Of a stretch of 64,000 nucleotides of DNA, positions 1 to 64,000 are shown piece by piece. The notes beneath the pieces are model-generated. The model was not told the origin of the DNA. It searched no databases and saw only the letters and a list, made by a program, of their open reading frames with translations. This DNA comes from a virus (taxonomy: Duplodnaviria; Heunggongvirae; Uroviricota; Caudoviricetes). The stretch is taken from positions 11,067 to 75,066 of IMG/VR virus record IMGVR_UViG_3300042888_001115. One strand, given 5' to 3'. Within the stretch, counting starts at the first letter, position 1; the number at the start of each line of letters is the position of its first letter. The position numbers were made by a program, and so were the translations under genes.

Positions 1-1
1 T

Positions 2-739
2 TTAAAATATTTGATTATATAATTCCCAATATTGGGTATATTGAATTGCTTCTAATGTTGTTTCATTTAGATATTTATTCCATATCATTGGTTGATATGA
101 ATTCCAATTACAATTTTCACTACATAATGTAACATGTGAATTAGATACATCTACCATTTTTCCAGGATAACCTTCTACTGAAAATCTTCCTTTTTCAAAG
201 TTATCCCATCCATCTATACTAAATAATTTTTCTGTGTTAAACCAAAAAAATGTTCCACTATAATGCCAATTAGTTGTAACCCAAGGAGGACATGGTACAG
301 TTATTTGCATTATACCACTAAATGTTTTATCGGTTGTTAAATTATATTCAATATTAGATAAATAACGTTCTTCTAAATTAAAAAAATACATTGATAATAA
401 CCAAACCTTTACTACATTATTTTCAGCACCACCATTTTTACTTCCTTTATTATGTGCAAAAAATGTAAGTGAATTTTTGTTTTTAATTTCCTTTAAGGAT
501 TGTATAAAATATTCAGATTCTCTAGTTTCTGGATTATTTTGTACTAATTCAATTTCACAATTAGGAAATAAATTAATTAAATGTGAATTATTCCTTAATA
601 AATCATCTACTGCAATTTTAATAATTCTTTGTCCATTAAATAGTGGTAAATATTTATTTATTAAGGTGATATTATAATTTGCAAATTCGTTTATTTCCGA
701 ATTTTCAAAATAACAATAATATACTAAATTTTTAATCAT
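2..739 (-). CDS. hypothetical protein, 3' end beyond window
   Basis: 245-codon minus-strand ORF with no stop inside the window; N/K/I-rich composition like its neighbours. Confidence 0.5.
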   Translation of the reverse strand: MIKNLVYYCYFENSEINEFANYNITLINKYLPLFNGQRIIKIAVDDLLRNNSHLINLFPNCEIELVQNNPETRESEYFIQSLKEIKNKNSLTFFAHNKGSKNGGAENNVVKVWLLSMYFFNLEERYLSNIEYNLTTDKTFSGIMQITVPCPPWVTTNWHYSGTFFWFNTEKLFSIDGWDNFEKGRFSVEGYPGKMVDVSNSHVTLCSENCNWNSYQPMIWNKYLNETTLEAIQYTQYWELYNQIF

Positions 740-742
740 TTA

Positions 743-1327
743 TTATAACTTTTTAATTATTATTAAAACATCATCATATCTATTTTTATTTTTTCTCAAG
801 TCAATACATTCATAAGATATTCCTAATGAATTACATATTTCATCAAAGAATTGTTTTTCGTTATCCCAATCTTGTATATCTTCTATTATAAGTGTACCAC
901 CTTTTTTTACTTTTTCTAACCATTTTTGTATTGAAATTATTTGAGTTTGAATCGTATGTGGTCCATCATCTATTAAGTAATCTATTGAATTATCTTCAAA
1001 TTTATCAATAGTAGTATCTGAATATGCGGTATCTAATATTAGAGTTGTATTTGGTATTTTACTTACAAATTCTAAATCATTGTTATTCATTTCACTACCA
1101 TTATCAATACCTGTTATAGTTGAATTAATAAACCACTTACTCAATAAATTTAGAGAATCTCCTCTTCTAACACCAATTTCTACTATATTAAGTTTATCCA
1201 ATCTAACATCAGTAAATTCTGTTGAATAATATCCATTGATATAATCATGCAATGTTCCTTTGTCACTTTTTGGTTCTATTGAATCATAGAACTCTGAAAA
1301 TGTAATCATATTTTTTATTTTTTCCAA
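743..1327 (-). CDS. class I SAM-dependent methyltransferase
   Basis: Rossmann-like IVEIGVRRGDS motif followed by acidic LIDDGPH; length typical for a small-molecule or sugar MTase. Confidence 0.55.
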   Translation of the reverse strand: MEKIKNMITFSEFYDSIEPKSDKGTLHDYINGYYSTEFTDVRLDKLNIVEIGVRRGDSLNLLSKWFINSTITGIDNGSEMNNNDLEFVSKIPNTTLILDTAYSDTTIDKFEDNSIDYLIDDGPHTIQTQIISIQKWLEKVKKGGTLIIEDIQDWDNEKQFFDEICNSLGISYECIDLRKNKNRYDDVLIIIKKL

Positions 1328-2307
1328 AATGAATAAATGCCATTATCTAATTCGTAAGTATCCCAAACGAATTGGTTTCTTCTAGGTTGTTTTTGTGCCC
1401 ATTCCCACATATCTTTCAAACCATCTTCAAAATTGGTTTTATGTTCAAACCCTAATATATCAATAGATTTTTGCCAGGTTGGAATAGCATGTTTAACTTC
1501 ATGTCTACCCTCTTTATAAACCACTTCACCACCACCAATTACATTTCTTAATACTTCACATGCTTTATTAACTGTCCATTCCTCTACACCACCCAAATTA
1601 ATAATTTCTTTAGATGCGGTAGGTAATATAGCCGATTTCCATAATGGTTCAACAATATCATCAATACAACTAAATGCACGTGTTTGTTCACCATCACCAA
1701 ATATTGTCATTGGTAATCCGTTTAAATGTTGATACATCCAAATACCCAATACATTACGATACTTATCCCAAATATTTTGATTTCTACCATATACATTATG
1801 TGGACGGATAATACACCAATCTAAACCATGTTGCTCACCTGCAATTTGAATATCCATCTCACATCCATACTTAGCTACTCCATACGGGTCAATTGGTGTT
1901 TGTTGTTGCTTCTCATCAAATATTCCACCTTCACCATGTCCATATACTGCTAACGTAGATGTAAACACCAATCTTTTAACATTATGTTTAATACATTGAT
2001 TTAATATTCTTGCAGTTGCAACTAAATTGTTTTCATAATTGTATTGACGAATAAATGGAGATAATCCTTCTGCTGCATACGCTGCTAAATGAAACACATA
2101 ATCAAATTTATGATTTTCAAAACAATTTTCAATTGGATGTTCTACTAAGTTCATTTCCCAAAACGTAACTTTTGAATTCACATTTTCTTTGTAACCACCA
2201 GATAAATCATCTATCCCAACTACTTCTACATTTGGTACATTTTCAATTATATAATCTGCAAGTCTACTACCCAATAGCCCCGCTACACCTGTAATTAATA
2301 CTTTCAT
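1315..2307 (-). CDS. NAD-dependent sugar epimerase/dehydratase (SDR family)
   Basis: N-terminal MKVLITGVAGLLGS glycine-rich NAD fold, catalytic YGVAKYG (YxxxK), about 330 aa. Confidence 0.8.
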   Translation of the reverse strand: MKVLITGVAGLLGSRLADYIIENVPNVEVVGIDDLSGGYKENVNSKVTFWEMNLVEHPIENCFENHKFDYVFHLAAYAAEGLSPFIRQYNYENNLVATARILNQCIKHNVKRLVFTSTLAVYGHGEGGIFDEKQQQTPIDPYGVAKYGCEMDIQIAGEQHGLDWCIIRPHNVYGRNQNIWDKYRNVLGIWMYQHLNGLPMTIFGDGEQTRAFSCIDDIVEPLWKSAILPTASKEIINLGGVEEWTVNKACEVLRNVIGGGEVVYKEGRHEVKHAIPTWQKSIDILGFEHKTNFEDGLKDMWEWAQKQPRRNQFVWDTYELDNGIYSFWKK

Positions 2308-2708
2308 TAATCTTCAAATTTAATTGGTTCTAAATTGTTTTTTTGTCTATAATCATTTATTGCTGATTTTATAGCATCTTCTGCTAATACCGAACAATGG
2401 ATTTTAACTGGTGGTAGGTTTAATTCCTCTACCAATTCCATATTATCTAATTTAACCGCATCTTCCAATGTCATACCTTTTAACCACTCCGTTGCTAATG
2501 AAGATGCTGCTATTGCACTTCCACAACCAAATGTTTTAAATTTTGCATCAATAATTCTGTTATCTTCAACTTCTATTTGTAATCTCATTACATCACCACA
2601 TTCGGGTGCTCCTACTAGACCTGTACCCACGTTAGATTTACTTTTATCTAAAGTTCCTACGTTTTTTGGGTTTTGGTAATGGTCAATTACCTTTTCTGAA
2701 TATGCCAT
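2307..2708 (-). CDS. iscU: Fe-S cluster assembly scaffold IscU
   Basis: Nearly collinear with bacterial IscU: MAYSEKVIDHYQNPKNVG, GAPECGDVMRLQ, FKTFGCGSAIASS, PPVKIHCSVLAEDAIK; three conserved Cys plus LPPVK. Confidence 0.9.
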   Translation of the reverse strand: MAYSEKVIDHYQNPKNVGTLDKSKSNVGTGLVGAPECGDVMRLQIEVEDNRIIDAKFKTFGCGSAIAASSLATEWLKGMTLEDAVKLDNMELVEELNLPPVKIHCSVLAEDAIKSAINDYRQKNNLEPIKFED

Positions 2709-2714
2709 ATTATT

Positions 2715-3821
2715 TTAGTATGTTTTTGTTAAATCATCTTTGTTATCTACTTCGTTTAGATGGTCTCTATATAATTTGTTGTATTTGTGTATAGAATTAC
2801 CATTATTCATCCAATATTTCACTGCCGATGGGTTATTTATCCATAGATTTTTGTTTTCCCAATCAAATGTAGGTTCTGCGTAATAGGGTATTGGTAAGGG
2901 TTCTATGGGTTCATTTTGAGGAATATTTTCCACTATAACCTCATTTTGTTCCTTTTTTGTAGAATATTTTCCACTATCTCCGTATATTTGGTAATTTTTG
3001 TAGTTTTCTTCCATTAAATCATCTAAATTATCATATAAACCTAATTTTTCATCATTTTCTATTATTTCACCTAATAATTTTCTTTGTTTTGTCTTTTTAT
3101 CATCAATCATTCCGTTAAATGCGATAATTAACGCAACTGCCAATGGGTCAAACACAATTACAATCAAAAATATGAAGAATTTTACTACATTTTTCAATTC
3201 CATACCAAATGCTTCAGCTACAAAACGAAATCCACCCACTTCTTTCTCTAAATCTAAGTTTGTCACTTTGATTTTATTGATTTCATCGTTGCTTTTAGCA
3301 TTTTCGGTTTGTAAACTACTAATTTGTTTATTAATAGTTGCAACCTGTCTATCTTTACTATCAATTGAACGTAAAAGTCGGTTACTCACCTTACCTTTAT
3401 CTAAAATTGTGTTCTGAGTTGCCGACAATTGTCCTAATTGTGCCGACAACTGTCCGATTTGTGTTTCATTGGTAGTAATCTTAGTAGAATATACTGCAAT
3501 CTCTCTATCTACTTGTTGTAATTTAAGATTTTGCTGTTGGAATGCATTTGAAAGGTAACCAAATATACCAGCAGATGTAATTAGCATCAATAGTGCCACT
3601 GCTGATACTAAATACCACTTATTAAATCCACCAATATCATTCCATTTTTGTTTTAGATAAGTTGCTGCTACCAGTTTGGCAAATTCCAATGAACCTGCCA
3701 TTACCATAACAGATACAGCTGCTCCACTAAATAGAACACCCAATCCAGTTATAGAAAAAAATGCAGCACAACCAGCTATGATTAATGCTGATATTCCTAC
3801 TAACCATTTTAACCAATTCAT
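2715..3821 (-). CDS. membrane protein with central coiled-coil
   Basis: N-terminal hydrophobic segments, a QLSAQLGQLSAT repeat encoded by a direct DNA repeat near 3410-3450, and a second TM cluster. Confidence 0.5.
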   Translation of the reverse strand: MNWLKWLVGISALIIAGCAAFFSITGLGVLFSGAAVSVMVMAGSLEFAKLVAATYLKQKWNDIGGFNKWYLVSAVALLMLITSAGIFGYLSNAFQQQNLKLQQVDREIAVYSTKITTNETQIGQLSAQLGQLSATQNTILDKGKVSNRLLRSIDSKDRQVATINKQISSLQTENAKSNDEINKIKVTNLDLEKEVGGFRFVAEAFGMELKNVVKFFIFLIVIVFDPLAVALIIAFNGMIDDKKTKQRKLLGEIIENDEKLGLYDNLDDLMEENYKNYQIYGDSGKYSTKKEQNEVIVENIPQNEPIEPLPIPYYAEPTFDWENKNLWINNPSAVKYWMNNGNSIHKYNKLYRDHLNEVDNKDDLTKTY

Positions 3822-4003
3822 TATCCCTCTCTTTCTAGGTCAATTAAATCATTAACTTTACCTAATGCAAATAATAATTCATCAAACATCCTTACTGCAT
3901 CTGCATTAGAAATTTGTTTACTACCTTCTGCCGCTTGTTTTAAGAAGTTTGTTCTGATTTCAATTGCTTCTAAGTTTTGTCTAATTTGTACTTTGTATCT
4001 CAT
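3821..4003 (-). CDS. hypothetical small protein
   Basis: 60-aa ORF packed against its neighbour (overlapping stop/start). Confidence 0.4.
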   Translation of the reverse strand: MRYKVQIRQNLEAIEIRTNFLKQAAEGSKQISNADAVRMFDELLFALGKVNDLIDLEREG

Positions 4004-4015
4004 ATACTTTATTTT

Positions 4016-4873
4016 TTATAATAATTTGTTATTTTTATATAAATATTTGTTATTTAAAAATGTAACTATACCCTCCGCCCATAGTTGGTGGGCTTGAAAT
4101 CCAGGGTGTCCATCATTTATTATATCAACCCCAATTTCATCAAATATTCTTGTTTTAGTTTTTTCACTTAATGTAACAATATTATTTTCAAATTGACCAT
4201 TAATTTCTAATTTTAAAATTCTATTATTAAGAAAATTTGGAATAAATTTATTAAAATCAATTTGGTTAATAAAATAAGTGTAATTACCCGATATGTAATA
4301 TTCTATATTGTGTAATTTAAAAAATGAACATAATCCTAAATATTTTTTAGCAGTTTCTAACTCCCATTGAATTGGATTTATAAAACTATTAGAATATTGT
4401 TTAATTATAGAATCTATATTATCTTTATACACTATATTTGTCATAAACCCATCTGTAATCCAATTGAACGTAGTTGCTACACTATCTACTTTACCATTAT
4501 TATCATAATTAACATTTGCTACCAAATATTTATTATACTTGTTTGAAAATATATCTAATCTATTTATCGCGTCAGGTAATTCTAATATGAATAGGGTTTT
4601 TTTAACTTCATCTAGTGTATTTTTTAGAATGTAATCATATACTTTTCTAATAATTCTATCCGTACCACTACCACTCTTTGCATCGTTTATTATTTTAATC
4701 CCCATTTGTTTTCCAACCAACGTAGGATAACATACATCTACTTGAGATTCATACTCAAACCCATATTGTTTTTTATATGCTTCTCTAACGTGTTCTTTCT
4801 TTGCTTCAAATCCACCACCTTCGGTAAACGAGCAACCATTAAAATATATTTGATTAAATTTATTTTGTATCAT
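4016..4873 (-). CDS. SGNH/GDSL-fold hydrolase paralogue (1 of 5)
   Basis: Block I FNGCSFTEGGG near the N-terminus, SGSGTDR, and C-terminal DGHPGFQAH (DxxH). Paralogous to ORFs at 30219, 33296, 34077 and 35850. Confidence 0.5.
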   Translation of the reverse strand: MIQNKFNQIYFNGCSFTEGGGFEAKKEHVREAYKKQYGFEYESQVDVCYPTLVGKQMGIKIINDAKSGSGTDRIIRKVYDYILKNTLDEVKKTLFILELPDAINRLDIFSNKYNKYLVANVNYDNNGKVDSVATTFNWITDGFMTNIVYKDNIDSIIKQYSNSFINPIQWELETAKKYLGLCSFFKLHNIEYYISGNYTYFINQIDFNKFIPNFLNNRILKLEINGQFENNIVTLSEKTKTRIFDEIGVDIINDGHPGFQAHQLWAEGIVTFLNNKYLYKNNKLL

Positions 4874-4899
4874 AAAAAAAGGTAGTCTTTGTGACTACC
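4874..4899 (-). terminator. hairpin + T-run (intrinsic terminator or 5' attenuator)
   Basis: Gene-sense GGTAGTCACAAAGACTACC (perfect 7-bp stem) followed by TTTTTTT, immediately before the ATG at 4873. Confidence 0.45.
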
Positions 4900-4902
4900 T
4901 TT

Positions 4903-4915
4903 CAAATATACGAAA
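4903..4915 (-). promoter_or_regulatory. promoter -7-like motif TTTCGTATATTTG
   Basis: Gene-sense TTTCGTATATTTG matches the Bacteroidota -7 consensus TAnnTTTG; member of the recurring motif class. Confidence 0.35.
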
Positions 4916-4925
4916 TATAACTCAG

Positions 4926-5306
4926 TTATCCAACTTTAATGGATACTTTTTTTGGTTTCTTTTCTTCTATCTTAGGTAAAGAGATATGTAATATACCATC
5001 TTTTACCGTTGCTAATGTAGCACTAAGGTCCCAATTAGTTCCAATGTTTAATGATTCATCAACCGGAAGTGCAATCGCATTCCAAATTTTATCATCGGTT
5101 TCTTTTTCTATTGATTTAACTTTAATAAAGCTTTCCTCAATTGTAATTTCTAATGTTTCCTTTGTTTGACCAGGAACTGCTAATCCAATTCGTAAGATAT
5201 CTTCGGTTATATCAACTACTACTTGTTTGTGGGTTGATGTAGCTGTTTTTGTTTTTGGTGTTTCGAAAAAATCTTCAAATAATTTGTTGTAATCTACTAA
5301 ATACAT
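4926..5306 (-). CDS. small heat-shock protein, Hsp20/alpha-crystallin family
   Basis: Alpha-crystallin domain pattern, GILHISLPK, C-terminal I-x-I/V tail (VSIKVG), 126 aa. Confidence 0.7.
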   Translation of the reverse strand: MYLVDYNKLFEDFFETPKTKTATSTHKQVVVDITEDILRIGLAVPGQTKETLEITIEESFIKVKSIEKETDDKIWNAIALPVDESLNIGTNWDLSATLATVKDGILHISLPKIEEKKPKKVSIKVG

Positions 5307-5381
5307 AATTTAATGTTTTTTTTGTTAATAATATTCTATATAGTTCAAATACTATACCATTGGGTTTAATCTGACAATTTG

Positions 5382-6056
5382 TTAGAATTTACCAACATTA
5401 AATGAAAATTTGTCATCTTTTACCGACTGTCTTTCAATTACCGTACTCATATGGTCTGCCCAATGCATAATATACTGAATATTTGATTTAAGATATTTTG
5501 ATGTATCATATACTTTATAATATTTTTCATTGTCCTCATCGTATAGACCATCCGTAAGTTTTATACCAAAATATTCATTCTCATTGATTGCAATACCATA
5601 TTGTGATAATGTAAATAATGTTCTATCAGTTATTGCCATAAAAGAGTTTTTTTCATTTCTTTTGTATAACTCACCTCTATTTTCAATATGCCATTTAGAA
5701 TCATTTGGTGCATAATGTAGTTCTTCTTTAGTACCCAATTTACCCAAATCATGATGTATTGCAACAAATAGTAATTCTTCTTCGGTGAAATCACATACTC
5801 CACCCGCTTCTTCAAATGTTTTTTTCATTTTTAATGCGTTCTTACATACATTAAAGATATGGTCAATATACCCACCCTCATATGCATTGTGATAGTTTTT
5901 ATTACCACTTGCAGGTGATACCATTAAGTTTCCACCTAATTCATCATCCGAGTACATAAACAAAAGTTTTTCTAATCTTTCGCCTGTAAAATATTTGTTA
6001 ACGATGGCTAGAAACTTATCGTAGTTCTGCTTTAATTCTGATTCTGTCTTTTTCAT
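5382..6056 (-). CDS. HD-domain phosphohydrolase
   Basis: VAIHHDLGKLGT (HD motif) with an upstream His (YIDHIF). Confidence 0.6.
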   Translation of the reverse strand: MKKTESELKQNYDKFLAIVNKYFTGERLEKLLFMYSDDELGGNLMVSPASGNKNYHNAYEGGYIDHIFNVCKNALKMKKTFEEAGGVCDFTEEELLFVAIHHDLGKLGTKEELHYAPNDSKWHIENRGELYKRNEKNSFMAITDRTLFTLSQYGIAINENEYFGIKLTDGLYDEDNEKYYKVYDTSKYLKSNIQYIMHWADHMSTVIERQSVKDDKFSFNVGKF

Positions 6057-6355
6057 TTTGTTAAATTTTCTTTTGTTAAGATTTTATATAAAAGTTCAAT
6101 TTCTTCTTCAGTTTCTAACATTGGTAAGTTATCAAATAGGGTTACCAAATATTCACCCTCATTCAAATCCATATTTTTCCACTCATCACTTGCTATTGAT
6201 ATTAACGTAGGTCTTTCACTTACATCATCATCTTCTTTTGGTAAAGGTAATATCCAATAATAAAAATCAGTTTCACCATCACTTTCTTCTATTCGTATCG
6301 CTCCCCATCTTTTAAAGGAATGGTCGGTAATCGGTGTTTGTGGCATTGTTATCAT
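6053..6355 (-). CDS. hypothetical acidic protein
   Basis: 100-aa ORF overlapping the upstream stop. Confidence 0.45.
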   Translation of the reverse strand: MITMPQTPITDHSFKRWGAIRIEESDGETDFYYWILPLPKEDDDVSERPTLISIASDEWKNMDLNEGEYLVTLFDNLPMLETEEEIELLYKILTKENLTK

Positions 6356-6379
6356 AACTCAAATATACAACTTTTTTTC

Positions 6380-6988
6380 CTAATCACAAATAATTCTAAT
6401 GGATTTTTGAATTGAATCTAGTTTAGAATTTGAAAATAAATTACTATTTGGGGTTTCAATTGTATATTTTGCTTTGCCTATAATTGTAATTGTATCACCT
6501 TTCATTTTATATATTGGTGCACCCATAGTATTTATTTCACCGGAAAAATATCCTAATTGTGATGTACTATTTACAATAGGAATTATTTGGTCTTGCTGTG
6601 AAACTAAAGAAGGTAGTTGTGATATTTGTAATTGACCTGTATATGGATTAAAATACGTTTTAACCACTCTACCAATCGTATCGCCGGCTTTTAATATCCA
6701 ATAGTGAGAACTACTCCATTCTATTCTACCATTAACCGGAGAAGGTGTTTTATTTGGTTTGCCATCTACTAAGAATTTACCGGTGATTCTACTTAACGTT
6801 TGGTTTGTTAGAGTAGATAACGATAAATGATAAAATCCATTATTATCCAATGGTAAACTTTGCTTACCATTTGAACTTAATGCAGAATCAATTGTAAATG
6901 TAATTGTGTGAGTTTGTGGTATTGGTGTAACTATATCTTTATTACACGCCATTAAAGCCATAATACCTAAAAAGGGTAAAATCTTCAT
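6380..6988 (-). CDS. lipoprotein
   Basis: Signal peptide MKILPFLGIMALMAC with lipobox Cys; preceded by a promoter motif 22 nt upstream. Confidence 0.5.
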   Translation of the reverse strand: MKILPFLGIMALMACNKDIVTPIPQTHTITFTIDSALSSNGKQSLPLDNNGFYHLSLSTLTNQTLSRITGKFLVDGKPNKTPSPVNGRIEWSSSHYWILKAGDTIGRVVKTYFNPYTGQLQISQLPSLVSQQDQIIPIVNSTSQLGYFSGEINTMGAPIYKMKGDTITIIGKAKYTIETPNSNLFSNSKLDSIQKSIRIICD

Positions 6989-7012
6989 ATCTTAGAGTTT
7001 AGTGTTTATACT

Positions 7013-7023
7013 TAAAGATACGA
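7013..7023 (-). promoter_or_regulatory. promoter -7-like motif GTCGTATCTTTAAGTATA
   Basis: Consensus motif about 22 nt upstream of the lipoprotein ATG; TTG about 20 nt further upstream. Confidence 0.4.
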
Positions 7024-7070
7024 CTTTTTTGTGGTTTTTCCAATTATTTGAGAGTATTTGGTATAAACAA

Positions 7071-7081
7071 TTGATTATCAA
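7071..7081 (-). promoter_or_regulatory. palindromic TTGATTATCAA site (weak copy of the upstream 20-mer)
   Basis: TTGATTATCAATTACTTA about 48 nt upstream of the promoter motif. Confidence 0.3.
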
Positions 7082-7085
7082 TTAC

Positions 7086-7523
7086 TTATAATTGTTCAAA
7101 TCCTAATTTTGTGAATACGTTTATTGACCGTATGTTCCAATCATCTATATTGGTTAATATGTTCGTATTGGTATAATTTTGTATAACATAAAATAACATA
7201 TCCGTTGCTCCATACATTCTACTATAATTTGTAGTTTTTATAAATACATTGTAAATATAATAAGTTGTAGAATCTATACATTTTAACCAACAATATCCAA
7301 CAATTTCACCTTTATAATAAGATACAAACATTTTATCACCCCGTTCAATCCTATCTTCTGCAGCTTGGAGATTAAACATACCATCCCAATTTATTTCAGA
7401 GTTGAATAAATCAATACAATATTGAATAATAGTATCATCTGATATTTCTACTATCTTAAAATCCGAATGAATATTACGTTGTATTAAATCTTCATATTTT
7501 AATTTATATTCTATCATACTCAA
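7086..7523 (-). CDS. GNAT-like acetyltransferase (tentative)
   Basis: About 145 aa, YYKGEIVGYCWL and C-terminal FTKLGFEQL resembling GNAT motifs A and B. Confidence 0.4.
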   Translation of the reverse strand: MSMIEYKLKYEDLIQRNIHSDFKIVEISDDTIIQYCIDLFNSEINWDGMFNLQAAEDRIERGDKMFVSYYKGEIVGYCWLKCIDSTTYYIYNVFIKTTNYSRMYGATDMLFYVIQNYTNTNILTNIDDWNIRSINVFTKLGFEQL

Positions 7524-7565
7524 CTCCTAAATAATTAAAATTTTTCGGATTTAATTTAAAATCAA

Positions 7566-8075
7566 TCATATTAATCGTTTATCTATATGTGTGTGTCGTA
7601 ATCTTTCTGGTGAATTTACATCAAATATATCTTCATAATATGTTATATCAATTTTTAATATTTTACTAAGTTCTAATAACTTAGTATAATAGTTATTCAC
7701 CATTTCTTGTACTTCCGTATAGTTTGGTGTTGGTTCCCAAATATATTGCATCCCGCCATTTAAATGAGTACGTTCTCTGTTATATCTTAAGTATGCAATA
7801 CTTTCTGCACAAGATTTCAAATCCCTCCTACCTAGTAGCACTACTTTGTCAAACCTGCCGGCTAAGTCAACCCACCATTTCATTTCATCGGTTATCCCGG
7901 TAGGTATATGCCACATTATAATCTTAACTATGGTATTATCATCCTTGTCATTTGGTAAATAATCACTACCATTTTTAGTTGGTTCGGATACCCATTTTAA
8001 ATTATGTTCGGCTGCTAATTTTAGCAGTAAAGAACTAGTACCGGTTCTAGCCATTGCAATTATTACTATTTTCAT
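7566..8075 (-). CDS. sulfotransferase-like P-loop protein
   Basis: N-terminal AMARTGTSSL (5'-PSB-like) and LLGRRDLKSCAES (3'-PB-like R..S). Confidence 0.45.
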   Translation of the reverse strand: MKIVIIAMARTGTSSLLLKLAAEHNLKWVSEPTKNGSDYLPNDKDDNTIVKIIMWHIPTGITDEMKWWVDLAGRFDKVVLLGRRDLKSCAESIAYLRYNRERTHLNGGMQYIWEPTPNYTEVQEMVNNYYTKLLELSKILKIDITYYEDIFDVNSPERLRHTHIDKRLI

Positions 8076-8578
8076 TATATTAAAGATTTTTTAAATGTCA
8101 AATTCTCAACACATAAAAATAAAATTAAAGACCACCGCTCACCTGTTTTTATTTCCATAACTTCATGTTCGGTGTGACTGTTGAAACAATAAATTTCGCC
8201 TCTTTTTTTTGATAATAATTTATGTGGCTCATATAAATAAAAATCGCCCCCGGTGTATTCTTCATTTAGATTAGTGCCAACCGCCCATATTCTGTTTTTA
8301 TTTGTATCAGAATGTCTTGTAAATTTGTCGCCAATATTAAATTTATGCAAACCTATGTGTGTGGGATAATTATTAACAATAACATTTTTATTATCCATAA
8401 TCAATTTACCAATCATTCTATCAAATATCCATTTATAATTTTGAATATTTGGTATTTGCCATCCGGTGTAGTTAACCGCACTATTATTAGGATACCCACC
8501 ATCGGTTTTTATTACCGTCAATACTTTACTTAAATTTATGATATCTAAACATTCTTTTGGTGTAAAATAATTTTCCAT
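8075..8578 (-). CDS. 2OG-Fe(II) oxygenase (prolyl-hydroxylase-like)
   Basis: HxD...H triad candidates FTRHSDTN and NSHTEHEV, then GERWSL (R-x-S). Confidence 0.55.
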   Translation of the reverse strand: MENYFTPKECLDIINLSKVLTVIKTDGGYPNNSAVNYTGWQIPNIQNYKWIFDRMIGKLIMDNKNVIVNNYPTHIGLHKFNIGDKFTRHSDTNKNRIWAVGTNLNEEYTGGDFYLYEPHKLLSKKRGEIYCFNSHTEHEVMEIKTGERWSLILFLCVENLTFKKSLI

Positions 8579-8582
8579 ATGA

Positions 8583-9182
8583 TTATATTAATGAATTTGT
8601 TTTTTTTGTAATAATATCACCCATTCTATATTTGTTTGTAGTATCTAATAACTCTTTGTAATATAACTCATTATATTCTATTTCTAATTCATTAAATAGT
8701 GGATTAAAATTTCCATAATATAAATCTTCGTAATAAAAAATTGGTAAATTATTTAGTGTTGCAAAATTAAAAAGTGTTTCATTTAAAAAACTATATCTAT
8801 CGTATGTTGTTTGGAATTCGGCATCCGTAATATTGTAAAGGTTATAGATACGTGGTGTATTATTTAAAAATGATGCCTCTTTGTGTACAAGAATTGAACT
8901 TTCAACTTGTTCTTTTTGATTTTTTCTTAAAAGGATTACTATCTTATCAAAATCATTTACCAATGTATCTAATGAGACCGGTAACGTTCTATATGCTGAT
9001 TTTACGAATATATTTCGTTTAGTAATTAAATCGGAATATTCATTTTTATTTTTATGTACGTTTTCAACCATCCATTCAAACCAAGGCTCATTGAAGCATT
9101 CATATTCAGTTTTAATTTTTTCGAAATATTTTAGTATTGAGGTCGAACCACATCTAGGAGTATATAGAAGTAAAATTTTCAT
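8583..9182 (-). CDS. sulfotransferase-like P-loop protein (paralogue)
   Basis: YTPRCGSTSIL and LLRKNQKEQVESS motifs; same architecture as 7566..8075. Confidence 0.45.
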   Translation of the reverse strand: MKILLLYTPRCGSTSILKYFEKIKTEYECFNEPWFEWMVENVHKNKNEYSDLITKRNIFVKSAYRTLPVSLDTLVNDFDKIVILLRKNQKEQVESSILVHKEASFLNNTPRIYNLYNITDAEFQTTYDRYSFLNETLFNFATLNNLPIFYYEDLYYGNFNPLFNELEIEYNELYYKELLDTTNKYRMGDIITKKTNSLI

Positions 9183-9704
9183 TTATAGTTTAACTTTAAT
9201 TCCATTAATCCACACAATTCTATATGTAGAACAATTTAAAACATTTGTCTCATGTTCATGTATTGATGCGAAAAAATAAAGACAATCACCCTCATTTATT
9301 TTATAAACTACATTATTAATAATCAAATCACCACCAGCATCTCCGGTTGAAGTTTTTATTATAAAATGTAAACTCTCGGTATCATCGTATTTTGGGTCTT
9401 TGTGTTTTATTAACTTAGAACCATTGAAAGATATTGCACATATTATACCATCTTTACCTTGTGGTACATTTTCATTTTCTGAAAAATTAAGTTTTTCTTT
9501 TATTTTTTTAAACGCATTTACAATTAAATCCGGATAATCATATTTAACATCATTTGTAAATCTGGTAGTTTTTCTATTATTTGCCGCTCTACCTATTTGA
9601 AAAATGTTAGTATTATGGTTATCTAATGCCCATTTATTTAAAATATTACATTCATCATGTGTTAATACAGATGGGATGATTTCAATTGAATTTGTATCAA
9701 TCAT
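9183..9704 (-). CDS. 2OG-Fe(II) oxygenase-like (paralogue)
   Basis: IKHKDPKYDD (HxD) and ASIHEHET, then YRIVWI; second copy of the oxygenase. Confidence 0.5.
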   Translation of the reverse strand: MIDTNSIEIIPSVLTHDECNILNKWALDNHNTNIFQIGRAANNRKTTRFTNDVKYDYPDLIVNAFKKIKEKLNFSENENVPQGKDGIICAISFNGSKLIKHKDPKYDDTESLHFIIKTSTGDAGGDLIINNVVYKINEGDCLYFFASIHEHETNVLNCSTYRIVWINGIKVKL

Positions 9705-9706
9705 AT

Positions 9707-9988
9707 TTAAAATAAAGTTTTTTCCACTTTTTGTTTTGGAAAATATAGAGTATCAACACTTTCCCATTTTTTCAATGGACAATCATTAAAATCTGCTGAA
9801 AATATTTTTTTAGTTATTGGGCAACCACATTCGTTGCATATAACACCAATATCTAATTTAGTAGTGAGTACCTTTCTAGACGGACATACTTCACATATTT
9901 CATTTCTTTTTTCTGCTAGTAGTTTTTGATTTTCAGAAGGTTTATACGCTGTAACCCATGCATTGAAAATTTTTTTAAAATTCAACAT
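9707..9988 (-). CDS. Zn-ribbon small protein
   Basis: CEVCPSRK...CNECGCP, two CxxC pairs. Confidence 0.45.
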   Translation of the reverse strand: MLNFKKIFNAWVTAYKPSENQKLLAEKRNEICEVCPSRKVLTTKLDIGVICNECGCPITKKIFSADFNDCPLKKWESVDTLYFPKQKVEKTLF

Positions 9989-10003
9989 GTTTTTAAATTT
10001 TTA

Positions 10004-10081
10004 TTAAGAATTAGAACTAACAATTAATGCACCCATTTGTGTCATTATTGTATTTATTGTTTGAGTTTGAGTTGTTGTCAT
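10004..10081 (-). CDS. candidate 25-aa peptide ORF (MTTTQTQTINTIMTQMGALIVSSNS)
   Basis: ATG-initiated ORF with double TAA stop that fills most of the 115-nt gap between the Cys-rich protein and the Zn-ribbon gene; not in the track (<60 aa). Confidence 0.2.
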   Translation of the reverse strand: MTTTQTQTINTIMTQMGALIVSSNS

Positions 10082-10103
10082 TTTTAATTAATTTTTAATA
10101 TTA

Positions 10104-11654
10104 TTAAGATTTTGGAGCTACCGGTGGTACACAGTTAGCAAAATTAACACACTTACATGGAGCGGAATTGGCGTAGCAGGGGAAGGTGCTGAACGTTTGT
10201 TTAGTACAGGCCTCACCCTTTGCGCAGTCGGATTGTGAACAAGAAGCTTTCCTCTCGGAACAACTCGCACCAATATTATGTTCAATTGCAACAAATGAGG
10301 TATTGTCCATAGTTTGTGTTAAAAATAAATGTTGTCTTTCTACACTTATTGCCCATCCACTAAATATGGTATTTGTTCTTACAATTGTCGAAACTTCTTT
10401 TAGGACAGTTGTTAATGTTTCATTTTCAGTATTAATTAATATTACAGAATCACCAATTTGTATAGATTCATCTGACCCCAAACTTCCCAATGAAACAAAT
10501 TTAACATTATTATTTCTAACGATTAAATAATTAGAAGAAATTGTATCTTCCCAATAAGTAGTATCAGTAAATACAAGCTTAACATATTCTACAATTACAG
10601 AAACCTTTTCTTTTGCAGTTACCTCATTTGTACTGTATACTGTATTATTTACAAAATCTTCATATGTTATACCAAAATCAGCTGTATCCAATGTTAAATC
10701 AATATTATTTGGATTTGGAATATCAATTGTTTTTAATAAATCACCTACTTGTAAATCCAACGCAGTTTTGAATGAACCATCTGCCATTTCAACCGTATCG
10801 GTATCTAATAATTTAGGTGCTGCGAACAAATATTCATTATTTAAATATCTATTTTTATATGTATTTACTATCTCAAATGTTTCTGCATTATATTCTACAT
10901 CAGTATCTAATACTGCTCCGGTCAACGATGTGTAACCACCTAATGATATACTTTCTAAATTTGGAGGAAATAATAAATTTAATCCTCTAAAAACTTGTAT
11001 TTGATTTTGATATAAATTGTTCAAATCTAAATGAAATTCCATCAAAAAATACTCGTTGTTAACATTTTGTAAAACAATATTTAATTCCTCATTAGTTGAT
11101 ACTTTAAACAACTTAGGGTAAATATTCTTATCATATGCCGCACCAACTGCTTTTAAAATAAAATTTGGATGAATACCATTATCTGGTATTGTAGTTATGT
11201 TGTTTACAATTTCATTTGTTTCGTTAAGATATGCAAATTGAGAACCAAATGATGAATTTTTAATTAAATTCATAAAATTAATTTTATTTGCACAATACGT
11301 ATCATCTACCAATGCGGTAGTATCATATGCACTTCTAATAATCAACGTTGTATCGTTATCTTCAACATAAGGTACTGTTATAGAATTTGGACTAGAAATC
11401 ATATTTTTAAATTCAAATCCTAAAATGGTAGATAATTCAGTTAATTTGTTAGATAGTGGCTCTAAATTTCCGATGTATACTACCTTAGTAAATGTATTAT
11501 TACTAATGAAATTAGATAGTTCTGTTAAATCTAAGGAGGTTTCAGTACCTTCTAATGTAACATATATCCAGCCTAAATTAGTGTTTATTTCAATTGGTTT
11601 TAAATCACCATTTTTATCGTACATAAAGTCCGAACCTATTAATACTGTTCTCAT
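10104..11654 (-). CDS. large protein with Hint-like segment and Cys-rich C-terminal tail
   Basis: 516 aa; TVEMADGSFKTALDLQVGDLL resembles a Hint N-terminal block and VAIEHN precedes the tail; last ~50 aa hold 11 Cys and are encoded by a locally GC-rich stretch (10104-10270). Confidence 0.55.
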   Translation of the reverse strand: MRTVLIGSDFMYDKNGDLKPIEINTNLGWIYVTLEGTETSLDLTELSNFISNNTFTKVVYIGNLEPLSNKLTELSTILGFEFKNMISSPNSITVPYVEDNDTTLIIRSAYDTTALVDDTYCANKINFMNLIKNSSFGSQFAYLNETNEIVNNITTIPDNGIHPNFILKAVGAAYDKNIYPKLFKVSTNEELNIVLQNVNNEYFLMEFHLDLNNLYQNQIQVFRGLNLLFPPNLESISLGGYTSLTGAVLDTDVEYNAETFEIVNTYKNRYLNNEYLFAAPKLLDTDTVEMADGSFKTALDLQVGDLLKTIDIPNPNNIDLTLDTADFGITYEDFVNNTVYSTNEVTAKEKVSVIVEYVKLVFTDTTYWEDTISSNYLIVRNNNVKFVSLGSLGSDESIQIGDSVILINTENETLTTVLKEVSTIVRTNTIFSGWAISVERQHLFLTQTMDNTSFVAIEHNIGASCSERKASCSQSDCAKGEACTKQTFSTFPCYANSAPCKCVNFANCVPPVAPKS

Positions 11655-11689
11655 AATTTTAGTTTTCCTTATTATTTCTTATAAATATA

Positions 11690-12082
11690 CTAACTTTGTA
11701 ATTTAGTAGTTCTTTTGGTATATTTTCTTTTTGGTTTTGGTAGCGGTGGATTATCAATAGATGTGATTAAATCCCTTATTGCACCACATTGTTCGTATTG
11801 TTCTTTAGATACAAAGTAATCCATCATTTTATTTAGAAGGTCCTTATACTCACTCTTATTGATTGTAGCAAACATTTTACTATCGGTAAACTTAATAATT
11901 GCAACTTCTTCTAAATTTTCTTCAATAGCTCCTTTTAATATTTGTAAAATCCAGGGATATAAGGTATCACCATTCATAGAAATATAGTTTGAAACAGCAG
12001 GAGATGCATCTTCATCAAAGTATTTTCTCCAATTAGTTTTTGCGTACATATCGGTAATTTTTAATAATTTGTTAATATCCAT
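11690..12082 (-). CDS. hypothetical protein
   Basis: 130-aa ORF. Confidence 0.5.
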   Translation of the reverse strand: MDINKLLKITDMYAKTNWRKYFDEDASPAVSNYISMNGDTLYPWILQILKGAIEENLEEVAIIKFTDSKMFATINKSEYKDLLNKMMDYFVSKEQYEQCGAIRDLITSIDNPPLPKPKRKYTKRTTKLQS

Positions 12083-12092
12083 ATATAACTAT

Positions 12093-12821
12093 TTAATTTG
12101 TACGAACCACATCTTTTAAATAATCATCCATACTCGTAACTCTAGTTGTTACCGGCTTTACTACATCTGTTGATGCTGGTAAATTTTCTACTATTACACT
12201 ACCATCTTTGTTTTGATAAGTTTGGATTTTTGAAATTCCCGTAACTCTTATAGTAGTATCTTCAAATAAAAATCTAATTTGATTTATAATTGCATTATCA
12301 TTTAATATAGTTGGTTCGTTATTAACGTAAAATTGATATTCTACACTTTGTACGCCTGCTTGAGTGAATCTACTGCCTATACCTGTTTTACTAACTGAAT
12401 TTACTTGCACTGCAGTTACCGAACCACTAACTGACCCGGATGGATTATCTGCGGTAATTACACTACCACTATAAGAAATAGTATTTGTTTCTATATTAGA
12501 AGAAAATTTGTTTTTATTATATGCTAATGCTTTAGATATATCTAATTGGACTGAAATTATATCTTTAATAGTATAATATGGATTGCCTTCATCATACGCT
12601 TTTTTTAATGCGGAAAATATATGAGATGGTATGTAAATTGAATTACCTACACTTATAGTAAAATTAATATTATTAGAATCAAACACTTTATAGGTAATAG
12701 TATTAGGGTCTATGGTCGGTAATTCAATAAAGTTTTTGTCAAACACACCCGTTAAAAGTGCAGTTGATTTATTCTTTATTGAATAACTACCATAATCATT
12801 TACTATTTCTCTACTAAACAT
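12093..12821 (-). CDS. hypothetical protein (possible virion protein); start trimmed to MFSREIV
   Basis: The track's N-terminal extension (to 12908) overlaps a separate basic ORF in another frame; the internal ATG directly follows that ORF's TAA. Confidence 0.5.
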   Translation of the reverse strand: MFSREIVNDYGSYSIKNKSTALLTGVFDKNFIELPTIDPNTITYKVFDSNNINFTISVGNSIYIPSHIFSALKKAYDEGNPYYTIKDIISVQLDISKALAYNKNKFSSNIETNTISYSGSVITADNPSGSVSGSVTAVQVNSVSKTGIGSRFTQAGVQSVEYQFYVNNEPTILNDNAIINQIRFLFEDTTIRVTGISKIQTYQNKDGSVIVENLPASTDVVKPVTTRVTSMDDYLKDVVRTN

Positions 12822-12822
12822 T

Positions 12823-12948
12823 TTATCTTCCTTGTCCTTTGTACGCCTTTGGACGTGGACTGTGTTTGTTATAAGATTTCTTTGCCGAACCGGATTTACG
12901 AGAACCAAATGAAACCTTTGATGATGTTAATGAACCTTTCTTTGCCAT
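12823..12948 (-). CDS. small highly basic protein (41 aa, MAKKGSLTSSKVSFGSRKSGSAKKSYNKHSPRPKAYKGQGR)
   Basis: ATG ORF not in the track; its stop abuts the ATG of the downstream gene. Confidence 0.35.
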   Translation of the reverse strand: MAKKGSLTSSKVSFGSRKSGSAKKSYNKHSPRPKAYKGQGR

Positions 12949-12990
12949 AAATTGTTACTCCTTTGTTTAGGAATAAATATATGGAAATAA

Positions 12991-13236
12991 TTAATTCGTT
13001 GTATAAGCTACTTCATCTTTAAGGTATTTCTTAAGTGTATCGAACTCCTCTGCTTTTTCTGATACTGTCATTCTCAAACTTTTAAAGATAACTTTTAAAT
13101 CATCTATTGTTTGAATTTTGTTATCCCAATCAAACTCATACCAGTTAATAGGTTGAGGGGTCGGTTGTGGTTCTTGTACCTGTGTTTCTTCAATTGGAAA
13201 CAACTCTAATTGTTCTAATTCTTTTTTCTTTGCCAT
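12991..13236 (-). CDS. hypothetical acidic protein
   Basis: 81-aa ORF. Confidence 0.45.
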   Translation of the reverse strand: MAKKKELEQLELFPIEETQVQEPQPTPQPINWYEFDWDNKIQTIDDLKVIFKSLRMTVSEKAEEFDTLKKYLKDEVAYTTN

Positions 13237-13293
13237 TTTTATTTTATTTTTGTTAATTGAATTATTGTTTACTTACTAAATCAAATTTTTAAT

Positions 13294-13671
13294 CTATACT
13301 AATTTTTTCTCTCTACTTTTCCAATACATCGGTCCATAATGATGCGCAATCTCCTCACCTTCTTCTATATCTTTAATTGAATAAAATTCCATTATATTTA
13401 ATTCTTTCGATTTTATCCTCCAATCACAATTTGGGTGTGAACTATGATTATAAATTGAACCGTACCCAAAAGGTAAGTATGAAGTATCATTATCGTTAAC
13501 GTCGGTGAATACATAATCATACGATGGGTGGGTTGCTACCACAAATAATTTTATAAAATAGCATGTTTCTATAATTGTTCCGTTTGGTATAAATTCGCCG
13601 GCAAACACACCAAATCCCATTACTTCATCAATATAACGTACCTCTAATTTTGTTTGTGGTTTTATAACCAT
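13294..13671 (-). CDS. SET-domain protein lysine methyltransferase (minimal viral-type SET)
   Basis: GFGVFA (GxG), IYNHSSHPNC (NHSCxPN), EEIAHHYG (ELxFDY-like); 125 aa, like the minimal viral and bacterial SETs. Confidence 0.8.
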   Translation of the reverse strand: MVIKPQTKLEVRYIDEVMGFGVFAGEFIPNGTIIETCYFIKLFVVATHPSYDYVFTDVNDNDTSYLPFGYGSIYNHSSHPNCDWRIKSKELNIMEFYSIKDIEEGEEIAHHYGPMYWKSREKKLV

Positions 13672-13940
13672 TTTATTTTATTAATGATTGTATTAAATTC
13701 TTGTCTTTCTATCTTATCTGCGTTATACATTTCAAATTCATCCTTATCCTTATCGTTTCTTAAACAAATGATATGATATTCATTATTCATATCCGATTTG
13801 TATATTACATCTTTAACATATCCAAATTCAGCATCATCCATTGAAGCTCTAAACCTCATTACGAATATTGGTTTAGGTTTATGGACGATATTTGGATTCA
13901 CACTCATTGGTGGCGGGATTGGTATTGAATTTCCGAACAT
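13662..13940 (-). CDS. hypothetical protein
   Basis: 92-aa ORF overlapping the SET gene start. Confidence 0.45.
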   Translation of the reverse strand: MFGNSIPIPPPMSVNPNIVHKPKPIFVMRFRASMDDAEFGYVKDVIYKSDMNNEYHIICLRNDKDKDEFEMYNADKIERQEFNTIINKIKWL

Positions 13941-13946
13941 AGGATT

Positions 13947-13971
13947 GAGAGAGGGGGTTGGGGGGTGAGAG
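13947..13971 (+). repeat. G-rich island GAGAGAGGGGGTTGGGGGGTGAGAG (copy of the GGGGGTTG element, opposite orientation)
   Basis: Runs of 5-6 G in an otherwise AT-rich region; followed by GTCGTTTTTAAAC as in the copies at 24386 and 26557. Confidence 0.4.
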
Positions 13972-14012
13972 TAGTCGTTTTTAAACTTTTTAGTAAATCT
14001 TTTTTGTATATA

Positions 14013-14231
14013 TTAACTTATTGTACATTCAGTTCCATTCCATTGAATTCTATCCGCATCACACGCTATATGCCACTTCTCTACACCATCTACTAATTCT
14101 TTTGTGGTATAAGTAGGTATACTCAATTTAACGAAGGTGGCGAGGTTCTCCTTTCCATCTATAAGTACTCTCCAATGTAAATCACTACCTTCACTTACTT
14201 TTGTGTTATATCTAATTCTTACTTTATACAT
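14013..14231 (-). CDS. hypothetical protein
   Basis: 72-aa ORF. Confidence 0.4.
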   Translation of the reverse strand: MYKVRIRYNTKVSEGSDLHWRVLIDGKENLATFVKLSIPTYTTKELVDGVEKWHIACDADRIQWNGTECTIS

Positions 14232-14233
14232 TC

Positions 14234-15247
14234 TTATTTCTTTAGGTCTTTAATCTTTCCTTTACGCACTTTTGTTTTATCTAACTTAACTACCTCTTTG
14301 GTTTTATTATCAATTTGCCATTTACCCATTACCTTTTCGGTTACCTTTTGGTTTGGTTTCTTTGCATATGGTGCAAAAATTGCTTTACCATCAAATCCAC
14401 CATCATTAGATACCTCACCACTTTCCATATCTACTACATCATTAGCAAACTTAACGGGTTGGTGTTTCTCTTTTACTTCTTCATTATATCTCGCTACCGC
14501 TTTGATTAACTTTTCTTTGATTGGATTTTCGATATTGAATTCTATATTTGCTACATCGGCGTTTAAGATACCTAATTGCTCATCGATGTTATCCATTTTT
14601 AAATCAATATCTACCATTCGGTCTTTGATAAGTGTAATGGAATCGTTGATACTATTAAGGATTGTATTCGATTCGTATTCATAAGATTTAATATTATCAT
14701 CCCAATCAAATCCATAGTGAGTACCTTCGTTACCATTTTGACCAATGATATCCATTCTTCGTTCCGCTTCCCTTTCCATTTCGTCTTCGGCATACTTTCT
14801 CATTTCCTCCACAGCATCTATATTACTTTCATTTTCTTCTATTGGTGTTTCGTTTTCCCAATCTTTAAATTGACCTTTGTAATCTTCTTCTATCATTTCA
14901 TCATCTTCATCACCAAATTCTTTAAATGGAGCTTTGTCTTTACTATCTTCGGTCCAACTACCATATGAATGTCGTAGGTCCTTATATTCATTTTCATCAT
15001 CGTTTTTCCATTCGTTTAACTTTTCTTTTAAGTCTTCTCTTTCATAGTCGTGAATATCGGCGGAAAGTTGTTTGATTACATCATTCCAAGAACTCATTTC
15101 AAAGCCGGAAGCAATGGTGAGACCTTTAAAAACCTCCATTAATTCACTTAAATCAAAATCGGAGTGGTCTAATTCAATAGTTACTTGCTTACCATACATA
15201 GAAGCGGTAAACTTAGCGGGTGGGTTGGGTGTGTTAGAATATATCAT
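14234..15247 (-). CDS. acidic coiled-coil protein (scaffold or internal-protein-like)
   Basis: 337 aa, long D/E-rich tracts. Confidence 0.5.
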   Translation of the reverse strand: MIYSNTPNPPAKFTASMYGKQVTIELDHSDFDLSELMEVFKGLTIASGFEMSSWNDVIKQLSADIHDYEREDLKEKLNEWKNDDENEYKDLRHSYGSWTEDSKDKAPFKEFGDEDDEMIEEDYKGQFKDWENETPIEENESNIDAVEEMRKYAEDEMEREAERRMDIIGQNGNEGTHYGFDWDDNIKSYEYESNTILNSINDSITLIKDRMVDIDLKMDNIDEQLGILNADVANIEFNIENPIKEKLIKAVARYNEEVKEKHQPVKFANDVVDMESGEVSNDGGFDGKAIFAPYAKKPNQKVTEKVMGKWQIDNKTKEVVKLDKTKVRKGKIKDLKK

Positions 15248-15309
15248 TATAGTATTTTTATGTTACTATAAAGATAGTGAAAAGAAATGGAATAAAAAAA
15301 TAAAATACT

Positions 15310-16506
15310 CTAAAACTTTAAGTGTTCTCGTAAGTGTGTATCGAATATAAGATGATTACAATACTCTCTATTCTCATTAGCAATACCCATAGCAACCTCA
15401 ATACGTTCTTTCCACTCACTATCCTTCATATCCCTTATCCACTCTATATTATGGATTAAAGCGGGAATCCAACTACTATCGTATTGTTCAATGGGTTTTG
15501 AAATATTCCAATTAGAGTATATATCCCATAACTCATCCGTATATAGAGAACGATAGGGAGTAAGCCCATTCATTTCCATTAACTTATGTGCAAGGGGGTC
15601 TGTATGTATAAAGGGTTTACCTAAGTATAATAGTTTAGTAGTTTTCTCATTGAACTTAATAAGGTGTAAGTAAGGAGATATAATTGTAAACGTTTCATAC
15701 ACTACTTCCATTTGTGAGTGTATAGTATGTTCTATAAACTGATGTGTATAAGAATCCTTATGTATTCCATTGTTTTGACCTGAATTGGATAAGTAAGGAT
15801 TAAAATATGGAGAAGTGTAGTTTAATAACGGCAAGTGTACTTTATTATGTGTAGGTATAGTATTCGTTGTAAACTTTAATTCTACCTTATCATTTTGGAG
15901 AAAGTGTTTTGCTAACGATATCCTTACTCTATCCGTCAACTTATTAATATGTAGACCTACTCTATGCCCTTTAGGATGCTCTTTAAATACCTCACTTCCA
16001 TAGAAAAACATCTCACCGGGAAAGACCTCATTGTTATAATAGCTTTGTAATGCTACCTTATTAGAAAACTTAAAGTTAGTGTAGTTAATGAAAGGTATAT
16101 CCCATACTATCTTAACTCCTTTCATTTTCTCTATTCGTAGTAGTAACTCATCCGATTCTCTTACCTCATTGTGTATAAAGTAATCTTCGGTATGTTTTGC
16201 TATAATAATTAGGACCTTTGTACCCTCATCTAAACCCTCTAACCTATCTAATAGAGCGAGATAATCACTTTCCATTAGACCATGTTTGGTTATCAATAAA
16301 ACATTAATCCATCCGGCTTTAAATGGAGTAGAAAGGATTTCTTGTGGATTAGTAAACTCCCAATGGAAATTATACTCATCTAATTTAAAATTACGGGTAG
16401 TATGGTTAGAGGACCAGAGACGGGATATATTTTTTATCTCATCCTTTGTCCAAAAATAGGGTTCTATTGATTGCCAATCCGCAATGAAGTTTACATTTAT
16501 ATCCAT
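15310..16506 (-). CDS. large paralogous family A protein (possible glycosyltransferase)
   Basis: Shares C-terminal block LGKPFIHTDP...GL.PY with 16497, 37343, 52877 and 53967. Confidence 0.45.
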   Translation of the reverse strand: MDINVNFIADWQSIEPYFWTKDEIKNISRLWSSNHTTRNFKLDEYNFHWEFTNPQEILSTPFKAGWINVLLITKHGLMESDYLALLDRLEGLDEGTKVLIIIAKHTEDYFIHNEVRESDELLLRIEKMKGVKIVWDIPFINYTNFKFSNKVALQSYYNNEVFPGEMFFYGSEVFKEHPKGHRVGLHINKLTDRVRISLAKHFLQNDKVELKFTTNTIPTHNKVHLPLLNYTSPYFNPYLSNSGQNNGIHKDSYTHQFIEHTIHSQMEVVYETFTIISPYLHLIKFNEKTTKLLYLGKPFIHTDPLAHKLMEMNGLTPYRSLYTDELWDIYSNWNISKPIEQYDSSWIPALIHNIEWIRDMKDSEWKERIEVAMGIANENREYCNHLIFDTHLREHLKF

Positions 16507-17873
16507 CCTAATTCTTTTATCCTACCAAATATTGAGGTGTTATAATATACATCTTCGAAGTGTTTAATATTTTCTTTAGCGATAAGGTTTGCCTCATTTA
16601 TCAAATCGTTATATTCCATTTCATCCATATCTAACAATTGTTGGATTCTCTCAAACAATAAATCTAACCACATTGTGTTACCTACCTCTATGTAAGTATC
16701 TTTATTGAAATAATTAGCATTATACATTTGTAATAACTCCGGTCCTAATAAGCAATCATATTGTTTAAACCCATACTCTTTTACTAAATGATACATAACA
16801 GGATCAGTATTAATAAAAGGTTTACCTAATAAAATATTCTTTAATATTTTTTCAGTAGGTTTTCTATGTGCTTTTGATGGTTCTTTGGTATTAGTTTCAT
16901 ATACTATATCGATATCTGAATTGATAAATAGTTTAGCTAACCCTAAGAAATAATTTGGTGGGTGATACCCATGCTCTGCGTTTTTGTTTGGATTGTACCT
17001 TAGTGTACTACTTCGTTCTATAAAGTAAGAATCATGCTCCATATACTTTTCTAATGGATAATTAGTTTCACTTAATAATCTATTATGATGTACGAACTGA
17101 TGTTTATAGTTAATAGTTAAAAACATTTTAGGATGTGATATATAATCCGTAGTAACAAATCGTTTAACCAGTCTATACCTTTCACCGATACCATTACCGA
17201 TTGTACCCATATGAAACCCAATTCGTTTATCTTTTTTTAATCTACTGAATACATCTTTGTTATAATAGAAATTAGTAATGCCATCCCCACTCAATTCTTT
17301 TTGTAAATTAATATAATCGTAGAAATATATTTTGGGTTCAAACACTGCGGTCTCTGTATTAATCAATGGTGCGTTATGTATAACCTTTATATTATTACAT
17401 TTAGAAATTTTATCAAACATTATATCCTCAATCGCACCTCTAATACTAAATATGCTTTGTTCTAAATTACCACCAATGATTATAATCTTTACATCCGTAT
17501 TGATATATTTGTTTACTATATCACATAACGGTTGGTAATCCTCAGCGAACATTCCTATCTTTATAATATGAATTATGTCACTACACAAATCCGTATCAGG
17601 TATAGTTGTACCTACAACGTGCTCAATGGTATATCCATTCCAGTCACATTTTTGTTCCATAAAATTTTTGGTAAGGTCTTTGATTTCATCCAATTCTGCG
17701 TATGTGAAAAGTAACCCATTATCCTGCCGTTGATAGAAATTTATTTTCTTCATTATAACATATTTAGTTTGTGTACTACACATATAAGTATATGATTTTC
17801 CTAGAGTGGAAATTTTAACCTCACAATATTTGTGTACCAGGTTCACATATAAAAAAAAATTAATTTGTCGCAT
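16497..17873 (-). CDS. large paralogous family A protein (possible glycosyltransferase)
   Basis: C-terminal LGKPFINTDPVMYHLVKEYGFKQY block, 458 aa. Confidence 0.45.
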   Translation of the reverse strand: MRQINFFLYVNLVHKYCEVKISTLGKSYTYMCSTQTKYVIMKKINFYQRQDNGLLFTYAELDEIKDLTKNFMEQKCDWNGYTIEHVVGTTIPDTDLCSDIIHIIKIGMFAEDYQPLCDIVNKYINTDVKIIIIGGNLEQSIFSIRGAIEDIMFDKISKCNNIKVIHNAPLINTETAVFEPKIYFYDYINLQKELSGDGITNFYYNKDVFSRLKKDKRIGFHMGTIGNGIGERYRLVKRFVTTDYISHPKMFLTINYKHQFVHHNRLLSETNYPLEKYMEHDSYFIERSSTLRYNPNKNAEHGYHPPNYFLGLAKLFINSDIDIVYETNTKEPSKAHRKPTEKILKNILLGKPFINTDPVMYHLVKEYGFKQYDCLLGPELLQMYNANYFNKDTYIEVGNTMWLDLLFERIQQLLDMDEMEYNDLINEANLIAKENIKHFEDVYYNTSIFGRIKELGWI

Positions 17874-17890
17874 TACAAGAAATGGAGAAG

Positions 17891-17901
17891 TCGTATTTTT
17901 G
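17891..17901 (+). promoter_or_regulatory. plus-strand copy of the promoter motif (TCGTATTTTTG)
   Basis: GTCGTATTTTTGA on the plus strand, an exact TAnnTTTG; would drive antisense transcription toward the histone-like gene. Confidence 0.2.
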
Positions 17902-17936
17902 ATATCACATTTTGTGACATCAAAATTTTGGGCATG

Positions 17937-17964
17937 AAAAAACCGGATAGATTTCTCTACCCGG
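17937..17964 (-). terminator. intrinsic terminator
   Basis: Gene-sense CCGGGTAGAGAAATCTATCCGG hairpin then TTTTTT, 35 nt after the histone-like stop. Confidence 0.5.
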
Positions 17965-17998
17965 CCCTTACACTATGAAAAACTAACCAATAAAATTT

Positions 17999-18412
17999 CT
18001 ATTCAAACTCACTCGCTAACTCCTTAGATACAGCTCTGCTTTTCTTAGCCGTACTTATAGCGTGTTCATTCATTCTTAATAGTATCTCTTGTCCTATGTA
18101 CCTATTAGCTAAGTTCTCGTTTACAAATCTCTTTAGTGTTCTACTCTTATATACTACACTATATACGTCTTGCATTAAGTTCTCGCTATACTCTGATACT
18201 ATCTTATATAACTTCTCGTACTTTTGCTTTATTGTCTCTCTCTTTGTCAGCTTCTTAGCTATTATCTTTTTAGCTACCGCCTTTGTTTGTTTCTTAGCTA
18301 CTACCTTACGTGCCGCTGCTACCTTCTTAGCTATTAACTTAGGGCTTACTACCTTCTTAGCTCCTTTCTTAGTTACTACTTTCTTTGCTTTCATTGTTAC
18401 TTTCTTACTCAT
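17999..18412 (-). CDS. Lys/Ala-rich histone H1-like DNA-binding protein
   Basis: First ~57 aa are KAKKVVTKKGAKKVV...AKKIIAKKLTK repeats like an H1 tail or bacterial Hc1/Hc2 tail; C-terminal alpha-helical domain. Confidence 0.55.
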   Translation of the reverse strand: MSKKVTMKAKKVVTKKGAKKVVSPKLIAKKVAAARKVVAKKQTKAVAKKIIAKKLTKRETIKQKYEKLYKIVSEYSENLMQDVYSVVYKSRTLKRFVNENLANRYIGQEILLRMNEHAISTAKKSRAVSKELASEFE

Positions 18413-18459
18413 ATGTTTGTTATTTTGTTTTAAAGAATTTATTTTTGTTACCGCCCGTA

Positions 18460-18750
18460 TTAGTTAAGTCCGTATTGTGTTAATATGTTATTGCCTTCCG
18501 CTACCCGCTCTATTTGTTTATTACGTTGCTTTACTACATCATTCATTGCCTCACCCATTGCCATAGTCATACCCATCATAGTATCACTCGCTTGAAAGGG
18601 ACCATTTTCGTCATTGAATAATTTTTCAAGTGTTTGTATCGTAGCTTCGGCAGTATGTTTCGGTGTCCTGTCACTATGTACTATTGCTACTAATACTGAA
18701 TACAATTGACTTATTGCTTCCTGTTCGTTTGTTAGTTCTCTTTTACTCAT
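18460..18750 (-). CDS. hypothetical protein
   Basis: 96-aa ORF. Confidence 0.45.
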   Translation of the reverse strand: MSKRELTNEQEAISQLYSVLVAIVHSDRTPKHTAEATIQTLEKLFNDENGPFQASDTMMGMTMAMGEAMNDVVKQRNKQIERVAEGNNILTQYGLN

Positions 18751-18760
18751 ATGTTATTAT

Positions 18761-18937
18761 TTTATAGTTTTACTCATTGTTTGTAATGCATCGTATAAGT
18801 TTAATAGCTTATCCAATTGCTCATTGCTTAGATTCGTCATTGCTTTACAATCTGATTCCAATGCTATACCCATTGTTAATACTACCATTTTCAATTGCTT
18901 CTTACTCATTGTAATTGTGATGTCGCTTCTTTTCATG
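18761..18937 (-). CDS. small hypothetical protein (58 aa, MKRSDITITMSKKQLK...)
   Basis: ATG ORF below the track cutoff filling an intergenic gap; weak similarity to the N-terminus of 18460..18750. Confidence 0.3.
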
Positions 18938-18941
18938 TTGA

Positions 18942-19271
18942 TTATTTATGTGTTGAATTTAATTTATAAGATTTTTGTTGTAAGAACTCAGTCTCTATTG
19001 TATGTGCTAATTTCTTACCCTTTACTACATCCAGTATCCATACATTGTAAACATCAGCACCATACTTACGCATGTCCTTATGTAATAACCAAGTACATTC
19101 ACCGGTCCTAGCTTTACTCATATGTTTTTGAAATCTACGATTAGCTGCATATCGGACCGACTTAGTATGATAAAATTGTGATAAACTAGTAACACCTATA
19201 TAACACGCACCGGTTATAGTGTTTTCTATTTCGTATATTAAGTGCTTGCTATCCTTTCTTGTCTTAACCAT
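18942..19271 (-). CDS. GIY-YIG nuclease
   Basis: LIYEIENTITGACYIGVT (GIY-x10-YIG), downstream Arg and Glu. Confidence 0.6.
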   Translation of the reverse strand: MVKTRKDSKHLIYEIENTITGACYIGVTSLSQFYHTKSVRYAANRRFQKHMSKARTGECTWLLHKDMRKYGADVYNVWILDVVKGKKLAHTIETEFLQQKSYKLNSTHK

Positions 19272-19273
19272 AT

Positions 19274-19378
19274 TACTTGCTTTTAATTGTTTGAATAATT
19301 GTTTTGATTAATACCGACCCGAATAAACAAAGTGCGGTGATAATGATAAACTCTAAAATTGAAATTGATTGACCCATA
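19274..19378 (-). CDS. small single-TM peptide (MGQSISILEFIIITALCLFGSVLIKTIIQTIKSK)
   Basis: 35-aa hydrophobic ORF whose TAA overlaps the ATG of the GIY-YIG gene. Confidence 0.3.
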
Positions 19379-19413
19379 GTTGATAAAAATTAATGATTAA
19401 AAAAATTGATTGA

Positions 19414-19818
19414 TTAAGCCCAGTACATTATAAGGATATTCTCGACCTGCTTATTACCTAATCCCATCGCCTTCAATTCACGTTTAACCGATGGTATAAA
19501 TTTCTTATCAATCTGCCCGTAGCTCATAGGGTAGTCAGAAATGATACGAGTAATTTGAGCAGACTCTTTTTTCAACATACTAAAAAACGCACACGCCTTT
19601 AAAATTTCGGGTTTGTTTCTACATACTACCTTATGCATACGACCCATAAAATCCTTAAACATTACTATTGAATTAGGTTTTACCGCGTTACTCATTTTAG
19701 TAGCAGAAAAATTAACATAAACAGGTCTCTCGTTACGAGCAGTACTATAAGCTTTGTCAGTAAATTCATTTGTCATTTTGTTATTCATATATGATTTTTT
19801 TATAATGTGAGGAGTCAA
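19414..19818 (-). CDS. hypothetical protein (track start is TTG inside the conserved leader; likely true start MNNKMT at 19788)
   Basis: N-terminal MTPHIIKKSYM is encoded by leader-repeat copy C. Confidence 0.45.
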   Translation of the reverse strand: MTPHIIKKSYMNNKMTNEFTDKAYSTARNERPVYVNFSATKMSNAVKPNSIVMFKDFMGRMHKVVCRNKPEILKACAFFSMLKKESAQITRIISDYPMSYGQIDKKFIPSVKRELKAMGLGNKQVENILIMYWA

Positions 19819-19930
19819 ACCTTCGACTCAATACATAAAGATAACACTATTTCGTGGACTTTTAACACGTTTTAGGTACTATTTTAAAAATTCTTTATTG
19901 ACTATCAACGAGTTACGTCACCAAAAATGT
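19811..19930 (-). repeat. 120-nt promoter/leader module, copy C
   Basis: Contains ATCAACGAGTTACG, the TTATCTTTATGTATTGAGTCGA block and a GACTCCTCACATTATAAAAAAATCATATATG leader. Confidence 0.55.
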
Positions 19931-20084
19931 GGGACCGGCATAAGTCATTGACGCTGAACCACTTACACAAGTCACTCAAAATCAATGACTTATGTATTTC
20001 ACCCCTTCATATTAGAAAAAATCTAAATATATTCGAATTTATTAGATAATTTTCATTTCAAAGCGGTGCTATTTTAAATAATAT

Positions 20085-20450
20085 CTAACGAAACAAATCT
20101 CGTTTACATTTCCATTTCAATTTATCCGCGAGTTCATTGGCTTGATTCTCTAATGGATTGTCCTGGTAATTATAAATTTCTGTATATTCGTAGTATTTCT
20201 TTGTACTTTGTTTGTAGTGTGCCCATTCATGTATAATAGTATGAATGATATCAATGACTGATTTGTGATTGCTTTTATATACACTAATTATATTATCTTC
20301 AAAATCATAATCGCCACAATCATTATCTGATGCAATCGTTGCCCACTCTAAGGCCGGCAATGTGTGTCTTCTATAATTCAGACCAGCATTACGTTTGCAC
20401 CAATTCATAACTCTTAGAGCATCCTTTCTTTTGAATTGTTTTATTGTCAT
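20085..20450 (-). CDS. HExxH zinc-metallopeptidase-like protein
   Basis: IIHEWAHYKQ motif, 121 aa. Confidence 0.4.
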   Translation of the reverse strand: MTIKQFKRKDALRVMNWCKRNAGLNYRRHTLPALEWATIASDNDCGDYDFEDNIISVYKSNHKSVIDIIHTIIHEWAHYKQSTKKYYEYTEIYNYQDNPLENQANELADKLKWKCKRDLFR

Positions 20451-20567
20451 TTCGGTCAGTTTTAAAATAAACGGGTTAGGTGGTCGCTATTTTGAAGGGG
20501 TAAATATAAAGGGAGTAACCAAGCAACCATTTTAGAATAGTATTTATTCTGTCCTAACCCGTTATAA

Positions 20568-20580
20568 CTAAGATACGATA
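20568..20580 (-). promoter_or_regulatory. promoter-like motif TATCGTATCTTAG
   Basis: Variant of the consensus inside the 480-nt noncoding region. Confidence 0.25.
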
Positions 20581-20931
20581 ATTTATTTAATCTACCAAAT
20601 TATATTGAATCTTTTTGTGTGGGGTATGTGTGTAAAAATAGTCTCTAAAAAATTTTGCGGTCCGACTGAATGGATGGATAAGGTCTAAATGCCGTTGTGA
20701 TACCGATTGATTACACTCACACCTCTTTGTAACCCTTATGTGTGTTGAATTGTGGGGGTAAGTGGGTATAAGTGGGAAATTATTGTACGATGGACCTTAT
20801 TATTGCTCTATTCGGTATCAATATACGAATTTAGGGATATGATACACTATTCCATTTGATTTGATACGGTCTAATTAATAATACTTTCATTAAATAAAAT
20901 CTAATTTAAGTTAGATTTTTGGGAATATTAT

Positions 20932-21126
20932 CTAATGATACGTCGGTAATACATAATGGATATCTAATTCGTTTAAGACACTTTGTATCATTGAATCACC
21001 TATTCCACTATTGGTTTTTGTCCTCTCTAAATAGTGGTCCACATACATTTGAGCCGTTACTACCTTACCATCCTTAGTGACTTCTATCTTAATGATACCA
21101 CTTTGATTTGTTATTTCGTTATTCAT
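20932..21126 (-). CDS. small hypothetical protein
   Basis: 64-aa ORF followed by a 9-bp hairpin at 20896-20920. Confidence 0.35.
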   Translation of the reverse strand: MNNEITNQSGIIKIEVTKDGKVVTAQMYVDHYLERTKTNSGIGDSMIQSVLNELDIHYVLPTYH

Positions 21127-21127
21127 A

Positions 21128-21610
21128 TTATTTATTTTTTAATGTACGGATATATTCTTTTGCTTCATCCTTAGAGTAATAAGAACCTTCTATATTCTTA
21201 TCTCTATATTGTGTTTGTGTTATTGAGATATTGATTGCCTCCATTGGATTACCATTATACCATTCTTTACTATGTGGACTATATGGGTAACCTAATTTAT
21301 ACCTACAATAATGTTTCATTCGTAATTCCTCTATTGCTATATCCTCTTTGGGTTGTAAGTATAACACATTCCATTCACCTACGGGCATTGAATGTTTATA
21401 AGTGTTTAATCGTTTAGTAAAATTTTCTTTGGATTCAACCATACCTACCTTAAACCATCCTTTCATTTCACTATTCTCTACTATATACAAATAACCATTG
21501 CCTCTATTGACTATGGTATTTCTATTCCTTATTCCTACATTGATATTCCTTACCTTATGTTTTATACGCCTATCCATTGTATCGTATATTGTTAATTGTG
21601 TTTTATTCAT
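21128..21610 (-). CDS. T5orf172/GIY-YIG-superfamily domain protein
   Basis: GYLYIVENSEMKGWFKVGMV...RLNTY resembles the T5orf172 core (GYIYIL...KIG.T...R). Confidence 0.5.
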   Translation of the reverse strand: MNKTQLTIYDTMDRRIKHKVRNINVGIRNRNTIVNRGNGYLYIVENSEMKGWFKVGMVESKENFTKRLNTYKHSMPVGEWNVLYLQPKEDIAIEELRMKHYCRYKLGYPYSPHSKEWYNGNPMEAINISITQTQYRDKNIEGSYYSKDEAKEYIRTLKNK

Positions 21611-21641
21611 ACTCTAAGTTAAGACTTTATTTCGATATTAC

Positions 21642-21962
21642 CTAATTATTCATTTGTAATATTAACTCTATATTGTGTATAAACATATCTTTCCAACGGA
21701 TTTGTGCAATGGTTAATTGTTTTCTACGTTGTGGCTCATTACTATTGTATAAGGTATAGTAGTTATATGATGTATTCGTTCCACCATTTACCTTATTCCT
21801 TTGTAGTATTAGTGATTCATCTACTATCCCTTTATTAGTAGAACGTATATGTATTTGATAATAGTCTTCGTATTCATATACACCTTCTATATTATACCCA
21901 TCAGTTGTAAGGCTTAATACCCTTTCACCTTTCAGTTTACTTCTATTATGTATTATTAGCAT
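21642..21962 (-). CDS. MLxIxN-family small protein
   Basis: N-terminal MLIIHNRSKLKGE. Confidence 0.45.
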   Translation of the reverse strand: MLIIHNRSKLKGERVLSLTTDGYNIEGVYEYEDYYQIHIRSTNKGIVDESLILQRNKVNGGTNTSYNYYTLYNSNEPQRRKQLTIAQIRWKDMFIHNIELILQMNN

Positions 21963-22064
21963 ATCCTTTACTTTATTAGTTTTATTATTTCTATATACAC
22001 TACTATCATTATTAGTGTTATTATCATTACGCTTATAGTTAGTGTTAGTAGTGACATAGTGTTC

Positions 22065-22298
22065 TTATACATTCCTTCCTTCTATACATAAACTACATAG
22101 ACCATCTGAATTTAATCTTATATGATGTTTAGTACAATAATCTATTTCTATACTATGTGTATTATATGTTGTATTATTATCTGAACTACCGCTATTATTT
22201 CCTTTGCCACTCTTTTCTCTTATCCAATTATACATCCAATCGTTTGTGTTATTCACATCAATTATTTTTATATCTTTTTGTGTGTATCTATAATTCAT
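22065..22298 (-). CDS. small Cys/His-containing protein
   Basis: CTKHH...CSLC possible Zn-binding. Confidence 0.35.
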   Translation of the reverse strand: MNYRYTQKDIKIIDVNNTNDWMYNWIREKSGKGNNSGSSDNNTTYNTHSIEIDYCTKHHIRLNSDGLCSLCIEGRNV

Positions 22299-22305
22299 AT
22301 CTTAT

Positions 22306-22461
22306 TTATTTTTTCCATTCACCACTCTTTAATAAGTTTGTTATATAATCCATACTTTGTAATGTAGTAAGGTATACGGGTGCATCATACGTTTTACCTT
22401 TGTATATTACATACGTCGGATGCCATACCATACTACCATTATCTAATTCTAATTTATTCAT
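22306..22461 (-). CDS. small hypothetical protein (51 aa, MNKLELDNGSMVWHPTYV...)
   Basis: ATG ORF not in the track, in the gap between neighbouring ORFs. Confidence 0.3.
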   Translation of the reverse strand: MNKLELDNGSMVWHPTYVIYKGKTYDAPVYLTTLQSMDYITNLLKSGEWKK

Positions 22462-22636
22462 ATTCACTTTCTATTAAATTATTCTTATGAATCCATTTAC
22501 TTAACTCTAAAATTAATTTAACACTCTTATCATCTAATCTTTTACTTTGATTGACTAACCTTTCAATGGATTCTTTACTCAATAGGATGTACTCGTCTAT
22601 ACCATCCATATTACTAACTCTATTTACTATATTCAT
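22454..22636 (-). CDS. small hypothetical protein
   Basis: 60-aa ORF. Confidence 0.35.
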   Translation of the reverse strand: MNIVNRVSNMDGIDEYILLSKESIERLVNQSKRLDDKSVKLILELSKWIHKNNLIESEYE

Positions 22637-22776
22637 ATTATCTACGTTTGATTTGTTTATTGATTATCTTATTAAGGTATATAGTTGATACCCTACTTGC
22701 CTTACCCCTTTGTCTTATACCCCATATTAAATTATTGATTAAGAATATACTCTTTATACTATGTGCTCTATTCATA

Positions 22777-23121
22777 TTAATTATCGTTTTCAATTATTGT
22801 TTTCAATTCCCATATCATACTATCCATCGTATAAATATTTTCTATTCTTATGATATATCGTCTCAATACTCCTATTCCAACTTCAATTAAGTTTATTACA
22901 TATTCATACTCACTTGCTTTGTCCGGCCTTTCCCTTTCAATCTTCATTGTCAATTCCTTACCTTGGTATTTGTATTTGAATGAGAATGGGTCTTCATGCC
23001 TTATAATCATTTCATATGCCGATTTGGTTTCCTTCATCCGCCATACCTTCCATGATTCGGTAAAAGAATGTGTTATAATACGTTCCCCTTTTAATTTATG
23101 ATAGTTTTGTATTGTTAGCAT
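22777..23121 (-). CDS. MLTIxN-family small protein (start trimmed to MLTIQNYHKLKGE)
   Basis: The track's N-terminal extension overlaps the upstream gene; the internal Met restores the family N-terminus and abuts the upstream stop. Confidence 0.45.
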   Translation of the reverse strand: MLTIQNYHKLKGERIITHSFTESWKVWRMKETKSAYEMIIRHEDPFSFKYKYQGKELTMKIERERPDKASEYEYVINLIEVGIGVLRRYIIRIENIYTMDSMIWELKTIIENDN

Positions 23122-23126
23122 AAGGT

Positions 23127-23405
23127 TTATATTATATTTGCCATAAAATGTGTCATAGTAAGTAGAAACTTTTGACAATCCATTACATCCTTTCTTTGTA
23201 CCCACATTTGTTGTCCCTCATACGTCATACAATAGTAATCCCTATGTGGATGGTGCCGTTGTGGTGGGTGTATACGGCTTAGAGTGACCTTATTTAGTGG
23301 GTATCCGTTATCAATCCAAAATACATATGCCCAATTCGTTGTCTCTACCGATATGGTTGCTTTCGTATATAATCTTATCCTATCTATATTATGTATTGTC
23401 AACAT
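23127..23405 (-). CDS. MLTIxN-family small protein
   Basis: MLTIHNIDRIRLY. Confidence 0.5.
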   Translation of the reverse strand: MLTIHNIDRIRLYTKATISVETTNWAYVFWIDNGYPLNKVTLSRIHPPQRHHPHRDYYCMTYEGQQMWVQRKDVMDCQKFLLTMTHFMANII

Positions 23406-23726
23406 TTATATTGTATTTAATATTTTCTCAATTTTATCCCTAAATTTATCCGGTGTACTTAAACTTTCTTTTGTATAGTGATACATCTGGCCGTCAACTT
23501 CAATTCCATAAAAACTACAATCCTTATTTTCAAGAGGATTAAAAACTATCGTTGCCGTTTTATGTAAGGTTATATTTTTTCTTACCAAATGTGGTGGTGC
23601 GACCTCTCTTATTGAGAAATGTGTAACCTCACTTGTAGTATTATCCCAACCTTTGAAATACCATCCTTTGCCTTTTACATTTAATGAATACCCATTTATT
23701 TTATGGATGTTTTTAAGTATTAGCAT
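23406..23726 (-). CDS. MLTIxN-family small protein
   Basis: MLILKNIHKINGY. Confidence 0.5.
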   Translation of the reverse strand: MLILKNIHKINGYSLNVKGKGWYFKGWDNTTSEVTHFSIREVAPPHLVRKNITLHKTATIVFNPLENKDCSFYGIEVDGQMYHYTKESLSTPDKFRDKIEKILNTI

Positions 23727-24030
23727 CTTCGTCTTTTTTTATATTTGCAATTATACAATTCATATAATAGATTAGCCCTACGGGTGATATATCAATAGGG
23801 CGTATTAGGACCTCATATAATTTACCATTACGATTTGTTTTCATTCTATACATGCCCATTACTTCATCCTTATTCCTATCAAATGTAACGTACCATTGTG
23901 TTGATTTGTAATGGCCTACATTAGTTAGTACAAATTGATATTCGGTAGGGGCTTCAATTGCTTCATACACTTCCCACTTATCCGTTATTTGTTTGCCGTT
24001 AATTTTTTCTATGTTTCTTATCTTTAGCAT
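23713..24030 (-). CDS. MLTIxN-family small protein
   Basis: MLKIRNIEKINGK. Confidence 0.5.
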   Translation of the reverse strand: MLKIRNIEKINGKQITDKWEVYEAIEAPTEYQFVLTNVGHYKSTQWYVTFDRNKDEVMGMYRMKTNRNGKLYEVLIRPIDISPVGLIYYMNCIIANIKKDEDANT

Positions 24031-24031
24031 A

Positions 24032-24337
24032 TTATTTCATTATCATTATCATTTCAACCGCTCTTATAAAAGTTTGTTTATTACTTATTTGTTCTACCTT
24101 TAATAACATACTATTAATAGGAGTAGCTTCATTCCATATTATATAACCCTTATCCGTTTTAAATCTATTCAATACAATTTTAATATCACTATACGTTTTA
24201 TTTATATGTCTCAAATGAATATGATATTGTTCGTTACCCTCTTGATTCCAACTCCATGTGTTAAGTACATAATAAACTCCCGTACCACCATCAATTCTTT
24301 GATTGATTAGTGTAAACATATTTTCTATTGTAAGCAT
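24032..24337 (-). CDS. MLTIxN-family small protein (start trimmed to MLTIENM)
   Basis: Family motif at the internal Met. Confidence 0.45.
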   Translation of the reverse strand: MLTIENMFTLINQRIDGGTGVYYVLNTWSWNQEGNEQYHIHLRHINKTYSDIKIVLNRFKTDKGYIIWNEATPINSMLLKVEQISNKQTFIRAVEMIMIMK

Positions 24338-24385
24338 TGTATATATAGTTTTTACTATCAAAAAATTTAGGTAACGACACTTTTT

Positions 24386-24404
24386 CCCCCAACCCCCGCC
24401 CGCG
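24386..24404 (-). repeat. G/C-rich island (gene-sense CGCGGGCGGGGGTTGGGGGG)
   Basis: Followed in gene-sense by GTCGTTACCTAAATTTTTTGATAGT, as in the copy at 26557. Confidence 0.4.
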
Positions 24405-24728
24405 TTATTTACTGAAATTATTTAATTGTCCGCCTAACATTCCCGGAAACATTTTAAAAGATAATAAACCTTTTGTTAGTGTTACATAATCACTGCTTTG
24501 GTCATTATACATTCGCCATTCGTTTAATGTACTACTAAATTCGTTGTATCTTAATAGTTTAAAGTTTACATACTTTGGATGCTTTACACCAAATGTAGTA
24601 CCATAATCAAATCTTACTTTAATACTATAATCATGCTTTCGTTCCTCTATACTCATTACTACCCAATGTGCGTGTGGTGTATGTATTTTATTTCCTTCTA
24701 TCTTTTGTATGTTATCTATTGTTAGCAT
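24405..24728 (-). CDS. MLTIxN-family small protein
   Basis: MLTIDNIQKIEGN. Confidence 0.5.
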   Translation of the reverse strand: MLTIDNIQKIEGNKIHTPHAHWVVMSIEERKHDYSIKVRFDYGTTFGVKHPKYVNFKLLRYNEFSSTLNEWRMYNDQSSDYVTLTKGLLSFKMFPGMLGGQLNNFSK

Positions 24729-24740
24729 ATCATTTTTGTT

Positions 24741-25055
24741 TTAACCTAATGCAACTAATCTTAACTTATCTAAAAACTTATCTATATTACGAATATCTAA
24801 TAGGTTTATATAAAGTACGTGTCCAGTACTACTATGTAATTTATAATCATAGTTACCATCACGTCCCACCTCATCCCTATCTAATGTGACCGTTATTGCC
24901 CATTTTCTATTAGTTAATTCAAATATGTATTTATGGTTTTTTGTAGTGAACATTGGTACATCCATATCAAATTTTTCCTCAACCCTTTCTACATAAAAGT
25001 TTTTCTTACCCAATGTTTTATGTTGTATCTTATTTATGTTTTGTATTCGTAGCAT
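24741..25055 (-). CDS. MLTIxN-family small protein
   Basis: MLRIQNINKIQHK. Confidence 0.5.
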   Translation of the reverse strand: MLRIQNINKIQHKTLGKKNFYVERVEEKFDMDVPMFTTKNHKYIFELTNRKWAITVTLDRDEVGRDGNYDYKLHSSTGHVLYINLLDIRNIDKFLDKLRLVALG

Positions 25056-25058
25056 TAC

Positions 25059-25310
25059 TTATCTTTTTAAGAACCATTTACCAAATTTGAATATCATTTT
25101 GAAAATACCAATTATTAACAGCATAGGTATTATCACAGGCCAAAATATAGAGAATGCAGTAAATGCTTGTTCGTTACTTTCCCAATCATCATACCATCCA
25201 CCCTCACTTGCATATTTATCATAATCAAATCCAATTTTCACTCCAAAGTATTTGAAAAATGTTAGTGTTAAGAAAAATCCTATTATGTATATTGTTATTA
25301 TTGTTATCAT
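25059..25310 (-). CDS. small two-TM membrane protein
   Basis: Two hydrophobic helices flanking an acidic loop, 83 aa. Confidence 0.45.
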   Translation of the reverse strand: MITIITIYIIGFFLTLTFFKYFGVKIGFDYDKYASEGGWYDDWESNEQAFTAFSIFWPVIIPMLLIIGIFKMIFKFGKWFLKR

Positions 25311-25311
25311 A

Positions 25312-25437
25312 TTATTTCTTAGATTTTGATGCTTTAATCAATTTTGATGCTTTAATCAATAGTATTGTTATCCATACTACTGCCGTCAATACACATGCTA
25401 TTTCTACTATCAATGATATCGTTGCTATTGTTTTCAT
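25312..25437 (-). CDS. small single-TM peptide with LIKASK x2 repeat
   Basis: 41-aa ORF; ATG overlaps the uvdE stop (ATGA); repeat encoded by a 17-nt tandem duplication at 25322-25355. Confidence 0.3.
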   Translation of the reverse strand: MKTIATISLIVEIACVLTAVVWITILLIKASKLIKASKSKK

Positions 25438-26306
25438 TTTATGAATTTTAATATTGCTAAATCTTTTTGTTTTGCTTCTACCATTATGTCCACTATGTTA
25501 CCATACGTTTCAGGTATCCTTTCAACAAAATCACTATGTGCCTGTGGCTTACTACCCATCTTACTTTCAGAATAGTGAACTGCCGGCGTTATACCTTTCG
25601 GCCATGTACTCATAGCTAATTCTAATGCATCTTGCTCACTTAAATTTCCGGTATTGAATGTATGATGATGGTAATCAAATACAATAGGTATCTTTATTGC
25701 ATTGTGAATATACATTAAGTCTTTAACTGAATACATACTCGCCTTATCGTCATTCTCAATTGTTAATCTACTCTTTACTGAATCAGATAGTAGTTTAAAA
25801 TTATCTATGAACCTATCCATCGCACTTTGCTTATCCCCATACACTCCGTTACAATGTATATTAATTTTATTGTAAGGTGTTTTACTTAATCCTAATGCAT
25901 CCATTAATCTACCATGTACTTCTAAATCATTTATTGTATTTTGTACTACCGCTTCTTTAGGCGATACTAATACATTGAACGGACCTGGATGAAATGATAA
26001 TCTTTGTCCATACTTTGTTGCTTTATCACCACATCTTTTTAGTATGATTGCAATTTCATTCCAATCTTTTAATTGTTCAAATTGATATTCAGTAGCCCAT
26101 GGCACCATATCGGAACTCATACGATACATTTTAATACCATTCTGCTCATTCCATTCTATAATCCGTTCTAAGTCCGCTACATTTTGTATAACACAATCCG
26201 ATACATAATCCAGTCCCTTTTCTAAAAAAGTTCTCTTAATCATTGTTCGGTTTGTAGTGACCTTTTTACCCAAACTCATATTAATACATGCATATCCTAA
26301 ATTCAT
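25434..26306 (-). CDS. uvdE: UV-damage endonuclease UvdE
   Basis: N-terminal NLGYACIN, IKMYRMSSDMVPWA (UvdE family R-h-S-S-D), about 290 aa TIM-barrel length. Confidence 0.8.
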   Translation of the reverse strand: MNLGYACINMSLGKKVTTNRTMIKRTFLEKGLDYVSDCVIQNVADLERIIEWNEQNGIKMYRMSSDMVPWATEYQFEQLKDWNEIAIILKRCGDKATKYGQRLSFHPGPFNVLVSPKEAVVQNTINDLEVHGRLMDALGLSKTPYNKINIHCNGVYGDKQSAMDRFIDNFKLLSDSVKSRLTIENDDKASMYSVKDLMYIHNAIKIPIVFDYHHHTFNTGNLSEQDALELAMSTWPKGITPAVHYSESKMGSKPQAHSDFVERIPETYGNIVDIMVEAKQKDLAILKFIK

Positions 26307-26476
26307 ACTTTCTTTGTTTTTCGTTTGAGTAATTCAGTTTCTATTTTAGATATTCTACCTTCCATAGAATGTATTTTAAATCTATGTATGAAATTACCTA
26401 ATATTGTTTTAGGTATTCTAGCTTGCTCTGCAATCAATGATGCTTTCATTGCTCTTAGAATTTTTCTTAGTGCCAT
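26303..26476 (-). CDS. small protein, possibly HTH (start trimmed to MALRKIL)
   Basis: The track's N-terminal 17 aa (..IFRIFKYK..) are encoded by the promoter motif; real ATG lies 12 nt after the motif. Confidence 0.35.
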   Translation of the reverse strand: MALRKILRAMKASLIAEQARIPKTILGNFIHRFKIHSMEGRISKIETELLKRKTKKV

Positions 26477-26496
26477 ACTATGAATTAGTTTATACT

Positions 26497-26509
26497 TAAA
26501 GATACGAAA
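26497..26509 (-). promoter_or_regulatory. promoter -7-like motif TTTCGTATCTTTAAGTATAAAC
   Basis: 12 nt upstream of the trimmed ATG. Confidence 0.4.
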
Positions 26510-26556
26510 TATATATGAAACTATCAAAAAAAAATTAGGTTAAACGACCTTCGCTC

Positions 26557-26577
26557 AACCCCCGCCCCTTCCCCGCT
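26557..26577 (-). repeat. G/C-rich island (gene-sense GCGGGGAAGGGGCGGGGGTTG)
   Basis: Second copy of the GGGGGTTG...GTCGTT.ACCTAA.TTTTTTGATAGT element. Confidence 0.4.
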
Positions 26578-27052
26578 ACAATTGTTTTAGGTAATTGTTA
26601 CGATACAATTCTTTAAAGTATTGCTCAACACAATATATAAATGCATTTGCATTATCCATATCCTTTGGATGTATTGCATATGAAGGCATTAATGTATTCA
26701 AATCTAATTCTAAATGTAGTGAGTAATAAGGTTGTCCATCTTGATTATATTCTCTTTGTTTATCTAATATTAATCTACAACGATGGTTATATTCATATGA
26801 GTATAACTGAATTTCATAGTAATACGGGATTGATTTACTTTTATCTAATGTCTCACATACATTTTTAATCACATAATCAGTACCGGTTAAATGCACATCC
26901 AATATTCTTTTTACATTTCTTATTTCTAGCATATTATTTTGTTTTATCATTCGGTCATCAAACACACTCATATCACATACATCGCACCAGTCAGTATCAT
27001 CATAGTTAATTGGATTGTTGCATCTAATACAATCATGTACATTCATATCCAT
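26576..27052 (-). CDS. Zn-ribbon N-domain fused to MLxIxN-family domain
   Basis: CIRCNNP...CDVCD, then internal MLEIRNVKRILDV. Confidence 0.45.
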   Translation of the reverse strand: MDMNVHDCIRCNNPINYDDTDWCDVCDMSVFDDRMIKQNNMLEIRNVKRILDVHLTGTDYVIKNVCETLDKSKSIPYYYEIQLYSYEYNHRCRLILDKQREYNQDGQPYYSLHLELDLNTLMPSYAIHPKDMDNANAFIYCVEQYFKELYRNNYLKQL

Positions 27053-27372
27053 TTCATTTTTGATATATCTTGAATAATTGCATTCATATCAGTTGCTACC
27101 CAATTCCAATTCTTTATTAATACCTTATCTATATAACGAGTTTCTGTTGTCCTATAAACGTAACTATTAATTATACCCCACATACCATACTTACCCTCAG
27201 GATTAGCTTCTCTTGCTAAATAGATAGAACACAATGGTATGCAATCCTTATCCCTTATTCTAAATTCATATACCAATTTTTTTTCCTCTACATCATATAT
27301 GGTGCAACGTTCAAACAGGAAAAAATCACTTTCTGTCATTGGGTTACCTATATAATTCTTTATTGTTAGCAT
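27043..27372 (-). CDS. MLTIxN-family small protein
   Basis: MLTIKNYIGNPMT. Confidence 0.5.
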   Translation of the reverse strand: MLTIKNYIGNPMTESDFFLFERCTIYDVEEKKLVYEFRIRDKDCIPLCSIYLAREANPEGKYGMWGIINSYVYRTTETRYIDKVLIKNWNWVATDMNAIIQDISKMKWI

Positions 27373-27373
27373 A

Positions 27374-27670
27374 CTATTTAATTATAAGTTCGGTAATTCG
27401 TTTTATCATTTTCCGCTTTGTATCGATTTTATTCTTTGCTAATAAACTTCGTTGAACATTACCCACACTATCCCAATACCATAATTCATATAATGCGGTT
27501 TCACCTCTACCAATTGGATTTCGTTCTAAGCTCATTTCAAATCCAATGTTATGATTATTAGCTACAACTATTCTATATTGTGTATCGGTTTCCTCAATAC
27601 TATGAATAAACACAGTCGTGTCTCTAATCTTTGTATTTACAATTTCAATATAATTCTTAATTGTTAGCAT
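27374..27670 (-). CDS. MLTIxN-family small protein (start trimmed to MLTIKNYIEIV)
   Basis: Family motif at the internal Met. Confidence 0.45.
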   Translation of the reverse strand: MLTIKNYIEIVNTKIRDTTVFIHSIEETDTQYRIVVANNHNIGFEMSLERNPIGRGETALYELWYWDSVGNVQRSLLAKNKIDTKRKMIKRITELIIK

Positions 27671-27957
27671 ATCAATCCGTTTATACACCTAACTACATAT
27701 CGCATATTTTTTAGTTGGTCTTTTGTTATTGCCATATACTCCGTACCATATGTTAGTATGAACAATCCAATAGGTGTAGGTTTGCGGCTTATAGTACAAT
27801 ATATAAAATAGTTATAACCACGATTATTTATACTGATATGATAATGATTGAGTGAACTTCTAATTTTATTTATAGACCAACCATTCCCTACATCTGATAA
27901 TACAATGTTCTCACTATTTTTTATCGTTATCCGATTTTGTTTCAATGTTGGCTGCAT
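27664..27957 (-). CDS. MLTIxN-family-like small protein
   Basis: RITIKNSENIV after an 8-aa extension; 44-nt overlap with the upstream gene, so the start is uncertain. Confidence 0.4.
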   Translation of the reverse strand: MQPTLKQNRITIKNSENIVLSDVGNGWSINKIRSSLNHYHISINNRGYNYFIYCTISRKPTPIGLFILTYGTEYMAITKDQLKNMRYVVRCINGLIC

Positions 27958-28201
27958 TTAAAAGTTCAGTTAGTAATTTATTACCATTAACATCTTTTTT
28001 CTTACTAAGATTAGTATTAATTTCTGATAAAATTTCTACACCCTTTGTGCTATCATGTTCTTTGATACCCGCTAACTTTTGTAAATGTTCTACAACTTCC
28101 GGTTCAGGTGCATACACTTTTGGATTCAATAAACGTTTTTGTTCTTGCTTTGCACCTACTAACCAACCGATAATAAATGCCATAATTAATAATACTATCA
28201 T
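27914..28201 (-). CDS. small N-terminal-TM protein
   Basis: MIVLLIMAFIIGWLVG anchor. Confidence 0.4.
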   Translation of the reverse strand: MIVLLIMAFIIGWLVGAKQEQKRLLNPKVYAPEPEVVEHLQKLAGIKEHDSTKGVEILSEINTNLSKKKDVNGNKLLTELLNAANIETKSDNDKK

Positions 28202-28204
28202 AAT

Positions 28205-28510
28205 TTATTTCTTTTTATGTTTTTCTTTTAATGTTGTTATAATCACATTACGAACTTCTGCTTCAAATTCCTTACTATGTTCTCTCGCATAATCCGTTTG
28301 TGTTTTTGGTTTACTACCAATTGAGCCCATTGTGTCATCATTTAGTGAACTAGTTTTATACGGGTAAACTGCTCCTGTAATTTCCATATCAAAATACCCA
28401 CCATCTTTTTTAATTTGATTGGTTAATTGTTTTGTACCTTGTTTTATTCCTACCATAAATGCAACACACCATACAATAATCAATACAATTAGTGTTATTA
28501 TAATTTCCAT
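28205..28510 (-). CDS. small N-terminal-TM protein
   Basis: MEIIITLIVLIIVWCVAFMVG anchor. Confidence 0.4.
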   Translation of the reverse strand: MEIIITLIVLIIVWCVAFMVGIKQGTKQLTNQIKKDGGYFDMEITGAVYPYKTSSLNDDTMGSIGSKPKTQTDYAREHSKEFEAEVRNVIITTLKEKHKKK

Positions 28511-28851
28511 AACTTAGTTTTTTTCTTTTTTGGTTTAACAAATAAATTTATACCAATACCATGTTCATCACCCGATACTAAATCGTATGAACTATAAAGA
28601 TATATTTTTTTATTCTTTTTATCAATGATTGCCCTATCAATATAAATCATTTGATATTGTTCATTCGTTTCCTTTTCAATTCTATTTTTCCAATGTTCTC
28701 TTTGCCATTCAACCAAATCTCTAAATTGATTGTAATGTATTGTGTCTCTATTTGGATACTGTGCATTTACTAAGCATACCCACAATAACGATACTAATAA
28801 AATTGCTATTACTTTTTTCATATTACTTTGTTTTACTTTTTTTGTTCTCAC
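28498..28851 (-). CDS. small secreted protein
   Basis: Signal peptide KKVIAILLVSLLWVCLVNAQ. Confidence 0.4.
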   Translation of the reverse strand: MRTKKVKQSNMKKVIAILLVSLLWVCLVNAQYPNRDTIHYNQFRDLVEWQREHWKNRIEKETNEQYQMIYIDRAIIDKKNKKIYLYSSYDLVSGDEHGIGINLFVKPKKKKTKLWKL

Positions 28852-28932
28852 TTATTTTTTCATCTAATATTGTTATGCCAAATATAAGAATTGTCATTCC
28901 GCAAAATACAATCATTGAGTAATCCATATCAT

Positions 28933-29253
28933 TTAGTTTTTATGTGCTATACCTTTTTTATTAAATAAGTCATCGTAGCTACCACTTTCGTTTTCAATAA
29001 CTTCATCTTGTTCTAGTGAACCCATAACCCTTACTGCTTCTACAAATCCTTCGGTGAATATTAACTTTTCATTTTCATCGCTACCACTATAAAATTGTGC
29101 AGCAAATCCAGTTAATGTTTCTAAGTTTTCGATTTGTTCTTTTAACTTATCCACACGTACTTGCTTAGACCATTTACCCATATTGTTTACTGATTCATAG
29201 TATTTCCAATATTCTAATTCCTCTTTTAGTTTTTTTAATGCTTTTGTTTCCAT
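28933..29253 (-). CDS. hypothetical protein
   Basis: 106-aa ORF. Confidence 0.45.
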   Translation of the reverse strand: METKALKKLKEELEYWKYYESVNNMGKWSKQVRVDKLKEQIENLETLTGFAAQFYSGSDENEKLIFTEGFVEAVRVMGSLEQDEVIENESGSYDDLFNKKGIAHKN

Positions 29254-29269
29254 TGTATTTTTATTAATG

Positions 29270-29911
29270 TTAAAAAGGATTTGATGGTGTATGTAATTTT
29301 AATTCATCAATTTGTCTTTGTAACTCTTTTATTGTATCTACTATTGAACCATGTGTATATGTTGTATTACCATTAGTGTAAACAATATTAGTTCCATTTG
29401 TAGTTATACCGGGTGAATGAACACCATGTGTTGGTGCTGATGTTAATTGTCTACTTAACATTTCATCAATTATTTCCTCATACCTTACTCTAAATAAAGC
29501 AATAGTTCTAATATCAACTAATTCTATTTTGTGTTTTATATTCAAGCCGTTGCCATCCAATAATTTAAGTATGTGTTCACCATACGCAGGTGTTATGCCC
29601 CCACACCCCAATAATAATTCTAAATGCCATTTTGGTTTTTGTGGTAAGTTTAAATTTAATACATCTGCATAATAACATTCACCTGTTGCATTATGTATTG
29701 GATTAACTATCGTATAACCTTTGTATGTAAACCCACTAGTCTTATCCCAATTCTTAATTTTCATAGGTTTCTTTAATTTACTTTTATTTGTTGGTACATC
29801 TTTGCCACCCCATACTCCTAATAAACAACTGATATGGTCATAATTAACTAAGTAATCATAATCCGTATTAGATGTATCATTGCCACATATACTACATACC
29901 CATTGATTCAT
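29270..29911 (-). CDS. hypothetical protein with N-terminal CxxC
   Basis: 213-aa ORF, VCSICGND. Confidence 0.45.
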   Translation of the reverse strand: MNQWVCSICGNDTSNTDYDYLVNYDHISCLLGVWGGKDVPTNKSKLKKPMKIKNWDKTSGFTYKGYTIVNPIHNATGECYYADVLNLNLPQKPKWHLELLLGCGGITPAYGEHILKLLDGNGLNIKHKIELVDIRTIALFRVRYEEIIDEMLSRQLTSAPTHGVHSPGITTNGTNIVYTNGNTTYTHGSIVDTIKELQRQIDELKLHTPSNPF

Positions 29912-30122
29912 TTCGTTTTGTTTTATACAAAGATACTAAATGAATTATCAATATTGTACTATTCACCACTATAACCGGATTATCATTTCGTATAATTCCG
30001 TATGACATCCATAATACGCAACCAATTGAGTTTAATATTCTCAATAGTTTCATATTTTTAGATGTCATTGATATTAATGTAATGATTGTAGCTACATATC
30101 CTAATAATTCTATTACTTTCAT
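29892..30122 (-). CDS. small three-TM membrane protein (start trimmed to MKVIELL)
   Basis: The track's N-terminal FFRIFKYM is the promoter motif; ATG lies 5 nt after the motif, so the mRNA is probably leaderless. Confidence 0.4.
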   Translation of the reverse strand: MKVIELLGYVATIITLISMTSKNMKLLRILNSIGCVLWMSYGIIRNDNPVIVVNSTILIIHLVSLYKTKRNESMGM

Positions 30123-30127
30123 ATACT

Positions 30128-30140
30128 TAAAGATACGAAA
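30128..30140 (-). promoter_or_regulatory. promoter -7-like motif TTTTCGTATCTTTAAGTATATG
   Basis: Immediately upstream of the ATG. Confidence 0.4.
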
Positions 30141-30160
30141 AAATACCCATTTTACCAAAG

Positions 30161-30183
30161 AAAAAAGGTACTTTTTATGTACC
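30161..30183 (-). terminator. intrinsic terminator
   Basis: Gene-sense GGTACATAAAAAGTACC hairpin + TTTTTT after the SGNH gene stop. Confidence 0.45.
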
Positions 30184-30218
30184 CCTTGCTCCTATTGACT
30201 TCTATGGTATGCCACATA

Positions 30219-31046
30219 TTATAAAATATCGTAATGTGTATTGATATATTGGTATAAAAACTCAGCAAACTTTATGTTGCCGAAATAACCAGGATGTAAA
30301 TCGTTTAATATATCAGCTCCTAATTCATCCTTTATGGTATATCCTTTTTTCATTATCCAATTATGAAAATCAGTATATCCTTCTATATTCAATTCATTTG
30401 ATAATAGTGATTTATCCAAAACTCCTTTTAGTTTTTGTCCACCTTCAAAATATATAAATTTAATTTTATGGTATTTTAAAAATGTCAATAACATCTCTGC
30501 TTCTCTATTCATTTTAGCAACTTCAATATCATATTCAATAAAGTTATCTAAATATTTTTCTAATGCACCATCTTTATTTGCATTTTCAAAATCATTATGA
30601 CATCCATCCATATAATATCCACGTGTTGCGTATATGTGGTCTCTTACCCCATTCTCATTAATCATATGATTTACTATTACCCAACTATTTAAATTTGTTG
30701 AATACATATCTAATCTATGAAAATATGCTGGTAATTCTAATAACAATAGTAACTTATCTTTTTTATCCCAATTTCGTTTTACAAAATCAAAAGCTTCTCT
30801 AACTGCTCTACCAGTTCCGCCACCACTCGCTGCTTTGTTTTCTACCTTACATCCCAACATATCTGCCAATCTACTAGCATATGTAACTTCTAATGTGTTA
30901 TCCCACCATACATTATATTTTTCTTTATAAACATCACGTACTAATGTTACCTTATCATCTGCATATTTAATAGTTTCTAATCCGCCACCCGCACTATGTG
31001 AACATCCGGTTGCAAATACTATTTCTATGTTATGTTTATTTGTCAT
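30219..31046 (-). CDS. SGNH/GDSL-fold hydrolase paralogue (2 of 5)
   Basis: ATGCSHSAGGG, ASGGGTGR, LNDLHPGYFGN. Confidence 0.5.
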   Translation of the reverse strand: MTNKHNIEIVFATGCSHSAGGGLETIKYADDKVTLVRDVYKEKYNVWWDNTLEVTYASRLADMLGCKVENKAASGGGTGRAVREAFDFVKRNWDKKDKLLLLLELPAYFHRLDMYSTNLNSWVIVNHMINENGVRDHIYATRGYYMDGCHNDFENANKDGALEKYLDNFIEYDIEVAKMNREAEMLLTFLKYHKIKFIYFEGGQKLKGVLDKSLLSNELNIEGYTDFHNWIMKKGYTIKDELGADILNDLHPGYFGNIKFAEFLYQYINTHYDIL

Positions 31047-31255
31047 ATGAATTTTTTACACCTTTCGATTGATTCGTTTTCTGCTCTTGCTTTTGCTCTA
31101 TACATTATTCTAACAATAGCACCTAATTGTTCATCGGTTAAATCATCATCTAATATTATTTCTTTACGAATTAATAATGTTTCTTTAGCTTCCTCTGCCC
31201 ATGCTATTATTTCTTTTGCGTAATGTTTTTCCATATTAATTAAACCATTTATCAA
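31043..31255 (-). CDS. hypothetical protein
   Basis: 70-aa ORF. Confidence 0.4.
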   Translation of the reverse strand: MINGLINMEKHYAKEIIAWAEEAKETLLIRKEIILDDDLTDEQLGAIVRIMYRAKARAENESIERCKKFI

Positions 31256-31451
31256 ATTCAGTTGGCTCTGGTCTGTCTACTTTATTTGTGGGTGTTTTCT
31301 TTTTAGGTGTTTGTTTCTTTACAATAGTGGGATTTAATTCTGCTTTTAATTGAATTTTCTCTCTCATTGTTAAATCGGTCATTCTATGATATTGTTTTAA
31401 ATCCAATGCCGAGTCAACTATGTAATATCCATCCTTATCTTGCTTCAACAT
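31236..31451 (-). CDS. hypothetical protein
   Basis: 71-aa ORF. Confidence 0.4.
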   Translation of the reverse strand: MLKQDKDGYYIVDSALDLKQYHRMTDLTMREKIQLKAELNPTIVKKQTPKKKTPTNKVDRPEPTEFDKWFN

Positions 31452-31716
31452 TGCTTTCAGTTTTAATCATTTGTTTATGTATTCTCGCTGCTACTTCATA
31501 CCATTCATTTGTTACACATACTTCTAACATATCGGGTAACATGCTTTCATCAAACTCTAATTCGTTTTGCTCATCAGTATTTTTTTCGTATAACTCAATA
31601 AGTTCATCCATCACACCTTCCATAAACTCACTATCCTTTAATGTGTTTATAAGTTGCTGCATAAATAACTTTCTTATCTCACCATCTCCTTTGTGCTTAT
31701 CACGTCTGCTTTTCAT
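31435..31716 (-). CDS. hypothetical protein
   Basis: 93-aa ORF. Confidence 0.4.
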   Translation of the reverse strand: MKSRRDKHKGDGEIRKLFMQQLINTLKDSEFMEGVMDELIELYEKNTDEQNELEFDESMLPDMLEVCVTNEWYEVAARIHKQMIKTESNVEAR

Positions 31717-31717
31717 A

Positions 31718-32272
31718 TTAGTTATTGGTTGTATCGGTTAAAGGAACTATTGATTGTCTATTTGCATCACCATCACTTATAACTCTGATTGAATTGATTT
31801 CAGCTAAATCCGTTAAAGTGACCTTTTCTATATTAATACCCCACTCTTTAACTTTAGCACCAATTGTTTTTGTTAGTTCAACTTCAATATCAACCAGGTC
31901 TTCCCAATTCCTTTCCTCAATAATTTCTCTAATCATTGCACCGGTTGTATCTACTAATACATCAGTTGGGTGTGCTAACTTAGTTAAGAATAAATATGCA
32001 TCTTCAATATCATATCTAACAATTGCTCTTACTACTATGTTTCTATAATCTAATGATGTGATTGATTGTGGATGTAAATGTATTGATTGTGTTACAACGG
32101 TTTGATGCCATATTGAATCTACAAATGGTATTTTCCAATGTAGACCTGGATCTTTTATATCATTAAACTTACCAAATCTTAACACCAATGCTTTTTCCCA
32201 CATATCCACTACAAATACGGGCATTATTGAATGTCCAAATTGTTGTATTACTGCTATTAATTTATCAAACAT
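31718..32272 (-). CDS. SPFH/band-7 (stomatin/prohibitin-like) domain protein
   Basis: EKALVLRFGKFNDIKDPGLHWKIPFVDSI matches the SPFH N-terminal block. Confidence 0.55.
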   Translation of the reverse strand: MFDKLIAVIQQFGHSIMPVFVVDMWEKALVLRFGKFNDIKDPGLHWKIPFVDSIWHQTVVTQSIHLHPQSITSLDYRNIVVRAIVRYDIEDAYLFLTKLAHPTDVLVDTTGAMIREIIEERNWEDLVDIEVELTKTIGAKVKEWGINIEKVTLTDLAEINSIRVISDGDANRQSIVPLTDTTNN

Positions 32273-32286
32273 ATTCTTATTTTATA

Positions 32287-32297
32287 TAAAGATACGA
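32287..32297 (-). promoter_or_regulatory. promoter -7-like motif TTATCGTATCTTTATATAAA
   Basis: 20 nt upstream of the SPFH ATG. Confidence 0.4.
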
Positions 32298-32390
32298 TAA
32301 ATTTATGAGAATACCAAATCCTATTGAGATTTTCTATTCTTAGCTTTTACATCAATAGTGCCTTTGGTATTAGTTTTACCAACTGAATTA

Positions 32391-32660
32391 TTAGCTACTA
32401 CCTTGTTCTGCTTCTTCTTGTCCGACTTCATTATGTTCTGCAATAGGATGTCCTTTTGACTCATTGATTTGCTCATATTCTAAATCTTGTATTGTTTCTA
32501 AAAATATATAATCGTTGGATGTTTTAGGTCTTACTATGTAATCTGCTCCATAATATTCTTTTGCCAATTCCAAATCGTTTATTCGTTCACCATTGATTGT
32601 TTTTTTAACGATATATAATTTATCATTAAACCGCATCAATTGTCTATTGAATTGAAACAT
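32391..32660 (-). CDS. hypothetical protein
   Basis: 89-aa ORF. Confidence 0.4.
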   Translation of the reverse strand: MFQFNRQLMRFNDKLYIVKKTINGERINDLELAKEYYGADYIVRPKTSNDYIFLETIQDLEYEQINESKGHPIAEHNEVGQEEAEQGSS

Positions 32661-32661
32661 A

Positions 32662-32865
32662 TTATTTAGATTTTGTTTCTTTTGCTTTTTGCTCTGCTAA
32701 ATAATCACCTAATACTTTACTACCTCTCTTAGTAGTCATTAATTCTTTTTGTGAAACTCTTATACCATTACGATATACTCTTAATTCTAGCTCCTCACCA
32801 TTTTTTAACATAAAGAAATGATATTCAGGCTTAAAGAATTGCTTTATTTTTCTAAATATATTCAT
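32662..32865 (-). CDS. hypothetical protein
   Basis: 67-aa ORF. Confidence 0.4.
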   Translation of the reverse strand: MNIFRKIKQFFKPEYHFFMLKNGEELELRVYRNGIRVSQKELMTTKRGSKVLGDYLAEQKAKETKSK

Positions 32866-32900
32866 AGTTTAAATATACAATAAGTTATCCATTATACCAA

Positions 32901-32932
32901 ACAAAAATAGGGGTATTTTTTAATTACCCCTA
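32901..32932 (-). terminator. intrinsic terminator
   Basis: Perfect 9-bp palindrome ATAGGGGTA-N9-TACCCCTAT followed in gene-sense by TTTTTGTTTGG. Confidence 0.5.
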
Positions 32933-32956
32933 TTATTTAATATAAAATATATAATA

Positions 32957-33292
32957 TTATTCTGCTACTTCTTCTGTAATTTCCACAACTGGTCCAACAC
33001 CTGTCTCATGTACATCTTCAGGTGCAATACCATTCACATCTTTATCCCAAACAAAACAATATCCAGGGTTTGCTACTGATGCTGCTGATGCTTTTACTTT
33101 ATCATTTGGAGTGATAACTAAGTATCTGTCGGTTTCAAACTCATCCATACTTAACACATCTGCTGTGAATATAGTACCATCTTCATTTACTAATGTAACA
33201 CCAACTTGTCCAGCTTGAAATAATGCTTCGTTTGCATCTGATAATTCTCTGAATCCAGCGTATTTAACTTCTCTTGTTATTAATTCTGACAT
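32957..33292 (-). CDS. hypothetical protein with atypical (less N/K/I-rich) composition
   Basis: 111-aa ORF, Ala/Val/Glu-rich unlike its neighbours; possibly highly expressed or foreign. Confidence 0.45.
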   Translation of the reverse strand: MSELITREVKYAGFRELSDANEALFQAGQVGVTLVNEDGTIFTADVLSMDEFETDRYLVITPNDKVKASAASVANPGYCFVWDKDVNGIAPEDVHETGVGPVVEITEEVAE

Positions 33293-33295
33293 TTT

Positions 33296-34090
33296 TTAAT
33301 CTCCGTTTTCTTTTATATAAGTATTATGATTTATGTAATTAAGTATGTTTTTGGCTATAAATTTATGTCCAATTTCTCCAAAATGTGAATCTTTTACTAT
33401 CTTAGTAGTTTCAAATTCAATAATTAAATCAGTATTCCAATCTATATGATTACTACATTCATATGCTGTTTCTACAATACCTCTATCACATTCAAATTTA
33501 ATTAAATTAGGAAAATCTAATATAGTTGTATTTTCTTTTATACACTGCTCTATATTTGGATAACTCCATAAAAATACATTCTTAGTTATATTACTTTTAA
33601 TGTAATTTAATAGTGATAATATCATTACAACTGAATTTATTGATATCCAATCTTCAAAATCTAAGTGTGCCATATAAAATTGGCGGTATTTATCATTATC
33701 ATATTTTAAACCACCACCTGCTTGAAATGCAGTAGTTTCCCATTTTCCGTCATCATTTTTATATGGAACTTCGAATCTATGATAATGTGTTAATTGAAAT
33801 AATATAACATCATTTTCTTTTATGTTCGGTAAATCTTTTAATAACTTTTTAAATTGTTGAGAATTACTATCACCACCTTCGGCTCTTAATATCCAATCCA
33901 ATTTCAATTCATCTGCTATTATTTCAAAAAATGGTATTCCCTTTCTACCCAACCATTTGGTATATTCGGTTTCCATAAAATTAATGTCATCTTTTATTCT
34001 TGGTAATCCTGGATCTTCAAAATGTGAATAACCTAATAGATTGCCGGCACTATGTGAACATCCATATATGTATAACTTATCCATTTTCAA
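33296..34090 (-). CDS. SGNH/GDSL-fold hydrolase paralogue (3 of 5)
   Basis: IYGCSHSAGN, EGGDSN, KDSHFGEIGHK. Confidence 0.5.
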   Translation of the reverse strand: MKMDKLYIYGCSHSAGNLLGYSHFEDPGLPRIKDDINFMETEYTKWLGRKGIPFFEIIADELKLDWILRAEGGDSNSQQFKKLLKDLPNIKENDVILFQLTHYHRFEVPYKNDDGKWETTAFQAGGGLKYDNDKYRQFYMAHLDFEDWISINSVVMILSLLNYIKSNITKNVFLWSYPNIEQCIKENTTILDFPNLIKFECDRGIVETAYECSNHIDWNTDLIIEFETTKIVKDSHFGEIGHKFIAKNILNYINHNTYIKENGD

Positions 34091-34802
34091 AATGTTTTAT
34101 TATATAATCTGCCCAAAGTTTATGACCAGGTTCACCAAAGTGTCCATCTGGAATGGTATTGTTTGTTTCTTGTGCTAATGCCATTTTATTATCATACATA
34201 AAAGAACTAAATTTAGTGTATTTATCTGGCATTAAAAATATATTTGCATCATCTACTTCTATTAAATCGTTATCATGTGTCCATACACACACATTATCAC
34301 ATACTGAATTTAATAAATACTTTATTGCTTTAATTTCTCGAATTAATCTATCTTTGAATACTTTATTATTTCTATTTAGTATCACTCCTAATAATCCACT
34401 TTTGCTTAATCCATACATTTCAAATACATCATCCGGTGTTGTTGATATGCTACCTATATTAGTTGGTTGTAATACGTCATTTATTAGTATATCAAATCTT
34501 TCAAAGTAAGATATTCCAATTATAATATAATCATTTTTATTTATATCTTTTATATGTGCAAATACACTATCAAATATCATTTCATTTGATGCACCACCTC
34601 TAGCCGTATTAACTAATTCTAAATTGAAATGGTTAGACACATAATCAGGATAGATTAGAATTTCTTCTCCATCCTGTTTATTTAAATATTTTCTATATGA
34701 AAGTGTGGTCGGTGAATATGGGTTTTCTTTAGGTGAACGAATACACCCATCACCTGCGGTAAAAGAATCACCGAAACACCATAATTTATTTTGTGTAACC
34801 AT
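34077..34802 (-). CDS. SGNH/GDSL-fold hydrolase paralogue (4 of 5)
   Basis: WCFGDSFTAGDG (GDS block), ARGGASN, IPDGHFGEPGHK. Confidence 0.55.
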   Translation of the reverse strand: MVTQNKLWCFGDSFTAGDGCIRSPKENPYSPTTLSYRKYLNKQDGEEILIYPDYVSNHFNLELVNTARGGASNEMIFDSVFAHIKDINKNDYIIIGISYFERFDILINDVLQPTNIGSISTTPDDVFEMYGLSKSGLLGVILNRNNKVFKDRLIREIKAIKYLLNSVCDNVCVWTHDNDLIEVDDANIFLMPDKYTKFSSFMYDNKMALAQETNNTIPDGHFGEPGHKLWADYIIKHFENG

Positions 34803-34819
34803 TATTTAGTATTAATATA

Positions 34820-35086
34820 CTACCATTCAATCAACTTAGCAATAGGCCATGCTGGATTTGAAATACTTACTAAATGTGCTTCTTCTACTAATCTTTCTTT
34901 TAATTCATCATCTTCGATGTCTAAAAAATTAACATGTTCGTATTTCACTAATTCGTCTTCAGCAATTGTTATTGTTGAAAATGTATTATCTTTATTTAAT
35001 ACAATAAGTCCAAATAATTTTGCTTCTACTAATTCTACATTTCCAGCGTGCTCTAAAAATGGTTCAAATGCTTCTAAATTTATCAT
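34820..35086 (-). CDS. hypothetical acidic protein (start trimmed to MINLEAF)
   Basis: The track extension reads through low-complexity sequence. Confidence 0.4.
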   Translation of the reverse strand: MINLEAFEPFLEHAGNVELVEAKLFGLIVLNKDNTFSTITIAEDELVKYEHVNFLDIEDDELKERLVEEAHLVSISNPAWPIAKLIEW

Positions 35087-35121
35087 TTTGTTTTGTTTTA
35101 TATAAATATATGTTTTTATTA

Positions 35122-35853
35122 TTACAATGTAACTACACCACGTTTTTGTACAACTTTTGTTGCACAATCATTTGCGTATTCAATACTAACTTCTATACTT
35201 TTTGTTTTTAAATAACTAATTACTAATGAAGCCATAAAGGTATCACCTGCACCACTCAAATCTCTAACCTCAATATCGTTGTTAACCGGATATGTAATAC
35301 CATCATACATTGCACCTCGTTCACTCATTGTTATAATTAATCTTTCTCGCCACATTTCGTATTCCTGTCCTTTACAATTTTCCCACTCAACTTCATTTAT
35401 CTTAATGAATGTATAATTACGCATTTCTGCTGATAATGGTTTCTTTGTATCTATAAAAGTTAATGGATGTGAATCACTAATCAATTTCAAATCTGATAAT
35501 GATAGAAATCCTTTGTCATAATCACTTACAATAACTGCATCATAATCATTGAATGGAACTCTTTTAACATCAAATGAATTGCTAACCTTATCATTACTGT
35601 CAATTCTGATAATCATATGATTTGCTTTTTCCTCTACATATCTAGTCTTTGTAATTTGTTCTTTGTTAGTAACCAACTCAACTTTCTCAGCTCCCAACGA
35701 TTTAAGATTAGCTACTACATTACCACTCATACCCATATTGGTAATTGTTCTACTCGGTTCAAATATTGGCACAGGTCCTTCGGGACATAATCTTTTACAA
35801 TAACCATATACAAATACATCAGTACAACTATCACCGATAACTAAAACTTTCAT
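35122..35853 (-). CDS. pfkB-family sugar kinase, HldE/RfaE domain-I-like (heptose-7-phosphate kinase-like)
   Basis: MKVLVIGDSCTDVFVYG, PEGPVPI, GGNVVANL, YDAVIVSDYDKG, DLSGAGDTFMASL; collinear with the HldE kinase domain. Confidence 0.6.
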   Translation of the reverse strand: MKVLVIGDSCTDVFVYGYCKRLCPEGPVPIFEPSRTITNMGMSGNVVANLKSLGAEKVELVTNKEQITKTRYVEEKANHMIIRIDSNDKVSNSFDVKRVPFNDYDAVIVSDYDKGFLSLSDLKLISDSHPLTFIDTKKPLSAEMRNYTFIKINEVEWENCKGQEYEMWRERLIITMSERGAMYDGITYPVNNDIEVRDLSGAGDTFMASLVISYLKTKSIEVSIEYANDCATKVVQKRGVVTL

Positions 35854-36515
35854 AATAACGATTTCCTATAAGTATTAATATATTCAAAAAAATGATTAGC
35901 CATTCGTTGATGTCCTAACTCATTAAAATGTTTATCAATATTACCATTCGGTTCTATAATATGTTGTTCCTCTAATTGGTCTTGCCACTTTGTATAAAAC
36001 GAATAGTTTGTAAATTCGTTTGTTGAATTGGGTGCCGGAATAAAGTTTATAATTTCTTTATATTTTTTAAAATCTGAATGGGTTTGTCCTTCCGCACTCC
36101 AATAGTAAATTGGTATTTTATTTTTAATGCACCAATCATTTACCTGTTTCTTAAACCATTTGTAATTAACATTTCGCATTTCTATTAAATTATCTGCAAA
36201 TGTTCCATGATGTTTTATAAAGTATGCCTCCAAATCTATTAATTGTGCTTTTGTTGGATAAATATTATACCTATCAAAAAATGTAAATTCAAATACAACC
36301 TTATCACCTGGTTGAATTTCATCTCGCCTATCTATGAATTGCAATATAGATACCCAATTACATTGTCCAGGATGTGCACTATTTACTAATTCTAAATCTA
36401 ATTTATCCGCTAATACATACGGCCAACTAATTCTTAATTTATCTTCATCCAGTGGGTCAACTAAATTCATTCCAGTTGAAAATGAACATCCAAATACCCA
36501 AAGTTTATTTTTCAT
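35850..36515 (-). CDS. SGNH/GDSL-fold hydrolase paralogue (5 of 5; start trimmed to MKNKLWVF)
   Basis: LWVFGCSFSTG, AHPGQCN, DKHFNELGHQ. Confidence 0.5.
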   Translation of the reverse strand: MKNKLWVFGCSFSTGMNLVDPLDEDKLRISWPYVLADKLDLELVNSAHPGQCNWVSILQFIDRRDEIQPGDKVVFEFTFFDRYNIYPTKAQLIDLEAYFIKHHGTFADNLIEMRNVNYKWFKKQVNDWCIKNKIPIYYWSAEGQTHSDFKKYKEIINFIPAPNSTNEFTNYSFYTKWQDQLEEQHIIEPNGNIDKHFNELGHQRMANHFFEYINTYRKSLL

Positions 36516-36519
36516 TATC

Positions 36520-36657
36520 ATTCCAATTTAAAAAATCTTCACCTTTGTAATCGGGATGATTTTCTTTCATATAGTCAATACCTCTTACCCAAAAAAATGA
36601 AACGATTGCAGCCATTATAAAGCTGCAACCGATTCCTATTACATAACTCATTATCAT
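36520..36657 (-). CDS. small TM peptide (MIMSYVIGIGCSFIMAAIVSFFWVRGIDYMKENHPDYKGEDFLNWNDNEK)
   Basis: About 45-aa ORF not in the track; its stop overlaps the downstream ATG. Confidence 0.3.
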
Positions 36658-36660
36658 ATA

Positions 36661-37371
36661 TTATTCTTTTATTTCTATTGAACTCCAATCATTTGTTTCA
36701 CTGTCCCATATCCAAATAGGATTAGCTAATACATAACGAATGTTTAATAACGATGCATTCAAACTTATCATACCTTCTAGCGGCACTTCGGTTTCCTCTT
36801 TAATCATTCCACCACATTCATGTATGTGTCCAAATACGTGGACCTTAGGGTGTATGTCGTTGATTCTATTGGCTAACATTTCACATCCAACATGGTAGTT
36901 GCCTCTTACACTTACATCAAATCTACCATATCTCGGTGTATGTGTCACTAACAAATCTACACTTCCGTCCGTTGGAACTTTTTGCCATACTTCATCTAAC
37001 TCTGCGTTTCTTTGTTTCATAAATGCCCACATACCGAATACAGGAGACCATGGGCTACCATAGATACCTAATCCATCAATGTTTATAAAACTATCTTCTA
37101 AATAGGTAACTCCATAATTGTTTGCTAATAACCAATTACGCCTATCGGTTTGCTGTAACACAAAATCATGATTACCCGCTACTAATACTTTATGTTTTGC
37201 ATTTTGTTTGCTAAACCAATTCATAAATAAATCGGTTTCTTCAAACTCACCATAACGAGTACAATCCCCACTATGCACAATAATATCTACATAGGGTAAC
37301 TCACCATATAATTCAGTAATCTCAAGATGTCTACCATGAGTGTCACTTAAAAACATTATTTTCATAACCAA
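36661..37371 (-). CDS. calcineurin-like metallophosphoesterase
   Basis: FLSDTHGRH, HSGDCT, GNHD, VTHTP, GHIHE motif series. Confidence 0.75.
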   Translation of the reverse strand: MVMKIMFLSDTHGRHLEITELYGELPYVDIIVHSGDCTRYGEFEETDLFMNWFSKQNAKHKVLVAGNHDFVLQQTDRRNWLLANNYGVTYLEDSFINIDGLGIYGSPWSPVFGMWAFMKQRNAELDEVWQKVPTDGSVDLLVTHTPRYGRFDVSVRGNYHVGCEMLANRINDIHPKVHVFGHIHECGGMIKEETEVPLEGMISLNASLLNIRYVLANPIWIWDSETNDWSSIEIKE

Positions 37372-38500
37372 TTAATTTATCTATTTCTAATATTGTATTT
37401 GTAGGATTAAAACTATCCATTATAAACTTATAATTCTTTTCTAATCTTTGTTGAACACTATCCGATTCATATATTGCCTTAACTTTATCAATTGATAATT
37501 CATTGATTCGTTTTAAAGCATCTACAAATAGTTCTATTCTTTGTGTTTCCGTTTTATTATCATCCCAACCAATTTCTAATCCAAATACATCTTCAAATGT
37601 TTCTATTCCATATTGTCTCAATGCTGAGTTAAATCCATTACATTGTAAAGATAAGAATATATTTTTACATAACCAAGATCTAATTGTTTTTTCTGTTAAT
37701 CTTAAATCATCCCCACTATCACCACTGCTCTCAATAGTAAATGAAATATATGAATCTAATGAGTTTGTATTGATACTATCATACATATCATTTGTATCTG
37801 AACTTTGTATTTGTCCTAATGCTACCGCATCTTTGTTCTCATATATAAAAAACTCATTTACAAATTGATTTAAGTATTCGATATCAATTACTAAATCATC
37901 ATTACCACTACGTCCCCCACCAGGTCTATTTCTATAATTAATAAAATCTTCTATTGTAGAGAGATTACCAAACGTATCTTTTTTTATTATATTACCAAAG
38001 GTATAATAACATTCGTTTAATTCAATACCTTTTTTTTTGAGCAATTCAAATATTTTAAGTCTTCGTAAATTTATAGACCTATTAAAGAAATTAAACTTCT
38101 TTGTTCTATTATTGTTTGGTATATATGCTACTTTTGAAAACAAGTTTGTAAATGGATAACATCTATTTTTAAATGATATATCATTTTCAATACTATACAC
38201 ATCTAAATGCGTTGTTAAGAAATATATAGTATGATTTGTATTTCTATTTTCTACAATTGCTTTACGCCTATGTTCATTACAATATTCATGTTTAATAAAC
38301 AAAAATATATTTAATTTTAAATTTGGATTTACTGATTCATTTATCTTATCGATTGTATCTAATGTAATAAATAATACATCATTATCTTTAAGATTATCAA
38401 TAAAACTAAAATCATTATATTGTAATTCTATAAGATTATACCCAATTGATTCAAAATATTTAAAGTCTAAACCATAAATAGAATCGTAATAAAATGTCAT
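37343..38500 (-). CDS. large paralogous family A protein (possible glycosyltransferase)
   Basis: C-terminal NGFNSALRQYGIETFEDVFG block like 15310 and 16497. Confidence 0.4.
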   Translation of the reverse strand: MTFYYDSIYGLDFKYFESIGYNLIELQYNDFSFIDNLKDNDVLFITLDTIDKINESVNPNLKLNIFLFIKHEYCNEHRRKAIVENRNTNHTIYFLTTHLDVYSIENDISFKNRCYPFTNLFSKVAYIPNNNRTKKFNFFNRSINLRRLKIFELLKKKGIELNECYYTFGNIIKKDTFGNLSTIEDFINYRNRPGGGRSGNDDLVIDIEYLNQFVNEFFIYENKDAVALGQIQSSDTNDMYDSINTNSLDSYISFTIESSGDSGDDLRLTEKTIRSWLCKNIFLSLQCNGFNSALRQYGIETFEDVFGLEIGWDDNKTETQRIELFVDALKRINELSIDKVKAIYESDSVQQRLEKNYKFIMDSFNPTNTILEIDKLIGYENNVFK

Positions 38501-38501
38501 T

Positions 38502-38699
38502 TTATATTTTTAAATCTTTAATCGTATCAACTATATCTGCTTCATCTTTATATATTTCATATACCTTATCCAATGCGTCATTATAGGCCACTTCTGCTAT
38601 TTTATGTGCATCATCTAATTTAATATACGAAAATGTATCACCATCTTTGTTTTTAAGCGAAAGGAAGCCAGTTGCTTTTAATTTGTTTTCCCATTTCAT
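38502..38699 (-). CDS. small hypothetical protein
   Basis: 65-aa ORF. Confidence 0.4.
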   Translation of the reverse strand: MKWENKLKATGFLSLKNKDGDTFSYIKLDDAHKIAEVAYNDALDKVYEIYKDEADIVDTIKDLKI

Positions 38700-38702
38700 A
38701 TG

Positions 38703-38874
38703 TACTACTTTTTTGAATAAGTATCATCCTTTGTAAGTTTCCGTAATAAATCTTGCTGACCCTTTGTAAAATTACCCTTCTCAGTAAGATGTTTATCTAA
38801 CGATTCTAATAATTTAAGTTTGCGAGTAAAGTAATCTCTCGCTTGTTCTAATAGTAATCTATCGTATCTACTCA
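38703..38874 (-). CDS. small hypothetical protein (57 aa, MSRYDRLLLEQARDYF...)
   Basis: ATG ORF not in the track, in the 38700-38877 gap. Confidence 0.35.
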
Positions 38875-38877
38875 TAG

Positions 38878-40083
38878 TTATTCAAATGTATTTGTTACTA
38901 AATTATATTTCCATCGGTGCACTTTACCATTTACAATTATACCATCTAAATAATAAACATTATCTTTCTGATATAAATTTAATTTAAACATCCATGCTTT
39001 TGAATTGGTTTGATAGGTTGTGATATTGGTTTCTTTGAACGTTTTATAGTTATCAGTTGTTTTATAAACATTTAATTGAAATCCATTATACCAATTAGTG
39101 CCACTATCAATTGTTCTATTTAATAGAATTTCCGTTGTACCATCATTATCAATATCCGCTGCTACAATATCCAATACTAATGCCCATCCATTTGAATTAG
39201 GTTCACAAATAATTGTATTGTTACTAAACTCATTATTGTTATTCCAAAATATAGTAGATTTAGAATATCTATTTGAATTTGGAAATCCCTCAAATCCAGT
39301 CATTATAATATCGGGTTGTGTATCTTTATTTACATCCAATATTTCAATTGTTATATAACCAGAAGTTCCATTATATTTCCAATCAGTTGCATTAAAACTA
39401 CCATCACCACTACCATATAAAACTTTAATATAATTACCTGCGGTTACAACAATATCAATGTTTCCATCTTTATTTAGGTCACCACTTGCACCACCATGCC
39501 AAAACTTTTTGCCAATATCAGGTAATGTTCCTAATTTATATTTGCCTGTTTTTTTGTCACTCAATAACAATGTGTTTGTTTCACCTGGCCAATAATTATT
39601 ATCTTCAAATCCATGATTGATTAAAAATAAATCCGGCAAGCTATCATTATTAAAATCACCTACAATTGTTTTACGGGTGTTTTGATTACCATTATACTCT
39701 AATGGAAGCATACTATTATCTTTTGTATAAGAGTTGCCATTATTAATAAACACATCCGGTTTTGTATTAAATTCACCATCTGAACTATATGGATAAAATA
39801 TGTCTTCTCTACCATCGTTATTCATATCCACATATACAAATCCCAAATTATTAGTTCCATTATATCTACCTATATTTTTAATGCCAAATGTATTTCTAAG
39901 TGAATCAATACTAATAAATTTATTAGTATTTTTTAATTCATATGAGGTTTTGCCATAATATACAATTTTAGGTAATTCCGTTGGTATTATTGGTGTAACT
40001 ACAATTGGTTTAACGATTATTGGTGCAGTTTTAGAACATCCAAATAAGGTCACTACGATTAATGCTAATATAATTTTTTTCAT
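38878..40083 (-). CDS. FG-GAP/VCBS-repeat lipoprotein
   Basis: Lipoprotein signal MKKIILALIVVTLFGCSK; repeated D-x-N-x-D-G motifs (DFNNDSLPDLF, DLNKDGNIDIVV, DIDNDGTTEILL). Confidence 0.55.
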   Translation of the reverse strand: MKKIILALIVVTLFGCSKTAPIIVKPIVVTPIIPTELPKIVYYGKTSYELKNTNKFISIDSLRNTFGIKNIGRYNGTNNLGFVYVDMNNDGREDIFYPYSSDGEFNTKPDVFINNGNSYTKDNSMLPLEYNGNQNTRKTIVGDFNNDSLPDLFLINHGFEDNNYWPGETNTLLLSDKKTGKYKLGTLPDIGKKFWHGGASGDLNKDGNIDIVVTAGNYIKVLYGSGDGSFNATDWKYNGTSGYITIEILDVNKDTQPDIIMTGFEGFPNSNRYSKSTIFWNNNNEFSNNTIICEPNSNGWALVLDIVAADIDNDGTTEILLNRTIDSGTNWYNGFQLNVYKTTDNYKTFKETNITTYQTNSKAWMFKLNLYQKDNVYYLDGIIVNGKVHRWKYNLVTNTFE

Positions 40084-40086
40084 ATT

Positions 40087-40437
40087 TTAATTTTTAACAA
40101 ATAACTGAATACCTACTATTATAAATCCCAATGCTAAACACAATCCATTCTTTAAACTTAATGGCTCTTTGAATAGATAGTGTGACATCAATGTAAATAT
40201 AATTACACCGATACCAAATCCTAACAAACGGGAAGGCCATATCTGCCCACCAAACCCAGCTATGAATGAGTTTACACTTTGTATGTAAACCCATCCTAGT
40301 GGTAATGATGCTAATATAACCAACCATTGATACTTCTCATACCAACCATATTTGTAACTACCTTGTAATTGTAAGAATGTACCAATCTGTCCTAAGATAC
40401 CAAATAAGATACCTATGATTATTTTATTATAATTCAT
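40087..40437 (-). CDS. four-TM membrane protein
   Basis: 116 aa, four hydrophobic helices. Confidence 0.45.
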   Translation of the reverse strand: MNYNKIIIGILFGILGQIGTFLQLQGSYKYGWYEKYQWLVILASLPLGWVYIQSVNSFIAGFGGQIWPSRLLGFGIGVIIFTLMSHYLFKEPLSLKNGLCLALGFIIVGIQLFVKN

Positions 40438-41056
40438 TTGTTATATATTTTCTTTTCAAAATACATTCGTAATAATCCACAACCTCATCTTTGCCATCTT
40501 TACTACGAACCCATTTTTGTCCAAATTCTTTTTTACATTGTTCTATTCTCTCTCTCTTTGATTTGGTTTTATCGGTATGATTTTTATAATATAACCAACT
40601 TGTCCAATAGTGGTCGTGGTAAGGACTATAAATTGTTATTGCTATTTGATAACCAAAGAATACAAATGATAAAACAGGATTCCATTCAAATCTATAATCC
40701 TTATCATTCCATTTTGTTTTCCAGCCCAACCCACAATAACTGAAGCCTACTTTAAGTGGTACTGCAAAGTTATAGTTTTTCTTTTCTTCAAATAACTCCT
40801 CAAAAGATTTTATCTTACGTGCATATTGAGGATTTAATGCATTGTATTTCTTTTGTGCTGCTATTTCCGATGTAACGGCTGCAGTTATCAGTTTATTATT
40901 TCCTTTAACCCATTTTCTAGGAAAGAAATAAGGAACACCTATTGCTATTTTACCGGCATAGAAACCAACTTTAAATGGTTTGAATGGTGCGTTTAATATT
41001 CCCAACCAACTGAAACGATTTATTAAGTATTTTAATTCAAATTTTAACTTATTCAT
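40427..41056 (-). CDS. hypothetical protein
   Basis: 209-aa ORF. Confidence 0.45.
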   Translation of the reverse strand: MNKLKFELKYLINRFSWLGILNAPFKPFKVGFYAGKIAIGVPYFFPRKWVKGNNKLITAAVTSEIAAQKKYNALNPQYARKIKSFEELFEEKKNYNFAVPLKVGFSYCGLGWKTKWNDKDYRFEWNPVLSFVFFGYQIAITIYSPYHDHYWTSWLYYKNHTDKTKSKRERIEQCKKEFGQKWVRSKDGKDEVVDYYECILKRKYITNEL

Positions 41057-41057
41057 A

Positions 41058-41582
41058 TTACCTATTTAATTTTGTTATACATTCATCAATCTTATTTCTT
41101 AACTTACCTTTGAATTGCATTTCACCATTTACTTTTACGTGTCTCCATTGTGGGATATTCATAAACTTAAAGTGTAATGCTACATTCAAATCATCAATTG
41201 CTATCCAATTACTAATCTTATTATCTTTAACCCACTTTGCTATTTGTGCCGCTCGCATATAATCATTTGAACATCTACTCATCTTATACCACAGGTATTG
41301 ATATGTTGTTGTATCAATTAAGTGTGAACGATGTATTCCGTAGTGTTGAAAGATTGCTCCCATCTGGTCAAATGAAAAATGATTTCTCCAATCTGAGCTT
41401 AATACTAATTTTGCATTTGTTTCATCTAATATAGTTTTCAATGCTTCACATTCCGGTATATCCCAAGCGTATGGTATTGTAAACGGCTTAACTATTCCTT
41501 CATCAATAGTAACAATTCCATCACCCCAACTTCCCCAAGATAAAGGTCCATCTACATCTATGAATATTATTTTTTGTCTCAT
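41058..41582 (-). CDS. HAD-like phosphatase (tentative)
   Basis: IIFIDVDGPL (DxD motif I), LVLSSDW (motif II Ser), AIDD (motif IV). Confidence 0.4.
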   Translation of the reverse strand: MRQKIIFIDVDGPLSWGSWGDGIVTIDEGIVKPFTIPYAWDIPECEALKTILDETNAKLVLSSDWRNHFSFDQMGAIFQHYGIHRSHLIDTTTYQYLWYKMSRCSNDYMRAAQIAKWVKDNKISNWIAIDDLNVALHFKFMNIPQWRHVKVNGEMQFKGKLRNKIDECITKLNR

Positions 41583-41585
41583 AAC

Positions 41586-41891
41586 TTATTTGTTTGTTAT
41601 TATATCGTAATCGTACACTATTTCATTTAAGAATTTAATAAAACTAAATGGGTCAACCAATGTTTTAGAATCTATATCATATCTAATTGATTTACCACCA
41701 TCTACTGCTAATCGTCCTTTAAATTTGTTTTTATCAAATTCATCTCTATCAAGTGTATATGAACAATCATTATCATAATTTTCATGTACAAAATTAAATC
41801 TATAAAAATCAGGTTCAGTTTGTATTTTCTTTATCTCAACCTGCATTGCATTGATTGGATATAACTTATCTATGTTTTTTATTGTTAGCAT
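41586..41891 (-). CDS. MLTIxN-family small protein
   Basis: MLTIKNIDKLYPI. Confidence 0.5.
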   Translation of the reverse strand: MLTIKNIDKLYPINAMQVEIKKIQTEPDFYRFNFVHENYDNDCSYTLDRDEFDKNKFKGRLAVDGGKSIRYDIDSKTLVDPFSFIKFLNEIVYDYDIITNK

Positions 41892-41892
41892 A

Positions 41893-42186
41893 TTATCTTA
41901 CTTTTATTGGTTTTCTATATTTTTCTATTAAATAAATTATATCCGATATCAGTATTGATTTATTTTCCACAATAGTATTGGAAATCTTAAAGTATTTTGT
42001 TGGACTATATCTTATACTATATTTACCCCCATCACGTTCTTTCATCAAGTCAATTCGGAAATATCTATTAATATCCGTATCTAAAACTGCAAATGAATAT
42101 GAATTGGTAAAATCCTTAACTGAATGTATTTTATATTTGCCCAGTACTTCACCTATTACTTTATCTATATTGTGTATCTTTAGCAT
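41893..42186 (-). CDS. MLTIxN-family small protein (start trimmed to MLKIHNIDKV)
   Basis: Internal Met abuts the ligase stop. Confidence 0.45.
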   Translation of the reverse strand: MLKIHNIDKVIGEVLGKYKIHSVKDFTNSYSFAVLDTDINRYFRIDLMKERDGGKYSIRYSPTKYFKISNTIVENKSILISDIIYLIEKYRKPIKVR

Positions 42187-42187
42187 A

Positions 42188-43327
42188 TTATTCGTATTCG
42201 TTTCTGTCAATATTAATTACATATGGAAAACGGGGTATACCATCAGGTGTTAAATTAAAATACTTAATCGTTGCTTGCTTACCGATTAGTTTCTTTTTAC
42301 TCTTTAACATCTCAGCCGTTTCATCCCAAGTTCCTTTTACATTTGATTTGAAAGGTTTACCATCAATCGTTTCAAATACCATATAACCAGCAGTTCCAGT
42401 TCTATTACCTTCACCCTCTACGATATCTAAAATAGTATATTCATCATCAACAAACGATTTATGTTTTAATAAGTTCTTACTTCGTTTGTTTTCATACTTA
42501 CCATTCGTTCTTAACATCTGACCTTCGTAACCTTTCTCTACATACCCACCATATAATTCCATAACTTCATCTTCATTATCAACTTTATATGTTTGTACTA
42601 TTCTACAATACTTACCTACTTGTGAAAATGTTTCAAATAGTATTCCTAAATCATACATTCTTTTTACAAAGTTATTATCTGAACTAGGTAAATCGTATAT
42701 GTGATACTCTATACTTTTTTCACTTTCAATTAAATCCTCTTTAGTTGGTTTTGTTTTTTTAACCAAAGATACAATCTTATTGAAATCATTAGCGAACTTA
42801 TCGGCATATAACTCACCATCTAATATCAAATCAGGATTCATTACAAATACATGCCATAAGCTATACATGATATGTTGCGCTGAAAGAATAGGTTTACCAT
42901 TTCTGCTAAACATACCATCTTTTGTCACTATACAACGAATACCATCTAACTTAGCTTGCGAATAAATTGGATATGTAACCTTATCTTTACTATCTTCCCA
43001 TTTAGCGGCTAACATTGGTTCAAAGTATTGTGTTTTGTTTATGTGTTTGATATTCTCAAAGTAACCACTCTCTAACTTCTTTGTTCGTTTAGCTACCGCC
43101 TCTGCCATCGTTTGTTCTTTATCCGTAGTTTCATTTGCTCTACCAATATTCTTACCATAACAAATTGTCCACTCATTCGTAGTAATAGCACCGCCAACTT
43201 GTCCACTATGGGTTCGGTATTTATTACCTACTACTTCAATTGTCCATTCTTGCGTTGCACCGGTCTTTGTTTTTTTGTAAATAGTTTCTAATTTCATATT
43301 ATAAATTTTTGTTATATTAGGAGTCAT
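42188..43327 (-). CDS. ATP-dependent DNA ligase (T7-type minimal ligase)
   Basis: EPMLAAKW...QAKLDGIRC (motif I KxDGxR), OB-fold C-terminal region, 379 aa. The first 11 codons (MTPNITKIYNM) lie in the triplicated leader, so an alternative start at 43294 (MKLETIY) is possible. Confidence 0.85.
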   Translation of the reverse strand: MTPNITKIYNMKLETIYKKTKTGATQEWTIEVVGNKYRTHSGQVGGAITTNEWTICYGKNIGRANETTDKEQTMAEAVAKRTKKLESGYFENIKHINKTQYFEPMLAAKWEDSKDKVTYPIYSQAKLDGIRCIVTKDGMFSRNGKPILSAQHIMYSLWHVFVMNPDLILDGELYADKFANDFNKIVSLVKKTKPTKEDLIESEKSIEYHIYDLPSSDNNFVKRMYDLGILFETFSQVGKYCRIVQTYKVDNEDEVMELYGGYVEKGYEGQMLRTNGKYENKRSKNLLKHKSFVDDEYTILDIVEGEGNRTGTAGYMVFETIDGKPFKSNVKGTWDETAEMLKSKKKLIGKQATIKYFNLTPDGIPRFPYVINIDRNEYE

Positions 43328-43344
43328 TCTCTCGACTCAATACA

Positions 43345-43355
43345 TAAAGATACGA
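43345..43355 (-). promoter_or_regulatory. promoter -7-like motif GTCGTATCTTTATGTATTG
   Basis: Inside copy A, about 28 nt upstream of the first ATG. Confidence 0.4.
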
Positions 43356-43410
43356 CTTTATATTGGATTGGCAATGCCCTAAGTGAACTAATTTTGAAAG
43401 TTTTTATTGG

Positions 43411-43426
43411 GAATCAACGAGTTACG
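43411..43426 (-). promoter_or_regulatory. upstream element ATCAACGAGTTACG (UAS-class motif)
   Basis: Member of the ATCAAYKRGTTASG family, about 60 nt upstream of the -7 motif. Confidence 0.4.
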
Positions 43427-43472
43427 CCAATATAACCCTAACATATTAGGTATTTTTAATATATGATACCTA

Positions 43473-43796
43473 TTATTTAAAATTATAGTTATCCAATTTT
43501 GCCAAACATTTAGTTATCATAACTGCCAAATCGGCTGCACTTCTAACATCTGAATTATCTATTTCGACTTCGGTAGCTGCTGCCCATCCCATAACATATA
43601 GTTTATAATTACCTTGTGGTTTTTTATCTCTGTCTAAATAAACTTCACAATCCGGTTTGCCCGCACCATCATCTTTAAATACAAATACATAAGAATCATA
43701 ATTCATTCTTTGATTATGTAGATTATAAAATTCTTTTATGGTTCGGCTATTACACGTATAACCAACCATTTTTTCTATGTTTTTTATTGTTAGCAT
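43473..43796 (-). CDS. MLTIxN-family small protein
   Basis: MLTIKNIEKMVGY. Confidence 0.5.
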   Translation of the reverse strand: MLTIKNIEKMVGYTCNSRTIKEFYNLHNQRMNYDSYVFVFKDDGAGKPDCEVYLDRDKKPQGNYKLYVMGWAAATEVEIDNSDVRSAADLAVMITKCLAKLDNYNFK

Positions 43797-43797
43797 G

Positions 43798-44073
43798 TTA
43801 TATTAATTCATCTATTAAAAATCGGATAAAGATATCTCTATCCCCTATACTCTCTATTGGTAGGTAGTGTCTATTACCTGTCTCTTGGCAATACATAAGA
43901 TAATCACCATTGGATGTCTTAACCCTACCAATGCTAAAGTTAAACATATCAAAGGGTGAGCCATTATGTACTACTTTAATAAGATAGTTATCCTTCGACT
44001 TAGTCACATAGTGTATCTTCCAATGGCCAACGTATGTCCCCGTAAGAGAATCTATGTTTTTTATTGTAAGCAT
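43798..44073 (-). CDS. MLTIxN-family small protein (start trimmed to MLTIKNIDSL)
   Basis: The track has a duplicated motif, MLNLKNYNMLTIKNIDSL; the internal Met abuts the upstream stop. Confidence 0.45.
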   Translation of the reverse strand: MLTIKNIDSLTGTYVGHWKIHYVTKSKDNYLIKVVHNGSPFDMFNFSIGRVKTSNGDYLMYCQETGNRHYLPIESIGDRDIFIRFLIDELI

Positions 44074-44074
44074 A

Positions 44075-44338
44075 TTATAATTTTTCAAGTTTAGCAATTA
44101 CATCCATTACATCTTCGGGTCTTAAATAACCAAGTACATCATTCGTAATCGGCGTATCGTAACATATTTCACCATCTTTGAAAATAGCTAATTCATACAA
44201 TCCGATATCACCACCATACGAGTGCGGACTTTGTACTACTGATACTTCATATCCATTATCTAATTTAGTTCTACTTACAATACCAAAATCAGCACCCATA
44301 GGGTTTGTTTTAAATTCAATATCTTTAAATGTTTTCAT
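44075..44338 (-). CDS. hypothetical protein
   Basis: 87-aa ORF. Confidence 0.4.
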   Translation of the reverse strand: MKTFKDIEFKTNPMGADFGIVSRTKLDNGYEVSVVQSPHSYGGDIGLYELAIFKDGEICYDTPITNDVLGYLRPEDVMDVIAKLEKL

Positions 44339-44391
44339 AATTTGTTTTATTTAATCTATAAAGGTAGTTAATTTTTCTGATACTACCAAAT

Positions 44392-44742
44392 CTATTTATA
44401 TGCTTTAATAGGTTTAATTTTCATTTGCCAATTATTGTTACCCGCCATTTGGCATATCATATAACCAAACCAATCTTTGTTTTTAATACAATTCAAAGTC
44501 ACTTCGGTTCTTAAATGAGATGCGTGTGTTTGATACATAACATAGTTACCACTATATTTTGCACTACTATCCCTTAATAAAGTAAATCCAATATAATCTT
44601 GTATTGTTCCATTTCCTTTTGTCAATGAAACTGTTATTGCATACTTTTCCGTACCTTCGTTTATATCCTCAATAGATAATGTATAACCATCACATTCAAT
44701 ATAATCACCTTTAAGTTCATTATAGTTTTTAATATTTAACAT
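44392..44742 (-). CDS. MLTIxN-family small protein
   Basis: MLNIKNYNELKGD. Confidence 0.45.
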   Translation of the reverse strand: MLNIKNYNELKGDYIECDGYTLSIEDINEGTEKYAITVSLTKGNGTIQDYIGFTLLRDSSAKYSGNYVMYQTHASHLRTEVTLNCIKNKDWFGYMICQMAGNNNWQMKIKPIKAYK

Positions 44743-44745
44743 ACA

Positions 44746-45273
44746 CTATGGTTTAAGTAGTTTAATATGTTTACACGTTTGTGGTGTTTCTTTACTATAT
44801 TGGTATGCAGGACAAGTACAACTCCAGTCACTCGTACCCAATACATTTTCTGTCACTTGATATAATAAATTAGGACCTGATTGACTTGCTACACTATGTA
44901 TAATTTCGGTTAATGTCATATCAGTCATGCCCATTGTATCAGGTTGTACCACTTCTAAATTAACTTTATTTGCCACATCATACATACTATCGATAACAAA
45001 TTCCTTAAATCGTTCTATTGTTAGAATTGAATCTTTTACGATAGGTATATTTTCATGTATATACCAACCATCCATACCATCACCGATTGCACATATTTTA
45101 ACATTATATTGGTTTTTATCCCAATTCATTTCAAACAATACACAATTACTCCAACTTCCGTCGTGTACTTGTTGAACAAAGAATCCCTCTTTACATACAT
45201 CAATTTCAATTTCAGTATTTCCAAATTTAATTTTTTCGTTATCTACTTTGTGAAAGTTTTCTGGCTTTTTCAT
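44746..45273 (-). CDS. SWIM zinc-finger protein
   Basis: C-terminal WSCTCPAYQYSKETPQTCKHI (CxCx12CxH). Confidence 0.55.
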   Translation of the reverse strand: MKKPENFHKVDNEKIKFGNTEIEIDVCKEGFFVQQVHDGSWSNCVLFEMNWDKNQYNVKICAIGDGMDGWYIHENIPIVKDSILTIERFKEFVIDSMYDVANKVNLEVVQPDTMGMTDMTLTEIIHSVASQSGPNLLYQVTENVLGTSDWSCTCPAYQYSKETPQTCKHIKLLKP

Positions 45274-45674
45274 ATTTTATAAATTTTAATTTTTGTTAAT
45301 TTAGTTTGTTTATCGTTTGCTCCAATTAATATATCAATTCGTTTCTTATATCGTTTGTTCATTACATCGTGAACTCTATATGTACCATCATATTTACCGG
45401 CACCAACAATTCTAATCTTTTGTCCAAACTTATATTTCTTTTTTAAATCTCTACTAACTGCAATAATTCTATGTTTCTTTGGATTAGTAATCTTAAATCC
45501 ACTCGCAGTTATATTTGGTGTACTATCCGTTTCGGCTGCATTTGCTTTATATGTGGTTAGTGTCACTATTTCGGGAGTAATCGTTTCAATCATTGTGTTG
45601 ATTCTTAATTCCTCTCGTTCCATTTCGTAAGGTAAACATACCATTGCGATTGCTAGTATTATATTGTAATTCAT
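45270..45674 (-). CDS. 3D-domain (MltA-like) cell-wall-binding/lytic protein with signal peptide
   Basis: N-terminal hydrophobic leader; HRIIAVSRDLKKKYKFGQKIRIVGAGKYDGTYRVHDVMNKRYKKRIDIL matches the 3D-domain pattern with conserved Asp positions. Confidence 0.55.
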   Translation of the reverse strand: MNYNIILAIAMVCLPYEMEREELRINTMIETITPEIVTLTTYKANAAETDSTPNITASGFKITNPKKHRIIAVSRDLKKKYKFGQKIRIVGAGKYDGTYRVHDVMNKRYKKRIDILIGANDKQTKLTKIKIYKI

Positions 45675-45677
45675 AAC

Positions 45678-46007
45678 TTATAATAATTTAGGTGTCCATT
45701 CATCCGTTAGTAATTTAAGTTTGTCCATTAGACTATCCATATTGACAATATCTTCATGCTTTATCCAATAGGGATATCTTACACAATATGCTTCATTACT
45801 CCATTTTCCAATTGTATAATAACCATCCGATATAGCTGATGGGTTAAGTTCTACCGGCCTTCTATTTAATATAATGATATGTCTCATATTACCTCGCCAT
45901 ACATTAATTCTATATTCATCTCTCCTTTCATCAATATCCTCAATGTAGTTTTTATCATCCCATTCTTTACGGAATAGTTTTTCAAAGTTCTTAATTGTTA
46001 GTTTCAT
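45678..46007 (-). CDS. MLTIxN-family small protein (start trimmed to MKLTIKNFEKL)
   Basis: Family motif after the internal Met. Confidence 0.45.
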   Translation of the reverse strand: MKLTIKNFEKLFRKEWDDKNYIEDIDERRDEYRINVWRGNMRHIIILNRRPVELNPSAISDGYYTIGKWSNEAYCVRYPYWIKHEDIVNMDSLMDKLKLLTDEWTPKLL

Positions 46008-46368
46008 AATATTTTCTTTTATGTCTTTCTTCAAATTTATCTTCTACTAATTGTGCTGCTTTATTATATCCTTTATCTTTTAGTAATATGATTGCAAACA
46101 TATCAGCCGCAACTTCATCACTTTCGTTTCTATCCTTTGTGTGTTTCAACATTATATGTGCTACTTCATGTGCTTCTACCCACCGCAATTCATCTTTGGT
46201 CAATTTCACTTCACCATCTATGAATACACAACCCGAACTTGTCTCAGCGAAACCAAAACCACATTGTTCAAATAATGGTTTCATCACTTCATATCGGTAG
46301 TCATCTTTGGTTAGTATTGCAACTGCAACATCACTTTTGAACTCACTAAAATATGTTTTTGTTTTCAT
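45991..46368 (-). CDS. ImmA/IrrE-family HExxH metallopeptidase
   Basis: VEAHEVAHIMLKH plus downstream E..EVAADMFAIILL, typical ImmA architecture. Confidence 0.5.
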   Translation of the reverse strand: MKTKTYFSEFKSDVAVAILTKDDYRYEVMKPLFEQCGFGFAETSSGCVFIDGEVKLTKDELRWVEAHEVAHIMLKHTKDRNESDEVAADMFAIILLKDKGYNKAAQLVEDKFEERHKRKYYETNN

Positions 46369-46727
46369 TAACTTTTAATTAAATCGTTAAGCATACTTTG
46401 AATATTTACTACCGATGATATTCTTTCCTTATCATATCCTTTATGGAATAAAGGTAGATATGAACCATTCGGTCGTTTTTCAAATAACTGAACTTCAATG
46501 TGATTATTTACATTGTTTAATGTAATATCCATTCTCATTATTTCCGGTACTGCAAATGTTGTTGGTAACCAGTTGAAATGAACTCCATATTTTTTATATG
46601 TCCCATCATTTCCTAAATCGGTCACTTTGGTGCATACATATTGTTGTGTATTTGCGGAGAACATACCAATAGTAAATACCTTATCCATCAACATCATTGG
46701 TCCTCTTGCCATTTTTTGAATACTCAT
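46368..46727 (-). CDS. hypothetical protein
   Basis: 119-aa ORF. Confidence 0.45.
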   Translation of the reverse strand: MSIQKMARGPMMLMDKVFTIGMFSANTQQYVCTKVTDLGNDGTYKKYGVHFNWLPTTFAVPEIMRMDITLNNVNNHIEVQLFEKRPNGSYLPLFHKGYDKERISSVVNIQSMLNDLIKS

Positions 46728-46745
46728 AACTTATTGTTTTTAATT

Positions 46746-46997
46746 TTATCTATATAATGTTACAAACTCACCGAACTCTCTATCAAATACTTCTATTAAA
46801 TGGTCATAGTTACCCTTCATCATTTCTGCTTGAATAGCTTTACTATCTAATCCTAATTGTTTAGCTAATCTACTAGCCATACCAATCAATACAAACGCGT
46901 TACCATCAGGTCCCGTCAAATCGATTTCAATTCCTAACTTTTGTTCTTTACTTTTTATCATAACTTTTAATTTTATTTGTGTGTCTTTCCATTTCAT
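46746..46997 (-). CDS. hypothetical protein
   Basis: 83-aa ORF. Confidence 0.4.
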   Translation of the reverse strand: MKWKDTQIKLKVMIKSKEQKLGIEIDLTGPDGNAFVLIGMASRLAKQLGLDSKAIQAEMMKGNYDHLIEVFDREFGEFVTLYR

Positions 46998-47056
46998 GAT
47001 GTTGTTTTATCCACTCTCTAAGAATGAATAGAACTTTTGTTATTATTGTTTTCATA

Positions 47057-47434
47057 TTACCACCAACTTGTGTAATATACTGTCTTACCATTTGCTATTG
47101 CTTCCCTTGCTTTAGTAACAAATAACAAATCGTTTTCATTTTCTTCATCACCATTAGAACTCTCACCAAAAAAGAAACCGGATGTATCAGGCAAATTACC
47201 TTCTCTAATATCCGCTTCTAATGCATCTAAATCAAAAGTATCTAATACAACACAATCACCATTAAAACTATCCGATGTTCCACCCTTTGTATCATATATA
47301 GATTGCATCCATCCATGTAAGTTAGGATGTTTTCTCCAATAGTGAACTTCCTCTGGTTTAAAATTCTTAGTTTCAAAGTCTACATCCGTTTTCGGTTTTG
47401 CGTTAGTAGAAAACGCGTACATGTCTAATCCCAT
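47057..47434 (-). CDS. hypothetical protein
   Basis: 125-aa ORF. Confidence 0.45.
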   Translation of the reverse strand: MGLDMYAFSTNAKPKTDVDFETKNFKPEEVHYWRKHPNLHGWMQSIYDTKGGTSDSFNGDCVVLDTFDLDALEADIREGNLPDTSGFFFGESSNGDEENENDLLFVTKAREAIANGKTVYYTSWW

Positions 47435-47438
47435 AATT

Positions 47439-47777
47439 TTACTTTTTATTTTTTATTGATACAATATGTTTACAATCTTTACCTCGTCCGAAACCATGTG
47501 CCGGACAACTACAACTCCAAAATCCTTCATCATTTACTACTTTGTATATGTTACCTTTACTACCCGCCACTTTAAACTCTTTAAGTTTAGTTTTTATTAG
47601 TTTAGGTTTTTTACCATACTCAATTTTATCCCACATCCTTTCTAATTCATTCCAACTATACCATCTATTTACTTCTATCCACCCGCTGCTTTTTTCACCA
47701 CCGGTACATACAATCCATGTCTTACCGGATAAAGGTGATTCAAAACAAATAGGTGGTAATACTGATTTGATTCTCAT
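47439..47777 (-). CDS. SWIM zinc-finger protein
   Basis: WSCSCPAHGFGRGKDCKHI (CxCx10CxH). Confidence 0.55.
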   Translation of the reverse strand: MRIKSVLPPICFESPLSGKTWIVCTGGEKSSGWIEVNRWYSWNELERMWDKIEYGKKPKLIKTKLKEFKVAGSKGNIYKVVNDEGFWSCSCPAHGFGRGKDCKHIVSIKNKK

Positions 47778-47787
47778 AACTTATTTT

Positions 47788-48123
47788 TTAATATTGATAA
47801 TCTGCAATCTTTTCAACTGCGGTGTCAATCGTGTCAATCAAACTATCAATGTAAACCATATCAAATGTTTTCTTAATTGAACTATCTGCATTAATTAAGT
47901 GTACTTCAAATGTATCACTCCAATCTAATGTAATTAATACCCATCCTTTGTGATGATGTCCACTAACTTTAAATAATAAACCTTTATTATCTAAACTACT
48001 CATTTCACACATTCCCCAACTCCATACAACAGGACCAACGGAACGAATATTGGTTAATAACTCTGATACATTAAACTCTCTTTTAAGTAAAGAGAATGAA
48101 ACTGATTTGATTTTACTTGTCAT
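47788..48123 (-). CDS. hypothetical protein
   Basis: 111-aa ORF. Confidence 0.45.
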   Translation of the reverse strand: MTSKIKSVSFSLLKREFNVSELLTNIRSVGPVVWSWGMCEMSSLDNKGLLFKVSGHHHKGWVLITLDWSDTFEVHLINADSSIKKTFDMVYIDSLIDTIDTAVEKIADYQY

Positions 48124-48268
48124 AACTTATTTATTTTCTTTGAATACTCTTTGTTTATTATTATTGTTTCTATATCCGTATTAGTGGTCAATTGTGTAAT
48201 ATGTGAATAAGATAATTTGTTTATATTTACCCTATCACCTAACTTTGTCACTATGGTTATATCGTAGT
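48120..48268 (-). CDS. small hypothetical protein (52 aa, MKTYYDITIVTKLGDRV...)
   Basis: ATG ORF not in the track; its TGA overlaps the downstream ATG (ATGA). Confidence 0.3.
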
Positions 48269-48277
48269 ATGTTTTCA

Positions 48278-48682
48278 TTAGTCTAAATGATTTCTACCAC
48301 CGGCACCCATTGTACCAAATGATGCCGTACTCATAAATGTTTCAATACCATGTCTCTTAAATGGTTTTTCTTTCTTAGGTTTGATACCCATCTTACGATT
48401 GTATCTTTGTGTGAATAACAATAACAAATCATAGAACCTATCTTTCCAAAACTCTATTGCTTTTGTTTCTACTTTATCGTACCTATCAACACGCTTTGCT
48501 CTACCATACTTAGTAACAATAGGCTCACCCCAAACAGGTGTATAACATTTCACTTTTGTTTCACCTTCCATATCCTTCTTTGTTAAGTATGTTAAGGCTT
48601 CATTACATAAGTCTAAGGCTTCTTTATGATAACCTGCTTTGCTCATCCATTTTGATTTCTCAATCGATTCTATTAAGTTCAT
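48278..48682 (-). CDS. hypothetical protein
   Basis: 134-aa ORF. Confidence 0.45.
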   Translation of the reverse strand: MNLIESIEKSKWMSKAGYHKEALDLCNEALTYLTKKDMEGETKVKCYTPVWGEPIVTKYGRAKRVDRYDKVETKAIEFWKDRFYDLLLLFTQRYNRKMGIKPKKEKPFKRHGIETFMSTASFGTMGAGGRNHLD

Positions 48683-48683
48683 A

Positions 48684-48899
48684 TTAATTATTTTTAAAGT
48701 TTAAGTTAGAATATTTTTTCATATCGTATTGTCTCATTAAGTCACCCGCATTTAGTTTCAATGTTGGGTCCTCATATGATTGAGATATATTTAACTCCCG
48801 CATCCAATTCTGAAATTCTAAACTGCCCATTGTTTCTTCTCGTTGTTCTTCAATTTCTCTCATTTTAAGAAAGAATTTCATTTTAATTGTATCTAACAT
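48684..48899 (-). CDS. hypothetical protein
   Basis: 71-aa ORF. Confidence 0.4.
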   Translation of the reverse strand: MLDTIKMKFFLKMREIEEQREETMGSLEFQNWMRELNISQSYEDPTLKLNAGDLMRQYDMKKYSNLNFKNN

Positions 48900-48900
48900 T

Positions 48901-49095
48901 TTATTTGTTTTTATTTTTAAAAATTGCTTCTGTAATTATTAAGTAATACCATCTCGGTAAGTAAAATAAACATTTAATGAATACATAAAGATTGTATTTT
49001 ACATCATGTTCTAATGCTCTACCTTTCATTTGTTTTTTAATTGTATATAGTAACGGAAATAACGCTACAAAATATACTATCATAAATGTTCTCAT
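48901..49095 (-). CDS. small two-TM membrane protein
   Basis: MRTFMIVYFVALFPLLYTI hydrophobic. Confidence 0.4.
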   Translation of the reverse strand: MRTFMIVYFVALFPLLYTIKKQMKGRALEHDVKYNLYVFIKCLFYLPRWYYLIITEAIFKNKNK

Positions 49096-49096
49096 A

Positions 49097-49783
49097 TTAA
49101 CATCCCCTCAATGCATACTTGCCGTTTAATTGTTTAGCTAAATACCAACCACGCTTTGCTGAATGTTTTGTTAATGATTGATGATGATGAATAAAACTGC
49201 CACCATTCAATATCGTTTTGTTACCCCTAATATCAACATCATAGTACGTTTTCAATTCAGTAAAACTTGCATCAAATCTATTATTCATAAACTGCCATAT
49301 TTGTTTTGTAATCTGCCCATATGGTTGCTTAGAACGTGGATGAACTTTTGGTGTGTTTGTCACTACGGCTTTTTGTTTGTTTTGATAATATAAATTCATT
49401 ATTGTTTGATACACATTACTACCTTTACCTTGTATCGTATTGTAATATCCATCTGCTAAACCCAATTTCATATTACCTAACATACGAGCAATAACTACAT
49501 TATTATCATTCAACTTCATATTCTGTCTATGAATACCTTTTGAACTATTGTAGTTTGGATTCTTAGGATGCAAATAGATGTCAATGTATGTTGCTTTACG
49601 CCAAGGTACATCATTTTGTTTACCAACACTCCAATTTGTTACTACTGATTTTCGGTTATTATGTCTACCTTTCAATACTACCCAACCAAAGATTTGCTCT
49701 AATACTTTTTTAATTTCGATAACTTGCTCCTCACTTTTCATTGGGATAGTTGCGATAAAGGTTTTTGTTCTATTGATACTCAT
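49097..49783 (-). CDS. hypothetical basic protein
   Basis: 228-aa ORF. Confidence 0.45.
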   Translation of the reverse strand: MSINRTKTFIATIPMKSEEQVIEIKKVLEQIFGWVVLKGRHNNRKSVVTNWSVGKQNDVPWRKATYIDIYLHPKNPNYNSSKGIHRQNMKLNDNNVVIARMLGNMKLGLADGYYNTIQGKGSNVYQTIMNLYYQNKQKAVVTNTPKVHPRSKQPYGQITKQIWQFMNNRFDASFTELKTYYDVDIRGNKTILNGGSFIHHHQSLTKHSAKRGWYLAKQLNGKYALRGC

Positions 49784-49793
49784 GTTGTTTGTT

Positions 49794-50144
49794 TTATTTT
49801 ATATAAGAAGGTCCATACTCACCCCATTGTGCAGTTCCATCTATAATGTTACCACGTGCGTGTTTTGCTGGTGCTTTCCAAGTTGCCGGTTTCAATAAGT
49901 CACCTTTCTTAATTGGTGCACCTTTTAAATCACCATCAACTCTACTAATGAAACCCCAACAAGTAGTTCCAGTCCATAAACGGATATACTTATTACCAAT
50001 TTCAACTACTAACTCCTTATATTGTCTAACCATATCAGCAGTAGTATAATACTTTAATCGTTTTGCATTCACTTCATCAATAAATGTGGCAACAATAGGA
50101 TTGCCTTTAAGATACTCTATTGCTTTTGCATCGGTTGTTCTCAT
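49794..50144 (-). CDS. hypothetical protein
   Basis: 116-aa ORF. Confidence 0.45.
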   Translation of the reverse strand: MRTTDAKAIEYLKGNPIVATFIDEVNAKRLKYYTTADMVRQYKELVVEIGNKYIRLWTGTTCWGFISRVDGDLKGAPIKKGDLLKPATWKAPAKHARGNIIDGTAQWGEYGPSYIK

Positions 50145-50145
50145 A

Positions 50146-50634
50146 TTATCTATTTTGGTTTAAGGTAAATAATTTTTTATTGTTATATCTTTGTTCATCT
50201 TGTTTTATAGTATCTGCATAATTATTGAATGCACTATAATCTCTTTGTTTAGCATCTTCATCCGCATCTTCGTTTGATATTACTCTATACTCACCATTTA
50301 CTATTCTATCATCTTCGGTAAAACCCGCACCATCATATTCAGGTTCAATTTCCTCATCAATAGCATTTTTAAGAATATCACGTTCTCTATCGTATTGTTC
50401 AGCATTAAACTTACTTACATACTCTAATGCTTCATCTAAGCTTTTACACTCATCATATAAAGCAGTTTGTATTTTATCTCTCAATACTTCGGATTTCTTT
50501 AATTCATTAGTAAAGTATTCTATACTACTAATATTTGTACCCAACTCTTTTAAGTGAGATTCATTTTGTTCTACTAACTTACTAGTTGCATAATACAACT
50601 GATTCAATTCCAATAATGTTAATTCTAAATTCAT
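50146..50634 (-). CDS. coiled-coil acidic protein
   Basis: 162-aa ORF. Confidence 0.45.
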   Translation of the reverse strand: MNLELTLLELNQLYYATSKLVEQNESHLKELGTNISSIEYFTNELKKSEVLRDKIQTALYDECKSLDEALEYVSKFNAEQYDRERDILKNAIDEEIEPEYDGAGFTEDDRIVNGEYRVISNEDADEDAKQRDYSAFNNYADTIKQDEQRYNNKKLFTLNQNR

Positions 50635-50664
50635 ATGTTATAGTTTTTAATTTAATTAATTTAT

Positions 50665-50898
50665 TTAAGCCGCTCTTAACCATTGTTGATAAATTACATC
50701 GTAGTCACATCCTTTATTAGATGCCAACTTCTCAAACAGGCGTTCTCTTATAATACTATCGTACACCCATAGGTAATCATATACATCACAATAGGTATTT
50801 AAGGTTTTCCATAGACCATCAAAGGTAGCCATTGGATTAATACCTTTACCCATGTCATCGGTTGGGTAATTCTTTAGATAAAATTCTCTAATACTCAT
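50665..50898 (-). CDS. hypothetical protein
   Basis: 77-aa ORF. Confidence 0.4.
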   Translation of the reverse strand: MSIREFYLKNYPTDDMGKGINPMATFDGLWKTLNTYCDVYDYLWVYDSIIRERLFEKLASNKGCDYDVIYQQWLRAA

Positions 50899-50910
50899 AT
50901 TTTATAGTTT

Positions 50911-51049
50911 TTATTTATTTTTACGAGCCCAATTCTTTTGAGCTTTTTTCTTTTTGTTTGGTACTACCTTTGGTTTATACCTACCATCAAACACACCCGC
51001 TTCTTTTTGGTCACTTCGTTTGATAGTTCGTTCATACGCCGTTTTCATT
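50911..51049 (-). CDS. small basic protein (45 aa, MKTAYERTIKRSDQKEAGVFDGRYKPKVVPNKKKKAQKNWARKNK)
   Basis: ATG ORF not in the track; its start overlaps the stop of the preceding small ORF. Confidence 0.3.
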
Positions 51050-51156
51050 ATCTATCTTTTAATCTTACAAACACTTCTTTGATTTTTGGTGTTTCTAATC
51101 TTTTCAAAAATTTCTCTAATTTTTTATCTAAGAATTTCTTTTGTTTCTTTGTCATA
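51049..51156 (-). CDS. small basic protein (35 aa, MTKKQKKFLDKKLEKFLKRLETPKIKEVFVRLKDR)
   Basis: ATG ORF not in the track, in the 258-nt gap. Confidence 0.3.
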
Positions 51157-52005
51157 CTATTTTACTTTTACTAATTTACTTTGAGCGGCTTTTGTTATCA
51201 TTGGATTAACATCATACACACTAAACTTGCTATCCATAGGGATAATGAATTTGTTATGTGCAGTATCAATCTTAGTTCTAACAAACTTAAACTTCAATCC
51301 TACAATTACACCCGTCTCATCTAAGTGTCTCATATCGTATGCATCACCATCAATTACTTTATAACCCATAAATGATATTGGTAATTGTTTACCTTCAAAT
51401 ACCATAGCAACTCTACCTTTATTATTTTCTAATAACTCTAATGATTGTAACATATTGTAACCACTAAAAGAATAAGTCAAATCATAGTTAGAATACTTAT
51501 CTAACAACTTAAAGCGATTAGCAACCTTAGTATAATCATAAAATGTCACTTCGTTGAATATATCGAAAATCACTTTACCATTGAATTTAAACAATGTTGG
51601 CTGAATATCGGATGTGCCATTTAATCTAACTGAAAATGTAAAACCTTTAGCAATTGCATCAGCTTTAGCTTTACTAATCTCAGCTACTAACCAACCCATA
51701 AAGAACTCTCTATGCTCAAAGAACAATTTAGTTTTTTTAATACGAGCTTTATTGATTGCGTTTTTCTTAACGTCAATTCTATTGTGTCCACTTTCAGTTA
51801 AACACGCTTCTCTACATTCAGCCGTTGAACCCGGACAAACATTGTAACCACTTTGTTCAGCAGGAGCAAGATACAATATATAAGTCATTTCATTGTACTT
51901 TAAACCTTTAGCAATTTTAGATGAACTTGCTACACTACCTAAATAAGATAAACCAGTTAACTTTTTAGCATTACCAATTGTTGTAAACTTCATTGTGTTA
52001 TTCAT
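51157..52005 (-). CDS. hypothetical protein
   Basis: 282-aa ORF. Confidence 0.5.
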   Translation of the reverse strand: MNNTMKFTTIGNAKKLTGLSYLGSVASSSKIAKGLKYNEMTYILYLAPAEQSGYNVCPGSTAECREACLTESGHNRIDVKKNAINKARIKKTKLFFEHREFFMGWLVAEISKAKADAIAKGFTFSVRLNGTSDIQPTLFKFNGKVIFDIFNEVTFYDYTKVANRFKLLDKYSNYDLTYSFSGYNMLQSLELLENNKGRVAMVFEGKQLPISFMGYKVIDGDAYDMRHLDETGVIVGLKFKFVRTKIDTAHNKFIIPMDSKFSVYDVNPMITKAAQSKLVKVK

Positions 52006-52029
52006 ATTATTATTTTTAAATTTTAGAAA

Positions 52030-52185
52030 TTATTTACTATCGTTATGTTTAAATACTATTTCAAACTTTCTATCTTCAATAGAAAAACTATCTAAAACGA
52101 TTTGTAATTGTTTAGAAAGATTATCTAATTTAGACTCATCCGTAAATTCAAACTCAATGTTGAACTGAAATGTTACATTACTCAT
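52030..52185 (-). CDS. small hypothetical protein (start trimmed to MSNVTFQ)
   Basis: The track's N-terminal MSPYITKIYNM is leader-repeat copy B. Confidence 0.35.
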   Translation of the reverse strand: MSNVTFQFNIEFEFTDESKLDNLSKQLQIVLDSFSIEDRKFEIVFKHNDSK

Positions 52186-52233
52186 ATTATAAATTTTTGT
52201 TATATAAGGACTCATTCTCTCGACTCAATACAT

Positions 52234-52244
52234 AAAGGTACGAC
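52234..52244 (-). promoter_or_regulatory. promoter -7-like motif GTCGTACCTTTATGTATTG
   Basis: Inside copy B. Confidence 0.35.
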
Positions 52245-52308
52245 TTTATATTGGACTTTGAACAGTCAAAGGTAACTATTTTTAGGTTTTTCAAAGATTT
52301 TTGACTGA

Positions 52309-52324
52309 CTATCAATGAGTTACA
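52309..52324 (-). promoter_or_regulatory. upstream element ATCAATGAGTTACA (UAS-class motif)
   Basis: Family ATCAAYKRGTTASG. Confidence 0.35.
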
Positions 52325-52399
52325 TATATGATTTTTTTATATATGGGTAAAAAGGTGTAGACATAGATAACCCATTGAGAATCAATAAGTTATAACTCT

Positions 52400-52419
52400 T
52401 TGATAATCAATGGGTTAGG
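52400..52419 (-). promoter_or_regulatory. conserved 20-mer TTGATAATCAATGGGTTAGG with upstream imperfect inverted partner (52368-52389)
   Basis: One of three near-identical 20-mers; palindromic TTGATAATCAA core. Confidence 0.45.
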
Positions 52420-52475
52420 AATTTGAGTTATTATATTACATTTTTATATAATATCAACCCTTATTTTATGTATTA

Positions 52476-52880
52476 TTACCAGGAAATTTCCCAATCTTTA
52501 AACTCTGCCGCTAAACAATCTATTTTATAATCCATTCTGCCACCAACAACTTCCTGAATTTTATTTTTTGCTACATTTCTGATACCATTAATACCATGTG
52601 TTAATTCTAAATTGTTTCCCTCTTTAATTCCTTTACGATAGTTCGATTCATTCTGCCAAATATGTGCATTGATTTGTGATAATACTACAATTGCTCTAAT
52701 CGTTTCGCCACTAATTGGCTTGTCACTATTATCTAAACACAATTGAATATCATGTACGATATCCGCAATTTCCTGTGCGTATTCTGCTTTGTGTTCAGGA
52801 ATCTTTACTTCTTTTAATTGAGCTATACTCAATCTGTCAATTAACTCCGCTAATGTTGGGAGATATTTTCTTTCACTCAT
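52476..52880 (-). CDS. hypothetical protein
   Basis: 134-aa ORF. Confidence 0.45.
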   Translation of the reverse strand: MSERKYLPTLAELIDRLSIAQLKEVKIPEHKAEYAQEIADIVHDIQLCLDNSDKPISGETIRAIVVLSQINAHIWQNESNYRKGIKEGNNLELTHGINGIRNVAKNKIQEVVGGRMDYKIDCLAAEFKDWEISW

Positions 52881-53974
52881 AGTTGTATGTTTTTTAAATA
52901 ACGAATTAATGTATTTCTATTGTGTTCAAATTCTTCAAAGTTATCATAATAAATACTATGTAAATCGGAGTATGATAAACTAGCAAATTCATTTACCTTA
53001 GTATTAAATGCATCTAAATCATATCCCATATTATTACAATGATACAAAGGACATTCAAATGAAAATCCAAAGTATTTACTAAATTGTTCCAATGTATTTT
53101 CAGGTCCCCAAAAACTAAATGGATTCATAAACATTAATGGTTTATAAATCTTTTCTGAATAGTGTAGTATATTACTTCTATCTGCGTATGGATGTACGGG
53201 TGTACGTGAACTAAATCCTTCCGTTATAATTTCAAAGTAAGTATTATGAAAATGCGTTACGTTTGTATTTTGTGGTTGAAAGTAAACAGGATTTGCTATA
53301 TGTTTAATATCATTTTCAAATACATAATTTGCATTGTTATCACCATCTAATTCTATTGGTAATACTTTATATGCATCTGATTTTAAAATATATTCCATAT
53401 CCGAATTACTCACATCATACATTCTACTATCAAACTTGTCATTAGCCAATGTCCAATTAAAACTAACTAAACCATCATCTAAATTATTATTGTTGTATAA
53501 TGATTCAAATATTTTGAACCTTTCAGTTCTCATATGATGATTAAGAAACAAATATTTCTTTAATCGTTTTTTAGTTCTTAATACATCCCATTGTATAAAT
53601 TTGTTTGATTGTGTAAACCCATCTTTTGTAAAGTTGTCTGCTAATTGTAAGGCGTGTAATGGAAAAAATACATGCGATTTGAATTGACAATTGAGTATGT
53701 TTACCGTCAGTATTTTAAGATTAAACCCACTCAACTCTGCTTCTAATCGTTTATAGGTATTTACATCAATATAACTTTCAGTAGAAATAAAATCTAAATA
53801 TACGTTTTCAATGTTTTGTTTTTTTATGAATAATCCAATACGTTCAATTTTAGGACGAGATGAATCTTCCATTATACTTAATACTAAACATTCTTTTGTA
53901 GGTTTTATATAACCACACGGTAAATGGTCATATTCTACAAACTCTTTATTCTCATATCTAAAATATTTATTCAA
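52877..53974 (-). CDS. large paralogous family A protein (possible glycosyltransferase)
   Basis: C-terminal YKPLMFMNPFSFWGPENTLEQFSKYFGF block. Confidence 0.4.
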   Translation of the reverse strand: MNKYFRYENKEFVEYDHLPCGYIKPTKECLVLSIMEDSSRPKIERIGLFIKKQNIENVYLDFISTESYIDVNTYKRLEAELSGFNLKILTVNILNCQFKSHVFFPLHALQLADNFTKDGFTQSNKFIQWDVLRTKKRLKKYLFLNHHMRTERFKIFESLYNNNNLDDGLVSFNWTLANDKFDSRMYDVSNSDMEYILKSDAYKVLPIELDGDNNANYVFENDIKHIANPVYFQPQNTNVTHFHNTYFEIITEGFSSRTPVHPYADRSNILHYSEKIYKPLMFMNPFSFWGPENTLEQFSKYFGFSFECPLYHCNNMGYDLDAFNTKVNEFASLSYSDLHSIYYDNFEEFEHNRNTLIRYLKNIQL

Positions 53975-55223
53975 CTGAAAACAATTTTATAGTATTAATC
54001 TTTTCTTTCTCTATTAGTTTAACTAAAACATGATAGTTGTACTCACAATTAAAATAAGTTTCATCAACCAGTTCTCTTAACGTTTCTATATCCATACTTG
54101 CTAATTCATCCAATATCTTTAAAAATTTAGCAAACCTTCTTTTATAAAATATAGCCTTTGCGTTATCCTCATGTCTAACTTCATCCATTATCTCATAAAA
54201 TTCGGTAGTATCATCTAATATACTTGCATCATATAATTGTGGGAACAACTTAAATCCATATTCCTCTAATCCTTTATAGATACCCGCACTACCAAATATC
54301 AAAAATGGTTTCTTACATACGATAGGTCTAAATGCCTTCTCAGTTAGTGAACAAAAATCAACCGGGTCACTTAGCGTTTCTATTACTAAATCAATTAATG
54401 CGTTATTATTCTTTTCAAAGTTTACCCACTTACAATTGTAATAGTGTCCACCTTCTAATTCATTTTGAAATACTCTAACAGGAAATTGAAATGAATCATC
54501 TATATCATCCAATAGTTTTTTATTACCATCTCGTTCTCTCTCTGAATATGTGATATACTTTTTACCATCATCCCAATGTCTAAAAAAGAAAGTTGCTTCA
54601 CACTTACTTAACATCCTATTATCTAATAAGTGTTTGTATAAGTGCATTCTTGCTTCTCTCGGTTGGTTGTTAGTAGTATAGAAATGTTTTTGTGCATTTG
54701 AACTATTAACTACAATATTTTCTGCTTCTATTTTCTCTATATTGTTTTCCAAAAAGTAAGGTAAACATCCTAAGTTATAGATTACATTTATATTTTCCCA
54801 ATCATGCGACCAATTCTTTGATGCGATACTAATAAATACCTTATCAATTTGGTCACCGAAAAAACGATTAAGGTGAAATACCAATTCAGGTACAGGACCA
54901 CCGACAGTAAGAAAGTCCATATCCTCACCATAGAATATGAACTTCTTTATAACACCAGTCCTAAGTTTGTCTAAAATTTCTTTTGATTTCTCTAATTGTA
55001 AGAAACCAGGTATTGCAGATGAAATTGATTCAGTATAGAACATACAATAAACTTCATCATCCTCTACAAATTTTATATCACCATACTTTTGTACGCTGAA
55101 TATAAATTGTTTCATATGTCCTTGTCTAATATAATTGTTTTGACCTTCCTCTGAATAGAAGTCTAAATCAATAACACCCCAATTGGATTTATATTCTGTA
55201 AACTTAATTTTAATCTCTTGCAT
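53967..55223 (-). CDS. large paralogous family A protein (possible glycosyltransferase)
   Basis: CKKPFLIFGSAGIYKGLEEYGFKLFPQLYD block. Confidence 0.4.
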   Translation of the reverse strand: MQEIKIKFTEYKSNWGVIDLDFYSEEGQNNYIRQGHMKQFIFSVQKYGDIKFVEDDEVYCMFYTESISSAIPGFLQLEKSKEILDKLRTGVIKKFIFYGEDMDFLTVGGPVPELVFHLNRFFGDQIDKVFISIASKNWSHDWENINVIYNLGCLPYFLENNIEKIEAENIVVNSSNAQKHFYTTNNQPREARMHLYKHLLDNRMLSKCEATFFFRHWDDGKKYITYSERERDGNKKLLDDIDDSFQFPVRVFQNELEGGHYYNCKWVNFEKNNNALIDLVIETLSDPVDFCSLTEKAFRPIVCKKPFLIFGSAGIYKGLEEYGFKLFPQLYDASILDDTTEFYEIMDEVRHEDNAKAIFYKRRFAKFLKILDELASMDIETLRELVDETYFNCEYNYHVLVKLIEKEKINTIKLFSVE

Positions 55224-55626
55224 ATGTCTTATAATAACTATATAAACTCATTAAATCTCCCCCACATTTTTCAACCGCTTCATCCCAAATATTTAAACCA
55301 AAGACGGTTTTAAAATCATGTTCTAATTTATAAAGTATCTTTTGTTCGTCTTTATGTGCTTCTAATTCTAACTTAATGGCTTTTAATCGTTTCATTCTAC
55401 TTGCTTCTAATGCCGATTCAACACGATTCTTTTCATCAGTACCACCATAGTTGTCATATGTTTGTTGATATGCCTGTTTTGCGGTTGCTCGCATTTTATC
55501 AGCTTCACCAAACATGAACGAATAATCATAATCACCATTTTGTATCTTATCAAATAAAGGTGCTCTATCTGAAAGGGGTTTCTTTCTTTTACCTGTTGCC
55601 CACCATCTGAATTTGTTGTATGCCAT
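55210..55626 (-). CDS. hypothetical protein
   Basis: 138-aa ORF. Confidence 0.45.
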   Translation of the reverse strand: MAYNKFRWWATGKRKKPLSDRAPLFDKIQNGDYDYSFMFGEADKMRATAKQAYQQTYDNYGGTDEKNRVESALEASRMKRLKAIKLELEAHKDEQKILYKLEHDFKTVFGLNIWDEAVEKCGGDLMSLYSYYKTYARD

Positions 55627-55628
55627 AA

Positions 55629-55922
55629 CTAACCATTTAATTGAATATTCATAACTTGTCTTCGTAAGTAGATTTCGTTTAATTTATGTGTAACCTCTGA
55701 TACTATTCTTTCGTCCTTTATAACTTCTGCTACCGCACTTTCAACATCAGCGGTACAAAAACGAGTATCATAGTAGGCATTTATCCTATCCATTGTTTCC
55801 TCTACTTTAGCTTCCCAATATTGCTCGGTTAATTTTGATTCAGATGCAAATTGTTCATATAAATAATCTTCATCACCACTTTCATTAATTGGTGTGTTTG
55901 TTGGTAGTTGTTGTTTGCTCAT
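55629..55922 (-). CDS. hypothetical protein
   Basis: 97-aa ORF. Confidence 0.4.
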   Translation of the reverse strand: MSKQQLPTNTPINESGDEDYLYEQFASESKLTEQYWEAKVEETMDRINAYYDTRFCTADVESAVAEVIKDERIVSEVTHKLNEIYLRRQVMNIQLNG

Positions 55923-56082
55923 AATATTCTTTTAATGTTTTTTCTATAAAGTGTATTCCCTCACTATCACCACTATATGCATCATATGAGGTGTAAAGAC
56001 GGACAAACTTTTCAATTCCATATGTTTCTAATTCATATATAACGGAACTAAGGTTTGATATTTGACAATGATTAAATCCCAT
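55885..56082 (-). CDS. hypothetical protein
   Basis: 65-aa ORF. Confidence 0.35.
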   Translation of the reverse strand: MGFNHCQISNLSSVIYELETYGIEKFVRLYTSYDAYSGDSEGIHFIEKTLKEYYEQTTTTNKHTN

Positions 56083-56407
56083 CTTTTAATCCTCTCTTTT
56101 TTATAAGTATATCCATAGATGCACTTTCGTTTTGTTTTATAATCGGTTTTAAACTATCATACAACCCATCCTTAAACACTTCATCCGTTCCCTTATCACT
56201 ATTTGCTACTGCCGTAGAAATGTGTGCAAATCGTTTTAATTTGTACGGAGAGAGTGGTACAATATGTTGTTTGAGACTTAGGGCTTTAGCATCCAGGTAC
56301 TCGAATAATTCCGAGTCGGTCATTTGTTTTAGTTCCTCGTCTGTCTTATTAAATTCCATACTCAAATATACTAATAAATAATGAATTAAAAAAATAAAGG
56401 GGAACAT
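56072..56407 (-). CDS. hypothetical protein with N-terminal TM
   Basis: 111-aa ORF. Confidence 0.4.
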   Translation of the reverse strand: MFPFIFLIHYLLVYLSMEFNKTDEELKQMTDSELFEYLDAKALSLKQHIVPLSPYKLKRFAHISTAVANSDKGTDEVFKDGLYDSLKPIIKQNESASMDILIKKRGLKDGI

Positions 56408-56418
56408 TTCTGCTCCCC
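56388..56418 (-). terminator. intrinsic terminator
   Basis: Gene-sense GGGGAGCAGAAATGTTCCCC hairpin + TTTATTTTTTT after the 56430 stop. Confidence 0.45.
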
Positions 56419-56429
56419 GTTTGTATGTT

Positions 56430-58277
56430 TTAAACTACATTTTGTGTAGATATATTCATTAATGGATTTTCCAAATCTAAATTATCAATTGTGTTAGTAC
56501 CACGTTTTGATTTAGATTTAATATGTCCTTTATGTTTAGTATTCCCAAATAATTCTGCTTTTCTCTTTGAAGCATTTCCAAATGATGGTAAAAACGATGT
56601 GTATGAAGGCATAGTAGTTGCATCAGTCCAATTAATGTCACTAAAGTAACCATCCTCTTGCTTATTTTCCATTTTAGAAATAAAAGCACTTTTCAAATTT
56701 TCATTAACTACATTAACAATTGTATCGTGTTTATCATGCCATCCGGTTACAAAACTATCTCCAATATGTTTGCGAAATGCTTTGTCTATATTATTCTTAT
56801 CATATTGTGATTCCTTACATTTTGTTTCAATTGATTTGAAGCTTTTCAAAAAGTTAGAATCATCCATTTCTTCTTTAGAGGTAAAATATCTTCGACTAGA
56901 TTGGTTTACCTTATCAAGTGTTTGTTTACCATCTTCTGTTTCCCAATAATATGTATTGATTGGATGCATTGGATTGTTATAATACTCACATATTGCAATA
57001 AAATCAGTAATAACGTTTTCTAAATTACTTAATTCTATCTTTGGTTTCCATATTCTACCAGACGAATCCATATATTGAAATACTTTAGTTATATAGTTAT
57101 ATAAAAATATAGATAAAATAAACATTGATGGTTTTGATATTATCGCAGTTAACGCTTCATTATTATTTTCGTTACTTCCAATTTTGTTAAAAACTTTAGC
57201 AACTTTTAATAAATCTGATTTCATACTCTTTAAATCCGATTCGCTTATTTCACAATCTTTGCTTAAGATAGATGATAACATTTGTTGTTCATTCTTAAAT
57301 CCAAATCTTTGTAATTGCTTTATATCATAATAACATGTATCTGCTATAACTGATATGAGATATTCAAATCCACCATCTTTCTTTTGAAACTTACCTGTTC
57401 CAAATTTTACTGGATTTGCTTTACCATATAACATCTCCAATATCCCACCTACTGAACTATCAGTTGTTTCTGATGCAATATTATCTCTAACAAAAATTGT
57501 AAATGGATTCTTTGTTAACTTAAACTTATGTAGAAATTCTGACCAACTAGTGGATGAATTACTATACCATATAAATTTGGCTATATCTTCAAATGAATCT
57601 GCTTCAGTAATTTCAATTATATTGATAGGGCATTCACTTAAATATTTTAAATATATATTCGTTGTTTCTTCAACTGAAAGTCCTTTGAATTCTTTAATTT
57701 GTTTTGAAGGATTTGTTGAGGTACATTTTGTTTCTAAATCTTTTAAAGATTCAAATTTTATTTCCTTATCATTAACTATAAATGGTGCAAATTGAATTTC
57801 AGCATTTGTTTTTGGTAATTTACCAGTCAAATCACTTATATATTGTGTCATTCTATGTTGCCCATTAACTGAAAAATATTTATCTTTAAATCTCTTTTCA
57901 GAAAAATAGTTAATATCATCTTTCAAATAAGCAATAGATGTATCATATATTGCCTTTTGCGATAATTCTGCATTTAATTTTGAAATTTCTTTAGTAGCTA
58001 ATTCACTTTTCAATACTTTGATAATTGTTTTCGCTGAAATATAATATACCGGCGATGATGTACCAAATCCATTGGTAGCCGCCGTAACCATATTTTTACG
58101 AACTGCTTTCTTTAGTTCTTTAATATATCTATTGATTCTAGTTGAATTAATAAATTTATCTTTATTTTCAAATATATATCTTAAATCACTACCCAATGCT
58201 TCAACTGCAATTCTTAATGATTTTTTGATTTCTATTTTCTTTTTTCCATTTGAAATGGTAAAAATTGTTTTTAACAT
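56430..58277 (-). CDS. DGQHR-domain (DndB/DpdB-like, ParB-fold) protein
   Basis: YFSVNGQHRMTQYI (DGQHR variant) about 140 aa from the N-terminus in a 615-aa protein; preceded by a promoter motif 25 nt upstream. Confidence 0.35.
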   Translation of the reverse strand: MLKTIFTISNGKKKIEIKKSLRIAVEALGSDLRYIFENKDKFINSTRINRYIKELKKAVRKNMVTAATNGFGTSSPVYYISAKTIIKVLKSELATKEISKLNAELSQKAIYDTSIAYLKDDINYFSEKRFKDKYFSVNGQHRMTQYISDLTGKLPKTNAEIQFAPFIVNDKEIKFESLKDLETKCTSTNPSKQIKEFKGLSVEETTNIYLKYLSECPINIIEITEADSFEDIAKFIWYSNSSTSWSEFLHKFKLTKNPFTIFVRDNIASETTDSSVGGILEMLYGKANPVKFGTGKFQKKDGGFEYLISVIADTCYYDIKQLQRFGFKNEQQMLSSILSKDCEISESDLKSMKSDLLKVAKVFNKIGSNENNNEALTAIISKPSMFILSIFLYNYITKVFQYMDSSGRIWKPKIELSNLENVITDFIAICEYYNNPMHPINTYYWETEDGKQTLDKVNQSSRRYFTSKEEMDDSNFLKSFKSIETKCKESQYDKNNIDKAFRKHIGDSFVTGWHDKHDTIVNVVNENLKSAFISKMENKQEDGYFSDINWTDATTMPSYTSFLPSFGNASKRKAELFGNTKHKGHIKSKSKRGTNTIDNLDLENPLMNISTQNVV

Positions 58278-58300
58278 ACTTTTAAATTTTAGTGTTTATT

Positions 58301-58312
58301 AAATATACGAAA
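58301..58312 (-). promoter_or_regulatory. promoter -7-like motif TTTCGTATATTTAATA
   Basis: About 25 nt upstream of ATG 58277. Confidence 0.4.
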
Positions 58313-58331
58313 TATAATTGGATTTACCAAA

Positions 58332-58934
58332 TTATATATTTTGTTCTTTGTATAATTTCATATACTTGTCACTCATTTTTTTGTAGTTCATTCTGAAATT
58401 AGGGGGCATTGCTTCATAGATAGCTTTATTACTATATGGTGCGTTGCCTGGTCTACTCCATCTCTTTGAGTATCTCATCCAATTATAAAACTGAATATAT
58501 GCATTTGCTTTCTTAATGTAATCGTTAAGGTCAATTGGTAGTTTCCATTTCTTAATTAACTTTACCGAGCGTTTCTCATTATCCAATTCTAAATCTCTAC
58601 TCCATTCTATTGCGTTTTTAATGCTACGAATTTTCTTGCCACCCAACCAATCGTCTAAATGGGTCACTCCGGTCGAACCGGTTTTCCATATGTTAGTGCT
58701 CTTATCTTGCCATTGTGTTAAGTGTGCATATTCATGTGTTAATATACCTAACCAATCTTTACTTTTACCCGCTACTACTAATCTCATAGTTTCCTCACAA
58801 AAGTAACCACTACATCTTATATTACCACTCAATACTAAATATTTTACAGGTCGTATTTGGCATCTAATCCCCACTTCCTTACAATGTCCTTTCACATGAT
58901 TAATGAAAGCTCTTACGTTTTTTGTTAATGCCAT
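58332..58934 (-). CDS. SprT-like HExxH zinc-metallopeptidase domain protein
   Basis: LGILTHEYAHLTQW with upstream Cys/His-rich segment. Confidence 0.45.
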   Translation of the reverse strand: MALTKNVRAFINHVKGHCKEVGIRCQIRPVKYLVLSGNIRCSGYFCEETMRLVVAGKSKDWLGILTHEYAHLTQWQDKSTNIWKTGSTGVTHLDDWLGGKKIRSIKNAIEWSRDLELDNEKRSVKLIKKWKLPIDLNDYIKKANAYIQFYNWMRYSKRWSRPGNAPYSNKAIYEAMPPNFRMNYKKMSDKYMKLYKEQNI

Positions 58935-58954
58935 TTTGTTTTATTATTAATTTA

Positions 58955-58987
58955 AAAAATAAAGGAGGGTACAAATTGTACCCCCCT
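58955..58987 (-). terminator. intrinsic terminator
   Basis: GGGTACAAATTGTACCC 7-bp palindrome followed in gene-sense by TTTATTTTTT, after the cobS-like stop. Confidence 0.5.
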
Positions 58988-59043
58988 TAGTTATTTAGGT
59001 ATAGTCGTTATGAGTATGTATAAAACTATACCCTCATAACATA

Positions 59044-60276
59044 TTACCAAACAATAGTATCGTCATTCGCATCTTCCTCTTTCACTTCGTTGAATAACTT
59101 TTCACCTTCATTCTCATCTACTACGAATTTTTGTATAAGTTGCTTAATGTAAGTACGCTCACTATCCATACCACCATCTTGTGAATAGAACGGGAAGATT
59201 GCTACCTCAGCTGCTTCTAACAAACTGAAACCATCATACAACAAACCTGCCATCTCTACTGAAATACGAGTTGATACAGCAGTTGTCAATTTACCCGCCT
59301 CACCTTTGATTTGGTCTCTAGTGTGTGCCGCAATCTCTGCTACTGATTTCAAATTGTAATCATTCGTATCAGGATATAACATCTTTAACAATTCATATTC
59401 CTGCTCAGCATTCAATACATCTACCTCAATTGTCACGAATCTATCTAACAATGCTCTATCCATTACACGCGTTGCAGTATATTCAGAACCGATGTTTGCA
59501 GTTGCAATAAAGGTAACACCTTCTGCCACCTTAACAATTGGTGAATTTTCTTGCTCATCTAATCGTAAGTATCTTTGTGTTTGGTCTAACACTGTCATTA
59601 GGATATTAGCGGCTTCTGGATGAGCTCTACTTAATTCATCTAATAACACAACTGCGTAAGGTGTCTTAATAGCTTTAACGAATGCACTCTCACTAAAATA
59701 AGTACCACTTGCTTTGTTAAAGTGTGTGTTACCAATTAATGCCGCCCTCGGGTCTTGCGTCGCACCTAAGTTAAAGTAATGAAACGGTCTTTTCAATGCC
59801 GCAACTAATGCTTTAGCTGCCATTGTCTTACCACTACCCGCAGGTCCTGTCATCATAATATTTCGCGCTCGAACCGCTGAACGTAATAAATATTTCCACT
59901 TCAACTCGTTCATAATTAAGTTAGCAGGTTTTAACGCCATACCCTCTTTATGAATGAAATCGATAACATCTTTATGCTCCGTTGGATTTTCTACGATAGT
60001 TTCAGCGATATCCGTATTCATCGGCTTAACCAACATATCCGTATATTCTTGCATTTCTACCATACGATAGCTTTTAGCTCCGTTTTTGTTTACATGCGCA
60101 CGAATTGCTTTATTTTGTGCTGATGCTTTTTTTCGTAAAGAACTACCTACTATTGTAGAATCTGAACTACTTAATACATCACCCGCAGTATTAACTAAGT
60201 TAAAACGGGATTTAAGATTTTCTACTTTGTACACTTCATTTGTGTAACCATACTCTTGTGTTGCTTTTTTACTCAT
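59044..60276 (-). CDS. cobS: MoxR/CobS-like AAA+ ATPase
   Basis: Walker A MMTGPAGSGKTM, Walker B VVLLDELSRAHPE, followed by a MoxR-type ANILMTVLDQ segment; 410 aa. Confidence 0.7.
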   Translation of the reverse strand: MSKKATQEYGYTNEVYKVENLKSRFNLVNTAGDVLSSSDSTIVGSSLRKKASAQNKAIRAHVNKNGAKSYRMVEMQEYTDMLVKPMNTDIAETIVENPTEHKDVIDFIHKEGMALKPANLIMNELKWKYLLRSAVRARNIMMTGPAGSGKTMAAKALVAALKRPFHYFNLGATQDPRAALIGNTHFNKASGTYFSESAFVKAIKTPYAVVLLDELSRAHPEAANILMTVLDQTQRYLRLDEQENSPIVKVAEGVTFIATANIGSEYTATRVMDRALLDRFVTIEVDVLNAEQEYELLKMLYPDTNDYNLKSVAEIAAHTRDQIKGEAGKLTTAVSTRISVEMAGLLYDGFSLLEAAEVAIFPFYSQDGGMDSERTYIKQLIQKFVVDENEGEKLFNEVKEEDANDDTIVW

Positions 60277-60322
60277 AACTGAATTTTTAATGTTTATTGT
60301 TTAATTATTGTTTGATATATCA

Positions 60323-60335
60323 TAAAGATACGAAA
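60323..60335 (-). promoter_or_regulatory. promoter -7-like motif TTTCGTATCTTTATGATAT
   Basis: About 50 nt upstream of the cobS-like ATG. Confidence 0.4.
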
Positions 60336-60418
60336 TTCTGCCCACACTACCAAAACTATTTATAACCTATTGAATATCAACACATTATACACATCCATTT
60401 AGGGTAATGTATAACACA

Positions 60419-60438
60419 TTGATAATCAATTAGTTAAG
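60419..60438 (-). promoter_or_regulatory. conserved 20-mer TTGATAATCAATTAGTTAAG
   Basis: About 85 nt upstream of the promoter motif. Confidence 0.45.
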
Positions 60439-60451
60439 TTTTAGTGTGTTT

Positions 60452-62596
60452 TTACGCTTTTTTCATAAAAAGCTCATTCATTGTTTTAATGATAGGAACG
60501 ATTTGTTTAACATCAATAAAACGGCTGTCACTTCCGTACATTGTTTTAAAGTTGTCAGATGAACTACTATATGAACTGCCACCAACAAAGTAACTCATAA
60601 CTTGTATACCCATATCTTTGATTTGTCCTACCATTTTCTTAGTGTGTAACAAAGCGTTTCTACCACTATAAGAACATTGTTGATTTGAGAATGTTGGCTC
60701 ACCATCACATATGTTTAAGAAATAAGAATCCATATCTTTGTTGCTCTCTACAAAATGTTTAAGTATCGCTTGATAACATAAACCTTCAGGTGTTGTACCA
60801 TTGGCGTGTAATGCAGGAAACAATCTCTTAACTTTCTCAAACTTATCAAATCTACTATCATACGCAATACATATGTAAGGTTTATCACCCCACGTACCTC
60901 TGATAGAAACTTGTACATTTAAGTTACTTACCATTGATGCTGCTTTACAAATAGCAATTGTTACGGCTAATGTATCATCCCACACACTACCACTCATTGA
61001 ACCACTACCATCAATAGTAACGTGCAACATTACTTTCTTAAACCTATCTACTTCTTTGGTACTGAATACATTTACATAATCATATCCTAATGCTGCTACC
61101 ATTCTCTTATCAATTCTACCATTCTTTTGGCGTGGATTGATTGTTTCTCTTTCCTCACTACGAACTGCAATACGCTTACCTAAGATTGTACCCATTACGA
61201 TACCTCTTTGTAAAGTATCAGCATTCCAGTTATTCCATTTATCATTCCAAAAACTAGCGAAAGGGAACGAACTATCTTGCATCAATCCTTCGGTCATTTT
61301 CTTAGATACGATACATTGAACCGGTTGAATATATCCACCATTCTCTAATTTAGTATCACCTACGGATTGCATTTCAGTTCCACTCTCAGCCATTTGGTCT
61401 AAGGTTTCATCCTCTTTCTTAGTTAATCCTTTCTTTTTGATATTGTTATTAACGAAGTCCTTTTGCTTTTGGATTTGTTTATCCAATTGTTTCTTAGCAG
61501 TATCACTCATTAAATCTTTACCATTACCAGTTTGTGAAGCACCACTCGTAGAGTCACCTTTCTCACCCATCACAGGTGCATCACCACCACTACCACCCAT
61601 TTCATCGTTTTGTTTATCACCTGCCTCTGCTCCAGTTTCATTACCTGCTTCGTTTACATCTGCAGGGTCACCATTACCCTTACCTTTACCATCTTTACTT
61701 AAATCAACTAAGATATGTTGTAAGATAGTGTTGGTAATCTTTTCTGCTACCTCTAATGAATCGGTTGTATTTTTTAATCTACTAATATTCTTAAGGTCTA
61801 ATGTTTCGTAGATTTCTTTCAAACCTTTCAATTTGTTAAGGTCAGTATTTTGATTTGTGATATTGATAATACGGAACATATACGATTGTAATGTTTCATC
61901 CGTATATTCATCACTTATCAATCCTTTGTCAATAGTCTTATCATAGAAATACTCATCATACAATGCTCTATAATAGTCTCTATAACCTGGACAAGTATTG
62001 TAGATATATTGGTCAATCCTTCTATCCTCTACAAAGTTTACCAATGATTTAACTACATCAAATAATTGTTCTTTGTTTCGATAATGTTGTGTACCATCAA
62101 AAGAAGGGTCATTTACATCTAAACCCGCTGCTTTTGCAAAGTTATTAAACATTTCGGTTGGTGCAGAATAAGCAGGCATTAATTCAAAGTCCGTAAGAAC
62201 AATGTGTGATGCTTCGTGCAATGCCAAACCTACCGCGATATCAAACTTTTCAGGTTTAACCTCAGCTGATAATACTACCGATTTACCATCAGTATAAGAA
62301 TCACCTTTACGCGAAAACTTTACAGGAATGTTTTTGTTTGTAAGAATGTTCACAAAGTTAGCAATTGCTCTCCTATGTGCATTCAACTTAATAAGGTCAG
62401 CAGTACTGCTTTCTACCTTATTGTACTCTTTTGGTTTCCAAGTATCACCACCCCAATATGTAGTAGGTGTGTCATAGGAACTCCATTCATCAGCCCAAAA
62501 TGAACTCGCTGATTTTTTCTCTTTCTTTTTACTAGTGTACGAACCTTTAGTTAAATAATCTAAAGTACCCGTCTTAAAACTGTCATACCAACTCAT
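60452..62596 (-). CDS. cobT: CobT-like protein with C-terminal VWA domain
   Basis: VTIDGSGSMSG MIDAS (DxSxS), central acidic/Gly-rich linker, 714 aa, adjacent to the AAA+ partner. Confidence 0.6.
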   Translation of the reverse strand: MSWYDSFKTGTLDYLTKGSYTSKKKEKKSASSFWADEWSSYDTPTTYWGGDTWKPKEYNKVESSTADLIKLNAHRRAIANFVNILTNKNIPVKFSRKGDSYTDGKSVVLSAEVKPEKFDIAVGLALHEASHIVLTDFELMPAYSAPTEMFNNFAKAAGLDVNDPSFDGTQHYRNKEQLFDVVKSLVNFVEDRRIDQYIYNTCPGYRDYYRALYDEYFYDKTIDKGLISDEYTDETLQSYMFRIINITNQNTDLNKLKGLKEIYETLDLKNISRLKNTTDSLEVAEKITNTILQHILVDLSKDGKGKGNGDPADVNEAGNETGAEAGDKQNDEMGGSGGDAPVMGEKGDSTSGASQTGNGKDLMSDTAKKQLDKQIQKQKDFVNNNIKKKGLTKKEDETLDQMAESGTEMQSVGDTKLENGGYIQPVQCIVSKKMTEGLMQDSSFPFASFWNDKWNNWNADTLQRGIVMGTILGKRIAVRSEERETINPRQKNGRIDKRMVAALGYDYVNVFSTKEVDRFKKVMLHVTIDGSGSMSGSVWDDTLAVTIAICKAASMVSNLNVQVSIRGTWGDKPYICIAYDSRFDKFEKVKRLFPALHANGTTPEGLCYQAILKHFVESNKDMDSYFLNICDGEPTFSNQQCSYSGRNALLHTKKMVGQIKDMGIQVMSYFVGGSSYSSSSDNFKTMYGSDSRFIDVKQIVPIIKTMNELFMKKA

Positions 62597-62632
62597 ACTC
62601 TTTAAGTTTATATGTGAATAAATATTGTTAGA

Positions 62633-62678
62633 AGATAGTAGGGGAATCGAACCCCTACCATGTTTCCAAAACTATCTT
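62633..62678 (-). ncRNA. tRNA-like minihelix (T-arm + acceptor stem, no D or anticodon arms)
   Basis: Minus-strand AGATAGT-TT-TGGAAACATGG-T-AGGGG-TTCGATT-CCCCT-ACTATCT: canonical T-loop TTCGATT in a 5-bp GC stem, flanked by a perfect 7-bp acceptor-like stem; no full cloverleaf could be folded. Confidence 0.3.
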
Positions 62679-62915
62679 AGTTTATCTGCGAATTAAGCAG
62701 AAATCTTAGCTCTACTAGCTAATTGTTGTAATCTTTGAGAATAGTACAACGCTCTACTTGTGTAGTAAGTACGCTTTTGCTCACTACTTGTAGTGTTTGC
62801 ATTTGTTAAAGCTTCTGTCAATTGATTCGTGATAAATTCGAACTTTGATTTTAAAGTAACCATTTTGTGTTTTCCAGTTTTTTATGTGGTGGCTCCACGT
62901 TTATTAAAAAAATCT

Positions 62916-63185
62916 TTAATTGCTTTTCATACCTTTACATACCCCATATCCTTGTCTTTGTGATAATCTATATAATCGTGCAGCATCTGCAGCAGGCATA
63001 ATTTGTATTTCGTTACCCGTCTTATGATTTGCTATTGCAACCCCACCAACTTTTTCTACCGAACTACAATTGATACAATTTCGATATCCGTATTTTTCAT
63101 ATCTAAGTTGCGGCATATCGTTTTTACATTTAATACATTTAATCATTAATAACTTACCCATAATTATTATTGTTTGATGAAACAT
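62916..63185 (-). CDS. C4 zinc-finger small protein (possible DksA/TraR-type); start uncertain
   Basis: CIKCKN...CINCSS; the track's N-terminal YRIFM is encoded by the promoter motif, so the start is at 63185 or 63161. Confidence 0.4.
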   Translation of the reverse strand: MFHQTIIIMGKLLMIKCIKCKNDMPQLRYEKYGYRNCINCSSVEKVGGVAIANHKTGNEIQIMPAADAARLYRLSQRQGYGVCKGMKSN

Positions 63186-63195
63186 AAAGATACGA
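63185..63195 (-). promoter_or_regulatory. promoter -7-like motif TTATCGTATCTTTATG
   Basis: Consensus motif. Confidence 0.4.
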
Positions 63196-63293
63196 TAAAT
63201 ATCTGAAACCGCCAAACATTTTGGAAAGTATTTTGTAAGGTACTGATATTCAGTTAGTTACACATTAGCGTTTATTCTAATATAGATAAGTCA

Positions 63294-63313
63294 TTGATTA
63301 TCAATTAGTTAGG
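63294..63313 (-). promoter_or_regulatory. conserved 20-mer TTGATTATCAATTAGTTAGG
   Basis: About 100 nt upstream of the promoter motif. Confidence 0.45.
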
Positions 63314-63746
63314 TAAATTGGTGTATTTCGTTGTATCTATTCAATATAGACCTAATGTTTTCAGCACCTACCGGATTTGCTGAATGTATTAAATATGTAG
63401 GCATTGGTAAACCATTTTCACTACAATATTCAATTAACCATTTTGCACAATCATATCCCGTTTTTTCTTTGAAATCTGCTTTTAATGGGTCAGGTGGATT
63501 TTCTCTACCACCATTATCAAAATAGTAGTTTATATGTTCCTCACCTAAATCGTGGTCAAACGATACAATATTAGGGAGGCCATTAAGTGCGATTGTTCCT
63601 ATAAATTCACCATAAGACCTAACTACTTTCCATTTTAAATCTTTATACCTACTATCACCACTTTTTTTAAAGGATGCTTTAGGTTCTCTAATATCATCTA
63701 AATATAAATTGTAACTCTCTTGCATATCACGTTTCCATTTAATCAT
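63309..63746 (-). CDS. hypothetical protein
   Basis: 145-aa ORF. Confidence 0.45.
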   Translation of the reverse strand: MIKWKRDMQESYNLYLDDIREPKASFKKSGDSRYKDLKWKVVRSYGEFIGTIALNGLPNIVSFDHDLGEEHINYYFDNGGRENPPDPLKADFKEKTGYDCAKWLIEYCSENGLPMPTYLIHSANPVGAENIRSILNRYNEIHQFT

Positions 63747-63760
63747 TGGTTACCCCCATA

Positions 63761-63790
63761 AATAAAAAAGGGGATAATTTCTTATCCCCT
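63761..63790 (-). terminator. intrinsic terminator (possibly bidirectional)
   Basis: GGGGATAATTTCTTATCCCC perfect 8-bp stem flanked by an A-run on one side and a T-run on the other. Confidence 0.5.
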
Positions 63791-63799
63791 TTATATAAA

Positions 63800-63958
63800 T
63801 TACTTAGTAGTAATTGTAGAATCTACTTTTGTAGAATCCGTAACTACTGATGTTGAATCGGTTTGAACTGACGTTGAATCCGTTTTCACTTCTGTTGTTG
63901 TTGCTCCACCACATGCTGTTAAAGATGCGATAGCAACAATTGCTAACATTTTTTTCAT
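63800..63958 (-). CDS. small lipoprotein with TDSTSV heptad-like repeats (52 aa)
   Basis: MKKMLAIVAIASLTACGG lipobox, then repeated TDSTSVQ/TDSTSVV/TDSTKV; ATG ORF not in the track. Confidence 0.4.
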   Translation of the reverse strand: MKKMLAIVAIASLTACGGATTTEVKTDSTSVQTDSTSVVTDSTKVDSTITTK

Positions 63959-64000
63959 TTGTTTTGTTTTTGTTATTGTTATTTAATGTTTATATGTCTA

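Follow-up and report, generated by a model that had tools for sequence, protein, structure and literature searches.

The 64,000-nt stretch of viral DNA analysed here, hereafter the window, carries an iscU gene. On the strength of its sequence, context and relatives, the gene probably encodes a functional IscU-type Fe-S scaffold of a large tailed freshwater phage, acquired long ago from a Bacteroidota source and supplying clusters during infection.

The IscU Protein and Its Conserved Residues

The iscU ORF occupies positions 2307-2708 on the minus strand and runs from ATG to TAA, encoding 133 residues. The product matches Pfam NifU_N (PF01592) over 125 of the 127 profile positions (E=8.6e-51; 171.8 bits against a cut-off of 22). 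It also matches TIGR01999, the NCBIfam model named "Fe-S cluster assembly scaffold IscU", over 123 of 124 positions, scoring 213.4 bits where the curated cut-off is 192.4. Three related identities were tried and rejected on score: NifU proper (122.7 bits, cut-off 273.3), the Clostridium-type NifU (164, cut-off 188) and SufU (66.9, cut-off 92.5). The window protein is a single domain, and the middle and C-terminal domains of NifU are absent from it.

Alignments with solved structures run end to end, with E values of 7e-59 for H. influenzae IscU (1Q48), about 1e-56 for human ISCU and 2e-54 for E. coli IscU. The alignment with 1Q48/1R9P spans residues 1-127 with a single one-residue gap, from which we infer that the window protein has the IscU α/β fold.

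The N-terminus reads MAYSEKVIDHY. Candidate cluster ligands are Cys37, Asp39, Cys62 and Cys105, and His104 is also present. The first Cys ligand lies in Cys37-Gly38-Asp39 (2592..2600, minus strand), together with the Asp residue that makes the cluster labile; the second, Cys62, is the counterpart of E. coli Cys63 (2523..2525, minus strand). The chaperone recognition motif LPPVK, residues 98-102, is followed by His104 and the third Cys ligand, Cys105 (2394..2417 for the whole segment, minus strand). C37, D39, C62, H104 and C105 are invariant in all 85 viral copies. Next to the first ligand, Glu36 (2601-2603, minus strand) stands in place of the proteobacterial Ala. None of the 85 viral or 80 Bacteroidota copies departs from E36, C37 and D39, and the proteobacterial outgroups have Ala at position 36. 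By sequence, then, the predicted protein is confirmed as a canonical, intact IscU, with a motif agreement far above chance. The preliminary description had read the ORF as an IscU with three Cys ligands, LPPVK and YSEKVIDHY; every one of these was found, and the TIGR01999 score bears the assignment out.

Fe-S Genes in the Neighborhood of iscU

A role in Fe-S protein maturation had been put forward for the gene, with the suggestion that client enzymes be sought elsewhere in the genome. Profile and motif searches found no Fe-S client enzyme inside the 64-kb window. When radical-SAM (CX3CX2C) and ferredoxin Cys patterns were looked for in the 123 window ORFs, only zinc-ribbon-like CXXC pairs turned up. 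Just outside the window the picture differs. A contig that is 100% identical to window positions 1-3186 (L170) extends past the left edge and carries, at its positions 4487-4819, a PF01521/TIGR00049 A-type carrier gene 1.3 kb beyond that edge, followed by genes for a peptide deformylase and a carbamoyltransferase. At the right end, two matching contigs (L174, 99.94%; L175, 100%) carry a gene for a 105-residue FdxA-like 4Fe-4S ferredoxin, at positions 2253-2570 of L174, that ends about 330 nt past the edge. Maturation is still the best reading, given the carrier and ferredoxin just outside the window and the radical-SAM genes near IscU in relatives.

Among close relatives the gene order is IscU, a 4Fe-4S ferredoxin of 90-113 residues, a 178-residue ORF, a variable set of sugar-modification genes, the A-type carrier and peptide deformylase. 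In other relatives, IscU abuts the carrier, and GroEL and ferredoxin genes follow. Counted over 87 viral loci, the 10 kb downstream of iscU contains a carrier in 77, a ferredoxin in 34 and a radical-SAM gene in 7. The carrier scores above the TIGR00049 cut-off and keeps the Cys...CGC motif; the viral ferredoxins are divergent, FdxA-like and below equivalog cut-offs. No iscS, hscA or hscB gene was found within 10 kb of iscU in any of the 87 viral loci, nor anywhere in the window. The missing iscS is a difference of context that is expected for a viral gene, and not a property of the protein.

Proposed Role in Infection

Because there is no phage desulfurase, the phage IscU must take its sulfur from host IscS. 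The residues by which IscU contacts IscS in the 3LVL complex (Tyr3, Tyr11 and Lys102) are retained: Tyr3, like LPPVK, varies in none of the copies, and the window copy has Tyr11 and Lys102 as well. These conserved residues, together with established ISC biochemistry, suggest that the phage IscU would dock on the host cysteine desulfurase IscS during infection. It would receive persulfide sulfur there, and [2Fe-2S] and [4Fe-4S] clusters would be built on Cys37, Cys62, Cys105 and Asp39. Chaperones that recognize LPPVK would then help to hand the clusters over to the phage A-type carrier, which would pass them on to the phage ferredoxin, to radical-SAM enzymes in those relatives that have them, and to the host Fe-S enzymes on which the phage depends. 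Overall, the capacity for Fe-S assembly would rise while host gene expression is shut down.

Engagement of host IscS can also be read as a takeover. The phage IscU might act as a decoy that competes for IscS and the chaperones, either throttling host Fe-S biogenesis or diverting sulfur or iron, as in tRNA thiolation or iron buffering. A phage that lacks its own desulfurase and must engage host IscS would suit such a role, as would the conservation of LPPVK and of the presumed IscS-contacting residues. Yet a pure decoy has no need of cluster ligands, and all of them, Asp39 included, are invariant; moreover, the linkage to carrier and ferredoxin genes is that of a productive assembly line. Since the ligands are conserved and the linkage is present, a decoy or takeover role is less likely than productive assembly, ranks below it, and is in our estimate improbable.

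Productive assembly may tentatively be carried a step further, to a proposal that we regard as possible but rather unlikely in its full form. IscU, the FdxA-like ferredoxin and the A-type carrier might constitute a minimal, desulfurase-free line derived from a captured Bacteroidota gene pair, which would use host IscS and mature phage clients preferentially. The inserted ferredoxin might donate electrons for cluster formation, or for the reductive coupling of [2Fe-2S] to [4Fe-4S] clusters, and so replace the [2Fe-2S] Fdx. If true, the use of this ferredoxin as donor would be a virus-specific rewiring of the ISC pathway.

The Window as Phage DNA

All window ORFs of at least 130 residues lie on the minus strand; ORFs of that strand account for 94% of the window, the GC content of which is 26-34%. 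No tRNA, rRNA or housekeeping genes are found in the 64 kb. Neither Pfam nor PHROG matches most of the window ORFs. Among the ORFs with a match are a phage-type ATP-dependent DNA ligase, a CobS-like AAA ATPase beside a vWA protein, and Gp88, along with Hsp20, a 2OG-Fe(II) oxygenase, UvdE, a SET domain protein and SGNH-like hydrolases. When the ten largest ORFs of the window were scanned against PHROG, matches were limited to the ligase and the CobS-like ATPase.

Structural and hallmark genes (capsid, portal, terminase) are absent from the 64-kb window, and related contigs are informative here. An 88-kb IMG/VR contig that is syntenic with window positions 2.3-11 kb (L057) has a baseplate wedge gene 8 kb from IscU, which indicates a tailed phage. 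Other IscU-bearing contigs carry genes for DNA polymerases, DnaB, RNR, thymidylate synthase, endolysins, GroEL, a bacterial-type peptide deformylase and a virion structural protein. This type of IscU is encoded by more than 580 IMG/VR contigs, which have about 30% GC and lengths of up to 287 kb; related contigs attain 237-287 kb, and the exact window IscU protein is found on 17 contigs from several samples. We conclude that the window belongs to a large-genome tailed phage.

The lineage is without a close sequenced isolate, as megablast of window positions 1-12,000 against 50,697 phage records gave no match. A tblastn search of the same kind of records with a conserved 1016-residue neighbor protein (from L054) yielded nothing useful. 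The names of samples and MAGs, taken alone, suggest a lake or river (freshwater) habitat.

Might the window instead come from a low-GC element that is not a phage, that is, a eukaryotic giant virus, a plasmid or a reduced symbiont genome? The lack of capsid, portal and terminase genes in 64 kb, the scarcity of PHROG matches among the large ORFs, the empty megablast search and the placement of one related contig (L021) in a giant-virus MAG bin would agree with such an origin. Against it are the baseplate wedge gene on a syntenic contig; the endolysins, virion structural protein, DnaB, phage-type DNA polymerases, bacterial-type peptide deformylase and GroEL of neighboring contigs; the phage-type ligase, CobS-like ATPase and Gp88 of the window; and the coding density of 94% on a single strand, in a stretch that lacks tRNA, rRNA and housekeeping genes. 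A non-phage source is very unlikely on this evidence.

Donor Lineage and Age of the Acquisition

Cellular homologues were sought in 185,579 species-representative genomes with peptide patterns derived from the query, so that closer homologues could exist than the best matches among those listed, which are 79-84% identical and come from Chitinophagaceae MAGs and isolates (Sediminibacterium, Ferruginibacter, Flavihumibacter) and then Mucilaginibacter. Proteobacterial IscU proteins are about 70-72% identical to the window IscU. Glu36 is common to the viral and Bacteroidota proteins, and the proteobacterial ones have Ala. An indel separates viral from bacterial copies: a loop insertion of one or two residues is found in 79/80 bacterial copies and is missing from 85/85 viral copies. 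The viral proteins are 131-136 residues long and the bacterial ones 137-139, the exception being a viral variant of 156 residues at four loci (L062, L068, L081 and L082).

In a neighbor-joining tree with 100 bootstraps, 55 of the 57 unique viral sequences form one clade among the Chitinophagaceae, with a support of 9%; Sphingobacteriaceae are excluded at 47%, and the donor is not placed below the order level. IscU is short and highly conserved, and therefore the tree resolves little. Given the 9% bootstrap, the case for a single capture rests mainly on the shared indel and on gene order. As to the donor, the preliminary description had proposed that a phylogeny against Bacteroidota and proteobacterial IscU would identify it; the 79-84% identity of the best listed matches and the shared Glu36 answer in favor of the Bacteroidota, albeit with a viral clade of just 9% support. 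From these sequences, the donor can be placed in the Bacteroidota, and probably in the Chitinophagales.

Gene order in the bacteria is iscS-iscU-iscA, with iscS directly upstream of iscU at 79 of 80 loci. The A-type carrier gene (PF01521) is 23-210 nt from iscU in bacteria, and -4 or -1 nt from it in 23 viral contigs. The identity of viral to bacterial carriers does not exceed 66%, and that among bacterial carriers is 83%. It is plausible that iscU and iscA were captured together. Most likely, a phage ancestor captured the iscU-iscA part of an iscS-iscU-iscA operon from a Chitinophagales-like member of the Bacteroidota and left iscS behind; IscU has since been under strong purifying selection in the phage lineage.

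Divergence among the viral IscU copies is mostly synonymous: the median dN is 0.09 and the median dS 1.4, with dS saturated in 748 of 3570 pairs, and the median dN/dS is 0.06. Relative to the closest bacterial iscU genes, dS over the first 48 codons has reached or passed saturation. With dS near saturation, a low dN/dS and more than 580 contigs, it follows that the acquisition is old and that the gene is maintained by selection. Thus iscU combines a cellular origin, with Chitinophagaceae nearest among the matches listed, and purifying selection, as is expected of an AMG. Purifying selection of this strength suggests that the supply of Fe-S clusters is limiting for phage replication in the apparently freshwater Bacteroidota hosts.

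The possibility raised earlier, that the gene is a recent host capture, does not survive a best listed cellular match of 84%, synonymous sites near saturation and hundreds of diverged viral contigs. In its neutral form, this account would make iscU a passenger gene without a role in infection, and the near identity of the protein to the cellular consensus speaks for it. Even so, we give it very little credence: dN/dS stays at 0.06 across a deep synonymous divergence of the viral copies, dS is saturated relative to the closest bacterial copies, the gene is on more than 580 viral contigs, all viral copies have the loop deletion, and the composition of iscU has moved toward that of the phage.

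The Junctions of iscU

Upstream of iscU lies the gene for a 368-residue membrane and coiled-coil protein (2715..3821, minus strand), which ends 6 nt before the iscU start. Of 76 informative contigs with this protein, 16 have IscU no more than 4 kb downstream of it, 11 of these within 14 nt. The 15 contigs closest in the membrane protein (at least 76% identical) supply 12 of the 16 adjacencies; two of these 15 end too early to tell, and one (L186) has no IscU. The adjacency of membrane protein and iscU is conserved in close relatives, and the position of the cassette varies otherwise. In at least one genome, a 251-kb contig represented by L013 and L234, IscU is located elsewhere.

Downstream, the iscU stop and the next start overlap by 1 nt in TAATG (2305..2309, minus strand). 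The gene entered here encodes an NAD-dependent sugar epimerase/dehydratase (1315..2307, minus strand; Pfam Epimerase, 1.3e-41) and opens a five-gene sugar-modification insert between iscU and the A-type carrier gene. In relatives, the ferredoxin gene and the 178-residue ORF occupy the junction at which the window has the iscU-epimerase overlap.

As for transcription signals, a sigma-70 promoter scan gave chance-level results only. The sole terminator-like hairpin in positions 1-7200 (4877..4903, minus strand; one site where 1.6 are expected by chance) is a likely, if weakly evidenced, start of the co-directional array that holds iscU.

The 3′ end of iscU looks mosaic, as residues 1-118 and the tail with its junction resemble different relatives. 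Residues 1-118 of the window protein are 99% identical to those of L004 and L005, the IscU proteins of which have 136 residues; ferredoxin directly follows iscU in L005 and is about 0.5 kb downstream in L004. The window tail (KNNLEPIKFED) matches instead that of L024-L026, which are only 84% identical over residues 1-118 and have the direct IscU-epimerase junction in common with the window. The likely recombination breakpoint is the variable C-terminal tail, residues 122-133, QKNNLEPIKFED (2310..2345, minus strand). These sequences fit a recombination inside the 3′ end of iscU that would have removed the adjacent ferredoxin gene. Following capture, then, a 4Fe-4S ferredoxin gene would have been inserted between iscU and the carrier in many genomes. 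In the sub-lineage of the window, sugar-modification genes would have been inserted between iscU and the carrier, with the adjacent ferredoxin lost by recombination in the iscU 3′ end.

The gene has viral genes on both sides. Four independent assemblies (L170 from Logan, L172 from ENA, L171 and L173 from JGI), 94.9-100% identical to the window, all span iscU plus both neighbors. When all 123 window ORFs were compared with 162 loci by tblastn, about 25 viral (IMG/VR) contigs had 8-15 flanking genes in the same order as the window, and 80/80 bacterial loci had only IscU in common with it. GC content in the flanks is 0.25-0.37 at viral loci versus 0.30-0.54 at bacterial loci. The baseplate wedge gene on the syntenic contig L057 agrees with these results. 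A chimeric contig or host fragment had been named as the finding that would overturn the claim of a phage-encoded IscU, and the four assemblies and some 25 syntenic contigs exclude a chimera. Although IscU is highly conserved, 79-84% identical to Chitinophagaceae genes among the matches listed, and at 0.32-0.40 somewhat higher in GC than its flanks, the chance that a bacterial IscU fragment was mis-joined to phage DNA is negligible, in view of junctions that recur, at 95-100% identity, in separate assemblies from JGI, ENA and Logan, a gene order kept over about 25 diverged viral contigs, an adjacent iscS in 0/87 viral versus 79/80 bacterial loci, and tight coupling to phage genes by a 1-nt overlap downstream and a 6-nt spacer upstream.

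Comparison with Known Systems

Phage IscU and carrier genes in marine viruses, both from viromes and from complete environmental genomes, were reported from 2011 to 2022 (PMC5332604, PMC9038755). Nishimura et al. 2017 (PMC5332604) described a gammaproteobacterial-type IscU in six marine environmental viral genomes and a carrier in fourteen. Both iscU and erpA occur in HMO-2011-type phages (PMC9038755), and a Lake Baikal study connected a viral ferredoxin with a viral gene for Fe-S assembly (PMC7678222). With such published AMGs (PMC5332604, PMC9038755) and more than 580 IMG/VR contigs, to call the gene unusual phage cargo was an overstatement. Phage IscU is already known, and the window is a well-supported further example, not a new kind. 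Our literature search found no paper describing a Bacteroidota-derived IscU phage lineage.

Of the 16 phage records that IscU matched by tblastn, Phage C48C1 alone could be confirmed as a true phage whose IscU is similar; a search of the literature for "C48C1" gave nothing relevant. The match to "Acinetobacter phage MD-2021a" was rejected, the matched record (H1; H2 gives an identical match) being a bacterial chromosomal isc operon. The other matches were either fragments that carry no annotation or, at about 30% identity, SufU-like.

Fe-S assembly genes are a recurrent viral auxiliary class, with a function that so far is read from sequence. With the lineage of the window, the known range of such genes gains a habitat, a donor phylum and a group of large-genome phages; phage carriage of an Fe-S scaffold is not itself new. 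The lineage is abundant, at more than 580 contigs, and has a recognizable donor operon for comparison. Its module also comes in several natural forms, with iscU directly next to the carrier, with a ferredoxin between the two, with sugar-modification genes separating the pair, or with the ferredoxin relocated in the genome.

The IscU proteins of E. coli and H. influenzae (1Q48, 2L4X, 3LVL) have the same ligands as the window protein, including Asp39 and the His, as well as LPPVK and YSEKVIDHY, at about 70-72% full-length identity. Unlike them, the window IscU has Glu36 in place of Ala and a variable C-terminal tail. Unlike the ISC systems of these bacteria, it is phage-encoded, with no iscR, iscS, hscB, hscA or [2Fe-2S] fdx nearby. 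The N-terminal domain of NifU and SufU have the NifU_N fold family in common with it.

The likely donor type is represented by the IscU of Chitinophagaceae and Sphingobacteriaceae, which has Glu36 and an A-type carrier gene directly downstream, as in the viral loci. In comparison, the viral copies are shorter, lack the loop insertion, are lower in GC and have no upstream iscS.

Published viral Fe-S AMGs (PMC5332604, PMC9038755, C48C1) likewise consist of a scaffold and/or a carrier gene that stands alone in a tailed phage lacking a desulfurase, and have the same proposed role; Fe-S clients (radical SAM, ferredoxin) are often on the same genome, as here. The IscU of Phage C48C1 (OQ984149) is of the Ala36 proteobacterial type and 72% identical to that of the window. 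The published marine viral IscU proteins group with gammaproteobacteria, whereas the window lineage is Bacteroidota-derived and apparently freshwater. A further difference from the published viral AMGs is that the iscU-carrier pair of this lineage looks like an operon remnant, into which an FdxA-like ferredoxin gene has often been inserted.

Genes near IscU in phage records

One record in the phage collection is not a phage IscU locus. Among the IscU tblastn matches in the 50,697 phage records is H1, labelled 'Acinetobacter phage MD-2021a' (locus L002, CAKLQH020000011.1). There the whole chromosomal operon, iscR-iscS-iscU-iscA-hscB-hscA-fdx, lies between ppiD and hupB; the record was rejected as bacterial DNA mislabelled as phage. 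The IscU match of a second record, H2 (CAKLQF020000009.1), is identical to that of H1, the operon context being read in H1 alone.

In the related phages, additional genes accompany IscU and the A-type carrier. Two contigs have, between the two genes, a gene for a 393-residue protein matching RuBisCO_large (L164, 11452–12633; L010, 7211–8395), which is probably a RuBisCO-like protein. Contigs L167 (11304–12923), L168 (3529–5148), L007, L038, L049, L052, L053, and L080 encode a full-length GroEL chaperonin (phrog_5725, E=6e-144) downstream of the IscU–carrier pair, at distances between a few hundred bases and a few kb.

Enzyme domains and paralogous ORFs of the window

At 41058–41582, 42188–43327, 63309–63746, and 36661–37371 the window encodes HAD_SAK_2 and cREC_REC domains, both from 'Swiss-army-knife' RNA-repair systems, together with an ATP-dependent ligase and a metallophosphoesterase. 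The four could constitute a nucleic-acid repair toolkit. The window also has genes for a UvdE UV-damage endonuclease (25434–26306, E=5e-63) and a SET-domain protein (13294–13671). A further gene specifies a 2OG-Fe(II) oxygenase (8075–8578), of which relatives have up to three in tandem (contig L165).

At least 13 small ORFs, each of 92–116 residues, begin with a motif resembling 'MLTIKNI(D/E)K' in their N-terminal part and lie in tandem clusters on the minus strand (21642–28201 and 41586–46034). They have no Pfam matches. Membership was set by the motif, BLASTP linking just one pair; the ORFs have the look of paralogues that are diverging rapidly. A 'GCSxS/GDSFT' motif marks the N-terminal part of five SGNH/GDSL-like ORFs (4016–4873, 30219–31046, 33296–34090, 34077–34802, and 35850–36521), which fall into two paralogue families by BLASTP; Pfam gives them a weak Lipase_GDSL match only.

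Two pairs of large paralogous ORFs (385–458 residues), neither with a family match, are at 15310–16506/16497–17873 and 37343–38500/53967–55223, with a further ORF at 52877–53974. Both proteins of the first pair contain 'LGKPFI(H/N)TDP'. Because many sugar-modification genes are nearby, the paralogues may be glycosyltransferase-like. A 516-residue ORF with a Cys-rich C-terminal tail (10104–11654), without Pfam or PHROG matches, is conserved at 28–47% identity in the related contigs L012, L055, and L057.

A CobS/CobT-like pair

A MoxR/CobS-like AAA+ ATPase (59044–60276, phrog_249) adjoins a 714-residue protein (60452–62596), a candidate vWA-type protein by virtue of a putative MIDAS-like DGSGSM motif seen by eye. 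In the more distant relatives L028, L031, L042, L043, L048, and L077, the two genes are 5–8 kb or less from IscU. As a pair (59044–62596), they resemble CobS/CobT.

Follow-up and report, generated by a model that had tools for sequence, protein, structure and literature searches.

A repeated intergenic motif in an uncultured phage supplies the -7 element of probable Bacteroidota-type promoters with both boxes

Sigma-A promoters of the Bacteroidota combine a -33 TTTG with a -7 TAnnTTTG element (PMC7366714, PMC9723704), the pair that PMC7366714 quotes from Bayley 2000 for sigma-ABfr promoters. The published sigma-A consensus is T-12 A-11 T-8 T-7 T-6 G-5 with no G at -10/-9, G-5 being nearly invariant in F. 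johnsoniae, and transcription in Flavobacterium starts 4–5 nt past the box (PMC6847099). Short leaders occur in the phylum: in B. thetaiotaomicron, 3.7% of the 5′ UTRs are below 10 nt (PMC7366714), and in F. psychrophilum the leaderless share of the mRNAs is 5.5% (PMC9723704). Among phage promoters, P_BfP1E6 is active in uninfected Bacteroides, and the strong native promoters P_rpoD and P_rRNA reach at most ~20% of its activity (10.1101/2025.03.18.644028); promoters of the Bacteroides phage Bf12P1 have been predicted from -7/-33 TTTG elements (PMC13139388). Here we describe a set of related elements in a phage window of 64 kb (the whole stretch of DNA that was analysed), in which an earlier note had pointed out a repeated, promoter-like motif.

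All 12 coordinates that the earlier note had named carry the motif or a variant of it on the minus strand. The exact 11-mer TCGTATCTTTA lies at 7013, 26497, 30128, 32287, 43345, 60323 and 63185, a one-mismatch version at 52233 and 58300, and variant boxes at 4903 (TCGTATATTTG), 19836 (TGTTATCTTTA) and 20568 (TCGTATCTTAG). An unbiased scan of 3181 k-mers returned CGTATCTT as the top intergenic-enriched 8-mer (binomial p=3e-10); its eight sense-strand copies are all intergenic, although intergenic DNA makes up 6.5% of the window, and the antisense strand has one copy, a non-random placement with a strand and an intergenic bias. The 11-mer with at most one mismatch gave 13 matches against 3.06 expected, and an 18-mer with at most three mismatches gave 8 against 0.92, a number reached by none of 100 shuffles. 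Using a weight matrix trained on other viral contigs only (cut-off, at least 10 bits), we found 13 sense-strand matches in the window, 12 of them intergenic, and one antisense match, compared with none in Markov-1 simulations; the viral loci behind this matrix, and behind the distance histogram below, were chosen for motif presence, and 84 of the 120 are joined by sequence-similarity chains and hence are not independent lineages.

The motif is the downstream half of a complete promoter. A -33 TTTGG box at a fixed spacing of 20 nt, missed earlier, makes the sites complete host-type promoters: the full element, TTTGG-N16-TCG-TAT(C/A)TTT(A/G), corresponds to the Bacteroidota sigma-A promoter TTTG-N20-TAnnTTTG. 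We mapped 17 candidate promoters in the window, all on the gene strand and between called genes (Table 1). Ten sites have TTTG-N20-TAnnTTT at the exact spacing; tolerated variants of it, without exception, fall between genes on the sense strand. The proposed fit to the sigma-A -7 box is supported by TA at -12/-11 and the lack of G at -10/-9 in 17/17 sites; sigma-70-type -35/-10 matches were not enriched in the window (97 vs 120.7 expected, and 131 vs 152). Many promoters have an intrinsic terminator directly 5′, its T-run entering the -33 box, and thus form compact terminator–promoter cassettes. The motif had been placed 5–50 nt before start codons, which holds approximately for 16 sites (gaps of 3–47 nt) but not for 20568, where the next ORF is 117 nt away. 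At 4903, a terminator-like hairpin (4874-4902) directly follows the box and is itself followed by an ATG at 4873, so that the arrangement is ambiguous. An ATG overlapping the box at 63185 was considered as a start and rejected in favor of 63161.

Table 1 Candidate promoters and palindromes in the window
Feature	Coordinates	Strand	Boxes and context	ATG	Gap (nt)	Score (bits)
Class A promoter	63185..63216	-	TTTGG-N16-TCG-TATCTTTA	63161 (likely)	23	38.5
Class A promoter	60323..60354	-	before AAA+ MoxR-like ATPase gene	60276	46	35.1
Class A promoter	58300..58331	-	TCG-TATATTTA; before 615-aa gene	58277	22	36.1
Promoter, box TATATTTG	56363..56394	-	directly 3′ of terminator hairpin	56359	3	
Class B promoter	52233..52264	-	AAAGTCG-TACCTTTA, no TTTG at -33; conserved leader	52185	47	
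Class A promoter without TCG	44359..44390	-	TTTGG-N16-AAC-TACCTTTA	44338	20	27.0
Class B promoter	43345..43376	-	before ATP-dependent DNA ligase gene	43297 (likely)	47	
Class A promoter	32870..32901	-	TTG-TATATTTA; directly after terminator	32865	4	26.1
Class A promoter	32287..32318	-	kept in L226	32272	14	38.3
Class A promoter	30128..30159	-	directly after terminator	30122	5	34.3
Class A promoter	26497..26528	-	TTTGA at -33; after terminator	26476	20	32.3
Class A promoter, deviant box TATCTTAG	20568..20599	-	before structured ORF-free stretch, not start codon			23.8
Class B promoter	19836..19867	-	TGT-TATCTTTA, no TTTG at -33	19788	47	
Weak candidate promoter	15269..15300	-	CAC-TATCTTTA, TTTTT at -33	15247	21	13.8
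Class B-like promoter	7013..7044	-	ATTGG at -33, AAAGTCG-TATCTTTA	6988	24	18.4
Candidate promoter	6360..6390	-	TTTG-N19-TATATTTG	6355	4	
Candidate promoter	4903..4934	-	GTTGG at -33, TCG-TATATTTG			25.9
Palindrome (one example of 9 intergenic copies)	60411..60439	.	TAAC-NN-ATTGAT-N-ATCAAT-NN-GTTA			
Further palindrome copies	63286-63314, ~60363-60387, 52392-52420, 52367-52395, ~52298-52322, ~43400-43424, ~19891-19915, ~7064-7088					

The architecture is conserved in related viral loci (L numbers). The ortholog of the 63185 site in L009 retains TTTGG, TCG and TAACTTTG; the -33 box and TCGTA of the 60323 promoter are kept in L007, L009 and L011; orthologs of the 290-aa gene downstream of 26497 retain TTTGG-N16-TCG-TATATTTG; and in the L062 ortholog of the 52233 site the TTTGG box is complete. 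Across six pairs of orthologous promoters, core positions were 91% identical and other positions 67% (Fisher p=6e-5), a comparison that carries ascertainment bias since the orthologous sites were partly found by motif scanning. The element also occurs in cells. Exact TTTGG-N13-TTTTCGTATCTTTA was present in 94 genome stretches, ~65 of them from Bacteroidota and including genomes of 45-58% GC, and it precedes cellular genes for EngA, SSB, AdoHcy hydrolase, an EF-G-like GTPase, PSP1 and GH97. A 20-kb stretch gave no nucleotide match to the phage collection.

We consider it likely that the motif, as the -7 half of these promoters, recruits the host primary sigma factor (of the sigma-ABfr type) and with it the host RNA polymerase. 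Each would head one of several transcription units on the same strand, in a part of the genome rich in accessory, probably early genes, and would present the polymerase with a near-optimal 'super-consensus' of A-rich upstream DNA, TTTGG, a T-rich spacer end, T-15 C-14 G-13 and TAT(C/A)TTT. The class B promoters (52240, 43352, 19843 and, more loosely, 7020) lack a good -33 box; on their 5′ side they share a conserved AAAGTCCA...AAAG block as well as a palindrome, 61-75 nt upstream, and so may depend on a DNA-binding factor. The palindrome lies 50-170 nt upstream of the promoters 63192, 60330, 52240, 43352, 19843 and 7020; a search gave 10 sense matches, nine of them intergenic, against 2.7 in simulations, and it is kept in L009/L011 and also in L062 and L079. 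Counting against recognition by host sigma-A are the A at position -5 in 12 of the 17 sites, the absence of a recognisable -33 box at four sites, and the CGT at -14..-12, which is similar to the 'CGT' found at -10 in ECF-type promoters (SM6, PMC9723704).

Translation signals also fit a Bacteroidota host. SD-like motifs precede 10 of the 125 genes (11.3 +/- 3.2 in controls), in agreement with the reported absence of SD sequences, and A-rich positions are found at -11..-13 and -3 (cf. PMC6847099). The RIFKY/RIFM peptides noticed previously are real artefacts, spurious N-terminal additions for which the motif accounts. Given a start 4–5 nt past the box, as in Flavobacterium, ATGs 3–5 nt past it (30122, 32865, 6355 and 56359) would be leaderless. 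The earlier note had proposed leaderless starts at 30122 and 26476; the former lies 5 nt past its box, as stated there, and is a candidate, but the latter lies 20 nt past, which predicts a leader of 15-16 nt, and the candidates at 32865, 6355 and 56359 had been missed. The short spacing is kept in relatives at three of these sites. At 30122 (76 aa), L226 has the same spacing and a protein homologous from the first Met. At 32865 (67 aa), the N-terminus is conserved; L226 likewise has 4 nt between box and ATG, with another base sequence, and L227/L228 (69% aa identity) have 3 nt. At 56359 (95 aa), the 3-nt gap and the N-terminus, MEFNKTDEEL, are kept in L007, L008, L010 and L011. The 6355 start (100 aa) is a possible leaderless one, lacking confirmation from relatives. 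Box-to-ATG distances in the related viral loci are bimodal, with a sharp spike at 4 nt (24 sites) and 5 nt (6 sites), none at 0–3 nt, almost none at 6–13 nt and a broad peak at 14–40 nt. Judged by spacing, 3-4 of the 17 window sites and ~15% of 206 related viral-locus sites would appear leaderless, and some transcripts are probably so; the remaining genes would have A-rich leaders of 9-45 nt without a Shine-Dalgarno sequence.

The repeats might instead serve mainly as recombination cassettes that shuffle small accessory genes, promoter activity being incidental or additional. This is compatible with the promoter reading and, as the main function, possible but rather unlikely. T4-type phages reportedly carry comparable PeSL (promoter-early stem-loop) elements, said to have been described by Arbiol et al. 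in 2010. Here too, small ORFan and accessory genes flank the repeats, a hairpin or palindrome adjoins the promoter, and three copies of ~100-130 nt are 67-85% identical. L227 has a 32-nt promoter nearly identical to that at 30128 before a different gene, next to a flanking protein with only 51% identity, and the ligase gene, which has such a promoter in the window, lacks one in L104. Most copies, however, have only the functional core of ~32 nt in common, with no extended homology, and conservation is concentrated at sigma-A contact positions, as fits selection for promoter function.

The earlier note had suggested a phage-specific promoter subclass, recognized for example by a phage sigma factor or a modified host RNA polymerase; a variant of this reading for the TCG sites is a host RNA polymerase appropriated by a phage protein. 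TCG at -15..-13 is indeed found in 41% of non-seed phage-locus promoters versus ~4% of a small set of generic host candidates (3.8%, n=53; coding controls, 2.4%), and most window sites have A instead of the near-invariant G at -5. The class B promoters, with their missing -33 box and common upstream block and palindrome, resemble activator-dependent or appropriated promoters. We nevertheless regard a phage-specific class as improbable, and the suggestion is not supported. Sigma70 and RNAP Pfam domains are absent from all 125 ORFs of the 64-kb window, although the rest of the larger genome to which the window belongs might carry a gene for a phage sigma factor. The identical extended motif precedes housekeeping genes in the ~65 cellular Bacteroidota stretches and thus does not indicate a phage-specific sigma; since TCG is unenriched in the host sample, it is this occurrence that suggests efficient reading by host RNA polymerase. 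In close relatives TCG is replaced by CAG, GTG, ACG or TTG while TTTGG and TAnnTTT stay fixed, and TCG accompanies TTTA as well as canonical TTTG boxes. TCG seems to belong to a strong "super-consensus", possibly as an extension of the -7 element.

A still more remote reading is that an ECF-type sigma factor uses the sites, taking TTTGG as its -35 element and CGTA as its -10. CGT sits 17 nt downstream of TTTGG, and ECF promoters such as SM6 of F. psychrophilum are recognizable by a CGT box close to -10 (PMC9723704), but the -35 'AAC' signature is absent, the upstream box being TTTG as for sigma-A; the TTT of TAnnTTT is conserved as strongly as CGT, which an ECF -10 would leave unexplained, and sites without CG (44366, 32877, 6367 and 56370) have the rest of the architecture. 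Finally, although the loose pattern TTTG-N17-22-TAnnTTTN is frequent on the T-rich antisense strand (37 matches vs 18 sense), a chance or compositional artefact of AT-rich intergenic DNA is hardly conceivable for the specific motif, being refuted by the shuffles, the k-mer enrichment and the weight-matrix null for a motif that is intergenic, on one strand, fixed in spacing and kept in relatives.

The element is of an ordinary kind, found in a new phage lineage. Like Bacteroidota sigma-A promoters, it has two boxes separated by 20 nt, TA at -12/-11, TTT at -8..-6 and no G at -10/-9, lies in intergenic DNA on the sense strand, and is followed by A-rich leaders without Shine-Dalgarno sequences. 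It differs in the -5 base, mostly A and not G, in the four sites without a -33 box, and in its additions (G after TTTG, T-15 C-14 G-13 and the T-rich spacer end); its -33 box also shows much higher conservation than has been described for F. johnsoniae. In E. coli, extended -10 (TGn) promoters have TG at -15/-14, and the early promoters of phage T4 have a longer consensus than those of the host. The likeness is an extra conserved element directly upstream of the melting-box T-12 A-11; the window has TCG at -15..-13 instead, whose place at the 'TGn' position suggests a probable promoter-strengthening contact, putatively with sigma region 3.0. As in Bacteroidota leaderless mRNAs, the AUG of the candidates falls where transcription is expected to begin, 4-5 nt past the -7 box; their apparent frequency, by spacing, is higher in the window and the viral loci. 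T4-type PeSL elements are likewise repeated hairpin-plus-promoter modules between small accessory genes in one transcription direction, but belong to another host system with another sequence, and a recombination role here is putative. P_BfP1E6 and the Bf12P1 promoters likewise follow the -33/-7 consensus of the host and are intergenic and ahead of co-expressed gene blocks; P_BfP1E6 is stronger than native promoters, as those of the window may be. The window promoters belong to a different, uncultured lineage of ~30% GC.

The motif that the earlier note had placed at 12 coordinates is present, exactly or as a variant, at all 12, and a search with the 18-mer allowing up to 3 mismatches returned 8 matches against 0.92 expected. 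An unbiased k-mer scan singled out CGTATCTT as the most intergenic-enriched 8-mer; all 8 of its sense copies are intergenic (p=3e-10) and there is 1 antisense copy. The RIFKY/RIFM peptides at the N-termini of three ORFs, suspected of being spurious, proved to be artefacts. Alignment of the sites brought out a second conserved box, TTTGG, missed by the earlier note, which lies exactly 16 nt upstream of TCG (the bases at -15 to -13, directly before the TA of the -7 box). The full element reads TTTG-N20-TA(T)(C/A)TTT(A/G). The match to the Bacteroidota sigma-A -7 box that had been pointed out is therefore part of a complete promoter, with -33 TTTG and -7 TAnnTTTG. In Bacteroidota, sigma-A promoters have T-12 A-11 T-8 T-7 T-6 G-5, lack G at -10/-9 and initiate transcription 4-5 nt past the box (PMC6847099, PMC7366714, PMC9723704).

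A weight matrix trained only on viral contigs having no 30-mer in common with the window scored 13 sense-strand sites at >=10 bits, 12 of them intergenic, compared with 1 antisense site and 0 in Markov simulations. Counting weaker and -33-less variants, we mapped 17 candidate promoters, each named here by a coordinate inside its 32-nt site; like sigma-A promoters, they are sense-strand, intergenic and upstream of genes. TA at -12/-11 and the absence of G from -10/-9 (the TAHHTTTG rule) hold in 17/17 sites and TTT at -8 to -6 in 16/17, the exception being 20575 (TTA). The -5 base is G in 4/17 and A in 12/17, and is thus not the nearly invariant G of Flavobacterium johnsoniae (PMC6847099); in related viral loci it is G in 66% and A in 34%. 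Because the TTTA form also occurs upstream of cellular genes, A at -5 is a tolerated variant rather than an exclusion. Exact TTTG occurs at -33 in 9 sites with N20 spacing and in 1 with N19; the box takes the form TTGG or ATTG in 3 and is absent in 4. Sites classed as -33-less are 52240, 19843 and 43352 (the last partial), together with 15276 and 56370, in which a terminator T-run takes its place. Promoters 26504, 30135, 32877 and 56370 stand directly behind an intrinsic terminator, whose T-run extends into the -33 box.

The window has a GC content of ~30% and a constantly negative GC skew, and its minus strand carries essentially all genes (~125 densely packed ORFs; intergenic share 6.5%). 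Most of the proteins belong to no family, and the recognizable ones are accessory: an ATP-dependent DNA ligase, an AAA+ MoxR-like ATPase, UvdE, NifU, an epimerase, Hsp20, and SET-domain, 2OG-Fe(II) oxygenase and Band 7 proteins. For the ten largest proteins, PHROGs and Pfam identified only the DNA ligase, the AAA+ ATPase and an FG-GAP protein. No RNA gene was found in the window by ARAGORN or by Rfam at gathering thresholds. A 20-kb stretch of the window had no nucleotide match by megablast in an annotated phage collection, which left no annotated relative for comparison; near-identical and divergent relatives are present among metagenomic and IMG/VR contigs, and since one of them, IMGVR_UViG_3300021962_000021, is a 238-kb contig, the window is probably part of a large uncultured phage. 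The reported lack of Shine-Dalgarno sequences was borne out, SD-like motifs preceding 10/125 genes compared with 11.3 +/- 3.2 in controls. The region upstream of start codons is A-rich (66-75% A at -11/-12, 59% A at -3), an SD-less context also seen in F. johnsoniae (PMC6847099).

The promoters are conserved among relatives (L-numbers denote viral loci unless stated otherwise). In the intergenic region downstream of the 714-aa gene, phages with a 73% identical protein keep TTTGG and TCGTA(T/A)CTT while the spacer drifts, and upstream of the 290-aa gene, relatives at 63-68% protein identity retain TTTGG-N16-TCG-TATATTTG. Over six orthologous promoter pairs, core positions are 91% identical as against 67% for the other positions (p=6e-5, with some ascertainment bias). 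A scan of IMG/VR for TTTGG-N16-TCGTATCTTTA returned at least 120 loci, nearly all intergenic and of 30-37% GC, which are not independent: among the 120 listed, 17 are directly similar to the window and 84 are joined by similarity chains, and there are 26 clusters. In nearly all loci listed, the motif is followed by (C/T)AT(A/G)TAA, an A-rich leader and ATG.

The same sequence is found in cellular genomes. A search through 185,579 species genomes turned up TTTGG-N13-TTTTCGTATCTTTA, with 19 specified bases, in 94 genome stretches, where pattern length and database size lead one to expect only a handful by chance. About 65 of the 94 are from Bacteroidota (among them Bacteroidales of 45-58% GC, Flavobacterium, Myroides, Apibacter, Hymenobacter and Sphingobacteriaceae), and the genes downstream include EngA/Der, SSB, AdoHcy hydrolase, an EF-G-like GTPase, PSP1 and GH97. 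Given that the exact motif stands ahead of such ordinary genes, the unmodified RNA polymerase of uninfected host cells evidently meets it. The earlier note had proposed a phage-specific promoter subclass with TTCG as its mark, read for instance by a phage sigma factor or a modified host RNA polymerase. A preference for TCG in phages did emerge (see below), but the separate polymerase class lacks support: Pfam detected no Sigma70 or RNA polymerase domain at E<=0.01 among the 125 ORFs of the 64-kb window (for one third of the ORFs, among 25 of 28 families listed), a Bacteroides phage promoter out-performs native promoters in uninfected cells (10.1101/2025.03.18.644028), and -7/-33 elements are already in routine use to predict Bacteroides phage promoters (PMC13139388). 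Literature searches on promoters of crAss-like or Flavobacterium phages and on cryo-EM structures of the Bacteroidota holoenzyme found nothing relevant. With good confidence, we consider that the motif is best explained as host sigma-A-type promoters, elements of a type already known, here in a new phage lineage.

Two other promoter types were weighed and rejected. An ECF sigma promoter would pair a -35 element containing AAC with a -10 CGT 16-17 nt downstream; the sites do have CGT, but all the strong ones carry TTTGG as their upstream box and none has AAC. The sigma-70 pattern TTGACA-N16-18-TATAAT is not enriched upstream of genes (97 matches vs 120.7 expected; 131 vs 152 expected). Separately, cellular matches near contig ends had been suspected to be rRNA-operon promoters; Rfam on 18 such loci revealed no downstream 16S or 23S, only tRNAs and one 5S elsewhere, and this reading was abandoned.

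TCG occupies -15 to -13 in 41% of the non-seed promoters of phage loci (T 79%, C 52% and G 70% by position), compared with 3.8% of generic candidate host promoters, in which enrichment over coding controls (2.4%) was not found in a small sample (n=53); we therefore do not claim it as a general host preference. In the relatives L009-L011, TTTGG and TAnnTTT are fixed and the triplet before TA varies (CAG, ACG/ATG, GTG, TCG, TTG, TAA), so TCG is a preference and not a requirement. TCG thus marks a phage-favoured super-consensus. In sigma-70 promoters, an extended -10 element, TGn, is located just upstream of the -10 box; the position of TCG corresponds to it, which suggests an extra sigma contact.

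Leaderless transcripts had been proposed for the starts at 30122 and 26476. The former remains a candidate, with a gap of 5 nt between box and ATG; the spacing is kept in L226, and homology of the protein begins at the first Met. The latter, with a gap of 20 nt, is not leaderless. Short gaps also precede the starts at 32865 and 6355 (4 nt each) and at 56359 (3 nt). The gap before 32865 is again 4 nt in L226, where the spacer bases differ, and 3 nt in L227/L228, whose protein identity is 69%. Four relatives retain the 3-nt gap of 56359, and the upstream ATG called earlier for this gene lies inside a terminator hairpin. The relatives compared gave no confirmation of the 6355 start. The spacing fits candidate leaderless mRNAs at all four, and is kept in relatives for three. 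Among 206 promoter-ORF pairs of viral loci the gap is sharply bimodal: 24 pairs have a gap of 4 nt and 6 one of 5 nt, none falls at 0-3 nt, the range of 6-13 nt is almost empty, and a second, broad peak spans 14-40 nt. This distribution, a matter of spacing in related contigs, is what one would expect to see if ~15% of such promoters initiated at AUG, as against the 3.7-5.5% of short or leaderless 5′ UTRs reported in hosts (PMC7366714, PMC9723704). Together with the occurrence of the sequence ahead of cellular housekeeping genes, the spike at 4-5 nt speaks indirectly for predicted starts 4-5 nt past the box and for putative recognition by the host sigma-A holoenzyme. One 5-kb viral locus, L021 (IMGVR_UViG_3300042451_001197), has five promoters, all TATCTTTG-(T/G)(A/G)TT-ATG with a gap of exactly 4 nt, which would make it a series of small leaderless genes.

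Three cassettes form a second class (class B), in which AAAGTCCA...AAAGTCG-TA(T/C)CTTTA comes without a good -33 box. They share a conserved leader, TGTATTGAGTCGAGAGAATGACTCC, and the start codon lies 47 nt after the box; for two of the three genes, ORF callers begin at an ATG within the leader. The leader's potential 5′ hairpin (GAGTC...GACTC) has no compensatory change among the copies, one of which has a central mismatch, and we do not claim a structure. The L062 ortholog of promoter 52240 carries the TTTGG box in full. Upstream of six promoters, at 50-170 nt, lie 9 intergenic copies of the palindrome TAAC-NN-ATTGAT-N-ATCAAT-NN-GTTA (10 sense matches vs 2.7 in simulations), which is conserved in L009, L011, L062 and L079. 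Since its variable dinucleotides are not complementary, a protein-binding site is favoured over an RNA hairpin, and the palindrome resembles the operator or activator site of a DNA-binding protein. That palindrome and class B together make up a factor-dependent promoter tier is speculation.

Positions of class B cassettes, palindromes and other elements in the window
Feature	Position	Strand	Remarks
Class B cassette (~100-130 nt)	19785-19886		upstream of 124-aa gene
Class B cassette (~100-130 nt)	43294-43395		upstream of DNA ligase gene
Class B cassette (~100-130 nt)	52182-52283		upstream of 51-aa ORF, then GP88-like gene
Palindrome copy	63286-63314		
Palindrome copy	60411-60439		
Palindrome copy	~60363-60387		
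Palindrome copy	52392-52420		
Palindrome copy	52367-52395		
Palindrome copy	~52298-52322		
Palindrome copy	~43400-43424		
Palindrome copy	~19891-19915		
Palindrome copy	~7064-7088		
Separate palindrome TGTCACA-AAA-TGTGATA	17897-17925	-	between terminator and 458-aa gene (ATG 17873); no -33/-7 promoter in this intergenic region
Candidate small RNA	20464-20563	-	downstream of promoter 20575
tRNA-like minihelix	62631-62678	-	
Promoter 4910 and hairpin	4874-4934	-	followed by ATG 4873
G-rich repeat	26520-26576	-	terminator ahead of promoter 26504
G-rich repeat	24354-24404	-	no -7 box
Promoter match within a gene	37646-37677	-	within 385-aa gene, ~280 nt upstream of next gene
AATAATATGCTAACAATAAAAAACATAGAAAA gene 5′ end	24002-24038		
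AATAATATGCTAACAATAAAAAACATAGAAAA gene 5′ end	24700-24736		
AATAATATGCTAACAATAAAAAACATAGAAAA gene 5′ end	25282-25318		
AATAATATGCTAACAATAAAAAACATAGAAAA gene 5′ end	26904-26940		
AATAATATGCTAACAATAAAAAACATAGAAAA gene 5′ end	41863-41899		
AATAATATGCTAACAATAAAAAACATAGAAAA gene 5′ end	42158-42194		
AATAATATGCTAACAATAAAAAACATAGAAAA gene 5′ end	43768-43804		
AATAATATGCTAACAATAAAAAACATAGAAAA gene 5′ end	44051-44087		

Several further elements were observed. The 481-nt ORF-free gap at 20451-20931 contains a ~100-nt stretch with a long closing stem and a T-run at its end (MFE -28.3 kcal/mol, z=-4.1), a candidate phage small RNA; the stretch has no Rfam match, a permissive Rfam search of the whole gap yielding only a chance scaRNA match, and as the only relative found is 95% identical, covariation is not readable. 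Three tandem full promoters 100-150 nt apart, each followed by a short stretch without a long ORF, occur in two large phage contigs (L048, IMGVR_UViG_3300042448_001702, 160 kb; L057, IMGVR_UViG_3300025392_000640, 101 kb) and may be small-RNA arrays. The minihelix combines a tRNA-like acceptor stem and T-arm (…GGTAGGGGTTCGATTCCCCTAC…) with complementary AAGATAG/CTATCTT on its flanks; ARAGORN calls no tRNA there, and the element might be what is left of a tRNA or a fragment resembling an attachment site. Promoter 4910 is directly followed by a terminator-like hairpin (AAAGGTAGTC-ACAAA-GACTACCTTTTTTT), the predicted start site falling at the 5′ edge of the stem, which reverses the usual order of terminator, then promoter. 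The G-rich repeat (GGGGCGGGGGTTG…GTCGTT(T)AACCTAA) is followed by a T-run and TTTGATAGT. The match within the 385-aa gene (CTTGG-N16-TCT-TATCTTTA, 20.9 bits) may be an internal promoter, or chance. The small (~100-aa) genes with the conserved 5′ end …AATAATATGCTAACAATAAAAAACATAGAAAA… on the gene strand are a family of paralogous ORFans whose N-termini and upstream sequences are near-identical. Outside the phages, ~22 genomes of Solirubrobacteraceae (Actinobacteria, ~70% GC; cellular loci L136, L138, L140, L143, L148, L155, L157 and ~15 more) carry TTTGGGATTT…TTTTCGTATCTTTA at a conserved position ~70-80 nt ahead of a conserved protein (MPIAFKEWAVTVRALAEGEQL…); in this unrelated phylum it forms an AT-rich island with exactly the promoter pattern of Bacteroidota.

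Our results provide a promoter map with 17 candidate transcription-unit starts for a region of an uncultured phage that could not otherwise be annotated, and correct several gene starts that had been set too far upstream, within promoter or terminator sequence. They also point strongly to a Bacteroidota host. Reaching beyond this phage are the 32-nt super-consensus (A-rich)-TTTGG-N13-TTT-TCG-TATCTTTA, the sharp 4-5-nt spike in box-to-AUG distance, and the recurrence of the same sequence ahead of cellular genes in Bacteroidales, Flavobacteriales and Cytophagales. Together they could serve promoter prediction and the design of strong synthetic promoters in Bacteroidota, and they suggest that these phages make more use of leaderless translation than their hosts do. 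The current understanding of Bacteroidota transcription is unchanged; novelty is confined to the extended super-consensus, the apparent leaderless excess, and the architecture of palindrome and class B.

It is conceivable, though we rate it as rather unlikely, that T-15 C-14 G-13 is an undescribed 'extended -7' element of Bacteroidota sigma-A promoters, exploited by phages to out-compete host promoters, that an unusually large share of such promoters in phages (~15-20%) start at the AUG itself and yield leaderless mRNAs, and that class B and the palindrome form a second tier dependent on a DNA-binding factor, with a logic like that of T4 middle promoters. The cassettes also appear to coincide with variable gene slots, as L227 has a near-identical 32-nt promoter ahead of a different gene (its flanking protein is only 51% identical) and L104 has the ligase without the promoter; a terminator or palindrome adjoins the promoters. 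In T4-type phages, PeSL elements, each a repeated stem-loop with an early promoter, flank variable gene slots, and the cassettes described here recall them.

Follow-up and report, generated by a model that had tools for sequence, protein, structure and literature searches.

An operon-like phage module couples an ATP-grasp-like/Hint protein with a hypervariable Cys-rich tail to a variable cassette of C-terminally tagged enzymes

Introduction

What is a phage doing with a run of oxygenases and sulfotransferases encoded behind a protein that ends in a Cys-rich tail? The question is raised by a large uncultured freshwater-metagenome phage, a myovirus, of which a stretch of 64 kb (64,000 nucleotides; the window) was analysed here. 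An earlier note on this DNA had likened the gene set to a protein or peptide tailoring system, a resemblance that our analysis upholds; as no description of the module was found, it is undescribed so far.

Results

A conserved three-gene core precedes the enzyme genes

All ORFs that the earlier note had listed are present on the minus strand, tightly packed and in the order given there. In transcription sense, the gene for a 516-aa protein (10104-11654) is followed by a 25-aa ORF (10004-10081; MTTTQTQTINTIMTQMGALIVSSNS), a 93-aa Zn-ribbon gene (9707-9988), a 173-aa oxygenase-like gene (9183-9704), a 199-aa sulfotransferase-fold gene (8583-9182), a 167-aa 2OG-Fe(II) oxygenase gene (8075-8578), a 169-aa sulfotransferase-like gene (7566-8075) and a 145-aa GNAT gene (7086-7523, where an ATG at 7517 would give 143 aa). 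Intergenic gaps from the 516-aa through the 169-aa gene measure -1 to 22 nt, with no terminator-like site between these two, and the region is one operon-like module. Linkage was counted over 62 non-redundant related loci. The conserved core is the first three genes; behind it stands a variable cassette of tailoring enzymes whose content differs among relatives and which here comprises two 2OG-Fe(II) oxygenases, two PAPS-type sulfotransferases and one GNAT.

The main finding is the architecture of the 516-aa protein, which joins a circularly permuted ATP-grasp-like (acid-amine ligase-like) domain (residues 1-270; 10845..11654, minus strand) to a Hint (hedgehog/intein) fold (residues about 278-460; 10275..10823, minus strand) and a hypervariable tail. 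The permuted ATP-grasp domain belongs with GspS/YgiC and not with RimK/LysX. The Hint fold terminates in E458-H459-N460, which is invariant in the family, and intein block F aligns here; an N-terminal nucleophile is absent from the domain. The HN motif is retained in family members less than 30% identical, and since tail-less members still have it, Hint cleavage may serve a purpose other than cargo release. The family is large and phage-only, with no member among 50,697 GenBank phages; no Pfam domains were found in it, and a weak PT-HINT match (E 3.4e-4) comes from one distant member. Disulfides could form only post-lysis, as the 516-aa protein lacks a signal peptide. Neither the ATP-grasp nor the Hint domain had been noticed in the earlier note.

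The tail (residues 461-516; 10107..10274, minus strand), 56 residues long behind Asn460, has 8 Cys instead of the 11 claimed earlier. The GC-rich anomaly reported for this stretch is real: GC is 0.44 over the 200 nt at 10100-10299 against a background of about 0.27, and 0.48 in the tail coding region against 0.27 across the remainder of the gene. Across 61 relatives the rise is mostly amino-acid composition, as codon positions 1 and 2 have a GC of 0.52 in the tail and 0.35 in the body, with GC3 at 0.23 and 0.18, respectively; in the window, tail GC3 is also higher (0.41 versus 0.15).

That the Cys-rich tail is a distinct module was borne out: it is fast-evolving, lies directly behind the Hint autoprocessing domain, and falls to an identity of 0.51 where the ATP-grasp domain stands at 0.87. 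In the 61 relatives its length ranges from 23 to 62 aa and its Cys count is even without exception (8 in 37 loci, 6 in 21, 10 in two and 4 in one). All 61 tails contain C-x-K or C-x-x-K (strict C-x-K in 55), 44 have a single Lys, and the tails are rich in Pro (10%) and Tyr (7%). The Pfam Cys-rich families do not match the tail, which is modelled at pLDDT <50, and distant family members have long BACON-domain regions in its place. No coding sequence in the 64-kb window is Cys-dense other than this tail and the Zn ribbon. Tail Pro count rises with the number of oxygenase genes (rho 0.45, p 0.0012, n 48), a correlation that is uncorrected for phylogeny and only just remains significant once 30 tests are allowed for. 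Judged by these sequence patterns, the tail appears to behave like a cargo or core peptide.

The 25-aa ORF proposed earlier is a genuine conserved gene. It is found in 57/62 loci, where it starts 13-39 nt past the 516-family stop and follows the pattern ...IN..MTQIGSLI(V/I)..NS-stop, and its 51 distinct peptides give a pN/pS of 0.26-0.50; it is more conserved than the Cys tail. The stored gene calls for loci L004-L010 show no gene at this position. Distant long-tail relatives carry a homologue just upstream instead. Almost every variant retains the C-terminal Asn-Ser (L009 has ANT), and in distant members the C-terminus runs on into an acidic stretch (...KEEES, ...NSEEESE). The Zn-ribbon gene, present in 59/62 loci and mostly the first called gene downstream, has the invariant residues C32, C35, C51, C54, G55, C56, P57, C70, K74 and W75. 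The 93-aa protein matches phrog_13558 (unknown function) at 1.4e-7, gives only weak zinc-finger matches in Pfam and ends in ...EKTLF.

The enzyme assignments hold, the tandem duplication does not

Both oxygenases and both sulfotransferases named in the earlier note stand, by different routes: of the four, Pfam recognises the 167-aa oxygenase and misses the 173-aa oxygenase and the two sulfotransferases. The 167-aa protein matches 2OG-FeII_Oxy_3 (1.5e-9, 39.2 bits, cut-off 27), has H89-x-D91, H138 and R148 invariant across the family alignment, and ends in ...KKSLI; its family numbers 114 genes in 52/62 loci. The 173-aa protein, with just 10 close homologues, was assigned solely by profile-profile comparison with this local family (hhalign, 92% probability, E 5e-7), in which its H101-x-D103, H151 and R162 align with the H-x-D...H...R pattern. 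The 199-aa protein carries the PAPS-binding motifs PRxGS(T/S) and R-x7-S plus YYEDL and ends in ...TNSLI; in structural comparison the sulfotransferase matches the trehalose sulfotransferase Stf0 best. The 169-aa protein is a paralogue of the 199-aa one (BLASTP, 24% identity over 164 aa, E 3e-6; one BLAST cluster of 42 genes in 36 loci), with the same motifs in the forms MARTGTSS, GRRDLKSCAES and YYEDI, and a C-terminus of ...DKRLI. With the sulfotransferases at this distance and the two oxygenases related at the profile level only (BLASTP E 0.87, not significant), the claimed tandem duplication of an oxygenase-sulfotransferase unit falls; over the 62 loci, moreover, the adjacency of the two enzymes is at chance level (60 observed versus 59.8 ± 5.0 expected).

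The GNAT call is supported by Pfam Acetyltransf_1 (1.9e-4, 22.1 bits, cut-off 20.7) and by the acetyltransferase phrog_3810 (8e-6); homologues occur in 10 loci only. Two further genes are possible accessory members. Upstream, a 125-aa protein (13294..13671, minus strand) is assigned to Pfam SET in precomputed gene tables and ends in ...KKLV, and SET homologues that also end in a hydrophobic dipeptide lie inside the downstream cassette in four loci (L008, L009, L013 and L029). More weakly, a 285-aa protein (4016..4873, minus strand) that carries the C-terminal tag (...NKLL) shows distant SGNH/GDSL-like similarity (BLASTP E 4.6e-5 to an SGNH-like gene, L004:13188-13847), with no convincing Pfam match.

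Unrelated cassette enzymes share a C-terminal tag

Among the 62 loci, the two sulfotransferase families occur in 36 and 45 and radical SAM in 29, and the cassettes of relatives hold the protein-modifying families SET, Asp_Arg_Hydrox and radical SAM/SPASM, the last adjoining a Cys-rich member. Relatives encode PAPS supply next to the 516-family gene, 30 loci having an upstream APS kinase and 34 an HxGH nucleotidyltransferase; BLASTP found no APS kinase homologue in the 64-kb window. The position of the cassette behind the triad is fixed in most loci. One relative whose 516-aa protein is 74% identical (L091) has a different cassette, and because a long-tail relative (L093) carries the core triad next to a tail sheath gene without any oxygenase/sulfotransferase cassette, the cassette is an add-on and not an obligate partner.

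Nearly all downstream enzymes of relatives terminate in K-x-S/T-L-I, a tag common to unrelated enzyme folds and the Zn ribbon. It is found in 31/31 radical SAM proteins, 47/51 ST2-like proteins and 84/114 oxygenases, and in no APS kinase (0/30), carbamoyltransferase (0/29), HSP20, HD or sheath protein; the 145-aa GNAT is untagged. By position, 85-90% of the first to fifth downstream genes bear it versus 17% of upstream genes. The tag is selected at the protein level. The tag and the variable-cassette nature of the enzyme set had both escaped the earlier note.

Discussion

We tentatively favour, as a possibility still short of probable, a RiPP-like system in which the Cys tail receives hydroxyl and sulfate groups and is severed by the Hint domain. 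As in bacterial intein-like (BIL) domains and the pre-toxin HINT of polymorphic toxins, a Hint fold stands directly before a hypervariable C-terminal module, and because the C-terminal His-Asn is kept, autoproteolytic release of that module would be the expected chemistry. In contrast to those systems, the present one is encoded by phages only, lacks an N-terminal secretion/trafficking domain and repeats, has an ATP-grasp-like N-terminal partner, and has as its variable module a 23-62-residue Cys framework or BACON repeats with no recognisable toxin; the small adjacent gene is unlike an immunity gene, since it is conserved rather than co-varying. With RiPP clusters of the NHLP/Nif11 type, which have large leader domains, and with graspetides, ATP-grasp-modified peptides, it shares a conserved N-terminal part before a variable C-terminal core, adjoining tailoring genes, and the ATP-grasp and radical SAM enzymes of the locus family. 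However, the phage 'leader' spans 460 residues and two domains and brings a probable protease and ligase of its own, and the enzymes bear the tag, whereas known RiPP precursors bear a leader read by RRE domains; neither an RRE nor a known RiPP class-defining enzyme nor a conserved Asp/Glu-Ser/Thr/Lys graspetide pattern was identified in the phage system.

RaxX of Xanthomonas is a tyrosine-sulfated peptide, with RaxST as sulfotransferase and PAPS synthesis by RaxPQ. There, as here, a PAPS-type sulfotransferase of small size, its 5'-phosphosulfate loop of the PRSG(S/T)T type, adjoins a ribosomal peptide substrate, on the phage side a candidate one, and phage relatives have dedicated APS kinase and ATP-sulfurylase-type genes nearby; but no sequence similarity was detected, the phage loci carry several sulfotransferases plus oxygenases, the candidate substrate forms one protein with enzyme domains, and the system has a phage as its host. 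Pro hydroxylation and Tyr sulfation are also classical modifications of conotoxins, animal cysteine-knot peptides in which, as in the Pro/Tyr-rich phage tails, the Cys framework is conserved and the loops are hypervariable. This is an analogy without homology, in a different cellular setting and with putative modifications on the phage side.

The main rival, which we consider rather unlikely, is a glycan tailoring island whose enzymes decorate a virion or host-surface sugar or polysaccharide, the 516-aa protein being a neighbouring structural/ligase gene or a glycan carrier. Oxygenases, sulfotransferases and GNAT, together with carbamoyltransferase, SGNH-like and methyltransferase genes in relatives, would suit such a role, as would the Stf0 match, the weak SGNH/GDSL-like matches common in the cassette, and an epimerase and methyltransferase at 743-2307 of the window; within a few kb, relatives also carry a dTDP-sugar isomerase, NAD-dependent epimerases/dehydratases, a DegT aminotransferase, a TPP enzyme, a NodU/CmcH-type carbamoyltransferase, UDP-glucose dehydrogenase and glycosyltransferases. 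Yet these sugar genes lie upstream or farther off and are untagged, like the carbamoyltransferase and APS kinase counted above, whereas the tagged set includes the typical protein modifiers SET, Asp_Arg_Hydrox and radical SAM; PF13640 (2OG-FeII_Oxy_3) is presumably the prolyl-hydroxylase-like branch, and no glycosyltransferase was identified among the examined genes of the 5-14 kb region.

Alternatively, the 25-aa micro-protein would itself serve as scaffold or substrate: its conserved ...A-N-S C-terminus would be extended or ligated by the ATP-grasp domain and the appendage tailored by the enzymes, a logic resembling the pearlin-, PQQ- or mycofactocin-type assembly of small molecules on a scaffold peptide. 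Its conservation beyond that of the tail, its adjacency in 57/62 loci, the nearly constant Asn-Ser end, the homologue that persists in distant long-tail members and the frequent radical SAM genes fit this idea, as do the ATP-grasp fold match and the fact that relatives of this fold such as glutathionylspermidine synthetase and TTL work on peptide C-termini. We nevertheless find it improbable: the -NS end is not universal because distant members extend it with the acidic stretch, a constant peptide leaves unexplained the wide variation of the enzyme set and of the tail along with it, and no peptidase gene for release was identified. The LysW/LysX amino-group carrier system likewise couples an ATP-grasp enzyme (RimK/LysX-type) to a small Zn-ribbon protein with a conserved C-terminus, but its acidic tail is of the EDWGE type, the phage Zn ribbon ends in K-x-T-L-(I/F), and amino-acid biosynthesis genes are absent in the phage system. 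About as improbable, finally, is that a common system is lacking and that the region belongs to a T4-like phage as a hyperplastic accessory site, in which unrelated auxiliary genes have gathered and oxygenases, sulfotransferases and GNAT have separate targets of their own in host or phage. T4-like cyanophages commonly carry arrays of 2OG-Fe(II) oxygenases whose role is unknown, close relatives such as L091 already differ in the genes that lie from the Zn ribbon to the next conserved ones, and chance-level adjacency of the two enzymes fits as well; but a cassette-restricted tag on unrelated folds would scarcely be expected unless the enzymes had a partner or destination in common, most loci fix the cassette behind the triad, and about half of the loci have PAPS-supply genes adjoining the sulfotransferases. 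Short C-terminal motifs common to unrelated enzymes that belong together are known from encapsulin cargo-loading peptides, and class I PDZ ligands end in S/T-x-hydrophobic-COOH; the phage consensus K-(K/N)-(T/S)-L-(I/L) is not an exact match to either, and no receptor domain for it was identified.

In the favoured tail-tailoring system, the enzymes would dock on the conserved core through their common K-x-S/T-L-I tag, hydroxylate the Cys-rich tail at Pro, Lys or Asp, and O-sulfate it at Tyr, Ser, Thr or the newly made hydroxyls. The Hint domain with His459-Asn460 would then cut behind Asn460 via asparagine cyclisation, freeing a 56-residue peptide that could form a disulfide knot once outside the cell, and the ATP-grasp domain might use ATP for a single amide ligation, at either the invariant tail Lys or the new N-terminus. 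The fast-evolving product would probably be a virion-surface or released ligand for host interaction.

Organization of the module and its surroundings

Our analysis recovered every open reading frame (ORF) that the earlier note had named, all on the minus strand and in the order it gave. The genes from that of the 516-aa protein (10104–11654) through that of the 169-aa sulfotransferase-like protein are separated by only –1 to 22 nt, and no terminator-like sites were found between these two. A scan for sigma-70 promoters returned 49 sites against 42 ± 6.6 by chance, and hence no excess. A perfect sigma-70 consensus (TTGACA-16-TATAAT, 8074–8101, minus strand), the sole 12/12 match in 5.3 kb, overlaps the 3′ end of the 167-aa oxygenase gene and the beginning of the 169-aa gene; codons of the C-terminal tag described below form part of it. 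The GC peak reported at the end of the 516-aa gene is real (0.44 at 10100–10299 versus ∼0.27), and no known RNA accounts for it, as Rfam gave no match over 5000–14000. Opposite this stretch lies a 114-aa antisense ORF (10186–10530, plus strand) that is Cys-rich through reverse-complement symmetry and is most likely not a gene.

The proposal of a tandemly duplicated sulfotransferase–oxygenase unit fared less well. Pairwise comparison found no similarity between the two oxygenases (E 0.87), the two sulfotransferase-like proteins are only 24% identical (E 3e-6), and across the related loci an oxygenase and a sulfotransferase adjoin each other exactly as often as expected by chance, so we dropped the pair as a recurring unit.

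Further along the minus strand are genes for a probable lipoprotein with a signal peptide and an LMAC lipobox (6380–6988), a 224-aa HD-domain-like protein (5382–6056) read as such from its sequence, with no significant family match, an HSP20 (4926–5306) and a NifU_N Fe-S scaffold protein (2307–2708), none of which carries the tag. On the other side, a strongly basic ORF of 41 aa, rich in Lys and Ser (MAKKGSLTSSKVSFGSRKSG..., 12823–12948, minus strand), overlaps the TTG-start reading of a 271-aa ORF; the stored gene calls of relatives keep the 41-aa ORF separate and follow it with a 242-aa product.

A Hint domain followed by a hypervariable Cys-rich tail

Between its ATP-grasp-like and Cys-rich parts the 516-aa protein has a Hint fold, which begins at an invariant P280-K281-L282 that offers no conserved Cys, Ser or Thr. 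E458-H459-N460 is invariant in 36 sequences, and the residue following this terminal Asn varies (V, Y, A, G, S, F and I among others) instead of being a consistent Cys, Ser or Thr, the first Cys of the tail coming 2–6 residues later. Block F is intein-like and was the only block that hhalign aligned with the Npu DnaE intein, at low probability. Lacking both an N-terminal and a +1 nucleophile, the Hint domain cannot splice, and as these are two defining features the module is not an intein. The domain does have the residues for C-terminal cleavage by asparagine cyclisation, from which we infer that the protein would be cut behind N460.

What such a cut would release is highly variable. The tail of the window protein holds 8 Cys, not the 11 counted in the earlier note. 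In 61 non-redundant relatives the tail extends 23–62 residues past the HN motif, abounds in Gly, Pro, Ser and Tyr, and without exception has an even Cys count (8 in 37 loci, 6 in 21, 10 in two and 4 in one). Every one of these tails contains a C-x-K or C-x-x-K motif, whose Lys is the sole tail Lys in 44 of the 61. Evolution is much quicker in the tail than elsewhere in the protein: at 87% identity of the ATP-grasp domains, the tails share 51%. Its GC excess results mainly from amino-acid composition (GC at codon positions 1 and 2 is 0.52 in the tail versus 0.35 in the body), and GC3 of the tail is also elevated in the window copy. Pfam searches with nine tails and the micro-protein matched no Cys-rich family. 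We considered a ferredoxin-like or Zn-binding module and set it aside, as tails with 6 or 10 Cys, and the Cys spacing, misfit ferredoxin motifs; the tail may nonetheless bind metal.

More distant family members replace the short tail with long regions that contain BACON domains (up to 1667 aa) or with just 6–9 residues, and retain HN in both cases. Long C-termini occur in L093:10001–13699 and L094:8299–10353 (two related phage loci) and in the family proteins P0291, P0298, P0302 and P0314. At L094 two radical SAM/SPASM genes lie upstream of the family gene. A tail-less distant member (L095:1234–2439, another related locus) is preceded by genes for a flavin-dependent tryptophan halogenase and a Zeta_toxin/AAA_33-type kinase.

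A micro-protein and a Zn ribbon complete a conserved triad

The 25-aa ORF (10004–10081, minus strand) is a genuine gene: 57 of the 62 related loci conserve it, and there it starts 13–39 nt past the stop codon of the 516-family gene and follows the pattern ...IN..MTQIGSLI(V/I)..NS. Its 51 distinct variants give a pN/pS of 0.26–0.50. It is missing from the gene calls stored for the related loci, and the absence of a conserved 25-residue gene from them exposes a gap in gene calling. The core IGSLI is loosely similar to the GSL core found in encapsulin cargo-loading peptides. Of the 62 loci, 59 have the Zn-ribbon protein, its six Cys invariant. In the distant long-tail members a micro-protein homologue sits immediately upstream (MIDRTEIKRIMQTIAGDIVQLALSQKEEES) and the Zn-ribbon gene is still found downstream. 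That both genes are kept across relatives identifies a triad of micro-protein, Zn ribbon and ATP-grasp–Hint–X protein as the conserved core of the module.

Cassette enzymes and a possible PAPS supply

Profile searches bore out part of the enzyme assignments. The 167-aa protein exceeds the cut-off of Pfam 2OG-FeII_Oxy_3 (PF13640, 1.5e-9), with the H-x-D...H triad and the 2OG Arg invariant (H89, D91, H138 and R148), and the 145-aa GNAT passes its Pfam cut-off narrowly; neither sulfotransferase found a match, nor did the 173-aa protein. The 173-aa protein has just ten close homologues, and hhalign aligned its profile with the local oxygenase family (92% probability, E 5e-7), placing H101-x-D103, H151 and R162 on the iron and 2OG residues. 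By this alignment it is probably a 2OG-Fe(II) oxygenase.

No Pfam, NCBIfam or PHROG family matched the 199-aa and 169-aa sulfotransferases or their 113 homologues. The alpha/beta fold of PAPS-dependent sulfotransferases is present, together with the 5′-phosphosulfate loop and the 3′-phosphate motif: 37 homologues all keep R10, G12, R86 and S95 (motifs YTPRxGSTS and L.R....Q..S), and the corresponding motifs of the 169-aa protein are ARTGTSS and RRDLKSCAES. Curated sulfotransferase HMMs do match in the cassettes of relatives, PF03567 at L091 and PF00685, faintly, at L008.

The genes that follow the triad differ even among close relatives. L091, whose 516-family protein is 74% identical to that of the window, has another cassette that includes a Pfam Sulfotransfer_2 protein. 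Across the 62 loci, the main BLAST cluster of 2OG oxygenases accounts for 114 genes in 52 loci, a 229-aa Sulfotransfer_2-like protein occurs in 45, the window-type sulfotransferase in 36, an SGNH-like protein in 35 and a radical SAM protein in 29; SET and Asp/Arg-hydroxylase genes are also found in cassettes. Upstream of the family gene are a 128-aa HxGH nucleotidyltransferase (34 of 62 loci), DUF2061 (33), an APS kinase adjoining the 516-family gene (30) and a carbamoyltransferase (29). APS kinase, nucleotidyltransferase and the membrane protein DUF2061 form a conserved trio directly upstream in about half of the relatives (for example L004:8964–9962, L009:8280–9311, L010:8940–9971 and L090:5770–6774). 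The nucleotidyltransferase is possibly a minimal ATP sulfurylase, and the trio resembles a PAPS supply encoded by the phage. The window yielded no APS kinase homologue; the position of this gene next to the 516-family gene in relatives is contextual support for the putative transfer of sulfate from PAPS.

A C-terminal tag shared by proteins of unrelated folds

In the window and in loci L004–L091, the Zn-ribbon protein and cassette proteins of unrelated folds end in a common tag with the consensus K-(K/N)-(T/S)-L-(I/L). Within the window module it terminates the Zn ribbon, both sulfotransferases and the 167-aa oxygenase (7566–9988, minus strand), and beyond the module a SET protein (13294–13671), a 285-aa protein (4016–4873) and a 223-aa protein (35850–36521). 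The ending L-[ILFV] is found in all 31 radical SAM proteins, 47 of 51 Sulfotransfer_2-like proteins, 33 of 42 window-type sulfotransferases and 84 of 114 oxygenases, in one of 17 HD proteins, and in no APS kinase, nucleotidyltransferase, DUF2061, carbamoyltransferase, HSP20, GNAT or sheath protein. The Zn ribbon has the strict pattern in 24 of 61 cases, several others finishing in TII or TFI. With a slightly looser pattern the tag marks 85–90% of downstream genes 1–5 versus 17% of upstream genes. Codon use at the tag follows genome-wide use save for a slight overuse of ATA, and different stop codons follow it, which rules out a DNA-level signal and shows that selection acts on the protein.

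Distribution and host

The 516 family comprises more than 754 clusters at 90% identity (355 representatives at 50%), and no member among those listed has a precomputed Pfam domain. Searches of 50,697 GenBank phage records at the DNA and protein level with the 516-aa, 167-aa and 199-aa proteins gave no match. Of 185,579 species genomes scanned, a single one matched, through a stray 2-kb contig in a metagenome-assembled genome, which supplies no host clue and indicates no cellular homologues. PDB sequence searches with single proteins and profiles yielded chance-level matches only, and Foldseek against BFVD matched the Hint part alone (TM ∼0.25), finding no full-length analogue.

Contigs of the family carry tail sheath and baseplate genes, and freshwater metagenomes hold identical copies of the module region. 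By sheath protein the nearest cultured relative is Flavobacterium phage immuto (46% identity). This kinship, the BACON domains in relatives and the A/T-rich leaders without Shine-Dalgarno sequences ahead of the start codons in 5000–14000 point to a probable Bacteroidota host. One 211-kb record, IMGVR_UViG_3300042892_005961, has two differing family copies ∼38 kb apart (L019 and L074), one with an 8-Cys tail and the other with a 6-Cys tail of the CDKMYE type.

What the module might do

If the cassette acts on the Cys tail, the module would be a RiPP-like maturation system in which the Hint domain gives release and the ATP-grasp domain performs one ligation step. We favor this reading tentatively, as a real possibility that still falls short of probable, because of the co-location of the genes, the shared tag, the protein-modifier families among the enzymes, the PAPS-supply genes and the cargo-like tail. 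A variable tail, enzymes adjoining it and the HN motif of the Hint domain are present; the tail would be the substrate of the enzymes and the HN motif a putative means of release. The number of Pro residues in the tail correlates positively, if weakly, with the number of oxygenase genes (rho 0.45, p 0.0012, n 48, kinship being ignored), which fits modification of the tail. Several observations count against it: at L093 the family gene stands directly before the tail sheath gene and the triad occurs without an oxygenase/sulfotransferase cassette; some family members have no tail; and the same enzyme classes also tailor sugars, with sugar genes nearby in relatives. That the cassette enzymes tailor glycans is rather unlikely. 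We consider it quite improbable that the micro-protein serves as a scaffold, and slightly more doubtful still that these are unrelated accessory genes. A post-translational modification system, as the earlier note proposed, is plausible and supported in part; the note's duplication claim is wrong.

A further, bolder reading, for which we see little likelihood, makes the triad a new protein-ligation device, in which ATP-driven trans-ligation of proteins is specified by the C-terminal tag. The Hint cut behind Asn460 would bare the amino terminus of the Cys-knot tail or, in other phages, of a BACON adhesin; a GspS-type ATP-grasp would activate the C-terminal carboxylate of K-x-S/T-L-I proteins, with the Zn-ribbon protein and the cassette enzymes as tagged substrates; and the activated carboxylate would be joined to the freed cargo amine or to the tail's invariant Lys. 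The products would be covalently assembled, heavily modified, hypervariable molecules, on the virion surface or released.

Relation to known systems and significance

Four known systems bear a resemblance to the module: BIL/PT-HINT proteins, which release variable C-terminal modules; RiPP clusters whose leader domains are large; RaxX/RaxST with its sulfated peptide; and conotoxin maturation, the last as an analogy only. The module is not a polymorphic toxin, as there is no trafficking domain (the N-terminus is ATP-grasp-like and without a signal peptide) and no co-varying immunity gene (the micro-protein and Zn ribbon downstream are conserved). We found no class-defining enzyme of known RiPPs and no RRE in the module, which fits no known RiPP class. 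Literature searches on ATP-grasp with Hint in phages, Cys-rich with Hint, phage sulfotransferase with APS kinase and phage RiPPs returned no account of the module, and neither literature nor database searches turned up a description of the 516 family or the tag, an absence that is no proof given incomplete literature coverage. Real and widespread among phages, the module has not previously been described and combines known folds in a new arrangement.

More than 750 sequence clusters lack annotation; they lie on phage contigs as long as 336 kb, and no cultured phage in GenBank has them. Self-cleaving scaffolds, docking tags and minimal sulfotransferases (169–199 residues) are possible reusable parts. 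If the RiPP-like reading is true, at least part of the many 2OG-Fe(II) oxygenase arrays in large aquatic phages, so far unexplained, would gain a concrete candidate target, and phages would make their own decorated cysteine-knot peptides from a precursor that brings its own protease and ligase. Recruitment would then rely on a tag that the enzymes carry instead of a leader that the substrate carries, which would be a design principle new to ribosomal peptide maturation.
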